DNA from: Bilabrum cf. latius
Taxonomy: Eukaryota
Direction: 5' to 3'
Assembly: GCA_965178125.1 (NCBI GenBank)
Contig: OZ237774.1
Span: forward strand, 434,001 to 498,000
Length of the DNA: 64,000 nucleotides
Shown here: positions 1 to 64,000 of the stretch, one piece after another
Layout of the letters: every line of letters starts with the position of its first letter
Position numbering within the stretch: position 1 is the stretch's first letter
Made by a program: the position numbers and the translations under genes
The notes under the pieces: model-generated
What the model saw: the letters and a program-made list of their open reading frames with translations, nothing else
Told to the model about the DNA's origin: nothing
Databases searched by the model: none

Positions 1-8
1 ACTATAAA

Positions 9-500
9 ATGTCAGTCTCAAATCTTCTATCTAAGAACAGTCTAGACCTTATGTCTCAAACTATTACGTGTAATGTTGTGAGTAGCGACGCAATTAAAGT
101 GTCCGCAATTACTAACTCTACGGGAGCAGTCATAGGCAATCCAAGTATTGAATTCAAAGACGGAGAGCCTTATATGGAGTGGGGTGAAACTGTTCTACGG
201 TTTGGAAAAAACGGAGCGTCTGCTGGTTGTCAGTTCAGTATGAGCGAAGAAGGAGAAAGATGCGATATTTCACTAGTTGGTTCATTCAAGACTTCTCAAG
301 AGGGTGTTGTTGGGCTGAGTGAGGTTGCTGGAGCTACATTGGCTGACGCTTCTACCCCTATTAATACGTCAGCAGAGCGAAAGTTCAAGGGCGCTTTAGT
401 GTATAATGGAAGCGACAACGATGTCTATGTGGCGATTGGCAGTTCTTCTACATCTAGTTGGAAATCCTTAGTGTCAGGTTCACTTATTACACCATCTTAA
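9..500 (+). CDS. Virophage hypothetical protein (163 aa; Gly/Ser-rich, possibly fibre/structural)
   Basis: Clean ORF ending TAA, preceded by CTATAAA like other viral genes; sits directly upstream of the penton. Function is a guess. Confidence 0.6.
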   Translation: MSVSNLLSKNSLDLMSQTITCNVVSSDAIKVSAITNSTGAVIGNPSIEFKDGEPYMEWGETVLRFGKNGASAGCQFSMSEEGERCDISLVGSFKTSQEGVVGLSEVAGATLADASTPINTSAERKFKGALVYNGSDNDVYVAIGSSSTSSWKSLVSGSLITPS

Positions 501-556
501 TTATACTTTAGAAAAGTAATCAAACCCACCCCATAATTATAAACGTCTATAGTAAA

Positions 557-1672
557 ATGAGTTCTCCAGACCGATTTTACATTACCGCAAACATACGAAA
601 TAACGAAGATACTTTCCAACCAGCGACCTATAGCGAAACCCGCAAGTAGCCATTATTAGATAAGGATGTTGGTGATTATACGATGTCAGTATTCCGGTTT
701 TCCATAAGCACCAATTCAATACCTTTATGGGTTCCACACATAGAAACCGATAAAGTGAAAAATCCATCTTCAAATCCTAATCAAACGGTGTATAGAATAA
801 GCATTACAGATGAAGACGGAGTAAGTTTGTGGACCTCAAGCATTCAGTGGAGACCCTAGTTAACAGGGGAAAACCAACCATCTTTTTCCAATCCTATGTA
901 GTTTGTTCCTTATTATTATATGTATTCCGTGTAGCATTTTGTTGATTTATTCAACGAAACCATATAGAATGCTTTATCAGCGGATATTACATCAGTTCCG
1001 GTTTTACTCTTTAAAGATGGAAAGTTCAGTTTAGTAGCAAACCCCGATTACGACGAGGAAAACTCAGGACAGAAATTTAAATTAGTGTTGAATGAAGCCC
1101 TTAACGAACTGATGACGGGTTTTCCTATGGAACGAATGGATATCCAAGATGACGACTTATACGCCAGTATTCTATTCAAAACCCTAGGAACCAATGTTTT
1201 ATTCGATGATGGCTCTTCTGTTGGAAAATATGAACCTTAGGCATACTTCGAGGGAAACCCAACGGGAGACTACAGATTAATGATGACCTAGGAACGAGGG
1301 AGTTTAGTGTAGTTTTAGATTTTTCGCGGAATAGTTTTCACATCTTCAAGTCTTCCAGTGAGGAGTGAGGCAATATCCTAGAAATCCGCCTATGGACAAT
1401 CCACTAATACAGTTCAAAATTCAGGTTCAGGGACCGAGAGTTTATTAGTGGATATGGATTGTGTATTAGATGATACTGAAACAGTTAATTAGCAGGTTCT
1501 TCAATACCAGCCCCATATTCTCCACGAAATTGATTTTTTAGATACACATTCAGTAGATAGGATTTAGTTTAATCTATATTGGAAAGACAATTATTCAAAT
1601 CTAAGACCTCTTTATTTACGCCACGGAAGTGTGAGTGTGAAGTTTTTATTTAAGAAACGGAAAGGACTTTGA
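557..1672 (+). CDS. Virophage minor capsid protein (penton), 371 aa with 12 TAG=Gln
   Basis: Manual translation is open from ATG557 to TGA1670-1672 if TAG is sense. Motifs ETRK*PLL..DYTMSVFRFSI..IPLWVP, YYYMYSV*HFVDLFN, IVFTSSSLPVRSE, LYWKD and C-terminal SVKFLFKK are typical of virophage pentons. Confidence 0.88.
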
Positions 1673-1691
1673 AAAAATGATAATTCGTCGG

Positions 1692-1709
1692 ATGGGGACG
1701 CGACCCCAT
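1692..1709 (+). other. Short GC-rich hairpin between penton and MCP (possible 3'-end/polyadenylation signal)
   Basis: ATGGGG-ACGCGA-CCCCAT inverted repeat 20 nt after the penton stop. Confidence 0.35.
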
Positions 1710-1750
1710 AGAATTTTATTCGTTGTATATAATATACAAGGAAAACAAAA

Positions 1751-3517
1751 ATGTCATTGAATACATTTGCCCTTCAGCCAGTCAAAGTATCTCCCGCAAC
1801 ATTAGACGTACAACCAAAGCCTTATGAAGTTCAAGAAGGTTATGAGAACCGAACGTTTCGCAGATACGCTCCATCTGGTTCAGCCGGTAATTATAATTCA
1901 GGTGTGAATTGGAATATTAGTATGCCTTCAGGTGTAGGTTTATGCCGCCGCGCATACGTGTCTTGCCGTTTTTCCATTACCTTTTCCGTGAATAATCAAA
2001 CCGCAGGTGCTCTCGTACCATTTACACCAGATTACGATGCTCCACGCTCATATCCACTTAATCGCTCCATTGCAACACAGACAGTTGGTATCAATAACAT
2101 TCGCTTTACTTAGAATAACGCGGAAATAATGGACGTAGTGTCCCATTGTTTAGATGATGATGTTCATCGTGTGAATTGCCTTGATAGTGTGTATAGACGC
2201 GACAATGTGCCTTCATACGCGATGATGAGTTAGGCTACAAATAACGCTCTTGCTTCGTATGAGGACGTGCTTTAGGACCAACCCGCAAGAGGAAGTGGAT
2301 TTTATAACTTGGTTCAAATGGATAACACTCCAGTGCCCGCAGGTCAAACGCAAAATCGTGTTCTTGTCTTTGAATGTACTGAGGCGGTTCTTTGCCCACC
2401 TTTCCATTACGAAAGTAAATAGGAACAACCAGCCATTTTCGGTTTAGAAACTCTTTCCTTGGATATCAATTGGTCGCAACTGAGTAGAACCGTGTGGTCT
2501 CGTATTCCACAATAGGACTTAACTGCTACCGTTTAGTCGGTAGATGTCCAGAACCCCTATTTATACCTTGAATAGATTACCCCTAAAACAGGGTTTGTCC
2601 TTCCAAAACAGGTATCCTATGATATTTTTGAAATGACTTCATATACTCAAAGCTATGGTGCAACAATCAGCGCAGGAACAACAGCAACTCTTACGAACAA
2701 CAATATTAAACTTAGCAATTCAGTTCCATCTCGTCTATTTGTGTTTGCCCGTCGCTCACCTACCAGCGTCTCAGTAGATTAGGGAAACACATTCCTTGGA
2801 ATTGAGGGAATATCTATTGAGATGAATAACCAAAGTGGATTACTCGCAGATGCTTCACCTCAGTAGCTATGGGACTTATCCAGAAGCAATGGACTTGAAT
2901 AGCAATACGCGGAATGGGCTATGCGTAAATTCGGGGATAGGGTGCTATCAGGCGCAATTCTCTCCATCGACCCCGCCAAGGATTTGAGCCTAGATGTAGA
3001 TTAGACAAATGGAAGCAACGGCTCTAACCAATTGTCTATCACCCTACGAGTGAAGAATAATGATGTTGTAGATTACCAAAATGTGTAGTGTGTGGTTGTG
3101 GGATTGTACGAAGGAGTAATGAATGTGATTGATGGTTCTAAGATTGAGTATTAGCAGGGTGTCATCTCACGGGCAGATGTTCTTTCCGCCTCTAAACTAC
3201 CCGTAGTATATGAAAGTCAATTATCAGGACTACACGGTCGCGGTCTTGGGAAAAAGATTAGACACGCCTTAAAAAAGTTCGCACACAAAACCGCTGATTG
3301 GGTAAAGAAAGGCAATCTCAAAAAAGTATTAAAGGATGGTAAGTAGGTATTTGACACCGCTAAAATGGTGGGTGAAATGGCTGGTATGGGACGCCAAAGG
3401 AAACCCCGAAAAACTACCAAGAAAGGCAAGGGCTTAACAGGTGCCAAGTTGGGTTCTGGATTAACAGGTGGTAAATCTCTCTCTCGCAATCAATTACTCG
3501 CTATGCTCCAAGCTTGA
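1751..3517 (+). CDS. Virophage major capsid protein (double jelly-roll), 588 aa with 14 TAG=Gln
   Basis: Open from ATG1751 to TGA3515-3517 reading TAG as sense. Motifs DAPRSYPLNRSI, NNQSGLLADASPQ*LWDLSRSNG and IDPAKDL, plus a basic Gly-rich C-terminal tail, resemble Sputnik/mavirus MCPs in sequence and length. Confidence 0.92.
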
Positions 3518-3572
3518 GTATGAAAAGGGTAAACCAATAAATATTTGTCTTGGTATATAGTATATCAAAACA

Positions 3573-4190
3573 ATGTCAGTATCATCTGCTGTAATGGTTG
3601 CTGGGACTTTGGCTCCTTTAATGTATTCTGGTAGTCGGTGTCTATATTCTTGGTGGACGAAAGACGGAACTTAGAAACAGAAATCCTGCGTGGTTGTTCC
3701 AAAAGGCTCTGGGAAAACTACTTTGTGTCGCTCTATAGAAAGTGTTGATAAAGACACTTTGGTCATTGACTTAGATGAATGCGTAAATGGTTAGATTTCA
3801 GGGTAGGAAAAATAGAAAATGGAGAAAATGCTAATTGATGGTGATGAAAGCACCCACCGTCTCTTTTATTACTCTTAGTCAAGATTAGTGTATGAAAAAA
3901 TTAAAGCGGATTGGCTCACAAAGAAATCCAGGCGTTTAATTGTTATGGTTGGTTCGTTGGAATTAGCGAAAGATTTATTTAAGGAAAGTTCAATTTTTGT
4001 GTGTGTGCCTTCTCACAGTCTTTTTGAGGAAATCCGTGAAGGGAAAAAATCGGGGGACTTATTGTCTGTAGAACGCTCAAGAACGAATTTAATCGCTGGA
4101 TTACATTAGAGTTAGTACTGTGTCTATTCATCCTTTTAGCAACTGGAGGAATTCGTCCGGAAAACCTTCGGTCTTGGAAGTCGTCTATGA
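3573..4190 (+). CDS. Small P-loop NTPase/kinase-like protein (205 aa)
   Basis: Open with TAG read-through to TGA. Walker-A-like CVVVPKGSGKTT followed by hydrophobic strand LVIDLD. Confidence 0.7.
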
Positions 4191-4215
4191 GTTTTTTAAT
4201 ACAAGCCTATACTAA

Positions 4216-5472
4216 ATGGATAGTTTTTATACACTTAGTGGCGGAAAAATGAATTCTGGTTTTGTTAAGACGTACATTAGTGTCAAAGAACCAAAGAGTA
4301 AAACAACAAGGACATGGAAAAGTGAACATCCTTATTCTAAAGAAGCCCTTGAAAAAGCAATTAAGTTTGAAGATGGTGTGCGAAGCACCCCCTCTCGGCG
4401 CAGTTAGCTGGCGCAACAGCTTAAAGATGGTGTGGGAACAAAAGGAAAACCAAAAAAGAAATCCTAGAAGAAATCCACACAATCCAACACACTTCATTAG
4501 TATTTAAAAGATGGTTTGCGAAGCACCCCCTCTCGGCGCAGTTAGCTGGCGCAACAGCTTAAGGGTGGAGTAGTGTATGGGAATTCAAACGAAGTCCAGA
4601 GAACACTACAGCAATACGGGGATAGAACAATTATAGCTATGAAAGTAATTAGAACCCCCATTAGTGGCGCGATTAATCGGTTGCTTAACTGGATTACCCT
4701 TGGAAAAATGAAAAAGTTAAAAAATAAACACGGATATAATGATTTTTTTCACTTAGCCTTAGAGTTGAACCTTGGAGGTGGAAAAAAGATTTATCTTGAG
4801 AAGAATGAGAGGGTTAATTTGTCCTCAAGATTTTCCACCAACAAGAAAACACAAACTATGGAAGTAAATATTAATGGAAAACCTTAGAAAACAGTAAGGG
4901 AATTATATGAAACCACTTTACAGAAAATAGGAGAATACAATTTTTATTAGTATCGTGCTTTCTCGTTGAATTGTCAAAAGTTCATTTAGGATGTTCTACG
5001 CACAAATGGGTTTTTGACACCACCCTTAAACCAATTTATTATGTAGGATGTAGAGAGTATTGCTAAGAACGTATCGGGATTTACTAAGAGAGTGGCTAAT
5101 GCTGCTACTGATGTGGCTGGGTATTTTTCCAAATGGTTCGGGAGAGGTTTAGATGATTTACCGGAAGATGTAAGAAACGCTTTAAGAAAAAATTAGGAAA
5201 AGCATAAGTAGAACACAGAAAGGGATTTTGGACAAGATTTTAAGGAAGGTTGGGATTTAGCAACTAAAACAGTTGGAAGACCAATTATGAAAGAAATCCA
5301 TTCGCATACGAATGACCCAGTATCGGGTATGTATCTGGAAATATTTGGAGGTCAATGTCAGTGTGAAACAAAACGTTCAAGAGTTATGAAAATGGCGTCC
5401 ATTTTAAGAGGAAAAGGAATATCCAAGAAGACAGCACTTAAGTAGGCTTGGAAAATGTTTGCGTATGATTAA
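4216..5472 (+). CDS. Virophage protein with permuted papain-like (PPPDE/LRAT-type) domain and basic C-terminal motif (418 aa)
   Basis: Open from ATG4216 to TAA5470-5472 with TAG sense. His-before-Cys arrangement FFHLAL...LEKNE...YRAFSLNCQKFI*DVL. Confidence 0.72.
4370..4562 (+). repeat. Two copies of a 55-bp GC-rich hairpin-forming repeat (4370-4424, 4508-4562) inside a viral CDS
   Basis: 54/55 identical; contains TGC-GAA-GCA and AGCTG-GCGCAA-CAGCT hairpins. Confidence 0.85.
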
Positions 5473-5492
5473 TTTATGATTGTGTATAGTAA

Positions 5493-6134
5493 ATGGCGGG
5501 TGTTGATGATTATACCGAAGAACAACTACATTTACTGGCTAGTTAGCCACATCAGAGTTTGGGGAAAGACGCTAGACAAGCACTAGCAATTTTGAAAGGA
5601 TTGAGGAAGCACTAGAGTATAGGGGAAAAGTACGCTAATCGTGTATATGTAAACCCTTAGGAAAGGGAAATGATGGAAATGCTCGCCGAAAAGACCGAAC
5701 AAGAATTTGATACGCTAGGAATTGACAAAGATAGTGATGGTGATTATGACGTGGGTATACTAAAATTCTTATCACCATCACTACACGAGCAACACGACAC
5801 AACACTTGATGATTTTAATTAGGCAATTCATAGAAAATATGCGTCAGAACGGAGAGATACTATGCGTGAATTTTTTGATGCTAGAGAGAAGGGAAATAGT
5901 TAGAAAGAACTATTATCATCGAGATAGGCTAGAGTAATGCGAATGGGTGGTGAAGTGCCTGATTGGGGCTCGAACGAAAGAGCGAAGTAGAGTTTTAAAC
6001 CACAAAAAACTGGAAAAGGGAGGCGCCGTCGGAAAAACCCAAAAGCAAAACTAGCAATGAAAATCGCTCAGTAGTTAAGAGGTAGAGGATATGGGAAAAG
6101 TGATGCTCTAAAAATTGCTTGGTAGAATGTATGA
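5493..6134 (+). CDS. Virophage hypothetical protein with basic C-terminus, possible core/DNA-condensing protein (213 aa)
   Basis: Open ATG5493 to TGA6132-6134 with TAG sense. Ends GKGRRRRKNPKAKLAMKIAQ*LRGRGYGKSDALKIAW. Confidence 0.7.
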
Positions 6135-6175
6135 CTTAAATCTAACTCTATAGTATAATACTATAGAATACAAAA

Positions 6176-6448
6176 ATGACACTCAGTCATTCAGAAAGAA
6201 AAGAACAGGATAAGCTGTATGCCCGTGAATACTACCGGAAAAACAAGGAAAAACTTGGAGAATAGATAAAGTGTTCCTGTGGTGGTGTATATAAGAAGTA
6301 CAATAAATCACATCATTGTAGAACCAAAAAACACCTTGATTGGCTTCAAAAAGAGGAAGACACAAAAAGGGAACAAATTAATATTATGGATGAACTTGAT
6401 AGTTTGCGATAGGAAATTTAGAGACTAAAGGAAAAGCAGACTATTTAA
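6176..6448 (+). CDS. Small Zn-finger/coiled-coil protein (90 aa)
   Basis: REYYRKNKEK...IKCSCGG...KSHHCRTKKH motif (CxC...H...H) of the kind common in large DNA viruses and virophages; ends TAA. Confidence 0.72.
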
Positions 6449-6449
6449 T

Positions 6450-8291
6450 TCAATCTTTTCTAAAAATTTTCTTCTTACTGTGAATAATTTGACATTCACC
6501 TGATTGCTCCAACTTCATACCCCCAAGGTTCGTTGATAACTTTAGAGGTAATTCTTTCTCACTAATGAAACCATCCGTGTTGACATAGTGAATGTTTTCA
6601 AGATATGGCTCAATCATTTTGGACAATTTACTTCGTCCAAGTCCAGTCAGAAAGGGGCCCATTCTTGCGTAGGCTGTTTTGTAATCGTACTCTTCGTCAT
6701 ATAGTATACCCGATACAAGTCGTCCAGATGCTTTAGGATACGCGTTCTTTAATTGTCTAAAATTCATACAATCACCATCTCGGAGTGTTTTTGTGATTGT
6801 GTTTTTCTAACATAGAGAACCCCAAATATTATTTAGTATCTCCTTCGCACACTTCAATCCCTATTTTTTATAACCGTACAATCGCTCAATCATCGTTTTG
6901 AACAGTCCATTTGCCTTCACCCTTGTTGTCTCATCGTAAAGTAAAGCGTTGGCTTCACCGTCTTCAATCAGAGACACCTAAGCGCCCGTCTCAATCGCTC
7001 GGTTAATGTCATATTGGGTATAATAATTGTTTTTTCTTTTTTGTACCAATTTAGAATTGATATTTTCAATATGTACCCTAAAAATGCCGTACGGATAGAA
7101 ACCACTTGAAGGTACTTCAAATTTTACGAACTTACCCCTTCTAACCGGAAATGTAAATGTACCCTTCATAATACTTGGATAAAATGAGTTAATATCGTAC
7201 TGGTATGCGTTTTTTAATGTAGTATTCTTGTTTGCCCAATTCAATCCACCACCCGAGGCTTTAGAAATCCATAGTGCTTCAACTTGGTCAATCGGGTCGG
7301 CAGGGTAAAGTTTGGAAAACTTACTGAAATACGACTTTACAAATAGGGATGTTCTAAACATAAATCGTGATAAATCCATATATCCACCCGTCTCCTTCGC
7401 TAATGCCCTTACATTTTTCATCCGTTCTTCGTGTTTTGTTCTTAGTTCTTCCTTGGACTTGACTTCAAAGATGAATTTATCCTTGGAAACTGATGTAATG
7501 CCTTCTGATTGATACTCACGGTCTCCATCAAATAGTAAATAAGAATTCTCGGATTGATACAAGCGGGTAATTAGCGTACACGGTTCTTTAGACGGCGGTG
7601 TAAATAATTCTTTCTAACTAATGGGGGGAACATACTTGTAATGCCCATTTGTTAATGAAACAGTTAGAAGACGGTCAAAATGAGTTTTTCCAGATGTGTA
7701 TTCAAAGTCGCCTACAACATGAATGCGTACTTGAAGTTCGTCTTCTATCTCTGGTATTCTTCTGTAATCAACGGGGTCATCACGTCCAATTTTCAAGAGT
7801 TCTTTGAGGTCGGACTTCGACAATCTTTTAATAGTAGTTTTCCATTTGCCTTTTGCGCTCTTTACATTTACCTTACGACCAACTGAAAAAGGAAAAGCCT
7901 GTTTTATAGCGTTATATAAACAATCGTTATGTTCGTCAGCACCGCCTTCTGGTTCTGGCTTTCTAATAAGCAGTAGTTCAAAAGAATTCAATTTTCTATA
8001 TTCGTCGTCATCGTCGTCTTCGTAGCCCGCCCATAAACTATCTTGATTTTCTAAATCATCTGTAGTAATCCAAGTGCTTCGTGTTCGCCAACCTGTATCT
8101 TGGTAATTGATATTCACCTTAAATTTAAAGTCATCAAACGGATTTTCACCACCATCGTCGTAATCACGAATAAATTCCAAGACATTTTTTACGGTGATAA
8201 GGTCCTCGCTCTCAAATCGCATACTCCATATTGGTTTCCCATTAAGACGCAATTTGGTTCTTTGGGGTTCCGTAAAATCGATTTCGGGCAT
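6450..8291 (-). CDS. Compact B-family (protein-primed-type) DNA polymerase, 613 aa
   Basis: Three same-frame ORF pieces joined across TAGs. Motif A YDINSFYPSIM, motif B KEILNNIWGSL, motif C YVNTDG. N-terminal NDCLYNAI...NGHY is OTU-like. Confidence 0.85.
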
Positions 8292-8310
8292 TCTATAGTA
8301 TCTATTATAT

Positions 8311-8342
8311 TATAGAATACGATAATTATTCTTAAGGTACGA
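8311..8342 (-). promoter_or_regulatory. Putative promoter upstream of PolB
   Basis: TCGTACCTTAAG-N8-TCGTATTCTATA on the - strand; 29/32 identical to the element upstream of the helicase. Confidence 0.65.
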
Positions 8343-8348
8343 ACTCAC

Positions 8349-10010
8349 TCACTTCTCAATTTTACAGAGGAATTTGGAAAGTTTTCCTTTTTTGTTCTTT
8401 GGTGGGTTCTCTTTTATCCATTTTTGAATAGCGATGCTATTCTCAACACTCAGCTGTTTCTGGATTTTCTTATGGACTTGTTCCGTCGGTGTAATCTCCT
8501 TTTCTAATTCCAACTATTCAATCGTTTCCTACTGCTATGCGACTTGTTTCTGTAGTTCTCTAATCTACTCTCGAAGAACATCTACCTCGGATTTTGCTTT
8601 TTCCATCTCAGCAGAATGACGAAGTGCCTAAAATTTAGATTGGAAGCCTTTTAGTAAGTCTGCGTGTTTCACATTAAATTCTTGTTTTCTCTATTTGTTC
8701 ATCGTTGAATGAACACCTACCTCTGACAATAGTGTTTTAATCATAGGTGTACCAAGGTTCTTCACTCTACCGTTCAGTTCCTGCTTTAGATAATTGCGGA
8801 ATTCCAAGACTGTCATTTTAAAATCTCTGCCTTCGTCCAGCCACTCTTCTTTTAGAATTTTTAAAACCGGATGTGCGCCATCAAGAATTCCTTTGTAAAA
8901 ATTCTTTGATTTTGGTGCGAATTGTCCTGTAAAGTCTGGTGATTTATCATAGATTTCAACCAATAACATATAAAATGCCTTAGCCACTTCTGGATTTTCT
9001 GTAAAACGTTTTAGTGTTGTAAAGTATTCTTTGTCTCCTTTCTTTGATGTATTCACATCCAAAACACAATATCTACGGATTTCCTCGGTGATTTTGATTG
9101 GACTATCATTCGTATCAATAATTAGATTGAATGTATTCGGACGACTTTCGGATTTGACAAACTTCTCATTACAGGAAAAGTGTTTTTCCGTAATAAGATT
9201 TCTTAGTGTTGCCTACATGGCGTCCCAAATAGTTGGCGAGGCTTTTGGAATTTCATTAAAATTGACTAATAGTTTCCCGTCCAGAATTGAGTTGAAGGCG
9301 TCGGGTTGAAGCATCTTGTGTGTAAGCGTCTATAGTGTAAGGGTATATCCGAGTAGTTTTCTCATAAGGAAGGTAATAATCATCGATTTACCAGTTCCTT
9401 GTGGAGATTTCAAATATAGTGCTGTTCCCAACTTCTTTCCGCCCACAATAACGTGAGCCAACCATTTCATCACAAAATCACACTATTCTTTGTCTTCTGA
9501 AGTCCACACCTTCTGGATATGTTCATAAATCATAGTCGCGCCTGCTTTTGCGTCTTCGGATAAATCCTCTATGTTTCCACAGTTTTCCCGTGTAAGTATA
9601 GGTGAACCCATAACGTTAATTGTTTGATTGTCGTAATCCACGGTAGGTGAATTAAATTTTCTTACAATCGTAAATACGTCGGTATTCTCATTTAAGAACC
9701 AGTCTCGTGCTGACCAAGTCTTTACTCTTTTGTTGCCCACAATCGCGTAAATACAGTGTCCCCCAATCAGGTAATTTTCAGTAATATTTTTATTCGTAAG
9801 GAACTACCAGACTGGTTTCTGGGGTTCGTCATCACTTATGTTATTCCGATTTAATTCAGATGCTATTAGAAAATACACCCCGCCACCTTGCTCGTGGGTG
9901 CGGTAGAAGTATTGTCTAAGGTATTGAATACATTCCTCTTGTTTTCCGGCATTACATAGGTCCATAAGGCTTTTTGACGAATACGCTTTAGTCGGCAGAG
10001 TGAATGACAT
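8349..10010 (-). CDS. Superfamily-3 (D5-like) helicase, 553 aa
   Basis: Open with TAG sense to TGA8349. Walker A ALYLKSPQGTGKS, Walker B LLVNFNE, motif C LIIDTN, arginine finger IRRY, and a C-terminal coiled coil. Confidence 0.88.
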
Positions 10011-10024
10011 TTTTGTTGTTGTAC

Positions 10025-10056
10025 TATAGAATACGAAAATAATCCTTAAGGTACGA
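10025..10056 (-). promoter_or_regulatory. Putative promoter upstream of helicase
   Basis: Second copy of the 32-bp motif found upstream of PolB. Confidence 0.65.
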
Positions 10057-10067
10057 TACGGGGCATC

Positions 10068-11123
10068 TCAATTTTCTATATCCCACTCCAAAATTAAATT
10101 AGGAGCAATTTCTTGGATTTTATTCTTTGGTTCCCACGTCCAATGTTCTGGTTCTGGAAAATCTTTCCATTCTATTTGATATTCTGTTTCGTTCTCGGAT
10201 TTTATTTTTTTTGGCAGAAAGATTGTCTGAGCATCTCGGTTATTGTCCTCATTATCAAAGTCGATAATCTGTAATTCCTCTTTTGGATAAGCCACTAAAT
10301 CATCCTAATCCACAACATATAAGGGTGGTTGTCTCGGTCTTAGTAATACTTTAGTTATCGTTTTGATTTCTGGATTATAGCGTAAATCTGAAGCACGAAA
10401 ATTTCCGGATAATTTTTGCTGTAAATTTGTAGCCTTTCTGGGTTCTTCTAATGGTATACGAACTCTTGTACCCTCTTCCAATATATTACAAGCGTCTCCT
10501 TTACACTACGTAAAGTCGAAGTGTTCTGGGGGTAAAGGTGGTTCTTCTATATACTTTTCTAGTTGATATTCATTATAGTTTTCAATGATGTTTGGAAGCA
10601 TATCCACCCATTCTACGCTTTCATTACCTGTATTTAACTCATTAACGTTCTATAGGGTAAATATGGCTTTTCCCAACGTTTTATTTAGGTTTTCCACTAA
10701 TGCTTGTTGTCGGTGGCGACCTGCTTTATTTCTTCGTACAAATACATCGCTCTCTTCTAAATATCTTTGTAAAGCGTTAAATTCTTTTCCATTATCTATT
10801 TCCAAACGGTGCTGCGGTTTCTGGACATTACCACGATTGAAAATCTTTTTTGATGCCTTTAATACTTCGTTCTAACGCTTGGTTTTGAGCGGTTCAGCAT
10901 CGGCCTACTTTGTATGTAAATCAATAGCAGTTAATGCGTATTTATAATTATTGTCGTGGGGTAATGATAATAAATCCATTTGTACCACTTGGTGAGGTTC
11001 TGGTACATTTACGTGGGGTCGATTTACTCCTTTGGGTCGTTTTGGTCGTTTCATTAAATTTACAATACGACTGTTGGGATAAATGTTTAGGGATTGTAAT
11101 ATTCTTTCAAAGGCGCTACTCAT
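10068..11123 (-). CDS. Retroviral-type (rve) DDE integrase with C-terminal chromodomain, 351 aa
   Basis: Open with TAG sense. Intact D-D-E: QMDLL, EIDNGKEF, ALVENLNKTL. Chromo-like EYQIEWKDFPEPEHWTWEP. Confidence 0.9.
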
Positions 11124-11269
11124 TTGCTATATAGTTCTTTAATAGAGGTATGCTTTTCCTTGCTTAATTTTAATATTTCTTTGTATCCTATATTGTCAAA
11201 ATTTTTCAATCAATTTTTGTGTTTTTAATTGGAAAACAATTATAATTTGTTTTTTATTTTCCTTTTAAT

Positions 11270-11867
11270 GTATCATCTCTTGGGTAATCGGTTTGGTTGC
11301 TTCGGAGAACAATTTAGTCGCTTGGGAAATCCTTGGGAAATCCAATCTTTGAAAAAGATATCAAAAGAGCGGAGGGCAAAGCCCGAGCATCTTGGGAAAT
11401 CCTTGGTCGGTTCATCGGTCGGTTTATCGGTTTGTCGCTTGGGAACATACCTCGGTCTCTTGATAAAATACCTTGTTCTCTTGGGGAAATCCTCGGTTGG
11501 TCTCTTGGTCTCTTGGGAATTCATCCTTCCGTTCCTACAGCAAACACAGAGATATTTTGGACACTTGGTTAATTTCTTCATTTTTTCCTACTTTACTAAA
11601 ACATCTCTGTCTTTGCTGTTAGAGTTTATAAGGGGGTTAAATATTAGAATTCTTCAATTTACCCCTACTTCGTAGGAGTAAATTTTATATCTGAAAATGG
11701 GTACATAGAGGGGTTCTATAGGGGTTCTTGGGGAACCCCCTGTGAAATCATTTAGGTTTATAGGGGAAACACTTGAGTTGCTAAATATGCCTTTAAAGGA
11801 GGGGCGAGCGTAGCGTAGCCCTCGTCCTAAACGCTTGGTGTACCTACCACCACCTGTTGTCCCCCCC
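11270..11867. repeat. Probable terminal (TIR) region with CTTGGGAA(AT) iterations and GC hairpins
   Basis: About 7 CTTGGG(A/T/G)A-type copies and TCGGT repeats in 11277-11520. GGGGTTC...GAACCCC inverted repeat near 11720-11739, and an AGGAGGGGC...GCCCTCGTCCT imperfect stem at about 11797-11828. Confidence 0.55.
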
Positions 11868-12507
11868 TGAACCTCGCCCTGCGTTGGAGTTCTAGACCCA
11901 CGAATCAGCCGGGCCTGATCCCAAGTCTTACCGACTTCACACGATCAGATAAGGAACCATGAAACCGCCGGCGCACCTGTCGTGCTGCAGGGACACGATT
12001 CTCTTTGGTGCACGGCAGACACCTGGATCACACATCCGGCACCACACGGATCCGATCTCGAACACAGTCACTCATGTTGCAGTTGGCTCCTCTTAGAGCC
12101 CACCTTCAAAGTTGCTAGATCTAAAGTATTGTAGTGAAATAGTAGAGATTGCACAGTTGAGAAAGCATGGGTTGGAAGTTTTATAACCTTATCTTGGAAA
12201 CGCCTGCCTCTCAGTTTCGAACCCCGCCGTCATGAAACCCCCAAACACATCCTTGACACCGGCCACTGCCGTTTAGCCTTGCAGGAAGCAAGCCCAAGCG
12301 AAAGTACTAGGAACAGCGGCAACAGAGGATCTGGGCGAGACGCATCTAAGTGTCATATTACGCTTGGCCACGTCAACAAAATCGGATCCGATTGACAGAG
12401 TATGGATCCCGTCCATCCGAATCCTTCACTACGACCACTCATATTTTATCACCTACAAAACTACCCGGATACCCCAGCTCCAACCATCGACCCCTCTTCC
12501 TCCGTCA

Positions 12508-13938
12508 TCACGGCAGCTCAACTACACCGAACGCGATCGAGTCAGGCACGAAGATCGGCTGCACCACATCCGCCCGCTCGAATATGACCCCCACGGCCCC
12601 GCCCGGCAAGCCCACCAGCGCGCTGTAGGCACTGGCTCCCGGGTCCAGTACCCGCAGGGGCTCCCATGTCTCGCCCCTGTCCCCCGACCGAGACAGCGTG
12701 AGGTTCTGCCGGAGACCCAGGAGGCTGTCGTCGCTGAGGCTGGACAGGAGCAGTTGTTCCCTGGGCTCGTCCCACAGGATGGAGCCTTCCACGCCGTCAA
12801 GGGGCTGCGGCAGTCCGGGTTGCAGCTCGAGGTTCGTGAAGGTTCGTCCGCCGTCCTCGCTGCTGGCCTGGGAGCGGGAGAGCGCGAGGGTGCGGGCCGC
12901 GAGGACGAGTGTGCCTGCCGCTGGGCCGCTGGTTTCCCCGCTGCTGCTTTGTGGCGAGTGCTGCCTGCCAGCAGCTGGGATGTGTGCCAGCTGGCACTCG
13001 TTGGAGAACCACGGGTCGGTTTCGTTGGTCCACTCGAACGCGATGCTCCAGGTGATGCCCCCGTCGTCTGACGCGACGATGTGCGGGTGCGTGAAGGTGC
13101 CGTCCAGCCAGTGCACGGGGCTGTGATAACCGGGAAGCAGGATCCTGTACGGGGAATCGCTAGTCCCGGAGGCTTTAAGCCAGCCGGCTCTTGCGGGCGC
13201 TGTCCCTTGCTATGGGATGGGAGAAGGAAAAACTGACTAGGCGGGAACGACGAGGCCGCCCGGGGGTCCCAATCCGTACCATCCCCAGCCAGGCCTGGAG
13301 GCCTGGTCGGTGATGTCCCGCGGGGGATTCGCGAACGTTCGTCCGCCGTCGTCCGAGTGGGTCACCATCACGCGGCTGTTGTTCACGCAGAACGGAACCA
13401 AGAGGCGCCGCGCATCCGGAAGCCAGACTGGTGCCGCGTTGCCGACGACCGAGGGGCCCTCCGCATGCACCACCGTGGGGGCCTCGGACCAGGACTTGCC
13501 GCCGTCTGTGGAACGCTTGGACACGAGGTGCGTGGGGGCGTAATCGGAGCAGCTGCCCAGGCGGGCCTCCCCGAAGGCGACGAGCACCACATCGGCTGCT
13601 CGGTCCGCAAACTGCTCCGCGCCCGCCGATGCCGGTACGCGCACAATGTCTGGTATTTTAATGCAAAAGTAGCCTGCCTCGCCCTTGCGGAACACGTCCA
13701 CAGCTGCGATGCCGGTCCCGTTCGCAAACGGCGACGCTTGGAGACTTGGGTACTCGGCCGGTGCTAAGTGCTCAGGCTGGTGCCTGCGCCGATCGCGTGG
13801 GAGCCTATCTGAAATCGAATTCTTGAAGTTATGGTGCTGATGTTTAGCCTTGCTGAACGCGCGCGCAGATGCCATGATCAAGGCCAGTGAGATACATGCC
13901 GCTAGCTTGCGCTGCGGCAGCCCGTACGAGCACACCAT
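12508..13938 (-). CDS. Secreted sialidase/neuraminidase (GH33, BNR repeats), 476 aa
   Basis: Two same-frame ORFs joined through 2 TAGs. Five Asp-boxes (STDGGKSW, SDDGGRTF, SDDGGITW, SEDGGRTF, SGDRGETW), CIKIP (FRIP-like), SAYSAL, and a hydrophobic N-terminus. Confidence 0.88.
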
Positions 13939-14457
13939 AATAACTGGTAGCTCTCCAGGAGGAGCAGTGTATAGATCTCAGGGGTCTGAGTATCAGCGCA
14001 GCGAATCGCAAAACGTTGTAGAGAAGCCACTTGTATAGATTAGGTCGTAGTTGCAGTTCGGCGTGTTATAGCGTGTGGTTTTGGTGGCATCTCTCCGGTT
14101 TTGCAAGAAGCGAGCAGCAGCAGGGCGATGTTCGTGAGTCGGGACATTCGTCTGCCGTGCGCCAGAACCAATTCACAGCGTCTGATCGATGAAATCGCTA
14201 CTAATGTACCCATGAATCTCTCGTTGACTTGAATTGACTGCTTGGAAATCGCCGTGCGCCAGGAATCGCTAGGTCGGCCACGTCACGAACAAAGCTGTTG
14301 CAATTGAAAACTTGCAAGTACTGGCAGCGGTCCGCGAGGAAATAGTAGCCATCTTTAACGTTGGATTTCGCCAGAGCCGAGTTGCCCCAAGTCAGTTGGC
14401 TGTCTAGGTCCGACTAATTCGTCCGTTGGCTTCGCCGTCGTCGGCGATACACGAAAC

Positions 14458-16075
14458 ATGGGCTGCTGGCCGTCTCGCGCGGCTGTCATCGGAAGCGAAT
14501 CTTCGTCCTAGGCCGCAGATACCAGCTTAGGAAGCTCTAGCATTACAATTCGCGGCGCGTCTCAGAACGGCACGTCTTCTGGCGCCGCCGGTGCGGAGGT
14601 GGAGCCCAAGGGCGACGCAGACTACGAGTTTAGGGTGATCTACGACAAGTACGAGACGTTCGAGGAGGTCGCCGCGGCCCTGCGCGCCTCTGGTCTGGAA
14701 TCGAGCAATTTGGTCATGGCGGTGGACTACACCAAGTCTAACCAGTGGACCGGGGCCAAGTCATTCGGAGGCAGGTGCCTCCACGCCATGGGTGAAGCTG
14801 CTGGGGCTGCGGGTGGCAGGGTCGGTGGGATGGGTGGTGCTGGCAGCGGCAGCCCGGGACGATTCGGTGGAGGGGGCGGACCGTACCAAGGGTGGAATAG
14901 GGGCATGCGCGGCGGAAGCGGCAGGGGCAGGCAAATGACGGGGTCTGGCTTTTCGCCGTCTCGGTATGCGCAGGACGAGGACCCTACTGTGGGTCCCATA
15001 CGCCGGCGTTCGGACTCCCCCAGCGAACCTTCGCTTGCACCCCCGAAGAACCCCTACCAGAAAGTGATCGAGATCATCGGACGCACCCTGGCACCCTTCG
15101 ACGACGACAACATGATCCCTGCATTCGGGTTCGGGGATCTCACCACGGGCGACAGGTCCGTGTTCCCCTTCCTGCCCTCGAGGCCATGCAGGGGATTCGA
15201 GGAGGTGCTCGAGAGGTACGTCAGGATCACGCCGCAGCTGCAGCTGAGTGGTCCCACGAACTTTGCGCCCGCCATCGAGGCCACCATGCAGATCGTGCGG
15301 GAGACCGGTGTGAGACGGTGTGACGAGTGATGGATTCTCCTCGTGTGTATGTGTGTGTCTATGTTGGATCTGCACGCACCGGTTCTTTAGTCGGTGCGTG
15401 TGCGACCACCACGTAGCCCGTGACGAGTGCCGTGCTCCCGGTCCCGTCCTGCCCCTCCCTTCCCGCCCACCCATCCCAGGCGCGGTGTGGGATGGGCCAT
15501 CAATGCCCTCCCACTTGCTTCATACCCCCGGTAGCATTCTATCGTACATCTTAACCTTTTCTCCATCCCTCTCTCTCTTTTGATTCGCAGGGCTACCACA
15601 TCCTGCTCATCATCGCAGACGGCCAGGTCACGAACAAGGACCACACGGTGCGTGCCATCTGCGAGGCCAGCAAGATGCCCCTGTCCATCGTCATGGTGGG
15701 GGTGGGGGACGGGCCCTGGGATACCATGGAAGAATTCGACGACGGGTGAGATGCGATGCAGTGCAGTGCAGTGCAGTGCCATTGATCTGTCCTCCCCTCC
15801 TCAAGACGCCTTGGCACGGCATGGCATGGCATGGGAAGGAACTCCCTCTCGCCTTTCAGTCCCCCGCACTTGCACTCACACTCACTGCTCCGCCCCCCTC
15901 CACACTCATTGCACCTCGCAGTCTGCCCGAGCGTGACTTTGACAACTTCTAGTTCGTCAACTACACCAAGGTGGTCCGGGACAACCCCAGGAACCCCGAC
16001 GTGGCCTTCGCGATCGCGGCCCTGCAGGAGGTGCCAGAGCAGTTCGAGGCCATCAAGGCGCTCAAGCTGATCTGA
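14458..16075 (+). CDS. Copine/RGLG-like vWA-domain protein; join(14458..15309,15591..15745,15922..16075)
   Basis: MGCWPS acylation-type N-terminus; [54 protein letters not shown]. Two GTGAGA...GCAG introns restore the frame. Confidence 0.9.
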
Positions 16076-16243
16076 TGATCGGATCAAGGATCGGATCAGG
16101 GGAGTGGTGTGATGAGTTGCTCTGCCAATATGAGTGCCTGCACTGCACTGCACCGCACACTCGATCCGGATCTGATCGCGTTTGGATTTCTTAAACAAAA
16201 CGGTGTGCTGGTTTCGAATTCTTCGGTCAGGGCGTTGCATTCA

Positions 16244-17524
16244 TCAAACAAACTGAATCGGCTTGGACCGGACATTACCCCTGCCCCCGGCCCTGCCTCC
16301 GGTGGTGGGGGCTAACGAAGGCACGGCGCTGCTCACGCCGCCCGCACCAGATCCGGCACCAGCCCCTGCTCCATCCCCTCTTTGACCACGTGCCCGCGCT
16401 ACCATGTGTGACGAGTGCATGGGTTGCACGGCCAACAGCTGGGGGGCGCCCACCCCTGCGCCCCCGGTTGCAACCAAGCGCGCCAGCGTCGAGTCATCAG
16501 CGCTGCCACCGGCAGCACCGTCATCGCTGTCGCCCTCATCCTCGTCACACCCCGCAACCACAGCATCGCACTCGTCACATCTCACCACCCCTTGCGTGCA
16601 CTTGTCACACCACGGGCCGAGCGCCTCTGCCTGCCCTCCCCTGCCCGCTCTCCTCTGCGCCTCGAGTGCCGCCCAACGGGCCAAATCTGCCAGCGGCAGC
16701 AGAGCGTCCAGGACAGCTTCACCGGTTGCAACCACCATCCCATCGGTTGCAACCACACCGTGTGGGCGGATGCGAGGTGGCAGCGCCGGTGGTGGTGACC
16801 CGGCCGCACCTGTCGGGGCACCTGCTCCAGTGCTCGCCTCACCGTGTCCATGCGCATCGCACCCTGCTGCTGGGTCGGCGGCAGCCGAAGCAGCCGCGCC
16901 CGGGCCGGAGAGTGTGACCAATGCATCCCCCTTTTTAGCCTGGTGGTCGCGCAGCTCCTTGCTTGCAACATCGATGAGTTGCAGTTTCGAGGCCTGCTCG
17001 GTCGACAGGACGAGCGCGAGCTGCTTCCTGGAAGCGAGCACCATGGCCTCATGCGGGTGGAGGAATCTTCCGCTCGTTCGATGTGAGAAGATAACTTTGC
17101 TGGTATGAGGCTTGGGGTCTGCTGCCTCACTGGGGGCAGCTGGCTCGTATACTGCACGACTTCGTGCACGGTCTCCGCGCGTTGCATCGGCAGCTTGCTC
17201 TGCAGCAGCCGGTTCTGCATCATACGGTGACTGTACATGTACACAATCTCTACCAGCTTTTGAGCTGCGGCCCGTAGCAACATCAGTGTGCGACTATCGT
17301 GGTCTAACTGCCGCACGTCCGAGAGTGCTTGCTATTCTACCACGGGACCGAAGCAGCTCGATGGTAACTTGCCCGTGCTGCACCGATTTGGTCGACAGTG
17401 TGCGGTTGTCACGCACAATTCGTCCCACCGAGCATGCTCTTGGAAGCAATTTTGCAATCGAATCGACCTGTGCATCCTTTAGCTCCCATGCATCCATTGG
17501 CACGACTAGCTTATCTCCAGACAT
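16244..17524 (-). CDS. Hypothetical protein (426 aa)
   Basis: Frame is open from ATG17524 to TGA16244 with one TAG; no family recognised. Confidence 0.45.
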
Positions 17525-17735
17525 TATGTCTCATAGTATTCAGCCAAGCGATCACACACCTCGCGCAATTGAGGCAGCAGTACCTCGCGTGCTGTGTCAA
17601 AGACTAAATCCTATACCGTTCGCCTGCAGTTGCACTTGGAGCGGGGTGCATGGTGCTGCAATCATCTAAAATCACCAGCAATCGAATGATACCATATTGA
17701 ATCCTCCCGGTTTATACACTTCGAGCCATTATGAT

Positions 17736-19391
17736 TCATTCCGGCTGCCCGGCAGTCGCCGCCACTGCGCCCGACGCGATGCGAGCGTTGATGTCATCCA
17801 CGACGCCCGGCAGGTCCTCCACCCCCGAGATCACGTAGTGCGCCCCCGCCGCATGCATCGCTCCTTTGGCCACCTCTTCCCTGCGCGCGAGCTCCTCCGC
17901 TCCCAGGCCTTCCACCTCGCCCGCCCCCACGCCCACGTAGCTCCCGGTACGGGACACCCCCACGGTCCACATGCCGGCGTTTAGCCCCTCCGCAATCCCA
18001 GGGGTCGTGTCGTCCACTTTGACCACCGACCCCAGGGGGTACGCATTCAGGGCGGTTGCAACCTCCACGGCCATCCAGGGCGTGGGCCTCCCATTTGTTC
18101 CCTGGTCGTTCCCGCACGTCCACGCCTCGGGCAGGAGTCCCTGGGAGCGAGCTGCCTCCAGCACCACCTCCATGATCGGGCGGTTGTAACCGGAGCACAC
18201 GCCCTGCGATTGAATGGATGGGGCATATGGGACAGATGAGGCAAATGGGGCAGTAGGGGCAGTAGAGATATACGTAGGGCGCAAACGGCGGCACGGGGCG
18301 TGCATCATCCAACCAACGGGACACTCGGCCTCGCAGCACACCCGTCCCCCCTTCCAAACAGAGCAACATGCACATGCATCATCTCACGAATTTGACCCCC
18401 CTATCCTTGAGCCCCGCCTGCATCGCCAGGGCGCCAGGCACGAGGTCGGCGCATGTCTTGACGCACTCGATCTGCACCGGGGTGAAGCTGTCGTACAAGC
18501 GGTTCACGTCGTCCTGGTTGGGCGCTTTGCCTTCGTGCGCTTTTCTCCACACGGGATCCACCTCAGGGTCTTGCATCATCTGCCAGATGTGCTCCCGCTT
18601 GTTGAGGCCCATGGGGCGGCGGGCGGCGTCCTGCGAGGGGTAGCGAGCGAGCGAGCGAGCACGGCAGGATGAGCAAGATGCACGCAAGACTCTGCGCATT
18701 CAAGAGCAAGAGCGGTGCCAACCAGGCCATGCAACTACATCAGCTGACGGATCACCCAACGAAAATACTTCGAACAGCCCAAGATAGGCTGTGAATCTTG
18801 GTGCGGGCAATTGCATTGCTGCCTTTGGTGCAGCAGACACCCGACCCTAACGAAAAAATCAACCAAACAGCTCCGATCAATACAATGTATACTCAATTTT
18901 CAAATTGCTGCTTGCTTGTCGGACACTATTGCGCCAATAGGCAGATTCATTGCGAGATCCGGACGGGGACGCCGAGTTCCCGTAGACTCTTGGGTACACT
19001 AGCGACTAGCTTGCTTTGATCGCAATGTGAGAGTCTAGCATATGCATATACTATATATCGAGCGGGCCGCAGTTGTCCTGGGATGGTTCCAGCTAGCTAC
19101 TCTCCACATTTCACAGTTCTGTCGAGCGCGAGAATCCACGCATTGAATCTCTCTCACCACGGAAACTTCCACACCAACTCGTTTAAATACCTCCACAAAG
19201 GCAAGTACGGGGGCCACAGAACCGTGATCAACGAGAGTACCGGCCATGTCGCAGACGACAGCCTAGACGGGGGCCTTGCTGAACTCTTCGCGCTTAGCCA
19301 GGGCAGCGTGAGCTGACATGAGCCGAGCGCCGGCGCGAGACATGCCTCGATACATGCCGTTTGATACAGCTCGCTGCGTGGCACGCAGCAT
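17736..19391 (-). CDS. phnX: Phosphonoacetaldehyde hydrolase (phosphonatase, HAD family); exons 19391-19158, 18630-18388, 18203-17736
   Basis: V*AVVCDMAGTLVDHGSVAP, ARRPMGLNKREHI, GRPTPWM, VKVDDTTPGIAEGLNAGMWTVGV. Introns GTGAGA...TCGCAG. Start could alternatively be 19457. Confidence 0.9.
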
Positions 19392-19555
19392 GACTGCAGG
19401 CGATAGTACGAAGTGCGTTGTGTGCCATTCCTGATCCCAGGTCGACGCACTCGTCATCTAGTGACCGGATCCATCATGCTGGGGCATGCTGCTTAAACAT
19501 CAAACCGAACGTAGAGCCAAACAAAACACAAGAAAACCAAGTGCCCGCGAGCGCC

Positions 19556-21427
19556 TCAGCTACCCGTGTCCCCTCTGGCCAGCTGGATCACCGTCGCTGC
19601 GGTGCTCAGCAGCGCCACGGCGATGCCCAGCGACAGCGTGAACCAGGCAGTGCCGGCCTCAAGCTCGCTCACCTGCCCCGTCCCGCCGGGCATCGCCGGT
19701 CGGTGGTGTGACGAGTGAGGGCCTTCCGCTGGGGTTCCGCTGTCCCCCAGCTGGGGCGCGGCGCCGCCATCCGCCTTGCTCTCCGGATACGGATCCACAC
19801 CTGCCGCACTACCGTTCGATGCACCCGTCCACTCCGCCTCCGATCCCCACTATGAGCCCCCAAGCAACTTCACCCCTTGCCCCCCCCCCTCCCCCTCCCC
19901 CTCCCCACTCCCATCCTTGCCCCCGCCCCCCCCCTGCACCCACCACATCCTGAGCATCATCGCGCTGGGGTACACGTACATGAGCTGCACCGCCGCCAGG
20001 GCACCGGTCAGGCCAGTCACCACCCCAAGGTTCGGCACGCTCGCCCCCAGCGCGGTTGCAACCGCCACGCAGCCCACGGCCTCCCCTATCCTGTGCGCCC
20101 AGGTCACCGGGGCATCCCTTCCAAACAGCAGAGCGTGCACGGATTTCCTAAGTGCGAGCGCAATCAAGGGGAAGGAGAAGGCGATGACCACGGCGTACGC
20201 CAGCTTGATGAACGCCACGAAGGGGTACTGAGCCGACTTGAAGTTCGCGAGGATGTCAGATTCTGTGTTTTCCCGAAACAGCACGTAACCGAAGCACCCC
20301 ACGATGAGGTACAGCACGCAGCACGAGGCGAGGCCCACCCGAACTGCCGCCATCATCTTGCTCTTCTTGCTCTCGAACCGGCTGGCTCGCTCGTGGGTGG
20401 ACCGCCGCCGCAATTCCGTGTACAGCAGCAGGATGTTGTTATGGGCCACGTAGGCAGTGAACACCATGGGCACGGATTCGAGGAAGCTAAGGAAGCTGGA
20501 TGGCCCCGCCCTCACGACGTACCCTGGCAGCGGCTCGGTACGGTTGGCCCCCGCGCCGCCGTGCCCGGGATCGGATCCGGGGACTACTATCTTCTCGTCG
20601 TCGGGCACGAATTTGTCGTCGTGCAGCGCCAGTCCCGATACGACCGCCACCACCAGGACCGTTGCCCCCACGGCCACGACCGCCATGATGGAGGTGAACT
20701 TGAGCGCGTCCAGGTTGGCCAAAGAGGACAGGGGCAGGAAAATGACGGCGGCGCAGATGATCTGTATGAGCAATCGGCCCTTCCCGTGCCCCGGAGCGAA
20801 CGTTCCATCGTAAGGTTCGCCGTCGTGACCGTGCGGGGCCCATGCCGCGATGACGGAAGGAAGCAGGTCACCGATCACGACCGTGTACGAGCAGAGCAGC
20901 CCGAGATTCTGCACGATAATCGTGAGATCCACGACGGTACCGGCGGTGGGGCCGTATATCTTCGCAGCAGCCTGGGAGTAGAGCCGCGCCCGGGTGTGCT
21001 CGGTCGCGTGCAGCAGAAAGTACGCGGTTCGCTCCGAGAAGAAACCGATCAGCGCGATGAGAATCGCCCCCAGGGCCATGCCGTCCAGCCGAGTGGCATA
21101 CGGGAGACCTAACGCTCCGGCACCAAGCACCGAATTGATCACGTTGAACAGCGTCGCCCGCAGGCTCGCTTCTTCGAACACGACTGGAGTGGAATCGCGT
21201 GGCTCCGGTTGGGCGCCCTCGATGCCCGCCGAGGACAGTACCGACGTGCTTGCCCGATCTCCAAGTTTTGGTGTCGGGGTTAGTACGTCGGGATCGTTTG
21301 AGCCGGTCGAAATGACGTGCTGAATCCCATTCGGCGGACCAAGCAGCGGGCCATCCGCGGACCCGCTGTTCGCATACGATCCCTAATTGACGGATGGATC
21401 AAGCAGTGCCTAGCTGCGGTGCTCCAT
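19556..21427 (-). CDS. Amino-acid permease (AAAP/SLC38-like), 623 aa
   Basis: FNVINSVLGAGALGLPYA and many TM helices. The final TM helix lies beyond TAG19850 in the same frame; upstream extension to ATG21427 crosses 2 TAGs. Confidence 0.88.
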
Positions 21428-21631
21428 ACCGTATGTGTACTGCAGGCGATTCTTGCCGCTGATTAACGAACGTTGGGACCACAGATAGCAGTAGTTTCAG
21501 TACCAAGCGCCGCTTCCCTCTATGGTTCCGCAGTGCCGAGTTGTCGTGCGCGGCGCCACTGCGGAGGAAACTGCAGCATCTTTGCGACGTGGAGGCCTGT
21601 ATTCTCATTGCATTGGTTTGGTTCTCATCTA

Positions 21632-24448
21632 ATGCAGGCGACACGACGAACATTATTTGCAGCAGGACAGAGAATACTTTATGGAACGAAGAGGGGTGTG
21701 TCAGTCCTGCATTCTAAGTTTGCTACGTCATCTGCCTGTCGGCACGCTCAGAGAGGCAACGCAGGTTACCATGCGCCTAGCTTGCAGGCATTCGGATACA
21801 GAAGCAGTCTTAGACGAGGTGTGTTTGGCGCAGCAAGCTGTAAAGCGAGGAGATTGCCCGCAAAAGCCAGCTGCAAATGTACTGCCACGGGAGCTAGTTA
21901 TTCCAGCAGCCCAGCAGCACATAGCGGTGAACCTAGGCAACACGAGTGGAATAATTGGTTGATGCAGGAAACAGATCCTTCACCGCGCTCGGCCGTACCG
22001 ATAAAGAGGCGAGCAGGTGCCCGGTCCTTTAGCTCGTCAGCTGTAGGATCAAAGCGAAGCAGCCGCACGCACTGGTCCGCCTTAGCTGGTTCACAGTTAA
22101 TGCAGAGCTCCCGCCCGAATGGATTGTGTGCGGTCCAGTCGCTTAGCGGTCGCATGGGTGCTCGCTTGCCTGCACCGATCTCGATTTCGATCTCGTCTCA
22201 CCAGCAGCGGCGGCACGGCTCCACCAAGCCGAGCACCAGTGCGAGCTCGTCGGCCGGTGTGACGAGCGGTAGCAGGCCCGATGATGGTTCGGGCGTTGTG
22301 ACGAGTATCCGTGGGGTGGGACCGTTCGGCCCCGGTGGGGAGGGCCGGGCGGTGGTCGAGGGCGCGGATGACGAGCAGCCCGGCCTGCCCGGAGCCATTG
22401 CCCAGGCGTTCCGTGGGGTGTTCTTCCAGCAGAGGGATGAAGATACAAACAAAAGGCAGCGGAACGGGCACTCAGCTGACAGCTGGAGTGCGACGGGTAG
22501 CGTTGGGAGCATCGGGGGTGAGAGCGGCGAAGCAGAGGCGCCAGAAGGCAAGCAGGACGACCAGGCGAAGAAGAGCAAGCAGAGCCCCTGGCAGCGGCTG
22601 ATGACCATCGTGAAAACCGGCAAGCTCCCCGCCGACGACACCGAGGATGACACGTCCGCGGAGCAGGGAACAAGGGAGGCTGACAACCTGGACGAGAGGA
22701 CACTCGAAGCCAGGAGGGGAGCCACCCTCAGGAGGATGGCGGAGTTCGCCTGGCCCGAGAGGCATCGCATTGCGGTGGCGGTGTCCACCCTGGGTGTGAC
22801 GACTACGATCTCGCTTGTGTTCCCCTGGGCCCTGGGCAAGATCCTGGACGTCGCCCTGCAGCCGGATCCTTAGTTCACCCCCGGGACGATCGCGGCCGGT
22901 ATGCTGGGGCTGTTCGCCGTGCAGGTGGGGCTGATCGTGGTGCGGTCCGCGATGCTGTCGGTGGCCGGCGAGCGGATCGCCGCGAGCGTGAGGAAGGACA
23001 CCTTCCGCGCACTCGTCACACAGGAGGTCTCGTACTTCGACGCGCGCCGGACGGGGGACCTGATGAACAGGCTCTCCTCGGACACGGTGGTGGTGCAGAA
23101 GGCGCTCACATCCAACGTGGCGCAGATGCTGCGGAACGGCTTCATGTCGGTCGGCGCCGCCGGGATGCTGTTCACCCTTTCACCCCAGCTGGCGGCTCTG
23201 AGTCTTTGCCTCATCCCGCCCGTGGCACTGGGTGGGATTGGTTTCGGGAGGTACGTGAGGAGGCAGCAGGGGCGCGTGCAGGAGGAGCTGGGCAGAACAC
23301 TCGAAGTGGCTGGGGAACTGCTGTCCCATCTCAGGACCGTGCGGCACTTCGCCTCTGAGGGAAGGGAACTGGGGAGGTTCAGTGCGGCAGTGGAGAGAGC
23401 CTTCGAATAGGGAAGGAGGGTGGGTGTGGCGCAGGCCGCGTTCGACGGCGCGGTGCATTTGGCGGTCGATCTGTCGCTTCTTGCCGTGCTGTTTTATGGT
23501 GGCACTCTGGTGCAGGAAGGGAGCCTTTCGGCGGGTGACCTCACTGCATTCCTGATGTACTCTTTGTACGCTGGTGGCAATCTGGCGGGGCTGTCCTCTG
23601 TGTATGCAGAGCTGATGAAGGGTGTGGGTGCCTCTCGCCGAATCATTGAGGTGGCAGACAGGAAGCCGGCGCTGCCGCTCACCGGTGGTGTGGTGCTGCC
23701 ATCCGTGGCGGGCGAGGTGGAGTTCAGGGGCGTCTCCTTCGCGTATCCGTAGAGGTAGGACGTTCAGGTGCTTGACGGGATGGACCTCGTCCTGGGGGCG
23801 GGGGAATCCATCAGCCTCGTGGGGGGCTCCGGATCGGGCAAGTCCACGGTGGGCTCTCTGCTCACCGGGCTGTACGTGCCGGATGAGGGTCAGGTGCTGC
23901 TGGACGGGAAGGACATCGCGACTCTGGACCCCTCATGGATGCGTGGCAGTGCCATCGGGGTGGTGCAGCAAGAGCCCGTGCTGTTCTCCGGGTCCATCGG
24001 GTCCAATATACTGTACGGGCGACCCTCGGCCACTGAGGCTGACGTCAGGAGGGCAGCGGCGGAGGCGAACGCGGCCGAGTTCATAGAGGCTTTGCCCCTC
24101 GGGTATGACACTCCCGTGGGGGAGAGGGGCATGCAGCTGTCGGGGGGGCAGAGGGCGCGAGTGGCGATCGCTAGGCTTCTGCTTAAGGCCCCCCCCGTGG
24201 CCGTGCTCGACGAAGCCACCGCGGCCCTGGATGCAAACTCCGAGAAGGCTGTTTCGGAGGCTTTGCTGAGGGCGATGGAGGGCAGGACGGTGCTGCAGAT
24301 CGCGCACCGGCTGTCCACCATCCGGCACGCGAAGGAGGCTGCAGTGCTGGAGGACGGGCGGGTGGCGGAGCGTGGGCCGGTGGACGAGCTGCTTCGGAGG
24401 GAGGAGGGCGTGTTTAGGCGGCTGGTGCAGCAGCAGATGGTGGGCTGA
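21632..24448 (+). CDS. Mitochondrial ABCB half-transporter (ABCB10/MDL1-like), 938 aa
   Basis: Four ORF pieces in one frame joined by TAGs (22871, 23408, 23750, 23756). TMD RTGDLMNRLSSDT, Walker A GGSGSGKS, signature LSGGQ, Walker B VLDEAT, and an Arg-rich presequence. Confidence 0.9.
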
Positions 24449-24636
24449 CTGGTCTTGGAGGTGGGGTGTGGTGGTGAATTTGCTGGTGATACAATGCAAA
24501 GGTGTGTATGGGTAAGTTGCAATGGCGTTAGTTCCGCCCGTCTAGGTGGCATCTGCTTTCAAACTGGTTACAACCGGCATCTGGGTTTTATCGTCGTTGT
24601 TTCGCATGGGCTACTTATATTCACCTGTAGCCGACC

Positions 24637-26660
24637 ATGGAGGCTGCAGAAGACCCCGGAGCAGGGTTTGGGGGTATTGCTATATTTTGCGGCCTGATGG
24701 CTGCTGGACTAGCGTGGGCCATTGGTGCGCAAGACGTTAGCAACTGCTTTGGCACTTCGGTTGGCAGCAAGGCACTCACGATTTTGTAGAGCTGCGTGCT
24801 GGCCGGAATATGCGAATTCCTCGGAAGCTTGGCGGGCGGCTAGGTTTCTACTACGATATCGGGCGGTTTGCTGGACATGCCTTTGATAGTGTCCATGGGG
24901 CACGACGGGGCTGTGCTGTACGCTCGCATCATGGCCAGTGCAATGGCGGGCGCGTTCGGATGGCTTGTTCTCGCGACTCGCTACAGCTTACCGGTATCAA
25001 CATCTCATTCGTTGGTCGGAGGTATTGTTGGTCTCGGTCTGTACGCCACGGGCACTGCCAAGTGGACCACCGTGGCAGGGATAGGTGAGCAAGAGACGAC
25101 TTCGACGGATTGCACTCCATAAAACCACTCAATGACTTAAACCCATTGGCCTATAAGTTCCATTCATGCACCGCAGCGAGCTCCTGGGTGACGAGCCCGC
25201 TGGCTGGCGGGCTCCTGTCGTTCGCCATCTTCTCCCGCATCCACGCAGACGTTCTCTCCGCTAGGAGGCCGGCGGAGGCCGCGCAGTAGGCGGTCCCCTG
25301 GTACTACGGGGGCACGGCCGGGCTGCTGGCTGCCTTTGTGACGAGTGCGGGGCCGCCGGCGTACAGGCTGGGGCCGGTGCCGGCGCTGCTGGTGGGCGGG
25401 CTGGCGGCCCTGGCAGGGTACGGGGCCACGGGTGGATTCGGAGTCGAAGTGCTCCCCATGGGCATGGGCATGGGCATGGGCGGGGCGAGGGGGAGGGATG
25501 AGGGGGCCGGCGCGGAGGCAGTTGTCCGGGGCGCGTTAGGTGTGACGAGTGAGCGAGCGAGCAAGGGGAAGGACGTCGGGTCCGGTGCGCGGGTTGGAGC
25601 AGGGGCAGGGGCGGGAGCAGCCTTGAAGATGAAGATGGGCGTGCCACGGAGCAGCTCGGCCCCCGGCCTTGCCCTGAGGGATTCGGGGTCATCCGATCCA
25701 GGGAACAGCGGGATCGGATCATCATCGAGGGGGGGCTCGTAGATGCTGGAGGAAGTGGAGCTGGAAGCGGGGGGGATAGACGGTGGGGGTGTCCCGTCGG
25801 GTGATCCGTTGGGGGGGGAGGGCAAAGTGGGGGACAGGGAGGGTGGTTCCGCAATTGCGGCGCCGCGCAGCACCGGCTCTACTGGCAGCGTGATGTCCAC
25901 AGCATCGCAGTCGTCACACCATGCACCGCTCGGGTCCACCATATCCGATAGGGCAGGCGGGCTCGCTACTGCTGCTGCAGGCACAGGAGCAGGAGCAGGC
26001 GCTGCAGATGCCGACACTGGGGGGGATGGGAAGCCCGGGCACGGGGTGGAGCAGGCGGAACAAGTGTTTATCCGGCTGATGGTGCTGACGGCCATGATCC
26101 TAAGCCTGGCGCACGGCTCGCAGGATATCTCCAACGCGGTGGCTCCTTTCTCCGCGCTGGTGGAGCTGGGGTCGACGGGCGAGGTGAACCCAGCGGCTGT
26201 GACCCCCATGTGGGTGCTGGCGGCAGGGGGGGTGGGCATAGTGGTGGGTTTGGCCACCTACGGCCACAAGGTCATGGCCACGGTGGGCGAGAAGATCGCG
26301 AAACTGACCTTTAGCAGGGGGTTCGCGGCGCAGGCTGCCACAGCTGCCACACTGCTTGGTGCGACGGTGCTGGGCATGTCTGTGTCCACCACGCACGTGC
26401 TGATCGGTGCCATCTCCGGTGTTGCGCTGGTGGAGGGCCCGGGGAAGATCAACGTCGCTACGCTGCAGAGGATCGCCATGAGCTGGGTGGTGACTATTCC
26501 TGCCGCGGCTGGGTTCTCCATCGCGGTGTTTGCGGCCTGGGAGCTCGTGTCTCCTGGGGGGTACTATGGGGGGGGCTTGGGGGGGGCTGAGGGGGGCGGT
26601 GGAGAGGGGCAGTTCGTGCATGCGGATGATGATGTGGCGATGCCTGGGGGGGGGGTCTGA
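24637..26660 (+). CDS. PiT/PHO4-family inorganic phosphate transporter; join(24637..25084,25177..26660)
   Basis: IGAQDVSNCFGTSVGS..TIL*SC, LPVSTSHSLVG, SWVTSP, AHGSQDISNAVAP, GMSVSTTH; one GTGAGC...CGCAG intron. Confidence 0.9.
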
Positions 26661-27766
26661 TCCGATCGATGGCTGTGGTCATGATGGCCCGGGGGTGTTG
26701 GCTTGTCTGCGACGAGCAGCAAGCTCGTTAATTATTTATTGGCGCACTGATGTTCCTGGCAATGTTCGAGCTTTGTTGATCAGTCAGGTTCGAGGCTATA
26801 TCCCGGATCTGCATAATTATCTGCTTGAAGATGAAGAGGGCCGCCGCGACCAAGGCTTGCATCGCTTCACATCGAACTGAGGCGAAGTATGGGCGCTTGC
26901 GTCGCAACCTCTCTTGAATCTGGCAGTGTTTAGCCAAATGGGTGCGTAATTGATACGGATGCACCACGCGATAACAGCAGCAGCTTAATTGCGGTCGCTA
27001 ATGTGCGAATGTGTGAGTGGATCGCGACCTTGACCTATTACGTGTACGAGTAGCTGCACAGCTAAGTCTTTGAACACAACAGGATTTTATCATGAAAAAA
27101 ATCGAAAGTTGTGGCCCAATCAGCTGTAGTACTTCGGTTGATGCGAAATTACAGCGCGAACACTGGGCTGCATTCGCGTCGCGATGCTTCTATTCGATAG
27201 TTTGATATTTTCCTGGCCGAAGCTGAGACTGATTTATGAATCAATGCTATATTGATGCATAATTTACCATTTCTGTCGCTTTATCGGTGTATCCATGGCT
27301 TTCATCGTCCCTCTGCCGCGCAGCACCACCTCGTCCAGCCGACGCAAAATGTGCAAGCAATGGTACAACTGCCAGTGAGAAAAGCTTATCAATATGCAAT
27401 GGTCTAATATGCTTAGTACACATCATTATTGAAGCCTTGATTCTATCACGCTGCTAGCTCAGCGCTACCTGATTTGATTGCACCGCAGCAGCACCGAGGC
27501 CTGGTGAGACTGATGATGAACAATCACACGGGAGACCATCGCATCGCAAGAATGCCTTAGGATAGCAGGATAGGGAGAAAGAAGCATATAAATCTGGTAG
27601 CGAGGGCTAGGGCATTCACTTGCTAGCTGGGCAGTCAGCGGACCCAAGCAGTGAAGGTGACAGCGAAGCAGCTGTTGTTGCATCTACTAGCAATTAGGAG
27701 CCTGCTAAAAATAAAAGCTACGTCCGGCGGGCAGCTAAGAATAAATTAGGCCCTCAGGCTGCCGTC

Positions 27767-29011
27767 ATGGTCGGGAACAGGTCCATTCGCACCGCTCGGC
27801 TGTACCCAGCGTGGGGAGCGAGCGGAGCCGCCAGCAGTGCTGGCCCTGCAAGAAACTACATGAAGCGAGCAGCATACTCCCCGGGTCAAGATCCAAGGCA
27901 GGCTTTGTACAAGTCAATGCTTGCAACCCCTATGGTGGTGCGCCCCAGCACCTCCTCCAAGAGAAGAGGAGCACAAAGCAGCTGCTAGGCCTCGCTCAGC
28001 GGCAGGCGGCGACGGAGCCTCCTGGGCTGGGACCTAATCGACCAGTGTGACGAGTGCTGGCCATCAGATCATATCCGACACAGGACTGTCATACCATCGA
28101 GCATCATGAACGGGCCAGCAGCTGGCCGGGCCGCTGCCTCCGCTCCCAGTCGTGATATTGACAGGAACTTACACTTGAAGGGGCGGCATGCGACTGCGGC
28201 CAAGGGACGGGCAGTCTGCCTCGGTGCGGGGAAGCAGGGGCGATGGGCGAGAGAATCGGGTGGGCCAGTAGCGGCTATCGCCATTGGAAGCGAGGCGGAG
28301 GAGGAGGTGGTGGTGGTGGTGGGGGGGGGGCGCAGCAGCAGGTCGCACTCGTCACGACCGAGGGAGCGCACCGTGACGATACCGTCGATAGCGCACCCGA
28401 CCGCAGCGTCGTCAGGAGCCAAGGAGCCCCCTTCCAAGGAACAACCGAGAGTGGACGCAGCTGCCAGTGATGGTCACGCAAGCGAAGAAGAAGACAAGGC
28501 CTCCGTCCACGGGGCCCCAGGTGTGAGCGATCGCGAGTACGAATGTGACTGTGGTGGTGGTGACCCGCTCGAGAGCGACTGTGGTGGTGACCCGCTCAAG
28601 TGTGGCTGTGGTGGTGACCCGCTCGAGAGCAGCCCCAGTCGCTGCATGGTGGGAGGGGTGCAGCTATATGCCGGGGAGAGCATGCGCGGCACTCACTGGC
28701 AGGCCACTTCACGAAGGATCGTCTCGCAGGATCGTTCTAGAATGCGTACGGAAAGCGATTCGCAGCGCGATTTCTCCGCCCTCATCGGCACTGGCAGCGG
28801 TGCCGATCGTGATGGCGGCGCTTTCCGATCAAGCATTGCCAGTGGCGACCCAAGAAGCCCGCAGTCGCAGTCGCAGGGTGGCTCAGAAGATGCCTGGCTG
28901 CTGTCTCGCGCGATGAGCTACGAACGTTCGCTGGAAAGAGCCGGGATGGCCGCATCCACTGGCAGTGGCATCACCGTGGCGGGAGGGGCGGGCGGCAGGG
29001 GCCGGCTGTAA
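27767..29011 (+). CDS. Hypothetical low-complexity protein (414 aa)
   Basis: Two same-frame ORFs joined across TAG27986, ending TAA; contains 3 CGGDPL repeats. Confidence 0.4.
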
Positions 29012-32000
29012 TTGCCGGGCAGGAAGGCAGAGTTCGAGCAGGGCTTGTGTTTGCATGGCCAATACATCGCCAAGGCAAGGTGGTGCACGTATGCCATGCG
29101 CGTCTATCAAACCTTGCGACCTGCAGAATATTGAAGATGAAGATATACATTTTGCACTTGTCCATTCCTTGGTATCACGCATAATTGTCTATTTGCATGG
29201 GTTTGTGCACAAGCGCAAGCCAAGTCCATTGTGATAGTAGATATCACGAAACGGTTCCCGCTGGCCATGTTCCTCATCCCCTGCTGGCAGCAAGCACTCC
29301 ACTCGCAGCCATGCAACACCGCAAAACCCCAGAAGGTGAGAATGCATCCAAGCGAGTACCGCCAGCTCCTCTAGATGCGCAATAGATAGTCTATTCAACA
29401 TTTGGGCTGCTATAGCCATTTGCTGCCGGGTGCCTAGCTCGGAGTTGTACGATCGGCAAAGGGCCCATACCAATCCAGTCAGGTTTCCACAGATGTAAAA
29501 CCCTACGCTGTGCTACTCGGCTCGTTCCCATCGCGGAAGCATACACTAGTAGAATAGTAGAATTTGATATCATCCCTGTTGCACTCCCTTTAAGGCCTTA
29601 TACTAAAAGCAGGGCAAGCAGGGCAAGGAGCCAGCGCGCATGCTGCCAGTGAGCAGCAAAGGACATGCTCCGCTTACCCAGGACGGGATGGCGCACTGAC
29701 AGCCACCGATGCAAAAATTGCAATCATTGAGCACAGTGAGACGATAATCTGGCTAGTAGGCAGGTCTACATCTGTTTGTCTCGCTGCATATGCGGCGAAG
29801 GATGGCTAGCGAACTCGATTGTGGCATCCTGTTCAAGAACCGATGACCTCCCTGCCTTCAAAACTCCGCAGCTACATGCAATGCCTCCAAATTGCAACAT
29901 CAACTGCACGGGTCAAGCAGTACTAGGCTGGATGCAGTTCATGACCAGTGGTCGCAACGATCGGCTCGGGAAGAACGGATTGTCCGACGCCGATGGACAC
30001 ACAGCGAGCTGCCGACGACAGGTGCCGACAGTCGCGGGTGTCTGCTGCAACCAGGCGGAAGCAGCGCATCAGAGGATGACAACGGCAAGCTTGACAAACC
30101 GTTTAGTTTTCCGTTTTTGGTGTCGAGCAAAATTTGTCCCAGTGGGGCCATCGGAAGCGGCAGCAGCCCTCGGCATTTCTCCCGGGCAAAAAGGCTCATC
30201 TTGCTGGGCTGGGATCTAGAAGAGGGCAGCATGCTGAGAGCGGGCAATCGAGTGCATGCCCCGACAGAGCTGATTCCAGGCGGAGTTAAATTCTGCCACG
30301 GTCGCGATCCCCACAGCAGCCCCTCTGTTTTCGCTGGAGAGACGCGATCGACGACGAGAGCGCAAAGGGACGAGCTCCCGTAGGGCATGCCGCCAGTGAT
30401 GCCGCGAGTCATGCCGCGGGGACTGGCTCGCGTTCCTCGCAGTCGCTGGGGAGATGTTGCTGAAGCAGCTCCGTACAGCACTGCTGCAGAGCGGTGGGCC
30501 CGTAGACAGATCAAGCATCTGGGCCAAGCGGCGGTCCGCCGCTCCGTGTCCTGCCCCAAGGCGAGGGTGCAGCGCACGAGGATGCGGAAGGAGTCCGACG
30601 CGACCGCCGGGCTACCGCAGCCTGTGGATCACATGCCTGGACCGGCTTCGGACTCGGTGCTGAGCCTGCACACACCCCGGGCACTATCGCGGCAATGGCA
30701 CTGAACCGCTCCATCCGGTCGTGCGCGGCTATGCGTTGTGCCTTGCCATGCGTCCCTGTTATTCGTTATTAGTATGCTTGTCGGGGAATTATTATAATTG
30801 CATTTCCCGGGCTATTCAAGCTTAAATGCCGTCAGTGGGCAGGACCGCTAACCCTACATGTAAGCGATATGGAGCCCCGCCCTCCGCCCGCCCAGTGGCG
30901 GGGCCCTGCCTAGGACTGTAACTCACAGACACCGATGAATGACCCATCGCAATATACGTCTTTTTTGTATGCGCGACACCTCCACTGTGGCGTTTATCTC
31001 GGTCGTGGTTACGTGCGCTTCTGTCGCCAGTGGTGCACAGCGCGCGGTCTCTGTATCTGTGAGTTTGCGTGGTGGCTTCGGGCAACGTCTGGCTGGCCGG
31101 ATACTTTCATCCCGCCAGCTGATTTTAAGCATTCTACAGTAACCCAGCGGCAATTTCATGGGATCTTGCATTGGCAGTGCCGCAGAGACTCCCGTGCACT
31201 AGGCTGTCGGCACTGGCTCTGAGCACGGTTTGCCGGCTCCTGAACTGAGCTAGCTAGACCATGTGCAACAAAGCAATGTTTCAAATAGTAAGAAGCAACT
31301 TGAAAATATTATGAATAGCTGGCTTACGCGTTGCGGGGCGCTCCTGATGCGGTACATGTGGTGCCTGCCTGACCGCGGTGAATTAACAAAATCGGCCTGC
31401 AACGCTGCCTTGCATCAGGTACACGTGCTTTACACCTCTCACTCAGTCCACCATCTACTAGACTGACTTGCACTTGTTTGGCTTTCTCCTGCCGTGACCC
31501 CGGCATCGTTTCAAAAAGGAACAGCCTATGCGGCTTGACATGGTATTTCCGACTGTGCTGGCAAAAGGGACGATACACACAGCTTCAACGACAAGGCGCA
31601 CAATTGTAAAACTCATGCAAGAACACGCGCCAATGTATAAATATGGTGGTGTCCTCGGGTCATTGCCCTTAACCGCCCCGTCCGACCTCCTTCGGCATGG
31701 ATTGTCAGGTCGCAACTTGAAGGCTCGCGACCTCGCCTGTTCGCAACACAACAACATTGCCAATGACCAGTTTAGCCATATTCATGAATATCGCAGCGAG
31801 ACAATATGCATTTTAGGGGCAAGAGCAAACGTCTGAACCACGTTCAATTGCGCCTCAAGCGCTCGATGGAGGCTGGGAGGCGCCATCGGCAACAGCAGTA
31901 ATTGTCAGATCTGCACAGGCCGGTCAATTATCCGACAGGGGGATTGGCTGCTTCCTAGAGCCGGGTGGCCACTCGAGGAGTTCTGAAATTGGCACTCAAG

Positions 32001-33948
32001 ACAACGACATTAGCAATCTGTAGCGCTGCTTGTTCAAACAATCGAGTCCGGCATCCGGGCCTATGGACCAGCGCCGAGCAATCGGCAGCAGCTCTCGGCA
32101 CGACGACGCTCGGTCAAAACGACGCATCCGACTGAGCCAGGACCTGGAGGAACGGCAAAAGTTGAAAGGATGCGGGCGGAACTATACCGCTGAACGGATC
32201 GCAATGCGGGAGAGCGATGCATCGAAAAGCCGCGTCTGCCAGCCCCACATAAGCCTGCTACCCCTCCAAGCAGATGATGACCCGCAGGGATAGCAGCCTC
32301 GAGGCAAGGCAAGCTGCAATGAAACCGGGCGCGCGACAGATGATCGAGGTGGCGGGGGTTACATGACTAATGGGCGACTGCGAGGAACTGAGCGTGCTCG
32401 TTCTGCTAGTGTCACCGATCGATAGTCCCGCGCGACTACTAGTAGCCGATGGGGCGATGTTGCAGCATCAGCACCGTATGCTTCTTGCAGTGGATCAGAG
32501 AGCTACGGCAGCAACGTGGCTAGCCGATCTGGAGCCAGTAGCTAATGAAGCTTGCCAAGCCTAGTGCCAGCACACCTACGGCAGGTTCACGCTCAGGGGT
32601 GGCACACCGTAGTTTTATAGGTGCAAGCGGCCTGGCTTACACCGGGGCTTGGCACACCATCGAATTGACCATGGCCTGATGCCCTGCGTGCTTGCTCGAC
32701 AAAAAGTGGCACGATCTTCCGCAGGTGCATTTGCACCGGCATCGAAGTGGTTCTTGGGGACAGTCGGATAGTGCACTCCCGTGATCGCGGCGTGTCCGCT
32801 GTAGGCCAACAGTGAATGCGTGCAAACAAGCGAGATCAATCCGGATATATCAAGTCAGGTCGTGCCACCGACAAAAGCAAAGACATGTGCAACGCGGCAA
32901 ATCCACCTATCTGTAGCCGGGACACGGCTCGAGGAGGCGGCGCCCTGGCCTACCCCGGAGCCTGCTTGCCTGCCGCATCTGCAGGCGAATCAAACTTAGA
33001 AAAACACCTGACCACCTCCATTGCCAGTAGAGTAACCCTCTCACTCCAAATGCTTGATCTCTGGATTGCTTGCCACATCCTCAAGTCCTCTCTTGGGCAG
33101 ATCCGCATGTAGCACGCCCGAGATGTGAGCATCGCCTCGTGCTCGCTCAGCTTCGACCCCCATGAGCTGAACGCGTGCAGGACGGCTCGCAGCAGCCCCT
33201 CGCCTTGCAGGTAGCCTTTGGGACCCCCTGTACTGAAATTACGGAAGGTACACTGCGGAGCAGGCACAACAACTAGGATTTTGGATGTGAATCTTGCGGT
33301 ACGGCGGGTTGCGATGTTCTTGTTCATCTATGTCTGCCAATTGCAGGCAGACTGACCACGGGCAAATTCAAGCAGTCTCACTAGGATCAAATATCCGAAC
33401 TTGCCCCTAAATCCAATCCCAACCTATTGAAGCGCATCTTATACCAGATGCTGCCGTCGGATTGGCAACGACTTCAGACTGGACGCGTATGCAGCTGCAA
33501 CTGCGCTAAAATCGCACCTCAACTCCCCTAATTTGCGAGTTTCTTTTTTCCGAGCTATGTTGGACGGACTATTGGAAGCTGCGGATGGCATTGCCACTCT
33601 GAGGTGCAGTCACGATCTCGAAAGTCAGAACTGACTCTGGGATGCGAGCTCTCGAATGGGCTCCGAGTCGGATCGGATCCCCGCACATTGTTGATTGGCA
33701 AGCCGTGTCACATCCACTAGTTTAGGGTAAGACGCTCCACGGAACATAGATACACGGATACGGACACAAACATGGGTATAGAGTGTGCGTGTATGAAGTG
33801 CCAGGCACATGACACGGATTGCGTAGAGGCGAGGGATCCGTGGGGATCAAGTGGACTGCGGGCTTTGTTCCCCATGCCATGCAAGCGCCGTGAAGAAAGT
33901 CTGACTTCACTACCAGGTCATCCTGGATCCCCACAAATAAACAAATGA

Positions 33949-34184
33949 GCGAGAGTATGACGGGGGGCCTTTGCAGCAATCTGTCCATTCCAATCGAGTC
34001 AGCCGAGCGAGAGTATGACGGGGGGCCTTTGCAGCAATCTGTCCATTCCAATCGAGTCAGCCGAGCGAGAGTATGACGGGGTGCCCTTGCAGCAATCTGT
34101 CCATTCCAATCGAGTCAGCCGAGCGAGAGTATGACGGGGGGCCTTTGCAGCAATCTGTCCATTCAAATCGAGTCAGCCGAGCGA
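33949..34184. repeat. Tandem minisatellite, about 58 bp x 4
   Basis: Unit GCGAGAGTATGACGGGGGGCCTTTGCAGCAATCTGTCCATTCCAATCGAGTCAGCCGA repeated head-to-tail with few changes. Confidence 0.92.
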
Positions 34185-35105
34185 CACCTCCACCTTCTGC
34201 CTGTGCAGCTTCACCGTCCCTGCCGCCTTTCCGTCCCCCACAACAAGTCCCCCATCCACTGCCTTGCCCCGGATCTGCAACACGACCCCTGCCCCCCCCC
34301 TTCCTCTGCCAGTTGCCGTGGCGATGTGCCCCGCCACCTCGCTTGCAAGCACTCCGGCATCCACGGTGAGCTTGAAGGTGCGCCCGTCAGGCAGACTGAC
34401 CTTCATTGTCGCCTTATCGGAGGCCCCGCCGCTGCTCACATCCATGTCGCCGATCGGAGCCGTAGAGGATGATGCCTCACCGCCCCCGGACCCTCCAGCT
34501 GCGGCGCCCGCAGGATCGGCTGCGGCACCCCACGCAGCCCGGGCGATGACCTTGGGTTTCTCCTTGATTTTGAGCGTCTCCCCGCTCTTGTCTACCATGG
34601 CAACGGATACGTCCCGACCCCCCCGCGCCAGCTCAGCCGGGACGCGGCCTGCTCGCACGCTCTCCAGGAAGTCTGCGTTGGCGGGGTCTGACAGCAAGCG
34701 GGGCTCCCCATCGTCCACCGTGAAGCAGTTCTTGTACATTGTTATTGTCTTTTCGCCAGAGCTACCGTCCCCGCCTTCGCCGGCGTCACCGCCAGCTGCC
34801 TCGGCCTGTTTTTTGGCCAGCTCTGCAATTCGCTTCATCATCTCTTCGGCGCTGGTCGGCCTCCCGGCACCGCCCATGCCACCCATGTCTGGCATACCAC
34901 CACTTCCACTAGACGTAGGAGGGCCACCAAGACCGCCGCCGATACCGGCTGAACCACGGGTGCTTCGATCAATTAAACCGGGTGCTGATCCGTCAAAATG
35001 TGCAGCGATGGCGGCATTTGAATCCCCTCCGCACGCCTGAACCAGCGCCTCGGCTTTATTTCTATTCAAATGCGTGATCGAAACAACTTGATCAACCGGA
35101 TCCAT
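34173..35105 (-). CDS. p47/NSFL1C-like p97 cofactor (UBA-like + SEP + ubiquitin-like), 310 aa
   Basis: N-terminal UBA-like segment; SEP motif [40 protein letters not shown]-terminal KVSLPDGR. Confidence 0.82.
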
Positions 35106-35220
35106 CGCACAAGAGGCCAACAAATACTGGCGTTCTTGGACAATCAAGGTTCGCTCGAGGTTCGCGCCGAACCCTCCGGGACTGATGGGTTCGCACGATC
35201 AGAGAATTCCGACCCTAGAG

Positions 35221-36709
35221 ATGGCAGCTGCAGCCGGTGGAAGTGGCAGATCTACCGACTTTGATGGTGTATTTACTGCGCTCGTTACCCCGTTCAAAGA
35301 TGATGGTGAAGTGGACTGGGAGTGCTATGTGAAGCTGTGCGAGCGGCAGGTTGCAGCAGGTGCTGGTCTTGTCCCGGTGAGTTAAAACCATTTGGGCATT
35401 TTGTTAGAATCGTCCCTGATAATATGAATTGTCTGTTAGTGCTCACCAGCGCAATTGCTCGATGTGTGGAGGCAACGACTGGTGCGGACACTTCTGTGCG
35501 AGACGAGTAGCAAAAGATAGCTGGTGCGCATTTGCTGTCCGCGTGACGAGCAATTCGTCGAAGAAGGGGTGTTTATTGTTTGGAGACCACGAGGCACGCA
35601 TCACCCGTGCTGGATCTCCGCTACAATGCTGGAAACTATGCCAAATTGCGCACCGCGTGCCCCGCACCTTGGTACCGGCAGAGGACTAGGCCCTCGAGGC
35701 CTCGCCAATTATCTCGCCACTTGCGGCCATGCTGATGTAGAAGGCCCATCAATTAGGTTTTGTCTATCCCCCTCTCCGGAGCGAGCGCCCCTTTCGCAAA
35801 CGGCCCATGCAGCGCCCCATCCTTGCCCCCGATCGCCGGGCCACGACTGTCAAGCGCGCGACGATGCAGCCACTCACGTCGCCGCAAATCATGCTTACTG
35901 CCAGCGCCGATCACCCACCCCCATCCTCCTCTCACACGCACTCGTCACACCAATCGCAGTGCGGCACCACCGGGGAGACCCCCACGCTCACCGTGGAGGA
36001 GAAGAAGAGGGCCATCACGGAAGCCATCAAGGTCGCCAAGGGCAGGTGCAAGGTAATCGCCGGCACGGGCAGCAACAGCACCAAAGGATCCGTCGAGTTT
36101 ACCCAGTGGGCAAAGGAGGCGGGCGCCGATGCGTGTCTTGTGGTCAACCCGTACTACAACAAGCCCAGCCAGGAAGGCCTGTACCAGCACTGCAAGGCAG
36201 TGGCTGACGTGGGCCTGCCCGTTGTTCTCTACAACATCCCGGGGAGGACCGGCTGCCGCATGACCGTGGATACCGCGGCTCGGCTGGCCGAGCACCCCTC
36301 CGTGATTGCGATCAAGGAGGCCACCGGGAGCCTGGATCAGGCCAGCGAGACAGCCGCGAGGTGCCCTGGCCTGACCCTGCTGAGCGGGGACGACACCCTG
36401 ACGGTGCCCCTCATGTCTGTGGGCGGGCATGGTGTGGTGAGCGTGCTCTCTAATCTGGCACCCGAGCAGGTGGTGGCCATGGTGGGGGCTGCCCAGAAGG
36501 GTGACTTCAAGGAGGCGGGGCGCATCCACAGGGCGTTGTTCCCAGTGTTCAAGTCCATGTTCGTGGAGACCAACCCCGTGCCCGTGAAGTACGCCATGTC
36601 GCAGAAGGGGCTGCTGCGGCCGGACGTGAGGCTGCCGCTGGCCCAGCTGGAGGAGGGATCCAAGAAGGCAGTGGAGGCGGGGCTGGCGGTGCTGGCGACC
36701 GTGGCGTGA
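35221..36709 (+). CDS. dapA: 4-hydroxy-tetrahydrodipicolinate synthase; join(35221..35376,35960..36709)
   Basis: [46 protein letters not shown]; one GTGAGT...TCGCAG intron. Confidence 0.93.
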
Positions 36710-37393
36710 GCGAAGCATTGCGGCGTGTGCGCTTCGCGGTTTGTTTTACTGCGTGGCGCGGGGCTGGGCTGGGCTGGGTTGGGTGGCCCATTCCCGTCGC
36801 TTCTTGTGGTCATCAGCACCTTCAAGTTGCAGTTCATCATGATAATGGGCTGGCTTTGGCAGGATTCCCCTGGGAGCAGGTGGGACAGCGCGCTACGGCG
36901 GGCTGATGCACCTGCGCGTTCATTTTGCTTGTTGCAAATCCACCCGTTCTTGCAGTTATGTGATGCATGTATTCACCATTCCACAATCCAGTCCAATGTC
37001 TGCAACTCATCACACTCGTCGGACTCCACTTCGAGGTCGCACATATCCAACATTCAGCGCGTGTACTGCGGCCGTGTACCTTATTCAAGTAAAATACCTG
37101 TTTCCTGATGGACGTGGAAGAAGGAAGGACCCTGGGGCAGCCAGGCGTTGTGTTCGTCCGCTCGATGCTGGACATGCCTGATCCAATGGAAAAGGTGAGG
37201 TATTGCTATCCATGGAATCAACCGTGCAAACCTATGTAATTTCCCCGCTTTTTGTTACGTTGGCACACTTGTCGTGCCTGGTTTCTGCTCAATAGGAAGT
37301 CCAAATACGGATCTCGAGATTCGCACAGCTCAGTCGAGCGATTCCTAGTGCCCTCCGCGGTACCGCAATCCAGTTTCTAGTGTAACATCCAGC

Positions 37394-40300
37394 ATGATTA
37401 TTTTATCTCCGTAGGCGCTTCAAGACGACGCAAAGTTCCTGATGAATGCCTGCAAGCCCGCCCAGGGGCTGCCCATGGGCCCCACCAAAGAGGCCTTCCA
37501 GAAGTGGCTAGCAGCCGCAACGGCTGCCGTCGGCAAGGCATGCGGCAGCCCACCCCCTCCAGAGACGTAGATTAAGCTCTTATAGTCGCCCGGCAGTCCC
37601 GCCGGTTCCGCTGCACCTCCTGGGGGCCGAGCCGCCGAGCACTACCGGCGCGTCGGCAGGGGCGCCCTCCACGCATGCCTCACGCAGCCCGGCGCCGCGC
37701 ACGCCTGGTTCCGCTGCGCGGCCGGCTGCCCCGGGGCGCCCCTGGCCATCGGCGCCCTTTTGCGAGGCATGTCCCAGCTGTGCTCCGATCGGACCAGCGG
37801 CCCCGCGGGCGCCAAGGCACCCCCCGAGCTGGTCGCAACCCCGCGGCTCACCCGCATGAGCGAGGGCGCAAGGGCACAGCTCCTGTGGCTGCTCAACGAG
37901 GCGGCCAACCAGAAAGTTGTTCCCCGGACCATCGCGGACCCGCATGCGGATGCCGTGCTGATGGCCTGCTTGAGGGTGGCGCTGCCCGGCGACTCCGGAT
38001 CCCCGGCGCCGCGCAACCTGCACCCCGGTTCCGTTCTGGTGGCGGACGCGGGCGTGCTGGGCAAAGGACACATCGGGATCGCGGGGCAGGTGCGGCTGCT
38101 GAGCCGGCTGCTGGACATGCTCTGGAACCAGAGGGGGTGGCTGGCGGCTAGGAACCAGCGGGCGGGCCTGGCCTTCCTGTGCGGGCTGAGGGCAGCGGCC
38201 GTGCCTGTTCCCCAGGGTGCATTGCACGACGGCGGGCAGCGGGTCAAGGACGGCTGGCCCCAGAGGAAGGGAGCCTTGCTCGCCCTGGACCTGTGGCAGA
38301 GGTCGACGGTGGCCTGCGCGAGGACGGGGCGGGAGGGGGCCAGGATGCTCCTGGAGGCCGCGCGCTGTTCCCCGGAGCTGAGGTGTGTGACGAGTGCGCT
38401 GGTCAAGGGAGTTGAGGTTCCGCAGAGCGGGGGCGCCGCGCAGAGGCTCTCTCTTTCCTCGCTGGCTCGCATGCGCCCCAAGCAGCTGCCGCACCTGGTA
38501 CTGTCCGGCATGTCCGTTGAGTCCGAGCGCCTGCTGGTGTTCCTGTGCACTGGGGTGGCCCGGGGGAAGGAGAAGAGGCATGTGGAGTGGCTGCTGCGGG
38601 ATGAGCTGGGGCTACCGGGGCACGTGGCGGCGGGGGCGGCTGGGCTGGGGGCGCCTTCCGCCGCTGTGGGGGCGGAGAGCTCTTCATCTTCCTCTTCGTC
38701 ATCTTCAGGGGCGGCGGGGGCTGCGCCAGGTGCAGGTGCAGGTGCTCTATACACCGCTGCGGTCCGTGGGGCTGGGCTGCTTCGGTTCCTGTGCGGGGTA
38801 TTCGCTCCGAATCCGAAGCTGGCAGGGAAGGGGCTGGTGCGGAGACACGCGCTTGCGGGGCGGGTGCTAGCCGGTGTGGGGGGTGTGGGGGGTGTGGGGG
38901 GTGTGGAGCCGGGGCAGCGGCTTGGGGGTTACTGCCACGGGGATGTGACGAGTGGGGGTGCCGGAGAGTGTTGGTCTCTGTGGGTGTGCCTGCGGGCGCT
39001 GGCGCTGGACCTGGTGCTGTTCCGGGGTGGCGGCAAGGACCCGCCCGCCAGCGTGCTTCCGGCGCTTCAGCTGCTGCTAGGCGCCGGTGTGGGGGAGGGC
39101 GGGTCCGTTGGGGGAAGGCTAGCGCAGGAGATCCAGGCATCGCTGGCGATGGCGGTGCATTGCATGGCGGTGCAGGGGGCGGATGGGGCCTCCGTGGCAG
39201 GGGGCGTCAAGGGGGGGTGGGAGCCTCCCAGCCCTGTGACGAGTGCGGCGGAGGCGAGCGGCTCCGTGGCCGCGGCGGTAGCGGCGTGCGAGTCGGCGGG
39301 TCTGCTTGCGGGGGGGGCAGCGGGGGCTCTCAGGGGTGCGGTTGGGGGCAAGGGACCCCTGGGCGGGGTCGGTTCCGCAGAACTGCGCGGCTTCTTCACG
39401 GAGGTGGGCACAAAGGCCGAGGCATTGCTCCGGTCAGCGCACTCGTCACACCCCAATGATGGGGGGAGCAAGCAGCCGGCGTCCCCCGCGACCCCCTCGT
39501 CCCCTGGGGGTCACGACCCCCCCCGATCTCCATCCTCCTCGTCCTCATCCACCTCGTCCTCCTCCTCCTCCTCCTCAGCGAAATCATCGTCGTCGTCATC
39601 ATCATCACCGACGGCCCAGCAGGCGGGACGCAAGCGCAGGCGGTCAGCCAGTGTGACGAGTGAGGGCGCCGACGAGAGCCACGCGGCCGCTGCTGCTGCT
39701 GCTGCTGCTTGGAGTCCGGAGAATCGAGCTCCCACTGCGGGCGGGGCCGGCGAGTACGATGTGACGAGTGCGGGCGGCGTGTTCGGTGCCTTGGGGCGCG
39801 CGGCTCGAACGGCCCGGGCGGCAAGCCTGGGGATCAGTGTGACGAGTGCGGACGGCGGCGACGACGGTCCGTCGCTGTGTGTGATGAGGACGGGCGACGG
39901 GCCAACAAAGAGCGGCACCTCTCACTCGTCACACGAGGACGCTGCACTGCTGGTGCCTGTGGCAGCGCAGCTGTCGGCCCTGGGGACGGCTGTCGACGAG
40001 TTGGCGGGGGCGCGGGCGGCGCTGCTCGAGTGGGCGAGAGGGTGTCAGTCTGACGGGGGTCAGTCTGAGGAACAAGATGGTGGCCATGGCGAGTCAGATG
40101 GGCCAAACCGGAAGCGCAGGCGCAGGGAACAAGAGAGTCGCGGCGAGGACACCAGCATGAGCAGCGGCTTGCAGGACCCGAAGGGCAGGGCACTGGCGGC
40201 CGCACTCGTCACACGAGAGAAGCTGTGCCGGTCCCTGTCCGCAGAGCTCTGTGCCCTGGTGATGCCTGAAGCCGGGCTAAGCGAAGGTGAGGGCGCGGGT

Positions 40301-41200
40301 GCGAGTCCCGTTGGGCAGGGCCTGGTGCTGGGGCCAGAGGGGGCGGCGGCGCTCGGGCGGTGGCTGGGGGCTCGTGGGGCGGAGGAGCTGCTGGTGGGGG
40401 GCCCCGGGCTGGTTGCGGGTGTGACGAGTGAGGAGGAGGATGGAGGGAGAGGAAAGGGGGAGGAGGAATAGGTGAGTGGAGCGCTGAGAGCGGTACTGGG
40501 CGGGGGCGGGGCATCGGATGAGACTGCGTGCGGGGGGGCGGGGCTGGTGGGGCTGCTCTGGAGAATGGGGGGGTGTCCCCTGGTGGCCCCCTGGGTGGGG
40601 GCGGGGGTGGGACATGTGACGAGTGAGGGCGGCGGGGATGGCTTGGCCGTGCTGGCAGCGATGCGCGCCGGTGGTGGGCCCTCAAAGGGTGCATCGCACG
40701 GTAGTGCAAGCGAGGGTGCGCTGATTGTCGCCGCCAGAGCAGCATCGCTGGGATCGAGCTGCCCCACCGAAGGTTCCCTGCGAACCTTGTTCGCTGGGGA
40801 ACAGGCCACTGGCGCAGCGGCTGGTGTATGCCTCTGCGCCCGAGGGTGCTGCTCTGCCGTGGCGGCGGTGCGGGCGGTGGAGGGGACTCGGAGCCAAAAT
40901 GAACCACGAGCGAGCGTCGGGGGTTCCGGTGCGGCCATTACGCGCGTGACGAGTGCGTTCTGCGCGGGCGCCTGGGTGGTTGCCGCGCTGTGCGTCGGGG
41001 CGGGCGGGGGCAGCGGGGCACGGGATGGGGAGGAGAGTGGGACAATGGGAAGCGGTGACGAAGGTCTGGCGGGTGTGGATGCAGAGGTACGAGGGGAGAT
41101 GCGCGGGCTCCAGTGCCGCGGTGCGACCAAGCTGCTGCAGAGATTGGTTGCAACCGGTGCCCCGCTCGCCAAGGTTGCAGCTGCCACAACTTGTTCCTGA
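37394..41200 (+). CDS. INTS3: Integrator subunit 3 / SOSS-A-like protein with long low-complexity insertions
   Basis: RAQLLWLLNE, ADAVLMACLR, LDMLWNQRGWL, FLCTGVARGKEKRHVEW and LRFLCGVFAP are collinear with the INTS3 N-terminal motifs as I recall them. Frame is open with TAG sense; start and 3' structure uncertain. Confidence 0.65.
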
Positions 41201-42225
41201 CGACGCCACACAGTGGCAGTGCCGGCTGCACCGTGATTTGATCATAGCAGGGTGTTTCTTTGCATTTTAGAGGCACGTGGACCTTTGTATTCCTGTATCG
41301 GCTTTACGCTTCGCCACAAGCCTGTTGCCGACTCCAAACAGCCGAAGAAATATGGGGCCATGCTATTTCACGATCACAACATCTATATCCAATGTTGCCA
41401 GTTCTACGAGAATATAATTGTTTATACGCCTTTGCGATGATGCATTTAGGTGCTAAGTTTTGATGAGGCGGGGGAGGGGGTACGTAAGGTAATGAATGGG
41501 GTTTTCTTTCTGTTGCTGCCGAAACGCTGAACTCGATGTCGGGCCCTGTCCGAGCAACCAATAACGCATCGGCTCATATTACAGTGCGCGAGCGGGTACT
41601 GTCGCGCGCCTATTCAAAGTGGCAACAGTAAATGGGTTCATGCTGGAGCGCTAACGCTGCAGTCCAGTCGCATCCCGGCGAGAGGGCCAATATTCACAGC
41701 AGCCGTAAGTGTGCAGTGCTATCCAACATACTCCCCATGCTTGCACAAATTCAGTGCATACGCATGCGTACTGTAGTGTTCTGTGCATAGTTCATGTTCA
41801 CGGGTGTTTGGGTCGCTCATCCGGCTGGGCGGCCGCCAAACGCAGCCCCGAATACAGTTTATGCGAACGGCTTCTGTGTGCGATTAAGAGATTCGTATAG
41901 CAATGCTTTCATCCAGCTGATGGGGACATAGTTGGCGCATCGCATGGATCTCACTGTGTCGCGATGCAGCGGCAGGCAGCGGCCCGCAGTGGTTCGGTTC
42001 CCCGGTCGACGTCTACGCGAGTTGTTGCAAGCGCTTTGGAATGGTGCGCTGCAACCCGTTTCCATGAATGGGCGCTAAAGCTTGATTGCTGACATTTTCT
42101 CAGTGCCAACTGCTCATCTGCACGACTTTAGTATCGCAGATGAGCCTGAATCGGGTCCGGTGCACCCTGGAAGCCCAGCTGACCGGCCCGTGGCGCCAAG
42201 CCGCACGACCACGACAGAGCCAAAC

Positions 42226-44905
42226 ATGCGAGCTTCAGTGCGCCAGAATAGTCCCGAAAGTGCATGTGAGAATTTTGCCTCGACACAGCCTTCCGCTGAA
42301 TTGGGCGGGCTAACTCGATACGACGACCGATTCTCCAAGACACGATGCAGTCGCAGGTGAACCGAGTGAAAGCTTGACCAGAAGTGCACCGCACCGGCGC
42401 ATACAGTCGGACACCGCTTTTAATCCTTGCGATGGGGGCTTATCACGGCCGCAGCAGACACCCGGCCGGCGCGTAGTCGCACCCGCCCGCCCGAGAGCGA
42501 GATCAGAGCCCACTGTGGTCCGGGATGCGCGCTTGGACCGCATCAAGCGGTTGCTTCGGGAGCTCCGCGAGCTAGACAGCCAGCCCCTCGTGATACCAGA
42601 GCTGTCCAAGTTCCTCCCCGCTGGGTATTTCCCCGAAGACATCACGGGGCAAGGTTCAGGTGCTGCGAGATCAGGAGGTGCTGCTGCTGATGGTTTAAAG
42701 CATAGCCTGGATCAGCAACGGGAAGCCACAAGCGCAAAGAAGCTTGAGAACAACAACAACCGTACCGCCAAGACCAATGATAATATAGGTACCGGACATG
42801 GCAGTGGTAGAGGCCCAGGCCGGCCGAGATCTAGGTCCTGGTCGGGTACACTGCAGTAGGCCGGACTACTGCTGTCCTACGAGTCGGCCGATGAAGAATA
42901 CGAGGAGGCTGCGAGGGTGGTGTGGGAGCTGCTGGATGCTTCGCAGGGCAGCGAGGAAGATGTGTTATTCAGGGGTGGCACGGACGTATTTGATTTCAAG
43001 CCTGATGACGCAGCTCAAGAGATGGCACTGGACGATGACGACGAGGACCCGCTGGGCAGCCCGCGCTTCGAGCACAGGCAGTCGGGTGGGCGACAGCGAA
43101 AGAATCGTAGCAAGGCCAAGAATAGAAGCAAATGGCATGCAGGCTAGAGCAGTCAAACCGAAGCAGCCGCTGATGCGTCAACCCCACCATAGGATCTAGA
43201 TAGGTCCCCACCAAATAGCTTTGGCCGATCGGGGCAGTTCAGGGGATCCAACGCCAGGCGGATTCTGCAGCTCGCGCGCCTCGCTCGCACGTCCGGACTC
43301 GCCACGCTGCGCTCGCACAGGACAGCTACGTCGAGCCGAGGCCGATAGGGTCGCAAGGGGAAGGGGTCATCTCGCGGGATCGTGCCCCAGTCGCTACCGG
43401 TTGCTCTCAGGCTGGGAGTGGTGCAGGAGGCCATCCCTGAGATGCCCAGCGAGGAGGCAGAAGGATTGAAGCATGGCAAGGAAGATGGGATGCAGCTGGT
43501 GCCTGGTGCGGGCAGCAGCTCCGTGGGCATCGGCACCAGTTCCTCACCCCCTCCCGGTCGCTCTCGGCTGCAACACAATGAGGGTACGTCTGCAGAGGAG
43601 GCGAGGTCCAGCCGATTGTCCAGCAGCAGTGCTCAGACCCAGGGCGGGTCAACTGCGATGACAGCCACCGGCACAGCGAGCGTGTCCAATAGTATGGCGG
43701 CGGGCACGATCGGCTCAGGGGAGCAGGGCAGCAGGTACTACAAGACAAGCACAGGCATGTGGAAATCGTCGCAGGAGTCGCAGTCTACGGCTGATGTGGC
43801 GGCTGCGCTGGCGGCGGGGGGGTTCCTAGGGGGGTTTTCTGGCAGTGACCCCGTAGTGGGGTCACAGCGGATCTCTGCATCTGGTTCTACTCCGGCAGCA
43901 GCCAGACATCCTAGGCCCCTTCCACAGGGCGCCGATCCATTGAAGCGACCCAGCGGTGACTCGACCCATAGTCCTAGCAGACAAAAAATCAAGGAGACCA
44001 TGCCGAAGGGAAGCAATCACAGGAGCAGCAAGTCATGGAAGCGACGACCCAGGGAGGAAAGCGCAGAGGGGATTGGGACAAAGCGAGAGTGGAGGGCAAG
44101 GGTGCTGCACCTCCCAGAGGACCCGGAGCCGGAACCTGCCCTACCGCCTGCGACGACGCCGGCAGATAACAGTGTTACTTTCCTGCGAGCTGTTGGTGCG
44201 GTGGGTCAAGCGGTTGCAACCGAGGGTCGAGCTGACGAGAGCGTGGGCCCGAGTCGGGGCCGCAAAGCCCAAGGGCCAATCGATGAGCGGAGTGGCCAGG
44301 CAGGGGCAGCGGGGCAGGGAACAAAGTAGACGAGGGGTAGACTCGGCAGCGGTGTCCAGTCTAGCGGCGTGCAGCAAACCGCGGCGCTGTACGGTGCGAT
44401 GGGCCGTGCTGCCACAGCCAAAGCCGAAGGCAAAGGCACAGGCGCGGGTATTGGAGCCCTGCACCCGCGGGAAGAGGACGGTGGGTCCAGCGTGGGGGTA
44501 CACGGGGGACTTGAGTCAGGCAGTGGCAGCGGCAGCAGCGGGGGAAGCAGCCTCGATGACGAGGGCAGGAGGATGGTGCGGGCGCTGGGCGGGGAGCTGG
44601 GGGCCACGATCAGGAGGAGGGCGGCGGCGATGGCGCAGCAGGCAGCCGCGCGGAAGCCAGAGGATGTGGGGGTGCTGATCACGGATGGGGAAGGGAGCTC
44701 GTTCTCGGGTCTAGGCGCGGGTATGGGGTTGGGCGGCCGATCGAGGCATGATTCGTCTGCGGATGCGCGGGACGTGAGTTCAGCAGGTGTTCGTAGTTTG
44801 GAGAGGAGGGTGGAAGAGCTTAGGCGGTTCAAGAGGATGAAGCAGGAACACGAGGAGTAGGAGGCGCAGGAGGAAGAGGGGAGCAGCTCGTTCGACTATT
44901 TCTGA
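42226..44905 (+). CDS. Hypothetical low-complexity protein; join(42226..42265,42357..44905)
   Basis: About 2.5 kb single frame interrupted only by TAGs, ending TGA; candidate GTGAGA...TCGCAG intron at 42266-42356. Confidence 0.55.
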
Positions 44906-45107
44906 ACTTGGATCTTGGCCCCGGGTGGGAGAGCGGCTCTGATCATACTAGGATCCGGATCCTCCTACACGGTGCTCGCCGCACGCTGTGAATATCACAA
45001 TCAAAGATAAGGATGTATTTCGAATTGGTAAGACCTCTAGAACTAGCTAGTCAGGCCAAAACCTAGATCTAGTCCGCGTCATACCCGGAGTATAAATTCT
45101 CCGGACC

Positions 45108-48100
45108 TCACTACGGGCTACTTCTGCCAGATCCCCCACCGAGCAGCTCTTCTCCGCTGCCAGAGGCCATTCGCTGCAAGGTACGCGGCCCCGCACCTTC
45201 GTGCGCTGTACTTGCCCCTCCCCCGCTCTCACTATTGCCCGTCAGACCAGCAGGCTGCGTGCCCTCTGTCATGATCCTCCTGCCACTGTCTCTCTGGCCC
45301 GCAATCGTCACACCAGCATGCAGCGCGGCGGCAGGTGCGCCCACCAGCGGATTGAATCGGGAATGCGGGCTGGTGCGGGATAGACCTACACTCTCCCACG
45401 CACCAGGTACACTCATCGCGCGGCCCTGGATATCATCTAGCTGCCTTGTGTGGCCGGCTCCATCGGGTCTGAGCGGCGACGAAGATGAAGATGAAGATGA
45501 AGATGAAGAAGCGGGCATGTGGGCTCGGGTGACGCCCGGTGGGGGTGGAGGGGGAGGTGGCGTGGCGGCACGGGCTGGACTGTTCCCTGGCTGTGCCTCG
45601 TATCCTCCACCACGCTGCTGTCCCCCCCTGCTCCTCCTCCCCCCCCTGCCCCTCCCCCCGTTGGATCGCCCACCTGCTGCACCACCAGGCCCCCGGGCGC
45701 GCGCATTCGTCACACTGCTGCCAATGCTGGACCCAGCCGACCATTCCCCCATACTGCGCGGCGCCAGTTCCGCAACCAGTCCACCCACACCTGACGAGGC
45801 CCCTGCTGCCGTGTCAGCCGCCGGGACAGGAGGAGCATCGGCAGGAAGCCCAGCTCCGATCTCCAATCCGATTCCGAGTCCATCCTCATCCGCATCTCCT
45901 GCAAACGACGCCGCCCCACCAGACCGCAGCCCCCTGCCCTTGCCCCTTGCCCCGCTTCCATTCGAGGCCCCTGCAGCCCTGCCCACCGCCAGGGGCTGCT
46001 CCACGGGGGCGAAGTAGGCCGCGCGCCAGTCCGACTCGGGCTGTGACGATTGACCAGCACCTGCTCGTGCAGCTGCAGCCGACCTGCTTTCCAATCCACC
46101 GGTGGATCCACCGCCCCCCCATCCCCCCTCGTCATCGTCATCCCCCCCCTCACCTGCCCCCCCCCCAAGACCTGTGAATGCACCCCTGGACCACTCCGCC
46201 AGCCAGTGGGTAAAGTCGGGGGAGAGACCTACACTCTCCCCCGATAACCGACGGGACCTCCTCCGGCGCCTCTTGCTCCTTCTGGTTCTCTTCATCTTCC
46301 CGTTTTGCCCTCCCTCGCCCCTTGGAATCTGCTAGCCTTTACCCCCCACTGCGGTCGCCGCCACGCTCTCGTCGTCCTGCTCGTCGGAGCAAGAAGAAAG
46401 GGAGGACGAGGACCCGTCCTCACTCGTCACACCCCTCCCGCCTCTGCTGGAGTCCCCTTCCTCGCTCCATCGCTCGCTCACCACGGACAGGGCGTCACCC
46501 CCCCGGATACCCCCCCCCGCCCTCGCTGCGCCCCCCCGTGAAGCAACCCCCTCCCTCCGTCTGCGCCCACCAGCCCCTCTGCCGGAACCGGGGCCCGGGA
46601 CTGGACCGGCCCCGGTCCCACTGGTCCCACTATCCTACGGTTTGTTTGCACTGCCGTGCGCTGCACCCACAGCCATGGAAGGCCCGAAGGATCGCTTCCT
46701 CCTCCTGCCCCCTCTGGCACTGCCGCCACCACCACCATCCACTCCTCCTCCCCCCCCCCCGCTGCTGCTGCGCCGCCTGCCGCCGCCGCTGTCGGCCGCT
46801 GGGATTCCGACTTCCTGTAGACCATCACTCTCCGAAAAACGACCGACGCTGTCGCTCGACGCACCGCTGACCCGCCGGTCCAGAGGACCGTGACCCACGC
46901 TGACGTCAGAGCCGAAGGAGCCCACGTGACCCGGCCCCGGCCCCTGCCCGCTGGTCGAGGAGCCGCCTTTGCTGGCCGACCGCTGCGCACTCGTCACACC
47001 TTCGGACGCCTCTGAGGAGGCGGGGGAGGGGGATGCAGGGGAGTGCGGGCGGCTGGGGAGGACCTGCCGGGCGCTGTCGCTCCCTCTCCTTCTGCTGCTT
47101 CTGTCTCCTGAATTGGGGGCGGTGGCGCTGCTGGTGCTGCTGCTGCTGCTGCTCGGGTTGGGGTGCGCCACCTGCTGCTCCATCGAGTCTGTGGTTGCCT
47201 TGGCGGCCTCGCCTGCACCTTCACTCGTCCTGCCTCGTTGTTCCCTGGCTTGTTCCCTGGCTTGTTCCCTTTTCTCCCTCTCGATCCTCCTGAGCTCCCT
47301 CCTCTGGTCCTGCACGATCAGCCGCTGCAGCCCCTCGTCCCTCTGGATCGCACGCATTGTTCCCTGATGGGCGGCTCGGCTGGCCCCTCGAGCTCCGCAG
47401 CACTCCACATCCGCGCATCCTAACAGGTAGCAGGGCAGGCACATGCACCTGCAGCAGCACCCGCACCCCCTGGGCACAGCCCCCTGGCACCAGCAGGGGG
47501 CGAGCCAGGGACAGGGACATGGGGTGGAGGCCGCTGCAGCCAGCCGCCCCCTCACGCTGGGCCCCTCCCACACCTCCTTGAGCCCCCTCGGGCCCGACCC
47601 CCCTGACCCGAACCCGCCACCCGGGGCCGTGGTGTTGGAGAACAGAGCGAACAGCAGCGCCGCGCTCATGGCCCCCTCCACTGCGAGCGCGCACCACTCA
47701 ACGGCTAGCCACTCCCCGGGGCCCAGGTACCTCTCGTACAGGGCCCAGGAGAACACCCCCCCCCAGCACAGGCCCCCGATCAGCAGCGTGAACACTGTTC
47801 CCCGGAGCTTGCTGCGAGCCCGGGCCGCCCTCTGTCTCTGCCGCGTCACCGTGGCCAGCGCCTGGCGAGCCGCCGCCTCCCTGCGGCGCTTGCGACGCTC
47901 CGCCCTCTCCGCTGCTACCGCGGCGACTCTGGCGGACACATCCCGGGATCGAGCCCGGGCCGATTTCTTTTTGCTCCCGGCCCGTACGGGGCTGGCGGAG
48001 CCGCTGCCAGCATTCGCGGGACTCGATCCCGGGACGAGGAGGTCGAAGGACTGCGCCCTGCTGAGTGCCCCGGATCCGGAGCCTGAATCAGTTCCCCCGA

Positions 48101-49916
48101 TGGCGCTGGCCCCCGCTCTTGCTAACCTAACCGCATTCGTCACATCCGCTGCTGCAGGGGAGCTGGCGGGCAGCGCAGGCGGTGCCACGGCCGGGCCACG
48201 GGAGGCGGGGCTGGATCCGTGTGACGAGTGCACCGCCGTCGGGTGAGCCCGGCTGCCATCTTGGCCCCCTGCCCCTTTGACCACTGCCCCTTTGGCCAGG
48301 TTGGCTGCCTGTTCCTGATCCAGCACTCCCAGGTGGGTCCTGTGCAGGGGCCGGGGGCGGGTGCGGCGACCCCCCCGCGCGCTCCTGCGGTAGGGACCTC
48401 CGTCCTGGTCGGTGTGACGAGTGCCCTGGGAGGCTCCCCATGCCCCGTGCCACAGCCAGACCCCGCACACGCAGGCCGCGCATCGGGCGCAGCAGCCCGC
48501 CCGCCTTCCCGACACGTCCTCTTCCTCCTCCTCTTCATCGTCATTGTTTCCTCGGCCTCTTCGGGCGTTGCGGGGCGACGGCCCCGACTCACCGCCCCCA
48601 CTCGTCACACCATCACCCCCACCCGCACCCCCCTGTTCCTCCAGCCTCCTCAGAGCCCCCGCCAGCTCGGCCTCCTCTGTGCTGGCCCACCGGCAGCGGC
48701 AGCACAGGCAGGACGAGAACTCCTGCCGGCCCGCCGTCCCTGGACTCATGGCATCACCTGCAACTGCAGAGGTCTCTTTGTCCTCGTCTCCCTTGGAACC
48801 AGGAGCGCCCCATGCAGTGGCGGTGTCATGCCCCAGCGGGCCCTCCGACGCACCACCGTGCGGTGCACCCGCACCTGCCAGGAGCCCCCCAGGCGCCTCT
48901 TTCACACGCCAGCCGCCCGGCGCACTCGACACACTCACGCCGGACCTCCGCCGCGGCCGGGGTCCGTCCCTGTTCCCCGGTGCCCCGCACCCGCACTCGT
49001 CACAGTTGTAGCACCCGCAGCACCCGCTCCCGCCAGCCTCCGCCCCCCCTCCCAAACCACTCGTCACACCACTGCAGCCCCCCCACCCCGGCCTGCACTC
49101 GCACAGGCAGCACCAGCAGAAGAGCCCTCTGGCCCCGCAGCACCCCGCCTCCCCCTCCCGCAGCGGGGACAGTCCCGCACGCTGCGCCATCTGGCCCGCT
49201 GCATGCGAGACCGTCCCGACATCCAGTGTCTCGTTGAAGCGCACCGCGTACAGGGTGCCCCACGCGGCGAAACCAACGGCAAACGCCCCGAAAACGCCCC
49301 GCATCACGTCCATGGCCAGCTGGCGATCCACCGCCCTTGCGGAACCAAGAGCCCCCAGCACCGCGGCGCCCAGAAGGACCAGCAGCAGTCCCCAGATGCC
49401 CCACTTGTACCTGCCAATCATGACTGCGGACCTGATCCGGGCCATCTGTTCCCCAGCGACCACCACTCTCTGCCACATGGCTATCATGGTGAGGAGGGCC
49501 GCGTAGAAGATGAGCGTGGGCGCCCGCTGCAGGAAGTCCTGGATCGGCTCCGGATACAGGAGGAAGAATCCGTAGGGGTCGGCGAGCCAAGCGAGGCGAG
49601 CTGCGGGGGGGAGGGGGGGAGGGAGTGTGGCGCAGGGAAGGCTCGCTGCATTATGTCGCCATTGCTGCGTGGGGGGATGGGGGGGGTGGTGGGTGTGGCC
49701 GCGAGATTTGTATGGTCCAAACTCACCCATGCACCCCGTCGCCACTATCAGAAGGCATAGCGTCCTGAAATTGACCGCGCACGCTTGCTTGACGGCGGCT
49801 TGCCACAGCGCCAGCGCGGCGAGCACGAGAAAAGCAGCCGCGTTGCTCCCGAGGTAAGCGAGCAGGAATGGACCAAGTAGCTCGTTCCACTCGACGGGGG
49901 GATCCGCCGTGGACCC
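45108..49916 (-). CDS. Large multi-pass (THH1/TOM1-like 7TM) membrane protein with long disordered loops; 5' exons unresolved
   Basis: One frame open across TAGs to TGA45108. TM segments with RLAWLADPYG motif; probable in-frame intron at about 49602-49725. Confidence 0.6.
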
Positions 49917-50948
49917 TGCGAGTGAGAAAATGGTTAATAGTGCAAGCTGGATGAGGAGCAGCGATGTTCAACGAAGCGTCACCGAATGGGAGCGGCGTGT
50001 CGACCATGCGGACATTGTGCCGCACTTCCTGCAGTGGCCCTTTCAGTACAGCCTCTTGAGTACGTCCAGTGATGCATAACGCATGAACTCTTACTCACAG
50101 AAATCAATGGTGTCCCTTTCATCTCCTGGAGCCATCTCCAGAGATCGGGATGTGCTGCATGAAGTTCGCAGCGATGCAGTGTCAGCATGCTGTGCATTCG
50201 ACGTCGTTCCGTTTCGACGAGGACTATGCGCAATTGCAGTACTCAATAGTGCCCATCTGACATAATGTGACCCGGACTGGATACCCACAGAGCCACGCAA
50301 GCCCAGCTAGACAGGACGGCTCCGACGAGGTGTAGTGTAGCAGCGGACGTCCTCATCGCAGCCGTTCAGTCCGCAGGCGTCCATGCCAGCAGGTGCAATC
50401 AGTGCTTTGCATCCAACAATATTGCCAGTAGACGCCAGAAGGGTGCACGTGAAGGATGCACTGCCAAGTGCGGCAAGAAGTCTCATTGCAGCCAGCGTTA
50501 CGCGTGCCAAAATCCGATTGCTGTTGGATGAACCTCGAGCTAATCAATCAGTCTTATCCAAAAGTACCGGATACCATCGCAAGGTGTTGTGTACTCCCCG
50601 CCTATGCGCCCGTGCCAGTCTCGATTGGCCGCGCCTGGGTGTGATGATGGCTGCTCGCAGACTGGAAGCTTGCTTGCTCGCTTGCAGCTTTTTGATTTCA
50701 CAACCCCTATTTTCGGCGCACCGATGATGATATGGCGAGAAACAGCTGCACGTGTAAATGGGTGGGAATGGAACCGAATCTAGTTCGTTTCCTCGCGCAC
50801 ATGCATCCAGCCATCCAGCCCCCTTCGGCACACAAACACATCGCCATCGCCCACCCTCCGCCCAATCGTTCCTGCCCGCAATCATGCAACCCCGTCATCC
50901 TCCCATCCACCACCCGGATCCCGTGACTGCACTTGTCACACCCCATCC

Positions 50949-52229
50949 TCATTTCCCGTGCATGGGATTCTCCGTGCCCTTCATCTCCAGGCCTCCATCC
51001 GCGGGCGATGGGGCGGGAGCTGAGGCAAACAGACCCCCGGCTGCATTCTTCTGTTTCTCCATCTCCCTGTACTTCTCCGGGTCCTCTCTTCGGAGCCTCT
51101 CCTCCTCGTCTTCAGGGATGCAGCCGGTGGCGAGGCCGATCGTGGTGCACATGCCCAGGTTGGAATTGTCGCCCGGCTGATTGCAGCACCGGCACAGCCC
51201 GAAGACGAAGAACAGCACCACCACCACCAGGAACATGAAGGTCGATCCCACTGCGATCAGCACGATCGTAGTTCCGGTATCCAGGATGCACTGGTTGTAG
51301 AAGAGCTTGCTGTTGGGGCAGGCAACCTTGGCCGTGACGTTGTCGCTGCCGTAATTCGTCTCGTTCGCCATCGTGGGCGTCTTGATCTGCCCGAAGGTCC
51401 CGTGCCAGCAGAAGGGCTGCCCGCTGAGGTCCTGGTAGGCCCAGAAGCTCCTCACCACGATGGTCGAGGAGTTGCCGACGCCCGGCTGCACGATCTCGGT
51501 CTTGTTCTCGCCGCTGACGAAGGAGCCGCCGTCGCCCTGCTCGCAGTACACGGCAAAGTCCTCTTCGGCGGCGGTGCATGCCTGCAATGAGGGCTTGGAA
51601 GGTTAGAATGGGGCAAGCGGGCGTGGCATTGCATGCACGAGCGAGACACTGCCGTCCGACGCGCCGAGTTCAGGGCAGCTGGTCCTGGTGCACAGTGATG
51701 AGAAACAGCTGAGTACGTTGTCATTTATCTCACCTCGCATTCCAAGCTAACCATCTGCGCGGGTGATGGGGAAACGAAAACCAACACAGAATGCGCGAAA
51801 CGTCTACAAAGCGTTACATCCCACGATGCTGGACGGAACCGGAAGCACCCAGGGCCATTATCGCAATGATTAATGGGCTCGATTCAGAACCGAGTGCTTG
51901 GATGGCCGAGGCAATCGCGGACTAGTAGGAGCGCGAGACCAGCCGCCGCGGGTCCGCCAGCGAGATGCGCACTGCTTTCATCCCAGCCAATCGCGTCTCT
52001 TCAGGAGCGAGACCCATGATGAAATTCTTTCATCATCAATTGTTTATTTTTTCGAGGCAACATGCGAAAGTCCTGGCCAAAATGCACCGAAGCACTGCAT
52101 ACGAACGGCAAGCCAGCCGTGGTTTCCTCCAAACCTCACTTGAAAGATCGTAGTAATGTTCTCCCTCTCGAGCTCAGCAAATGCAGAATGGGCAAGCAAA
52201 CATGCTGCGATCACAGCGACGTAGCTCAT
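50949..52229 (-). CDS. Cys-rich type-I membrane protein; exons 52229-52140, 51754-51734, 51581-50949
   Basis: Signal-peptide exon, a 21-nt micro-exon with consensus splice sites, and one TM helix near the C-terminus. Confidence 0.6.
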
Positions 52230-52581
52230 GGTCAAGATACTGCTGCAGACGCACTTCCCGTGTAGGTCGGTCGACGTCGCTTGCGACCAACCGCCGGTCG
52301 CAACTTGTTGAACCGGCCAGGGGAGCTGTCGACACCTGTGTGGCATGCTTCTGCGGCCTATATTTCACAACTAGGCACAAACATGCGTCAGATGCTTACC
52401 CTTTATCATAGCATGCTCAGTTCTTGTTGCGAGGAAGCCTCAGTGTAACGGTGGCTGCTGAGAGGTTGTCTCAACGTGTCCAGCACCAGCACGCCAGCTC
52501 CATGGCTGCCTCACGCAGTCGGGGGTAGACTCTTCGAAACGTTTCGCATCTTTCATCATCAACACATGCATCACGCATCAC

Positions 52582-55500
52582 TCACTCGTCACTGTCCTCT
52601 TCTGCCGCCATGAGTCCGGGCAGCCCCGGAATGCTCTGCATCGACACCTGATGCTCCCGAAGCAAAGCGGCGCGGTCACGGGACCTGTCCCTTGCCCCCT
52701 CCTCCTCCTCCTCCTCGTCCTCGAATCCGGCATCGTCCGCCTGGCCCCAGGCCACGTCATCGATCCCCTCGGGGGCGCCGCCCGCGCCGGTCGCATCGCG
52801 CGGCGCCGGCTCCCCAGCGGAACCTCCAGAACGCTCCGAGCTGGTTCTGGCCCGACCTGCGGAACCGCCCTATTTTCTGCGCGGCGCCGCTCCCGACCCC
52901 TTGCGCCGGGCCACGGGACCTGCACCACCCTGCACTGCAACCTCCCCTCCCCCCGCGACGTTCGCTTTGTTCCCTGGAGTCGTCTTGGCCTCCAGCTCCA
53001 GGATTCGATCCCGCACCGACAGCACCCTCGCAGCCTGGCTCAGCATCACCGGCTCTTTCCCATTCCCATTCCCATTCCCATTCCCATTCCCATTCCCATT
53101 CCCATTCCCACTGCCGGTGCCGCTGCCGCCACCGCTTGTGCTGGATTCGGTGCCAGCACCTGCGCCGCTCCCCTGCCCCTGGGTCTCTGTCTCGCTGGGG
53201 GGGGGCAGGATGGGTCCGGCGCCCACCACCCGGGGGCCCCCCCCACCCGGTTGCAACCGCCTCCCCCCGGCGGCACCGCCCTCCACGCTGCTGTCATCGT
53301 CATCCACATCATCCAGGCCAGCGCTGGCACCGCCCACCTGCCCGCCCCGCCCCTTGTTCCCTGGTTCCTTGTTCCCTGGGACCCTCCCACTCGCACTCGC
53401 ACTCGCGGGGATCGGCACGGGCGCCTTGGCCGAAGACGACCTTCGCTTGGGGCCGCGAGGGGGCGGCTTGCGCTCCGAAGCGGTCGAGTTCGTGAGGGGG
53501 GCGGCACTCGTCACACCATTCCCACCGGGGGAATCCCTCTCGACCCCTCGGAAACCCCCAGGTGGGGACGGCTGCGCGGACGAATCCCCCCCCTCCCCCC
53601 CGGCATCACCCCCCACCGCCCTGGGCTTGCCCACAGGGGTGTCGAGGGCCCGGAGCTCGCTGGCGGGAGGCTGTCGCTGCCTGTGCTTCTTCCACTTGTC
53701 GCTGGGAAGAAGACGGGCGAGGGGGTCGGGAAGCTCCTCCACGCGGCGCCGCACCCGGTTCCGCACGGTCCGAGACACGGCCTGCGCGCCCGCCAGCAGC
53801 CCAAGGCCCTCCCCCTCCTCCTCGGAGCCGGGGACGGGGCCCTGGAGCGCACTCGTCACACTGGGCTCCAGCAACAGCTGCGTGGCCTCCGTCCCCTGCT
53901 CCAACGCCTCCCGCCACTGGCCGTCCCGTGTCGCCAGCGCGCCCGCAGCCATGTTCCGCGCCTGCTCAACGGACACTAGGCCGTCCCCCTCCGACGAGAC
54001 GTCGGCACCGGCACCGCCGTGCAGTGCACTCTTCCTTGCCTCCTCGATCGCACTCGTCACACCCTGCGCCAGGCTCCCGATCCCCGCCCGCGCCTCCGCC
54101 AGCGCCCCCTCCATGGCCGCCGACCGGAGCTCCGCGGCGTCCGCGTCCGATCGCGATGCCCGCCCCGCCTCCCGCTCCGCCTCGAGAGCCGCCTGCAGCG
54201 CGGACACCTCCCCCTTCGCCTGCAGCGCCTGAAGCGCCACCGAACGTTCCCTGGCCTCCGACGCCCGCAGGCGTGACACGGCCTCCGACAGGCTCGAGGG
54301 AGTGCCCGTCGCACTCGTCACACCTCCCTAATTGCCGCCCTGCCGCACCGCCCTCTTGGAGGCACGGCGAGATGCCGCCTCCACCAGCGCCTCCGGGGAG
54401 AGCCCCTGGGCCGCTCCCCTGACCGCTTCGAGGGCGAGCGTGAGAGTGTCCGCGGGTGCACTGCCTTGCGCCGCCTTCCCTTGTTCCCTGGCCCGCGCGA
54501 GCTCCTCCTTCGCCCTCCTGTGTTCCCTACGAACCTTCAGCAGCTTCCTCCTCAACCTGTCGGCGTACCCCTTCATCCCCCTGGCGGCCTCAGCCTGCGC
54601 CTGCATCACCAGCCAGGCCTGCTGCACCCCCTCACCCAGGGAGGACAGGGCGGCCAGCTCGGAGGGGCCCAGCCGAGGGGGGTCCTGCCAGGACACGGCC
54701 CTCAGCGAACGTTCCTCCCGAGAGAACCCGCTGTCCTCCTCCTCCTCGTCATCCTGCCCCCCCTCGCCCTAGCTCGCCTGCTCCTCCCGGCGGAGAACAG
54801 CTGTCCTATCTTCATCTTCATGCGAGCGGGGTACATCCCCACCGCCCTTGCCCAGATCAGGCCCTGCACTACCGCCCGTTTCTTCCTCTTCCTCTTCCTC
54901 TTCGTCCTCGCTCTCGCTGTCACTTGCCACCACGAGCGGACCCCCGCGGCGGGGGGCCAGCTGCAGGCCCGCACTCGTCACACCGCCTGCAGCCGGACGC
55001 TGGTCCCGCCCCTGCCCCTGCTGCTCTTCTTTCTCCTCCTCGTGCATCGCCAGCGCTGCCGCCATCACCGCATCTCTGCTGTCAGCGACAGTGCCATCTC
55101 CATCACCCCCTGCCCCGCTGCCGGACCCAGGCCCAGGCCCAGAGACCACCATGCTAGACCCAGAGCCGGCCGCAGTGGCAGCAGCCGCCCCGGCCTCGGT
55201 CCCCCCCGCTGCCTCGCCGCCCTAGACCCCACCCCCCTGGTAGGACTCGGGCACGCCCTTGCCGCTGAGCATCTTCTGCGTGGCGGCAGCGTTCAGCAAC
55301 CGCTCCTGCTCATCGTGCATGCTCGCCTCGCGTGCCAGGGCGATTTGGGCCGCTTCTGCATCCTGCGCCGCCTTCTCGTCCTCAGCTGCTAGGGGACCGA
55401 GCGCGGCCGGGCGAGCACCATCGGAGCCATCGGGGAGCTCTGCCGACTCGGGGACCATTTCCAGCCAGGCATTCGTCTCCTCCTTGGATTCCCCGTAGAA

Positions 55501-55824
55501 ATAAAAATAGCGCCCCGCCTTGGTTTCTATCTCCAGCACGACTGGCTTGCCGTCCGCCGTGAAGCGCGAGGTCAGTTGCATCATGGCCCCGTCGAGCGAT
55601 AGGATGCCCTTGGGTTCCTTGGAAACCGGGGACTCGAAGTAGTACATAAGGTATCCGGCTAAAACGCACCAGCGCCGCTGCCACGAACCCACCCAGCTAT
55701 TCTCCGATCGCTTGAGCAGCCAGCCCTTGCGGATCGCGTCCGCAGCCACGTCCTCCGCACCAGCCACATCATATGGCTCAATGCCTTCCTTCGCCTCATC
55801 AGGTCTCAAATTACGCACTGCCAT
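52582..55824 (-). CDS. PH-domain coiled-coil protein, 1080 aa
   Basis: IRKGWLLKRS...WQRRWCVL...PKGILSL...ETNAW PH domain. Same-frame ORFs joined by TAGs to TGA52582; (GN)n microsatellite at about 53058-53110. Confidence 0.8.
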
Positions 55825-56411
55825 TCCGAAACGCGGAATTCAATAGTATTGGCGAGCCAAGTGAATTCAAGATCCCCGCAGTTTCCTTTGCACGAGCCCA
55901 GTTGGGTGATTTGATATACGCAAACTACACCGTACATTTCCGCGAAGCATGCAAGCTGCTTTTTCGCTATTTGCGCGAGGCAGCATAGATATCTGAAGCT
56001 CTCCTGGCTTCTAGGTGTTTTGTGTGCAAGTGTGAGCTGGTGCATTTTAAAATATTCCATGGAAACTCGGGGAGGTTTGATTTGTACTCTGCGCAGTCGC
56101 TTCCAGTCCGATCGATGCGAGTGTTGCTCGTTTCAGTCGGCGCATGACGTGTTTAAAGCTGTCGAGTCGTACAGCTTAGACTTTATTGTACATGCTCTGC
56201 ATTCCGCGGTTACTCAAGTACTGCGTACCGCGTGGTTTGACTGAGTCCTCCGGCCGGCTCCGCCCCGGGCACTTGATTGCCTCTATCGTTGATTCCAGCG
56301 TTACGCAGTGACAATACGCGAACTATCACATCATCATATTCTCATTTCCATCACAGGATCGGTACGCTCAATTGAAAGCACCTGCACCGGTTGAAATCGA
56401 ACGCGCACCAC

Positions 56412-59400
56412 ATGTCGTCCAGACGTCGCGATGAGGATGCAGACCAGGAAGTTGACGCCGATGCGCTGCTGACGAGTGCGGAGGCGCAAGACGACGAGGC
56501 CACGCTGGAGGAGGAGGAGAGGCATGGCGTGGACGAGGGCGTGCTGACGGGGCAGGAGGAGGAGGCGGCGCTGGCAGCCGAGGCCGACATGCCGCTGGAG
56601 CAGCTGATGGCCATGTACGCCATGCAGCGGGGAGACGATGAGGAGAAAGATGGCGAGATGGAGTAGGGTGGGGATGGGGGTGAGTAGGCAGGAGCGGGTG
56701 GGAACGGCAAGCAAGCTAAAGAAGCAGCTGGCAGCGATTCATCATCGACCCCAACCGAACCAACTGCTACGTAGTCGAGCCAGGATCAGGCCAAAGTCCG
56801 GGACTCAGCTGGCATGAGTAGAACATCAGCAGGTGCATCGCACGGTGGTGCTTCCATGGCCCCACCGCCAGTTGCTATCCCGGCATCGAACCCCGGACCC
56901 GGCTCCTCCCAGTCCCCGTCTCGGTCCCCCGGACGGCGCCGCGCAAGACTAGGTTCCGCAGGGTCCTCGGACCCCGCTACCCCAAGGGGTTCGTTCCCCG
57001 CCATGTCCCCCCCGCCCACCCCCACGGTGGGGTTGCCCTCCCCCGTGGTCCGGGTGAGGGCACCCCCCACCATGACTGTCGCGCAGCAGAATGCGCGGCG
57101 CCGATAGCTGCGGAACCGGAGGGAGGGATGGGCCAGGCGCGCCACGCTGGCCCAGCTGGATGCGCGGCGCGCTGGACTGACGGCGCGGCTGGGGCGGCTG
57201 TGGGTGGGGGAGGCCAGCGGCTGGCGGTGGGGGCTGGATGGGGAGTGCGGGGCGCGGGCGGGGGCGGGAGTGGGAGTGGGAGTTGGAGTTGCCTCGGGGG
57301 ATGGATCCAGTTCCGGTGATGGCATGGTCGATTACGATAGCAATAGTGATGGCAATGGGGATGGCAAAGGGGGTGATGACGGGACGGGGATGAATGGCCC
57401 GAGCTTGCCGGGTGCGATTATGGGTGCACTGCACGGGAGTGCAGAGGTAATGTGGGTGGATCTGCCGTCGAGCACCGCGAGTGCATTGCATGGTGGTGCG
57501 ACCCGCGGGCTGGCGTACTCCGATGATCTAGCGGGGGGTGATGTAACCCAGGGGGATTCCCCTGGCATTTTGGGGACATCGCCAGGTGCACCCCCCAAGC
57601 GAGGGGGGCGTGGCCGTGGGACAAGAGGTCGCAGCAGGGGCAGGGGTCGTGGCAGGGGGAGGGGCAGGGGCAGGGGTCGCGCAGGGGCATCGAACGGTGG
57701 TGCCGGTGGCCCAGCTGGGATTGGTGCTGGTGGTAACACGACTAGCAGCAGCAGCAGCGGTGGTGGTGCTGGTAGTGGTGCCAGCGGATTGCCGTCCTCT
57801 GCTGATTGGGGCCAGTTCGGGCTGAGGCTGGGCACCTCTCTTGTTCCCTGGGGCTGGTCCGTGCCGAGATAGGTGCTGGGGACAGAGCGGGCGGAGGCAG
57901 CTGCCGCGGGATAGGTTGAGGGTGTGACGAGTGTGATGAGCGGGTCGGAGCGGGAACGGGCAGCTGCGCTGGCCGAGGTTGCCTCCCACTCGTCACACCT
58001 TCCCCTGCTGCCGCCGCACCCCGCGCTGGACGACAGGGACACGGCTCCCTGGGCTGCCGCCGGGGCGGTGGAGAGCCTGCTGGCGGTGGCGCAGTCAACG
58101 GACACATGGGGGGATGGTCGGCCAACGGACAGCGGCATGACAGATGGTGATTCCGGTGGGGCTGTGGTCCAGGGAACAAGGGACCGGTCGTCCTCGTCGG
58201 TGCCGACAGCTGTGGGAAGGGGCTAGAGGCGGGCAGCGGCCGAGGCGATCGTGCGGGTGGCGACGGAGGCGTTGCGGGCTGGTGCACTGCACGGTGGTGC
58301 TAGTGGGAAAGGCGCCGCACGTGTCGCGGGGGGTCGGGGAGTCGCTGGTGCTGCTGGTGGGAAGCGGCGGAAGGTGGAATTGGGTGCATTGCACGGTGGT
58401 GCAACCACGCCCACGTTGCCGGACCTGCCGCAAGGACTGGTATCCGCCTGGGCATTCGCCTCCGGACTTGCCAGGGTGCAACGCACTGCAGCGGATGAAG
58501 CAGAAGCTCGCGGCGAAGGAGCTTCACGGGTCCAGGCACCGATGGAGGGGGGCGCCGCGCACTCGGTTCCGCTGGAGTACACCGCCGCGGCCGCGCTGAC
58601 AGCCCAGGCGTGGGAGCAGAGCAAGACCGCCGGGTCCGGTTCCGCAGCGCGCGGCGCCGGCGTGGACGTCAGGGCGGAGTTCCACGCAGTCGCCGGGGTG
58701 CAGGGGCAGGGCACGATGCTGGAGGCGGCGCCGCTCGACTCCTCGCTGGGGCAGGGTGCAGCGCATTGGGGTGCGGGTCCGGGGGCGATGGTCAGCAGGA
58801 ACGGCTCTGTGGCTGGCAGCGGGGGAGATGCCATGGATGACGGGGGTCACGGTGGAGCGGCCTCTGTGCTCGGCATGGGCAGCGGGCTCGCATCCATCGA
58901 GGTAGTTGGAGCGGGAGCGGGGTCAGCTGGGGGTGCGGTATTGGAGGGCGCATCCAGGGGGAAGGGAGGCGGCAGAAGCACGACCAACACTCTCCCGCTT
59001 GGGGTGCGGGTGTGGGGCAAGAGCGCGGGCCCGGCCTGGGCCGATGCAGCCGTGGCGGGCGTGGTGGCCAAAGTGGAGTCTATGCAAGAGACTGACGCTA
59101 GCACTCCTGGGTCTCGTTCCCGGGATGATTCGGGCTCCACCCTCATGGCCTCTCGCCTCAAGAAGCTCACAACGGGTCCAGAGCCGCCCAAAGTCCTCGT
59201 GTCGGGGCGGGTGGCCACGCGAGCGGCCGCGCTGGCAGAGCGTGCGTGGGGGTTTCTGCGGCGGGAGCTGGCCGGTGCAGGGGAGGCCCGGCCTGACGCA
59301 GACGAGGGCGTGCTGGACGCGCTTGCAGTGCCCCCCGCGGCGCCGCGCGAGAGCGGAACCTCCTCCCAGGACGTGCACTGGGACTTTGTGCTCAAGGAGG

Positions 59401-62400
59401 GCGGCTGGATGGCGGAGGATTTCAGGGCCGAGCGGGCCAGGCTGAGGAAGAGGAGGAAGGCGATCGTGGCCGCCGTGAAGAAGTACCACTCCAAGCAGCA
59501 GGCGCGGGCCATCGAGGTGCGTAGGAGGAACGAGCAGAGGAGGAGAAGGCGGGCGGGGGCCATCGCGGGGCACGTGGCCCGGTGGTGGCGGTCCGTGGAT
59601 CGACTCATCGTGTACAAGCACGAGTCCAGGCTGGATGCACTTAGGCGAGATGCGCTCGAGAGGAGGCTGGATCGGCTGGTGGCGGAGACGAAGGGGTACA
59701 CGACGGACTTGGCGGGGGGGGTGGGGGTATCGGAGGGGGGGGACCCGCAGGGTGGGGGCAAGAGGTCGGGGGTGTCCAGCGCGGAAGCCGCTGCCTCAGC
59801 GGCGGCGAGTGATTCCGTGGTTGCAACCGCATCCCGGGACACAGGTGAAGAATCAGCTAGCCGCCCAAGGGGGCGGGGTGTGGGTGGCATCGAGGTGGGG
59901 CATGATCGTGTGAATCGGGGGGACAAGAGCAAGGGGAAGGGCAGGGACGACAACGATGCTGAGGTGGACGCCGACGCGCTGCTGACGAGTGCGGAGGCGC
60001 AAGACGACGAGGCCACGCTAGAGGAGGAGGAGAGGCATGGCGTGGACGAGGGCGTGCTGACGGGGCAGGAGGAGGAGGCGGCGCTGGCAGCCGAGGCCGA
60101 CATGCCGCTGGAGCAGCTGATGGCCATGTACGCCATGCAGCGGGGAGACGATGAGGAGAAAGAGGGGAACTAGGGTGATGAGGATGGCCAGAGTGGGAAG
60201 GTGGACAAACTGGGAGTCGCCCGCGGGTCCCGCAAGAGCAAGCGCAAGCAGAGCCAGGCAAGTATGCAGGACGATGAGGGCGAGGGCGAAGAGGAAGATG
60301 AATAGGAGGTGGTGGAAGTCAGCGCAGGAAATTCTCCTGCCGATGGTGGGGCCAAAGCAGCACCATCAACAGCACCAGCACCTGGCACCGCCTCTGCTGC
60401 TGAGGCACGTGCATCCGCAAGACCAACCAGGGGCAGTCAGAAACAGGCAGCCAAGCAAAAGGCTGATAGTGATGGTGATGAGGACGACGACGACGATGAA
60501 GTCGATGAGGGCGCCTTGCTGACGAGTGCAGAGGCACAGGATGACGAGGCCACGCTAGAGGAGGAAGAGAGGCTGGCAGAGCTGGAGAGGAGAGAGAGGA
60601 GGAGGAAGAAGAGGGCAGCCGCCGCTGCGAATGCTTCTTCTTCTTCTGTTTCAGATGGCACAGGAGACAATGCAGGCAGCAATCAAGGGGGGGGTAGCAG
60701 ACGGGCCGCGACCGGGGCGGGGCTGCGGCTGGCTGGGCGCAAGCGCACCCGCTCGGAGGCCGGGGCAGGGGCAGGCGGAACCGGAGCCGTTATTGAGGCT
60801 AGCGGTGCCATTTCCGGCTCCGAGTCAGAGGACGACGAGCTGGCCGTGTTGCAGCGGGACGCCGATCTGCCGCTGGACGAGCTGAGGGCCATGTACGGGG
60901 CCGGTGGAGCGCAAGCAGCCGATGGGCAGGAGGATGCGGGGGTGCAAGGGGGCAATGAGGCGCAGGGCATAGAGGAGGAGAAGGAGGATGAGGATGAGGA
61001 AGAGGAGGAGGACAGGCCACCGGCGAGGAAGAGGAGGAGGAGGGCGGCGGCGAGGGCAGCGGCGGAGTCGCTCAGTAGGGGGGGGTCCCCTGGGGGGGGG
61101 CCTGGGCGGGGGGTGAATTCCCCTGGGGCTGGCGGGGGTGCGACCCCCCCCATGGCGGGGGGAGAGGACCAGGAGGGGGAGGAGAACGACCTTCCCCTGA
61201 TGATTCCCGATTCCGAGTCCCCGTATGCCACCCCCGTGCCTTTTTTGCTGCGGAGAGGGTATCTGCTGAGGAGCTACCAGAGGGAGGGGCTGGACTGGCT
61301 GGCGGGGCTGCACGACAGGGGGCTGAATGGCATCCTGGCCGATGAGATGGGGCTGGGCAAGACACTGCAGACGGTGAGTCTGCTGGCTCACCTCGCCTCG
61401 CATAGGGGGGTGTGGGGCCCGCACCTGATCATCGTGCCCACCAGCACGCTGCTCAACTGGGAGGCCGAGCTCAGGCGCTGGTGTCCCGCACTCAAGGTGG
61501 TGACCTACTACGGATCGGCAAAGGAAAGGAAGGCCAAGAGGGTCGGGTGGGGACACCCCAACGCCTTCCACGCACTCGTCACATCCTACCAGCTGGCCGT
61601 GCAGGACGTGTCGGTCCTCCGCCGGAGGAAGTGGTACTACATGGTGCTGGACGAGGCGCATTTCATCAAGAACTACCAGAGCGCACGATGGCAGGCCCTC
61701 ATGAGCTACAGGAGCCACCGGCGGCTGCTCCTCACCGGCACGCCCCTGCAGAACAACATGGGGGAGCTGTGGGCTCTCCTGCACTTCCTCATGCCTCACC
61801 TGTTCCGGTCCGCCCTCGAGTTCAGGGAGTGGTTCGCGGCTCCGCTGGCACAGCAGGCCAAGCAGCAGGCGGGGCAGTAGGCCGCGGCTGGGGGGGCGAG
61901 TGGTGCCGGCGGGGCTGCAGGGGGGGTGTCCGGTGGGGCGGTGGCCCCCCGGGATCGAGCCCTGGTGAGGCGTCTTCACGCGGTGCTGCGTCCTTTTTTG
62001 CTTCGGCGGCTCAAGTCAGAGGTGGCCAAGCAGCTGCCCGGTAAGTCCGAGGTGGTGGTGGTATGTCCGTTGAGCAGGCGGCAGAGGGGCCTGTATGAGG
62101 AGTTCCTGCAGAGGGCCTCTGTCAGGTCCGTGCTGCTGGGCAAGAAGAAGAAGAAGAAGAAGAAGAAGAAGAGAAGGACCCGAGGGGCGCAGCTGCTCGC
62201 GGGGCCAGGGGATGTCCCCACCCGGGGGTACGCGGGCATGATGTGGGTGCTCATGCAGCTGCGGAAGGTCTGCAACCACCCGGATCTGTTCCTGCCCAGG
62301 CCCGTGTGGTCGCCGCTCACGCCACCCCGTGTGACGATTGAGATGCCGGCAGTGTTGAGGCCACGGGGAGTATCAGCGGTGGGGCTGCGGTGGGGCGGGG

Positions 62401-64000
62401 TGGGGGCGCTGGCCACCCCCTAGGGGATGGTGGGGGACCCCCGCATGGGGGGCCCGGGGCTGAGGGTAGTGGGGGGGGGTGCGTCGGGCGCGGGAGGTGG
62501 GGGCACTGGAAGCGGCTCCTCTCTAGGCAGCGGGGGCCTGCTGGCGTGCATCGCCGGCGCCTTTGCCGAGGGCACGTGGGCCTATGACGGGGGGCAGGGG
62601 CTGGCGGGGGGCCTGGCGGGCACTTCCGGTTTGGCGTCGCTGTCGGGCCGGGAGGGGTGGTGGACGGGCCCCCGGGGGTCGGGCCGCATCCAGAGGGGGG
62701 AGTTCCTCGCGGGGGGTGGGCCTAAGGCCGCCAAGGAGAGGAGGGAGGAGCTGGACAGGGGCAGGGAGCAGCGAGGGAACAAGGGGTGCAGGCTACCCTC
62801 TTGGGTGCTGGGCATGCGGGCCGTCTGGTGGGGACCTCTGGCATCCTCGTCTTCCTCTTCAGCGGCGGGGGGCTCCTCGGCTGCCCTGTCAGTGGGGGCG
62901 GCCGGCCCCCCGGGGCTGCTGCCCGCCGGTGCCGTGCTGCGGAGGGTCCGGGGGGGTTAGGGCGGCAGGGGGCGGTGGGTCGGTGTGACGAGTGCGGGGT
63001 CTGTGGGGCCCAGTGCGCGCCGGCACCTTTTGGGCTCAGGGGCCTCGGGTGCTTCTGGCCCCCAGCGGTGCATGGGTGCGTGCAGCCTGGGATCGTTCGG
63101 TAGGAAGGCGGTGTGGGTGATGGACGATCTGGAGGTGCAGGGAGGAGGAGGACGATATAGGGGTGTGACGAGTGAAGGGGGTGTGACGAGCGGTGGTCTT
63201 GGTCTCCTCGAAGGAGCCCTGGGCGCGTCCATCCGATCCGGGGTGCACCTGGGCCGGCTGGGCCTGCTGATGGCGGACCGAGCGCAGGCTGGGGAGAGCA
63301 GGGGGGTGCATGAGAGAGCGAGGCAGCTGGGGGTGGGGGTGGCCAAAGCGGCGCTGGCGTGGCTCTTGGGGCCTGAGGGCGGGTCCGCTGCCGAGGAGAA
63401 GAAGGAGAAGGAGAAGGAGAAGCACAACGGCTGGAACCTGTCGGGTGCTGGCCGTGGGCCCGCTGTGGGGTGGAAAGGGGCTGCCCAGGGTGCCAGGGGG
63501 CGGGGTCCTCACGGCCATGGGGGAACTGGGAGGGAAGGTGCTGGTGCCGGTGCTGGTGCAGCTGCCAGTCGCCGCCTGCTTCCCTCGGATAGTGTGACGA
63601 GCGCGGAGATGTTCCTGGTGCGGGCGCAGGCCAGCGGGTGCGGGCTGGATGCCGCGCTGGGGCAGGTGGCCGCGGCGCAGGACGCGAGGAAGGGCGGTGT
63701 GACGAGTGGATCCAAGGGGGGCAAAGGCAAAGGCAAAGGCAAGGGGCAGGGAGCAGCGCCGGGCCCCAAGGTCAGTGACGGGCAAAAGCAGCAGCAGGCG
63801 CAGGATCCGATCCAGGCGATCGAGGCCGCTTTGGCCAGGGCCTGCGCCACCGCCCGAGTGACCCCCGGTGACCTGGGCAAAGCCGTGGGCATGATGCTCT
63901 GGAGGCAGTGCGCCGCCGAGGTCGCCGACAGGTTCGATGCCCCGGCCAGCACGCGGCGGGTCGTGGCCGCGCTCCTGGGCCAGGGAACACAGGCGTCCAG
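56412..64000 (+). CDS. SWR1: SWR1/SRCAP/PIE1 SNF2-family chromatin remodeler, 3' partial
   Basis: Single frame interrupted only by TAGs. HSA HWDFVLKEGGWMAEDF, NGILADEMGLGKT, LDEAH, LLLTGTPLQN, MQLRKVCNHPDLF. Confidence 0.9.
56454..60162 (+). repeat. About 200-bp near-identical intragenic duplication (about 56454-56650 and 59966-60162); partial third copy near 60515-60570
   Basis: Both copies encode DADALLTSAEAQDDEATLEEEERHG...PLEQLMAMYAMQRGDDEEK. Confidence 0.9.

What the first reader, a model, noticed from the sequence alone, without database searches (positions are those of the whole stretch)
1..11867. Endogenous virophage recoded to its host's variant genetic code (UAG=Gln)
Seen: all identified viral genes except the first ORF contain in-frame TAGs (14 in MCP, 12 in penton) yet no internal TAA/TGA. 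Catalytic motifs are intact, and TAGs fall where Gln fits the virophage motifs (PQ*LWDLS, YSV*HF, MT*E). Known: mavirus-like virophages integrate via rve integrase, depend on a giant virus for transcription and on the host for translation, and can defend the host. Inference: this is an apparently intact provirophage locked to a recoded protist. That predicts a helper giant virus that also avoids UAG stops, i.e. a tripartite system on a non-standard code that standard ORF calling would miss.
Basis: partly seen in the sequence, partly recalled or inferred. Interest (0 to 1): 0.95.

Follow-up and report, generated by a model that had tools for sequence, protein, structure and literature searches.

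The report
Virophage provirus using UAG for glutamine
The first 11.9 kb of the window is part of a virophage (a small virus that parasitises giant viruses) joined to the DNA of a GC-rich eukaryote. Virophage and host both read the stop codon TAG as an amino acid, so ordinary gene finders break these genes into pieces.

Summary
Window 1-11867 (38% GC) holds ten ORFs that are open only if TAG is sense: 76 in-frame TAG and no in-frame TAA or TGA in 3,565 codons. They encode a Sputnik-type major capsid protein and penton, a protein-primed DNA polymerase, a D5-like primase-helicase and an rve integrase with a chromodomain.

TAG means glutamine. In alignments with six metagenomic relatives that are recoded too, TAG pairs with CAA/CAG 123 times and with TAG 102 times out of 440. 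The same test assigned 61 of 61 sense codons correctly.

The 60-70% GC flank is eukaryotic, and its own genes carry in-frame TAG inside conserved domains. Which residue the host inserts could not be resolved from its four informative sites.

Variant copies differ mostly by synonymous changes, so the family is under purifying selection.

Still open:
- The left end, packaging ATPase and protease lie outside the window.
- No independent contig was seen crossing 11867.
- The helper giant virus is untested.

A precedent exists: Polinton-like elements of Streblomastix use their host's code 6 (PMC10120064). I rate this a new variant of a known kind.

The parts
3..500 (+). orf1 (ATG at 9, 163 aa, stop TAA), possible short fibre-like protein; the frame is open to the window start
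   Evidence: It has no TAG and only 3 Gln codons. Its first ~20 residues align with the N-termini of the 347- and 381-aa proteins of L001 and L003; the rest does not align. No Pfam family.
557..1672 (+). Penton (minor capsid) protein, 371 aa, 12 TAG, stop TGA
   Evidence: Pfam PF21507 Sputnik V18/19, E 1.1e-10. PDB 3j26_N Sputnik minor virion protein, E 1.7e-13. 51-53% identical to L001, L002, L003 and L006. TAG and CAA/CAG interchange at conserved columns.
1751..3517 (+). Major capsid protein, 588 aa, 14 TAG, stop TGA
   Evidence: Pfam PF21915 (1.9e-22) and PF22031 (2.2e-27). PDB Sputnik V20 5.4e-29, mavirus MCP 1.6e-08. 2,264 library proteins at E<=1e-3. 45-64% identical to six metagenome loci.
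3573..4190 (+). Small P-loop protein, 205 aa, 8 TAG, stop TGA; function unknown
   Evidence: Only a weak AAA_24 hit (E 0.004, below cutoff). A GSGKT Walker A motif is read by eye. Conserved at 51-55% just after the MCP gene in L001, L002, L004 and L006. PDB search uninformative.
4216..5472 (+). p418, 418 aa, 11 TAG, stop TAA; unknown function, with an internal ~18-codon repeat
   Evidence: No family. 43% identical to a 306-aa ORF of L002 and L006. A 54-base in-frame length variant at 4369-4424 is present in runs X3 and X6.
5493..6134 (+). p213, 213 aa, 9 TAG, stop TGA; unknown function
   Evidence: No family. Only its C-terminal 28 residues match L002 and L006. One low-depth contig of X6 skips 5469-6134.
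   Evidence: Translation. Preceded by CTATAGTATAATACTATAG at 6148-6166.
6450..8291 (-). Protein-primed family B DNA polymerase, 613 aa, 4 TAG, stop TGA
   Evidence: PHROG DNA polymerase families, 2.4e-13 and 2.4e-10. Pfam PF03175 scores 24.7 bits, just under its 25.8 cutoff. The stretches YDINSFYPS, KEILNNIWG and YVNTDG are conserved in L001 and L003; reading them as motifs A, B and C is from recall. A 100% identical 613-aa protein lies on a 13,062-base ENA contig.
8349..10010 (-). D5-like superfamily 3 primase-helicase, 553 aa, 10 TAG, stop TGA
   Evidence: Pfam DUF5906 3.3e-15 and VapE-like 1.4e-05. PHROG DNA primase 4.1e-19. 56% identical to L003.
10068..11123 (-). rve integrase with C-terminal chromodomain, 351 aa, 5 TAG, stop TGA
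   Evidence: Pfam rve 3.8e-09 and Chromo 6e-06. D, D and E with 35-residue spacing read by eye from the translation. 55% identical to L003 and 47% to L001.
11124..11867 (.). Non-coding right terminal region with TCTTGGGAAATCC-type direct repeats (11273-11534); element end at 11867
   Evidence: Repeats. In run X5 one contig ends at 11867 and another runs on from 11867 into unlike 60% GC sequence. No match in the host part of the window or in L001-L006.
547..554 (+). Promoter-like motif CTATAGTA just upstream of the penton start; the same motif is at 5484-5491, 6148-6155, 6159-6166, 8293-8300 and 10022-10029
   Evidence: BTATAGTA has 6 matches in the 64 kb, all in intergenic DNA of the element. 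0.83 are expected, and 0 of 100 shuffles reach 6. TATAGTA or CTATAG lies within 45 nt upstream of 23 of 38 genes in the window element, L001, L003 and L006.
12508..13977 (-). Host gene for a BNR/sialidase-like protein, with 2 in-frame TAG (13237-13239, 13210-13212), stop TGA
   Evidence: Pfam BNR Asp-box at aa 155-164 and BNR_2 at aa 278-463 fall in one frame on either side of the TAGs. Coordinates. X5 contig 12371-14019 is colinear with no gap.
21467..24448 (+). Host gene for an ABCB10-like half transporter, with 4 in-frame TAG in the conserved part (22670-24445), stop TGA
   Evidence: Pfam ABC_membrane 4.2e-53 and ABC_tran 9.1e-30. PDB ABCB10 E 4.4e-142. In-frame stops are 0 TAA, 4 TAG, 0 TGA, against 2-17 TGA in each other frame.

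Best explanation
Window 1-11867 is the right-hand 11.9 kb of a virophage genome joined to the nuclear DNA of a GC-rich, intron-bearing eukaryote. The full genome is probably 15-18 kb, judged from relatives' contigs. In that cell UAG is decoded as an amino acid, while UAA and UAG's partner UGA still terminate. The virophage writes about 39% of its glutamine codons as TAG, and 47% in the capsid-side genes. It belongs to a clade of TAG=Gln virophages that also occurs in six contigs from five metagenome records.

Shown here: the gene identities, that TAG is sense and stands for Gln in the virophage clade, that TAA and TGA are its stops, that host genes also carry sense TAG, that sequence variants of the element co-exist and differ mainly at synonymous sites, and that a shared TATAGTA/CTATAG motif sits just upstream of most genes.

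Inferred: the rve-chromodomain integrase inserted the linear genome into host chromatin. The provirus stays quiet until a giant virus infects the cell. The giant virus's transcription machinery then reads the shared promoter-like motif. Host ribosomes translate the mRNAs using a host tRNA-Gln(CUA) and a release factor that ignores UAG; no tRNA gene lies in the element or in the held parts of its relatives. The pPolB and primase-helicase replicate the genome, and MCP plus penton build the capsid.
For: Code:
- 76 in-frame TAG and 0 in-frame TAA or TGA in 3,565 codons; chance about 10^-48.7.
- The ORFs collapse under table 11.

Identity:
- Sputnik-type MCP and penton, pPolB, D5-like helicase, and rve plus chromodomain.

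Glutamine:
- Column log-odds over 150 MCP homologues put Q first (+1.7, next H -6.5). The same score ranked the true residue first for 52 of 60 sense codons.
- Among the window element and the six related loci there are 151 columns with a TAG, giving 440 pairings: 123 to CAA/CAG, 102 to TAG, and next T and E at 28 each. The log-likelihood for Q is 384 bits above E. The control assigned 61 of 61 sense codons correctly.
- Strictly conserved penton columns alternate between TAG and CAA/CAG.
- One copy variant is CAG>TAG.

Clade:
- All six metagenome loci are open only with TAG as sense. For L001, ORFs of at least 100 aa total 1,049 aa under the standard code and 4,485 aa with TAG sense. They stop at TAA or TGA.
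- L001's penton ends in TAA at about the place where the window's ends in TGA.
- Four of the five closest library MCPs are fragments whose ends fall at the window's TAG positions.

Selection:
- Of the 40 variant rows shown (90 more were not shown), 31 fall in ORFs. 25 are synonymous and 6 are not.
- A 54-base length variant in p418 is in frame.

Host:
- The flank has eukaryotic genes (SWR1/SRCAP, Integrator 3, ABCB10-like, amino-acid transporter).
- Four GT-AG joints appear in contigs of X5, two of them also in X9.
- There are 4 TAG inside the conserved ABCB10-like region and 2 in the BNR gene, with no TAA or TGA in frame.

Integration:
- There is a sharp GC step and an integrase gene next to the end.
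- In another study's run, which matches the host flank with 0 differences, the repeat unit ends exactly at 11867 and continues into different GC-rich DNA.

Promoter-like motif.

No tRNA genes in the window or in L001-L006.
Against: - No listed contig of any of the four runs bridges 11867. Run X3 has no cover at 12007-12673, which the tool says proves nothing.
- The left end is outside the window, so terminal inverted repeats and a target-site duplication could not be checked.
- The packaging ATPase and cysteine protease that define virophages are not in the window. In relatives they are only candidates: weak AAA hits, motifs read by eye, and no significant PDB hit.
- The four informative host TAG sites do not single out Gln (T -0.08, K -0.5, Q -0.85).
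- pPolB scores just under Pfam's gathering cutoff.
- Run X6 holds the virophage at low depth without this host locus, which a free virus would also explain.
- The host lineage is unresolved. The best named matches are 41-62% identical, in green algae, stramenopiles, cryptophytes, animals and chytrids.
Confidence: 0.85

Rival explanations
1. The join at 11867 is an assembly chimera. On this view a free or episomal virophage, abundant in the culture or sample, was fused to a host contig, and there is no provirus at this locus.
For: No listed contig bridges 11867, and the contigs on the element carry higher depth figures than those on the flank; the tool warns that these are not copy numbers. Run X6 holds the element without the host locus. 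The relatives' metagenome contigs show no GC-rich flanks.
Against: The element encodes an rve integrase with a chromodomain next to this end. In run X5, which matches the host flank with 0 differences, the terminal 11391-11867 segment is present and runs on at exactly 11867 into other 60% GC sequence, as a second insertion would. Host and element share a rare code, so they belong to one system in any case.
Confidence: 0.08
2. The virophage, or its giant-virus helper, runs its own TAG recoding, as code-15 phages do, inside a host that uses the standard code.
For: Recoded phages with a code unlike their host's are known (abstract of PMC9523058 in the listing). Some virophages carry tRNA genes, including Gln tRNAs and one ochre suppressor (PMC6905037, passage read). 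The left part of this element was not seen.
Against: Host genes themselves carry in-frame TAG inside conserved domains: 4 in the ABCB10-like gene and 2 in the BNR gene, with no in-frame TAA or TGA. No tRNA gene was found in the window or in any of the six related loci.
Confidence: 0.03
3. TAG stands for a residue other than glutamine (Leu, Tyr, Glu or Lys, as in other variant codes), or is read through at low efficiency.
For: The host's four TAG sites align with G/R/T/A/V, L, T/S and P/K in homologues and do not favour Gln. UAG=Leu and UAG=Tyr codes exist in other protists; this is recalled for the rhizarian exLh, whose paper title and abstract were seen.
Against: Within the virophage clade Q beats every other residue by at least 384 bits, with 61 of 61 control codons correct. 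TAG and CAA/CAG alternate at invariant penton columns. At 2.1% of codons, inefficient read-through would leave almost no full-length capsid protein; that last point is inference.
Confidence: 0.02
4. It is a dead, decaying viral fossil whose stops are mutational damage.
For: Many endogenous viral genes in protist assemblies show premature stops (PMC10120064, passage read).
Against: All 76 in-frame stops are TAG (about 10^-48.7 by chance). There are no frameshifts, and the ORFs are full length against relatives. 25 of 31 coding differences between copies are synonymous. Six independent relatives show the same pattern.
Confidence: 0.01

Closest known systems
Mavirus and the endogenous mavirus-like elements (EMALEs) of Cafeteria burkhardae (PMC8547959, PMC10945749; titles and abstracts seen)
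   Same: A virophage with pPolB and an rve integrase that integrates in a protist nuclear genome. It has lower GC than the host, and more than one sequence variant is present (at least two co-exist in run X3).
   Different: Here TAG is a Gln codon. The capsid proteins match Sputnik far better than mavirus (5.4e-29 against 1.6e-08). The promoter-like motif is TATAGTA/CTATAG; the TCTA motif of mavirus and CroV is recalled, not tested. Reactivation and defence of the host are not tested here.
Sputnik virophage capsid (PDB 3j26: V20 and the minor virion protein)
   Same: MCP and penton are homologous over nearly their whole length.
   Different: As I recall it, Sputnik has no pPolB or rve module and uses the standard code; neither point was tested here. 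Sequence identity to this MCP is low, since even the nearest full-length library homologue is only 32% identical.
Polinton-like endogenous elements of Streblomastix strix that use the host's table 6 (PMC10120064, passages read)
   Same: An integrated double jelly-roll virus element that follows its host's stop-to-Gln reassignment. There it was taken as a sign of a long virus-host association.
   Different: That case is a Metamonada Polinton-like MCP group with both TAA and TAG reassigned. This one is a Sputnik-type virophage with TAG alone reassigned and TAA kept as a stop. It also has free-standing relatives in six contigs from five metagenome records.
UAG-only nuclear codes (PMC5304391; PMC11687900 listing only)
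   Same: UAG is sense while UAA remains a stop. That Iotanema reads UAG as Gln is recalled; the paper's title, abstract and two passages were seen.
   Different: The host here is a 60-70% GC eukaryote of unresolved lineage. None of those papers' passages that I saw mentions viruses: the word 'virus' occurs 0 times in PMC5304391.
Code-15 (TAG=Gln) bacteriophages such as crAss-like phages (PMC9523058, abstract)
   Same: Viral genes that standard gene callers shatter at TAG, with TAG read as Gln.
   Different: Those phages differ in code from their bacterial hosts, and the code is thought to act as a timing or lysis switch (recalled). Here the code is the host's own, and no suppressor tRNA was found in the element.

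Membership tests
Virophages (Sputnik/mavirus-type; class Maveriviricetes) | Virophage-type double jelly-roll major capsid protein | tested here: met
   PF21915 1.9e-22 and PF22031 2.2e-27; Sputnik V20 5.4e-29.
Virophages (Sputnik/mavirus-type; class Maveriviricetes) | Penton (minor capsid) protein of the V18/19 type | tested here: met
   PF21507 1.1e-10; 3j26_N 1.7e-13.
Virophages (Sputnik/mavirus-type; class Maveriviricetes) | FtsK/HerA-type genome-packaging ATPase | tested here: inconclusive
   None in window 1-11867. The 205-aa P-loop protein has only a sub-threshold AAA_24 hit. Relatives L001 and L003 have a 299/324-aa P-loop ORF near the penton gene with weak AAA_22 hits (3-4e-4, below cutoff) and no significant PDB hit.
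Virophages (Sputnik/mavirus-type; class Maveriviricetes) | Adenain-like cysteine protease | tested here: inconclusive
   None in the window. Relatives have a conserved 175-aa ORF with His, Asp and Cys stretches read by eye. Pfam gave no protease family: nothing for L003's copy, and only a sub-threshold WD40 hit (E 0.00069) for L001's. The PDB hits were repeat-summed artefacts.
Virophages (Sputnik/mavirus-type; class Maveriviricetes) | Replication depends on a co-infecting giant virus | not testable with these tools
   The only indirect sign is one shared promoter-like motif upstream of both replication and capsid genes.
Integrating mavirus/Polinton-type elements | rve (DDE) integrase | tested here: met
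   PF00665 3.8e-09 and Chromo 6e-06; DD35E spacing read by eye.
Integrating mavirus/Polinton-type elements | Protein-primed family B DNA polymerase | tested here: met
   PHROG DNA polymerase 2.4e-13. PF03175 scores 24.7 bits against a 25.8 cutoff. The motif stretches are conserved in relatives.
Integrating mavirus/Polinton-type elements | Terminal inverted repeats and a 5-6 bp target-site duplication | not testable with these tools
   The left end lies outside the window.
UAG-to-Gln genetic code (table 15 pattern) | TAG in frame within conserved genes, while TAA and TGA are absent in frame and end the genes | tested here: met
   Virophage. Relatives. Host ABCB10-like, SWR1 and BNR genes.
UAG-to-Gln genetic code (table 15 pattern) | TAG aligns with Gln in homologues | tested here: met
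   Met for the virophage clade. Inconclusive for the host's own four sites.
UAG-to-Gln genetic code (table 15 pattern) | A tRNA-Gln with anticodon CUA and an eRF1 that no longer reads UAG | not testable with these tools
   No tRNA and no Rfam hit in the 64 kb, and no genome is held.

The most novel reading that the evidence does not exclude
A whole clade of virophages is confined to eukaryotes that read UAG as glutamine. It is present in six contigs from five metagenome records, absent from the IMG/VR scans I ran, and shattered by standard gene callers. Its still unseen giant-virus helpers would have to share that code and would recognise a TATAGTA-type promoter. Writing up to 47% of Gln codons as TAG would then act as a host-range lock for all three partners. 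The code could also serve as a marker that ties uncultured virophages and giant viruses to a possibly undescribed GC-rich host lineage.
Probability: 0.4. Interest if true: 0.8.

Novelty: new variant of a known kind. Interest (0 to 1): 0.62.

Why it matters
Virophage-host links are almost never known for uncultured lineages. A shared rare code is a built-in label that ties this virophage clade to UAG=Gln hosts. It gives two concrete search keys for the missing giant virus: TAG as a sense codon, and TATAGTA/CTATAG upstream of its late genes.

It also shows a blind spot. The clade sits in public metagenome contigs, but my two scans of the viral catalogue found none of it. Four of the five closest capsid proteins in a 1.8-billion-protein library are fragments cut at TAG.

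Finally, the flank documents a GC-rich eukaryote with UAG as sense and UAA/UGA as stops. Its lineage I could not place.

Tried and rejected
- No whole genome is held for the window.
- Protein-pattern scans with the MCP found no relative in viral contigs or in metagenome contigs. A degenerate DNA pattern for the clade motif QLWDLSR.NGLE then found 6 metagenome loci and 0 in viral contigs.
- tblastn of the MCP against the phage collection gave no match.
- PDB sequence searches were uninformative for the P-loop protein, p418, and the candidate protease and ATPase of L003. The TAL-effector and WD40 rows are sums of tiny repeat matches with no significant single stretch.
- RNA: no RNA holder was listed. 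The contigs of X5 and X9, which carry GT-AG joints, cover the host flank. On the element they cover only the 11391-11867 end plus traces at 7338-8671. This says nothing on expression.
- No listed contig bridged 11867, and X3 has a hole at 12007-12673. Neither is evidence either way.
- The host TAG residue is tied among T, K and Q.
- Host lineage could not be resolved from the ABCB10-like and SWR1 searches.
- One row (the amino-acid transporter) was given in the wrong frame and is dropped. Its one open frame has no stop of any kind.
- A literature search for the host motif GTGTGACGAG found only unrelated primer lists.
- Literature searches for a virophage on a variant code found none. The nearest were the Streblomastix case and a suppressor-tRNA remark in PMC6905037. 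Supplementary files were not seen and may hold more.
- The Halocafeteria preprint was checked as a possible host and rejected: host GC is 47%, and the terms 'genetic code', 'stop codon', 'TAG' and 'UAG' each occur 0 times in its text.

Full report
**Observation.** Under the bacterial/standard table, window 1-11867 has only short ORFs of 225 aa or less. With TAG read as sense it becomes a tight array of ORFs of 205-613 aa. A further small ORF at 6176-6448 adds three TAG.

Over the ten ORFs there are 76 TAG in 3,565 codons. The other five frames of the same DNA hold 496 TAA, 257 TAG and 371 TGA. All in-frame stops being TAG therefore has a chance of about 10^-48.7. Seven ORFs end in TGA and three in TAA. 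The first ORF has no TAG but only three Gln codons. GC is 0.37-0.41 up to about 11.7 kb and 0.56-0.71 after 12 kb.

**What the genes are.**

| Coordinates | Strand | Product | Evidence |
|---|---|---|---|
| 557-1672 | + | Penton | PF21507 1.1e-10; Sputnik minor virion protein 1.7e-13 |
| 1751-3517 | + | Major capsid protein | PF21915 1.9e-22, PF22031 2.2e-27; Sputnik V20 5.4e-29; mavirus MCP 1.6e-08 |
| 3573-4190 | + | 205-aa P-loop protein | Sub-threshold AAA_24 hit only |
| 4216-5472 | + | p418 | No family |
| 5493-6134 | + | p213 | No family |
| 6176-6448 | + | p90 | Translation only |
| 6450-8291 | - | Protein-primed DNA polymerase | PHROG 2.4e-13; Pfam 24.7 bits, just under its 25.8 cutoff |
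| 8349-10010 | - | D5-like primase-helicase | DUF5906 3.3e-15; PHROG primase 4.1e-19 |
| 10068-11123 | - | rve integrase with chromodomain | rve 3.8e-09; Chromo 6e-06 |

So the capsid module is Sputnik-like, and the replication and integration module is of the mavirus/Polinton kind. The packaging ATPase and the cysteine protease are not in the window.

**TAG is glutamine.** Three independent lines agree.

- Distant homologues. An exhaustive search with the MCP gave 2,264 proteins at E<=1e-3. Over the 150 listed, the summed column log-odds at the 14 TAG sites put Q first (+1.7, next H -6.5). The same score ranked the encoded residue first for 52 of 60 sense codons.
- Recoded relatives. A degenerate DNA pattern for a clade-specific MCP motif found six metagenome contigs with five different record prefixes. 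They encode MCP, penton, P-loop protein, p418, pPolB, helicase and integrase at 29-64% identity to the window's proteins. Every one of these genes is interrupted by TAG only and ends in TAA or TGA.
- Pairing test. Across all alignable gene families there are 151 columns with a TAG, giving 440 pairings. TAG pairs with CAA/CAG 123 times and with TAG 102 times, then with T and E 28 times each. Q is 384 bits more likely than the next residue. The same leave-one-out procedure assigned 61 of 61 sense codons correctly.
- Conserved columns and variants. In the penton, invariant columns alternate between TAG and CAA/CAG.

TAA is a true stop. The relatives' genes end in TAA or TGA, and L001's penton ends in TAA at about the place where the window's ends in TGA.

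**The host side.** The flank encodes eukaryotic proteins: an SWR1/SRCAP ATPase (6.4e-104 to human SRCAP), Integrator subunit 3, an ABCB10-like half transporter (4.4e-142 to human ABCB10), an amino-acid transporter, and a BNR/sialidase-like protein. Contigs of run X5 show four GT-AG joints in the flank, two of them shared with X9, so the genes have ordinary introns.

The conserved 592-codon part of the ABCB10-like gene has 4 TAG in frame and no TAA or TGA, while its other frames hold 2-17 TGA each. A 1,360-codon stretch of the SWR1 gene has 3 TAG, 0 TAA and 0 TGA in frame. The BNR gene has two TAG between two Pfam-matched parts in one frame. A colinear X5 contig covers them. So the host reads TAG as sense.

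Which residue the host inserts is not settled by its own four informative sites. T, K and Q are tied, and Q occurs in 3-7 of 120 homologues at three of the four sites. I infer Gln from the virophage, whose proteins must be made on the cell's ribosomes. The host lineage is unresolved: the best named matches are 41-62% identical and spread over green algae, stramenopiles, cryptophytes, animals and chytrids.

**Copies, selection and the junction.** Four runs of one study hold about 0.91 of the sampled words of 9000-15000. Two further studies hold about half.

- In X3 at least two sequence variants of the element co-exist. For example, alternate letters at 1765-1816 carry 428 of 771 depth units. 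The tool warns that depth is not a copy number.
- Of the 40 variant rows shown (90 more were not shown), 31 fall in ORFs. 25 are synonymous and 6 are not. A 54-base length variant in p418 is in frame. This is the signature of purifying selection on TAG-containing reading frames, not of decay.
- X5 matches the host flank with no differences in the listed pieces. On the element it holds only the terminal 11391-11867 segment and traces. One of its contigs ends at 11867 and another continues from 11867 into different 60% GC sequence. This fixes 11867 as the end of the repeated unit and suggests a second insertion elsewhere.
- X6 holds nearly identical virophage contigs at low depth, without this host locus.

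**Promoter-like motif.** Every ORF start is preceded within about 25 nt by a TATA(G/A)TA or CTATAG-like string. BTATAGTA occurs six times in the 64 kb, all in intergenic DNA of the element. 0.83 matches are expected, and 0 of 100 shuffles reach 6. TATAGTA or CTATAG lies within 45 nt upstream of 23 of 38 genes in the window element, L001, L003 and L006 (no shuffle control was run for the relatives).

One motif in front of both replication and capsid genes is what virophages that borrow a giant virus's late transcription show. That comparison with mavirus and CroV is recalled, not tested.

**What the relatives add.** L001, L003 and L006 carry five more ORFs near the penton gene. In L001 and L003 these lie between the polymerase and the penton:

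- a 175-aa protein with His, Asp and Cys stretches, a candidate protease;
- a 299/324-aa P-loop protein, a candidate packaging ATPase;
- a 132/134-aa protein;
- a 462-484-aa protein;
- a 347/381-aa protein (cut at the contig end in L006) whose first ~20 residues match orf1 of the window.

Family and PDB searches did not confirm the first two. These are probably the genes missing to the left of the window. Gene order differs among members: the replication module is inverted in the window relative to L003. No tRNA gene is present in the window or in any related locus.

**Rivals.** Decay is excluded by the stop-type statistics, the full-length ORFs and the synonymous bias. A residue other than Gln is excluded for the virophage. 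A virus-autonomous recoding in a standard-code host is contradicted by the host's own sense TAG codons and by the lack of a suppressor tRNA. A chimeric join cannot be excluded with contigs alone. I give it 0.08 because of the integrase, the second junction at the same base, and the shared code.

**Comparison and novelty.** Integrated virophages with pPolB and rve are known from Cafeteria and other protists (PMC8547959, PMC10945749, PMC10120064). That endogenous Polinton-like elements can follow a host's variant code is in print for Streblomastix strix and table 6 (PMC10120064, passages read). A suppressor tRNA in one virophage clade was read as a hint of recoded hosts (PMC6905037). Giant-virus bins that annotate better under alternative codes were reported in 2026 (PMC13524828).

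My searches found no report of a Sputnik-type virophage, or a virophage clade, on a UAG-only Gln code. Supplements were not seen. I therefore rate it a new variant of a known kind. It is real and well supported, of solid but not exceptional surprise, and it gives a sharp, testable prediction about the helper virus.

Noticed in passing
window 11868-64000 (e.g. 15318, 23021, 39651, 53516-54983, 62983-63697): The 10-mer GTGTGACGAG, usually followed by TG, occurs 34 times on both strands of the host part and never in the virophage. About 0.1 would be expected by chance. The flanks are unrelated, so it is not a repeat element. It lies mostly on the sense strand of the long ORFs, where it reads as G-V-T-S or C-D-E. 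It is not the 5' splice site of the four contig-supported introns. Unexplained.
   Followed up: partly
window 6176-6448 (+): A 90-aa ORF with 3 TAG and a Cys/His pattern (CSCGG...HHC...H) lies between p213 and the polymerase. It is preceded by a palindromic pair of CTATAG motifs.
   Followed up: partly
window 7860-7930 (-), pPolB residues ~118-130: The N-terminal part of the polymerase carries a conserved DEHNDCLYNAIK stretch in the window, L001 and L003. It resembles the catalytic Cys motif of OTU-like proteases; that resemblance is recalled and was not tested.
   Followed up: no
window 4369-4424 and 5469-6134: Copy variants in public runs. A 54-base in-frame length difference in the repeat region of p418 appears in X3 and X6. 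One low-depth X6 contig skips the whole p213 gene.
   Followed up: no
window 11273-11534: The non-coding right end carries about four to five degenerate direct repeats built on TCTTGGGAAATCC and TCGGT units, and a 22-nt inverted repeat at 11537-11619. Run X3's summed contig depth is about twice as high here as on the coding part. That would fit a terminal inverted repeat, but the tool warns that depth cannot rank parts.
   Followed up: partly
window 15310-15590, 15745-15920 (+); 18203-18386, 18630-19156 (-): Four GT-AG introns of host genes are shown by joined contigs in X5, the last two also in X9. X5 and X9 therefore behave as transcript assemblies, although the tool labels X5 'probably DNA'.
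   Followed up: no
protein P0391: A protein 100% identical to the window's 613-aa polymerase, TAG sites read through, is already in the public protein collection from a 13,062-base ENA contig. A 63% relative has 33 member sequences. Some pipelines have therefore already called these genes with a recoded table.
   Followed up: no
window 56376-63998 (+): With TAG as sense, the SWR1/SRCAP gene region reads as one 2,541-codon open frame. Long stretches after the ATPase lobe are Gly/Ala-rich and unmatched. They are probably introns or the SWR1 insertion read through, because stops are rare in 65-70% GC DNA. ORF length alone is therefore weak evidence for the code in the host part.
   Followed up: partly

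Follow-up and report, generated by a model that had tools for sequence, protein, structure and literature searches.

The window analysed here, a stretch of 64,000 nucleotides, contains genes whose frames are crossed by TAG and raises the question of what TAG and TAA mean in this genome. An earlier note on this DNA had proposed that UAG is read as glutamine while UAA stays a stop; the TAG = Gln code corresponds to NCBI table 15. Our analysis makes it very probable that UAG encodes glutamine in the nuclear code, with UGA as the main stop and UAA as a non-sense codon and a stop, and that an integrated mavirus-like virophage uses the same code.

Host reading frames extend through TAG

The host part of the window (12.5-64 kb) has 63% GC and GT..AG introns of 176-527 nt, and it encodes very long low-complexity proteins. 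The following genes and open reading frames (ORFs) were considered:

12508..13977, minus strand: BNR/sialidase-like gene (PF13088); TAG at 13239 and 13212; ends TGA TGA
14458..16075, plus strand: copine/RGLG-like gene; TAG at 14509 and 15950; ends TGA TGA
17736..19391, minus strand: phosphonoacetaldehyde-hydrolase-like (phosphonatase) gene; TAG at 19265-19263; ends TGA
19556..21496, minus strand: amino-acid transporter ORF (PF01490, E 1.2e-54); open frame with 3 TAG; ends TGA
21467..24448, plus strand: ABCB half-transporter (PF00664, PF00005); TAG at 22871, 23408, 23750 and 23756; ends TGA
24637..26660, plus strand: PiT phosphate transporter (PF01384) in two exons, intron approximately 25080-25200 with approximate borders; TAG at 24787, 24841, 25287 and 25740; ends TGA
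35741..36709, plus strand: DHDPS-family exon (PF00701, E 1.2e-78); ends TGA
37199..41200, plus strand: ORF of 1333 codons, weak Ints3_N match; 5 TAG; ends TGA
42314..44905, plus strand: ORF of 863 codons; 6 TAG; ends TGA
45108..49967, minus strand: ORF of 1619 codons; 3 TAG; ends TGA
52582..55839, minus strand: PH-domain ORF of 1085 codons (PF00169); 4 TAG; ends TGA
56376..63998, plus strand: HSA and SNF2 (SWR1/SRCAP-like) ORF of 2541 codons (PF00176, E 2.4e-81, plus PF07529); 12 TAG; open at the window's end

The in-frame TAGs cited in the earlier note, in copine (15950-15952, plus strand), PiT (24787-24789, plus strand) and phosphonatase (19265-19263, minus strand), are correctly placed. Since exon finding by GC3 was weak, we used instead the lengths of frames, compared under four codes, and a codon-usage test of both flanks of all stop triplets in the host part. 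Under the standard code, the longest stop-free frames between 12508 and 64000 count 1110, 961 and 648 codons. When TAG is taken as sense, the longest frames become 2541, 1619, 1333, 1085, 993 and 863 codons, and when TAA is taken as sense the maxima are unchanged (1110, 961 and 648). The flank test found coding sequence on both sides of 18/620 TAG, 0/307 TAA and 0/1197 TGA. Read-through of TAG in the host part is far beyond chance expectation. In addition, Pfam domains are continuous over host TAGs: the four TAGs of ABCB lie inside its two domains, ABC_membrane and ABC_tran, and the ORFs with Aa_trans, SNF2/HSA and PH domains behave likewise.

About 13 host ORFs have TGA as their end codon, and the window holds no convincing TAA-ended host gene. 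The only TAA-ended candidate, at 27473-29011, has neither a family match nor codon bias, and a Pfam search of six ORFs in 27-34 kb (of ten scanned), including this candidate and the TAA-ended 31721-32545, returned no family. The TAA at 35383 lies inside a GTAAG-type splice site 3' of the exon upstream of the DHDPS exon. In the host itself, TAA is thus shown to be non-sense and is a putative stop.

This situation could also arise under an ordinary UAR=Gln code (NCBI table 6), in which TAA would encode glutamine as well and be scarce through GC-richness. All of the roughly 13 host ORFs end with TGA, as where TGA is the sole stop, and CAG outnumbers CAA sixfold in the host genes (CAA:CAG = 51:295), so that few TAA are expected. 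If TAA were glutamine, the host genes should contain some 3 to 7 in-frame TAA, against 0 observed; the case against TAA = Gln from host data alone is modest. Reading through TAA gives no meaningful lengthening of frames in host or virophage, which argues against such a code, and the virophage supplies further evidence below.

Exons bearing TAG are retained in spliced contigs

Three runs (X5, X6 and X7), from 2 studies distinct from the study of DNA run X1, provided transcript-type contigs; their RNA nature is deduced from the spliced contigs, no run being annotated as RNA. The introns are present in DNA run X1. The exons bearing the copine and phosphonatase TAGs are retained in spliced contigs (X5, X6, X7). 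In copine, exon borders lie at 15309, 15591-15744 and 15921, with GT..AG joints in the spliced contigs (X5, X6). In phosphonatase, the exons are 19409-19157, 18629-18387 and 18202 onwards (X5, X6, X7). The TAGs of ABCB (X5 record 13 and X7 record 25, letters identical), the amino-acid transporter (X5 record 12 and X7 record 23) and the BNR gene (X5 record 8) are covered by gene-sized contigs with 0 other letters. Removal of the TAGs by splicing or editing, an objection that the earlier note had raised against its own reading, is thus answered by contigs that keep the TAG exons without any other letter. The in-frame TAGs sit in intact, expressed genes.

That the TAGs reflect a defect, whether pseudogene formation, C-to-T hypermutation or faulty assembly, or that splicing or editing removes them, has negligible probability. 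Integrated viral elements are often degraded, and one study reports premature stops in such elements as assembly artefacts (PMC10120064). Here, the host and virophage ORFs, about 13,500 codons together, contain in-frame TAG but no in-frame TAA or TGA, and hypermutation is disfavoured because CAA would also become TAA. The same TAGs are found in correctly spliced surroundings in the transcript-type contigs of other runs, and the same pattern recurs in independent metagenome contigs, presented below.

An integrated virophage is full of in-frame TAG

The left part of the window is occupied by a mavirus-like virophage with the Pfam matches of Sputnik-type capsid genes, an rve integrase, a DUF5906 helicase and PolB. 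Its depth in run X1 is about 513, versus 9.3 for the host flank, and loose ends at 11867 run into other flanks; the virophage is multi-copy. Its features are:

1..11867, no strand assigned: mavirus-like virophage, 38% GC, truncated by the left window edge, right end at about 11867
557..1672, plus strand: penton (minor capsid) gene (PF21507, E 1.6e-10); 12 TAG; ends TGA
1751..3517, plus strand: major capsid protein (MCP) gene (PF21915, PF22031); 14 TAG; ends TGA
3573..4190, plus strand: putative packaging ATPase (weak AAA_24, E 0.005); 8 TAG; ends TGA
4216..5472, plus strand: ORF of 418 codons; 11 TAG; ends TAA, with the ATG of the next gene 20 nt downstream
5493..6134, plus strand: ORF of 213 codons; 9 TAG; ends TGA
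6450..8291, minus strand: protein-primed family B DNA polymerase (pPolB; PF03175 at 24.7 bits, slightly below the cut-off of 25.8); 4 TAG; ends TGA
8349..10010, minus strand: primase-helicase (DUF5906/VapE-like; PF19263, E 3.6e-15); 10 TAG; ends TGA
10068..11123, minus strand: rve integrase with chromodomain (PF00665, PF00385); 5 TAG; ends TGA

A Sputnik-type double jelly-roll MCP and a penton are both present (PF21915, PF22031, PF21507), and the matches to rve with chromodomain and to DUF5906 exceed the Pfam cut-offs. No maturation cysteine protease family was matched among the virophage ORFs.

Under the standard code, the longest frames of the virophage have 231 and 211 codons. They reach 619, 594, 572, 421 and 418 codons with TAG as sense and a maximum of 260 with TAA as sense. 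In total, ten virophage ORFs (3612 codons) contain 74 in-frame TAG, 0 TAA and 0 TGA, and TAG makes up about 38% of the glutamine codons. Synonymous codons ending in A are favoured by about 2:1 (CAA 83/CAG 36, GAA 168/GAG 64, AAA 204/AAG 94). The earlier note had stated that no in-frame TAA was needed; this holds in the 38% GC virophage, where TAA was likeliest, as it does in the host, whose longer frames need TAG only. Likewise, its claim of TGA and TAA as gene ends agrees with about 13 host ORFs ending with TGA and with virophage ORFs ending with TGA (7) or TAA (3). What that note called viral genes is the virophage itself using TAG as sense, a point that it missed.

The virophage adjoins host genes, would be translated by the same machinery and has adopted the same code. 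Its use of the host's deviant code suggests a long association.

Relatives of the virophage were sought in metagenomes. The window MCP as query gave no relative in IMG/VR or in a first metagenome scan; a second scan, with P0002 as query, found six metagenome loci (L001-L006) that carry an MCP 60% identical. The full MCP in L001-L003 has 6 in-frame TAG and 0 TAA, and the ORFs of these loci again need TAG as sense to be open. With L003, which served for the comparison of orthologues, the window MCP shares 59% identity (6 in-frame TAG in the L003 gene) and the penton gene 51% identity from end to end.

TAG positions correspond to glutamine

In the host, the copine column at 15950 is Q in 79/89 homologues, and two PiT TAG columns are Q in 108/120 and 62/120 homologues; the Thermotoga PiT has Q opposite the first PiT TAG. 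Taken jointly over 7 host columns, the log-odds are +11.6 bits for Q, the next residue being T (-8.0); K stands at -9.7 and E at -10.7. The earlier note had placed TAG at conserved glutamine sites in three genes. This stands for copine and PiT but not for phosphonatase, whose TAG column holds E in the four alignments inspected out of seven matches to solved homologues. The four ABCB columns (93 to 119 homologues), all spanned by the ABCB structure alignment, are variable, with L, T/S, P and G/A, and uninformative on the residue.

In the virophage, 54 window TAGs could be aligned with L003, where their partners are CAA/CAG (16), TAG (7), Lys (6), Glu (5) and ten other residues (20). This profile is similar to that of ordinary Q codons, and Q is the top partner in both directions of the comparison. 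In the homologue P0001, which is 87% identical to the window MCP, Q stands at 13/13 TAG positions; this match was set aside as possibly circular because the source may have read TAG as Q.

That TAG encodes another residue, for example Glu or Lys, is highly improbable. The E of the phosphonatase column, the residues of the ABCB columns, and Lys and Glu as the next most frequent L003 partners could be read in this sense; they are opposed by three strongly conserved host columns that are Q, by the joint log-odds, in which K and E are both strongly negative, and by Q leading among the virophage partner residues whichever of the two sequences is taken as reference. Dominance of another amino acid at the TAG columns, a possibility considered in the earlier note, is not seen: no rival residue dominates. 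Host Q columns, joint log-odds and virophage orthologue codons agree on the glutamine proposed there, and UAG = Gln with UAA not sense is well supported.

TAA at the ends of orthologous virophage genes

The earlier note had drawn its evidence for TAA as a stop mainly from viral genes, with one weak host ORF. The evidence still comes from viral genes only and is now far firmer, through the ends of orthologous genes. Most ORFs of the metagenome relatives end with TAA: the counts are 8 TAA and 4 TGA in L003 and 6 TAA and 2 TGA in L001. The ATPase ends with TGA in the window and with TAA in L003, at the same aligned last residue (2-205 vs 4-206 of 206). Similarly, pPolB ends with TGA in the window and with TAA at the same aligned position in L003, where the protein has equal length (613 aa; 61% identity). 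The orthologue of the 418-codon ORF likewise ends with TAA in L003, and the alignment comes within 5 residues of both ends. These gene ends in the virophage clade suggest that TAA works as a stop.

The ordinary UAR=Gln code is very unlikely on these grounds. The virophage, at 38% GC and with a preference of about 2:1 for codons ending in A, still has 0 TAA vs 74 TAG in 3612 codons. No in-frame TAA occurs in L001-L003, where the majority of ORFs end with TAA, and the TAA ends of L003 align with window TGA ends in ATPase and pPolB.

A second alternative retains UAG = Gln and supposes that UAA is avoided or poorly read in the host, without serving to terminate translation; the TAA ends of the virophage would then represent tolerated read-through or the action of giant-virus factors. 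It is in line with the lack of a convincing TAA-ended host gene in the window and with the use of TGA by the AT-rich window virophage itself for 7/10 ORF ends. We consider it unlikely, because TAA is the majority end in the metagenome relatives and lies exactly at orthologous C-termini, the pattern expected of a working stop. A point against the preferred reading is that a giant virus's own factors could in principle help terminate virophage genes.

For the preferred reading, UAG = Gln with UAA as a stop, we infer a tRNA-Gln with anticodon CUA, which would be unable to pair with UAA, and an eRF1 that would no longer recognise UAG and would still recognise UAA and UGA. Scans for tRNA genes and with Rfam gave no hits across the window and the six metagenome loci, and the eRF1 gene is absent from the window.

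Comparison with known codes and recoded viruses

According to two studies, UAG = Gln with UAA as a stop is found in Iotanema spirale (a fornicate), Protocruzia tuzeti and two phyllopharyngean ciliate lineages (PMC5304391, PMC11687900); split UAG/UAA meanings also appear, in the literature consulted, in a rhizarian, in Scotinosphaera and in one other ciliate. The code described here is like those of Iotanema, Protocruzia and the phyllopharyngeans in that TAG is Gln and TAA is not sense. Unlike in these organisms, the host part is 63% GC, with the GT..AG introns and very long low-complexity proteins described above, and its best named protein matches are to a bicosoecid, oomycetes and algae (identity 53-58% or less), with no ciliates or metamonads. 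In the ESM Atlas, the DHDPS exon matches bacterial DHDPS clusters only.

The UAR=Gln codes of many ciliates, Hexamita, Streblomastix, some ulvophytes and Amoeboaphelidium likewise turn a stop into glutamine; they differ in that TAA is also Gln there, whereas here TAA stays outside frames and ends genes. An aphelid host was considered and rejected: Amoeboaphelidium is cited as UAR=Gln (PMC5304391, PMC11687900), and none of the best named matches to this DNA is fungal or opisthokont.

The nearest parallel for the virus is provided by the integrated polinton-like viruses of Streblomastix strix, which follow the UAR=Gln code of their host (PMC10120064). In both cases, a small integrated DNA virus is written in the deviant code of its host; here, unlike in Streblomastix, it is a Sputnik/mavirus-type virophage with a TAG-only code and has free or unplaced relatives of the same code in metagenomes. 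Bacteriophages recoded at TAG (code 15) also have viral genes full of TAG = Gln, but their hosts keep the standard code and the phages often bring their own suppressor tRNA. Here host genes are recoded too and, unlike in suppressor-carrying phages, neither the portion of the element inside the window nor any of the six metagenome loci carries a tRNA gene. The endogenous mavirus-like elements of Cafeteria are low-GC virophages that occur many times over in the high-GC genome of a flagellate and reportedly use the standard code. The element described here shares with them its low GC, its multi-copy state in a high-GC genome and a gene set with pPolB, an rve integrase, a helicase and capsid genes, and differs by its 74 in-frame TAG.

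This type of code has precedents, whereas both the lineage and the clade of recoded virophages appear to be new. The literature searched contained no report of UAG = Gln in a stramenopile or flagellate and none of TAG-recoded virophages, although such elements might be listed in the supplements of PMC10120064 and PMC6905037. We give an even chance to the view that a protist lineage outside the ciliates, so far unrecognised and perhaps belonging to the heterotrophic stramenopiles, reassigned UAG alone, independently of the known cases, and harbours a clade of integrated and environmental virophages with the same code.

If so, in-frame TAG combined with TAA stops would be a mark linking uncultured virophages, and perhaps giant viruses, to their host lineage, and the code could help assign such virophages to hosts. 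The AT-rich virophage would then be a natural experiment in which UAA is closed to sense use. Split UAG/UAA codes are rare and bear on how stop-codon reassignment begins, and a further non-ciliate case would suit the study of tRNA-Gln(CUA) and eRF1 specificity. The system offers public DNA and transcript runs and a multi-copy virophage under opposite base-composition pressure. In practice, standard gene callers will fragment the genes of the host genome and of related virophage contigs. The metagenome MCPs are recorded as fragments of 109-150 aa, and in the cluster-mate family of P0001 fragments of 109-150 aa stand alongside full-length forms.

TAG is read as sense in the host genes

The GC content is 38% across bases 1 to ~11,867 and ~63% across the rest of the window. 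That remainder is eukaryotic nuclear DNA, with introns of the GT..AG type. The features discussed are:

1 to ~11867: virophage
14458..16075, plus strand: copine/RGLG-like gene
17736..19391, minus strand: phosphonatase
21467..24448, plus strand: ABCB half-transporter
24637..26660, plus strand: PiT

Intron joints are seen in contigs from three public runs, X5, X6 and X7, on the plus strand (15309->15591, 15744->15921) and on the minus strand (18202/18387 and 18629/19157), and the same introns are retained in the DNA run X1, whose contigs are uninterrupted there. None of X5–X7 bears an RNA label on record, and X5 carries a probable-DNA flag; the three were taken as transcript-derived because the joints are intron-less.

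Host frames free of stops reach at most 1110, 961 and 648 codons when the standard code is applied. Treating TAG as sense extends the longest to 2541, 1619, 1333, 1085, 993 and 863 codons, and reading through TAA leaves the top lengths unchanged. The effect is window-wide, beyond the three sites named in the earlier note, whose positions (15950, 24787 and 19265-19263) are correct. The long TAG-open frames encode an HSA + SNF2 protein, the ABCB half-transporter, an amino-acid transporter and a PH-domain protein; further host genes are PiT, a DHDPS-family gene, a BNR/sialidase-like gene, a UBA-SEP protein and the copine/RGLG-like gene. The four ABCB TAGs lie within its two ABC domains, and the alignment to solved ABCB structures is unbroken across all of them. 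In addition, both flanks of each stop triplet were scored in six frames by a codon-usage score trained on host ORFs; both were coding for 18 of 620 TAG, 0 of 307 TAA and 0 of 1197 TGA.

Removal of the TAGs by splicing or editing was considered. Both copine TAGs are present in spliced contigs from X5 and X6, and the phosphonatase TAG in spliced contigs from X5, X6 and X7. The four TAGs of ABCB and two of the transporter fall within gene-sized contigs from X5 and X7. No other letter occurs in any of the contig pieces listed, spliced or gene-sized. Since TAGs are retained in these contigs, removal is ruled out for these genes.

Glutamine is the residue favored at TAG

TAG was entered as X in all search translations, to guard against circularity. 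For copine, 150 homologues were examined, of which 91 match that exon and 89 cover the column.

Residues in homologues at the columns of host TAGs
Copine, FDNF-X-FV: Q in 79/89
PiT, first column: Q in 108/120; also Q in the Thermotoga structure
PiT, second column: Q in 62/120, with E (30) and H (11) next
ABCB, four columns: variable (G/A/S, L, T/S, P)
Phosphonatase: seven solved homologues, E in each of the four with an alignment shown

Over the seven columns with homologue sets, the joint score is +11.6 bits for glutamine; the next residue, T, scores -8.0. The phosphonatase TAG had been placed at a conserved Gln site, which is not borne out: the solved homologues shown have E.

A virophage carries the same code

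The AT-rich part of the window is a virophage and provides the best evidence for the code. Its ORFs are open only when TAG is sense: the five longest frames then reach 619, 594, 572, 421 and 418 codons, and the maximum is 231 under the standard code and 260 if TAA is taken as sense. Products include a Sputnik-type penton, the major capsid protein (MCP), a putative ATPase, a DUF5906 primase-helicase and an rve integrase with a chromodomain; a protein-primed PolB falls slightly short of the Pfam cut-off. Taken from their first ATG, the ten ORFs (3612 codons) contain 74 in-frame TAG, no TAA and no TGA. A-ending synonymous codons are favored ~2:1 (CAA:CAG 83:36, GAA:GAG 168:64, AAA:AAG 204:94). 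TAA, if it encoded glutamine, would be expected at least as often as TAG, and none is present. The ORFs end in TGA (seven) or TAA (three).

In X1, word depth is ~513 over virophage positions 4001-11867 versus 9.3 for the host flank (11868-24000), and contigs continue past the virophage's right boundary (11867) in other sequence. Depth and divergent flanks thus indicate a multi-copy virophage, integrated or free; such depth implies either that each genome holds tens of copies or that a free virophage replicates in the culture. X1 also holds a variant copy with 10 differences over 5403-11136. Positions 11338-12004 are covered in the transcript-type runs too, with flanks diverging at 11867 and 11934.

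Virophage relatives in metagenomes

By protein search, the closest MCPs are P0001 (87% identical) and P0002 (60%). All 13 of the window TAG positions that P0001 covers are Q in it, a match discounted as evidence, as the sources may have called genes with TAG as Q. The P0002 cluster contains fragments of 109-150 aa alongside full-length forms, and in DNA from the JGI members of that cluster, TAG stands precisely at the Q sites of P0002; TAG was thus evidently read as Q by some gene-calling sources. Public protein sets file this environmental capsid gene as fragments or as Q-bearing full-length forms, and pipelines evidently used different codes.

Six metagenome loci (L001-L006) carry a P0002-type MCP. 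In L001-L003 (44-45% GC), the MCP has six in-frame TAG and no TAA, and ORFs are open only if TAG is sense. ORFs of at least 150 codons end in TAA/TGA 8/4 times in L003, 6/2 in L001 and 2/2 in L002; because these genomes are near-identical, they count as one witness, not three. Environmental virophage genomes with the TAG-sense/TAA-stop pattern are present in several metagenome records.

Six window virophage genes have end-to-end orthologues in L003. For the ATPase and the 613-residue PolB, the aligned ends coincide, the window gene closing with TGA and its L003 orthologue with TAA. Such matched ends are the pattern of a working stop codon. Among 54 aligned window TAGs, L003 partners are CAA/CAG (16), TAG (7), Lys (6), Glu (5) and other residues (20); the 28 L003 TAGs face TAG (7), Q (6) and K (5), among others, in the window. 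Ordinary Q codons show a partner spread similar to that of TAG.

TAA in the host genes

For the host genes themselves, the sole demonstration concerning TAA is its absence from reading frames, where ~3 to 7 would be expected if it were Gln (training ORFs: CAA:CAG 51:295, 39 TAG). The host might avoid UAA rather than use it as a stop: TAA is absent from frames, and all ~13 host ORFs end in TGA. The TAA ends of virophage genes weigh the other way, and we give this alternative a small probability. Candidate TAA-ended host genes were rejected: 27473-29011 lacks both a family match and codon bias, the TAA at 35383 belongs to a splice site, and the remaining candidates lie in antisense frames.

Overall, the earlier finding is real and its interpretation is supported; UAG as Gln, with UAA kept out of sense use, is backed by the frames, the Q columns and the virophage codons and ends. 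By analogy with other such codes, as described in PMC11687900, UAG would be decoded by a tRNA-Gln(CUA) unable to read UAA, and eRF1 would have lost UAG recognition. A scan of the whole 64-kb window found no tRNA genes or Rfam matches.

Comparison with known codes and lineages

PMC5304391 and PMC11687900 report UAG=Gln in Iotanema spirale, Protocruzia tuzeti and two phyllopharyngean lineages, UAG=Leu in one rhizarian and one ciliate, and UAG=Ser in Scotinosphaera. UAG-only changes being on record elsewhere, this kind of code is already known. The host DNA is unlike that of ciliates or fornicates. The nearest named proteins, at no more than 53-58% identity, are from a bicosoecid, oomycetes and algae; P0251, an ENA protein, shares 84% identity with copine exon 1. 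Searches with ABCB and PiT, the two host proteins used, found no closer relatives in a 5.8-billion-protein collection.

Polinton-like elements of Streblomastix offer a precedent for viruses adopting the deviant code of their host (PMC10120064). A literature search, limited to papers exclusive of supplementary files, found none on virophages with in-frame TAG. The recoded virophage clade that comes with this code appears to be unreported; the code type itself is known.

Other features of the host DNA

A Gly/Arg-rich low-complexity insert (14850-15040) lies in frame within the vWA-type domain of the copine/RGLG-like gene; it is not an intron, because it is present in a transcript contig. Long stretches of similar sort occur in many host ORFs. 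Some 7 kb (26700-34100) have a lower GC content (56-58%), with no family matches for the ORFs tested there. Near 33.4-33.7 kb, a translatable sequence occurring three times could represent either a repeat or a degraded mobile element.

The 12-mer GTGTGACGAGTG has 49 copies with at most one mismatch over 12600-64000 (0.23 expected), for example at 38387, 39653, 40421, 46430, 53514, 54321 and 62985, and the 10-mer GTGACGAGTG has 42 exact copies. Both are confined to host DNA, with none in the virophage. The flanks of GTGTGACGAGTG copies are without conservation. In long ORFs, GTGTGACGAGTG always takes one frame, reading (G)VTS in sense or HSSH in antisense, even though a second frame is open. 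One copy lies 8 nt inside a copine intron; just past it, at 15334, some contigs of other runs part from the window into sequence that opens with another GTGTGACGAGTG copy. Possible explanations are a hyper-abundant word for binding or recombination and the footprint of a mobile element. Another word that recurs, GGTGCA-y-TGCACGGTGGTGCA (e.g. 57429, 58287), folds into a small hairpin (TGCAC / GTGCA) and is in frame in several long host ORFs as ALHGGA or (A/S)HG(G/S)A.
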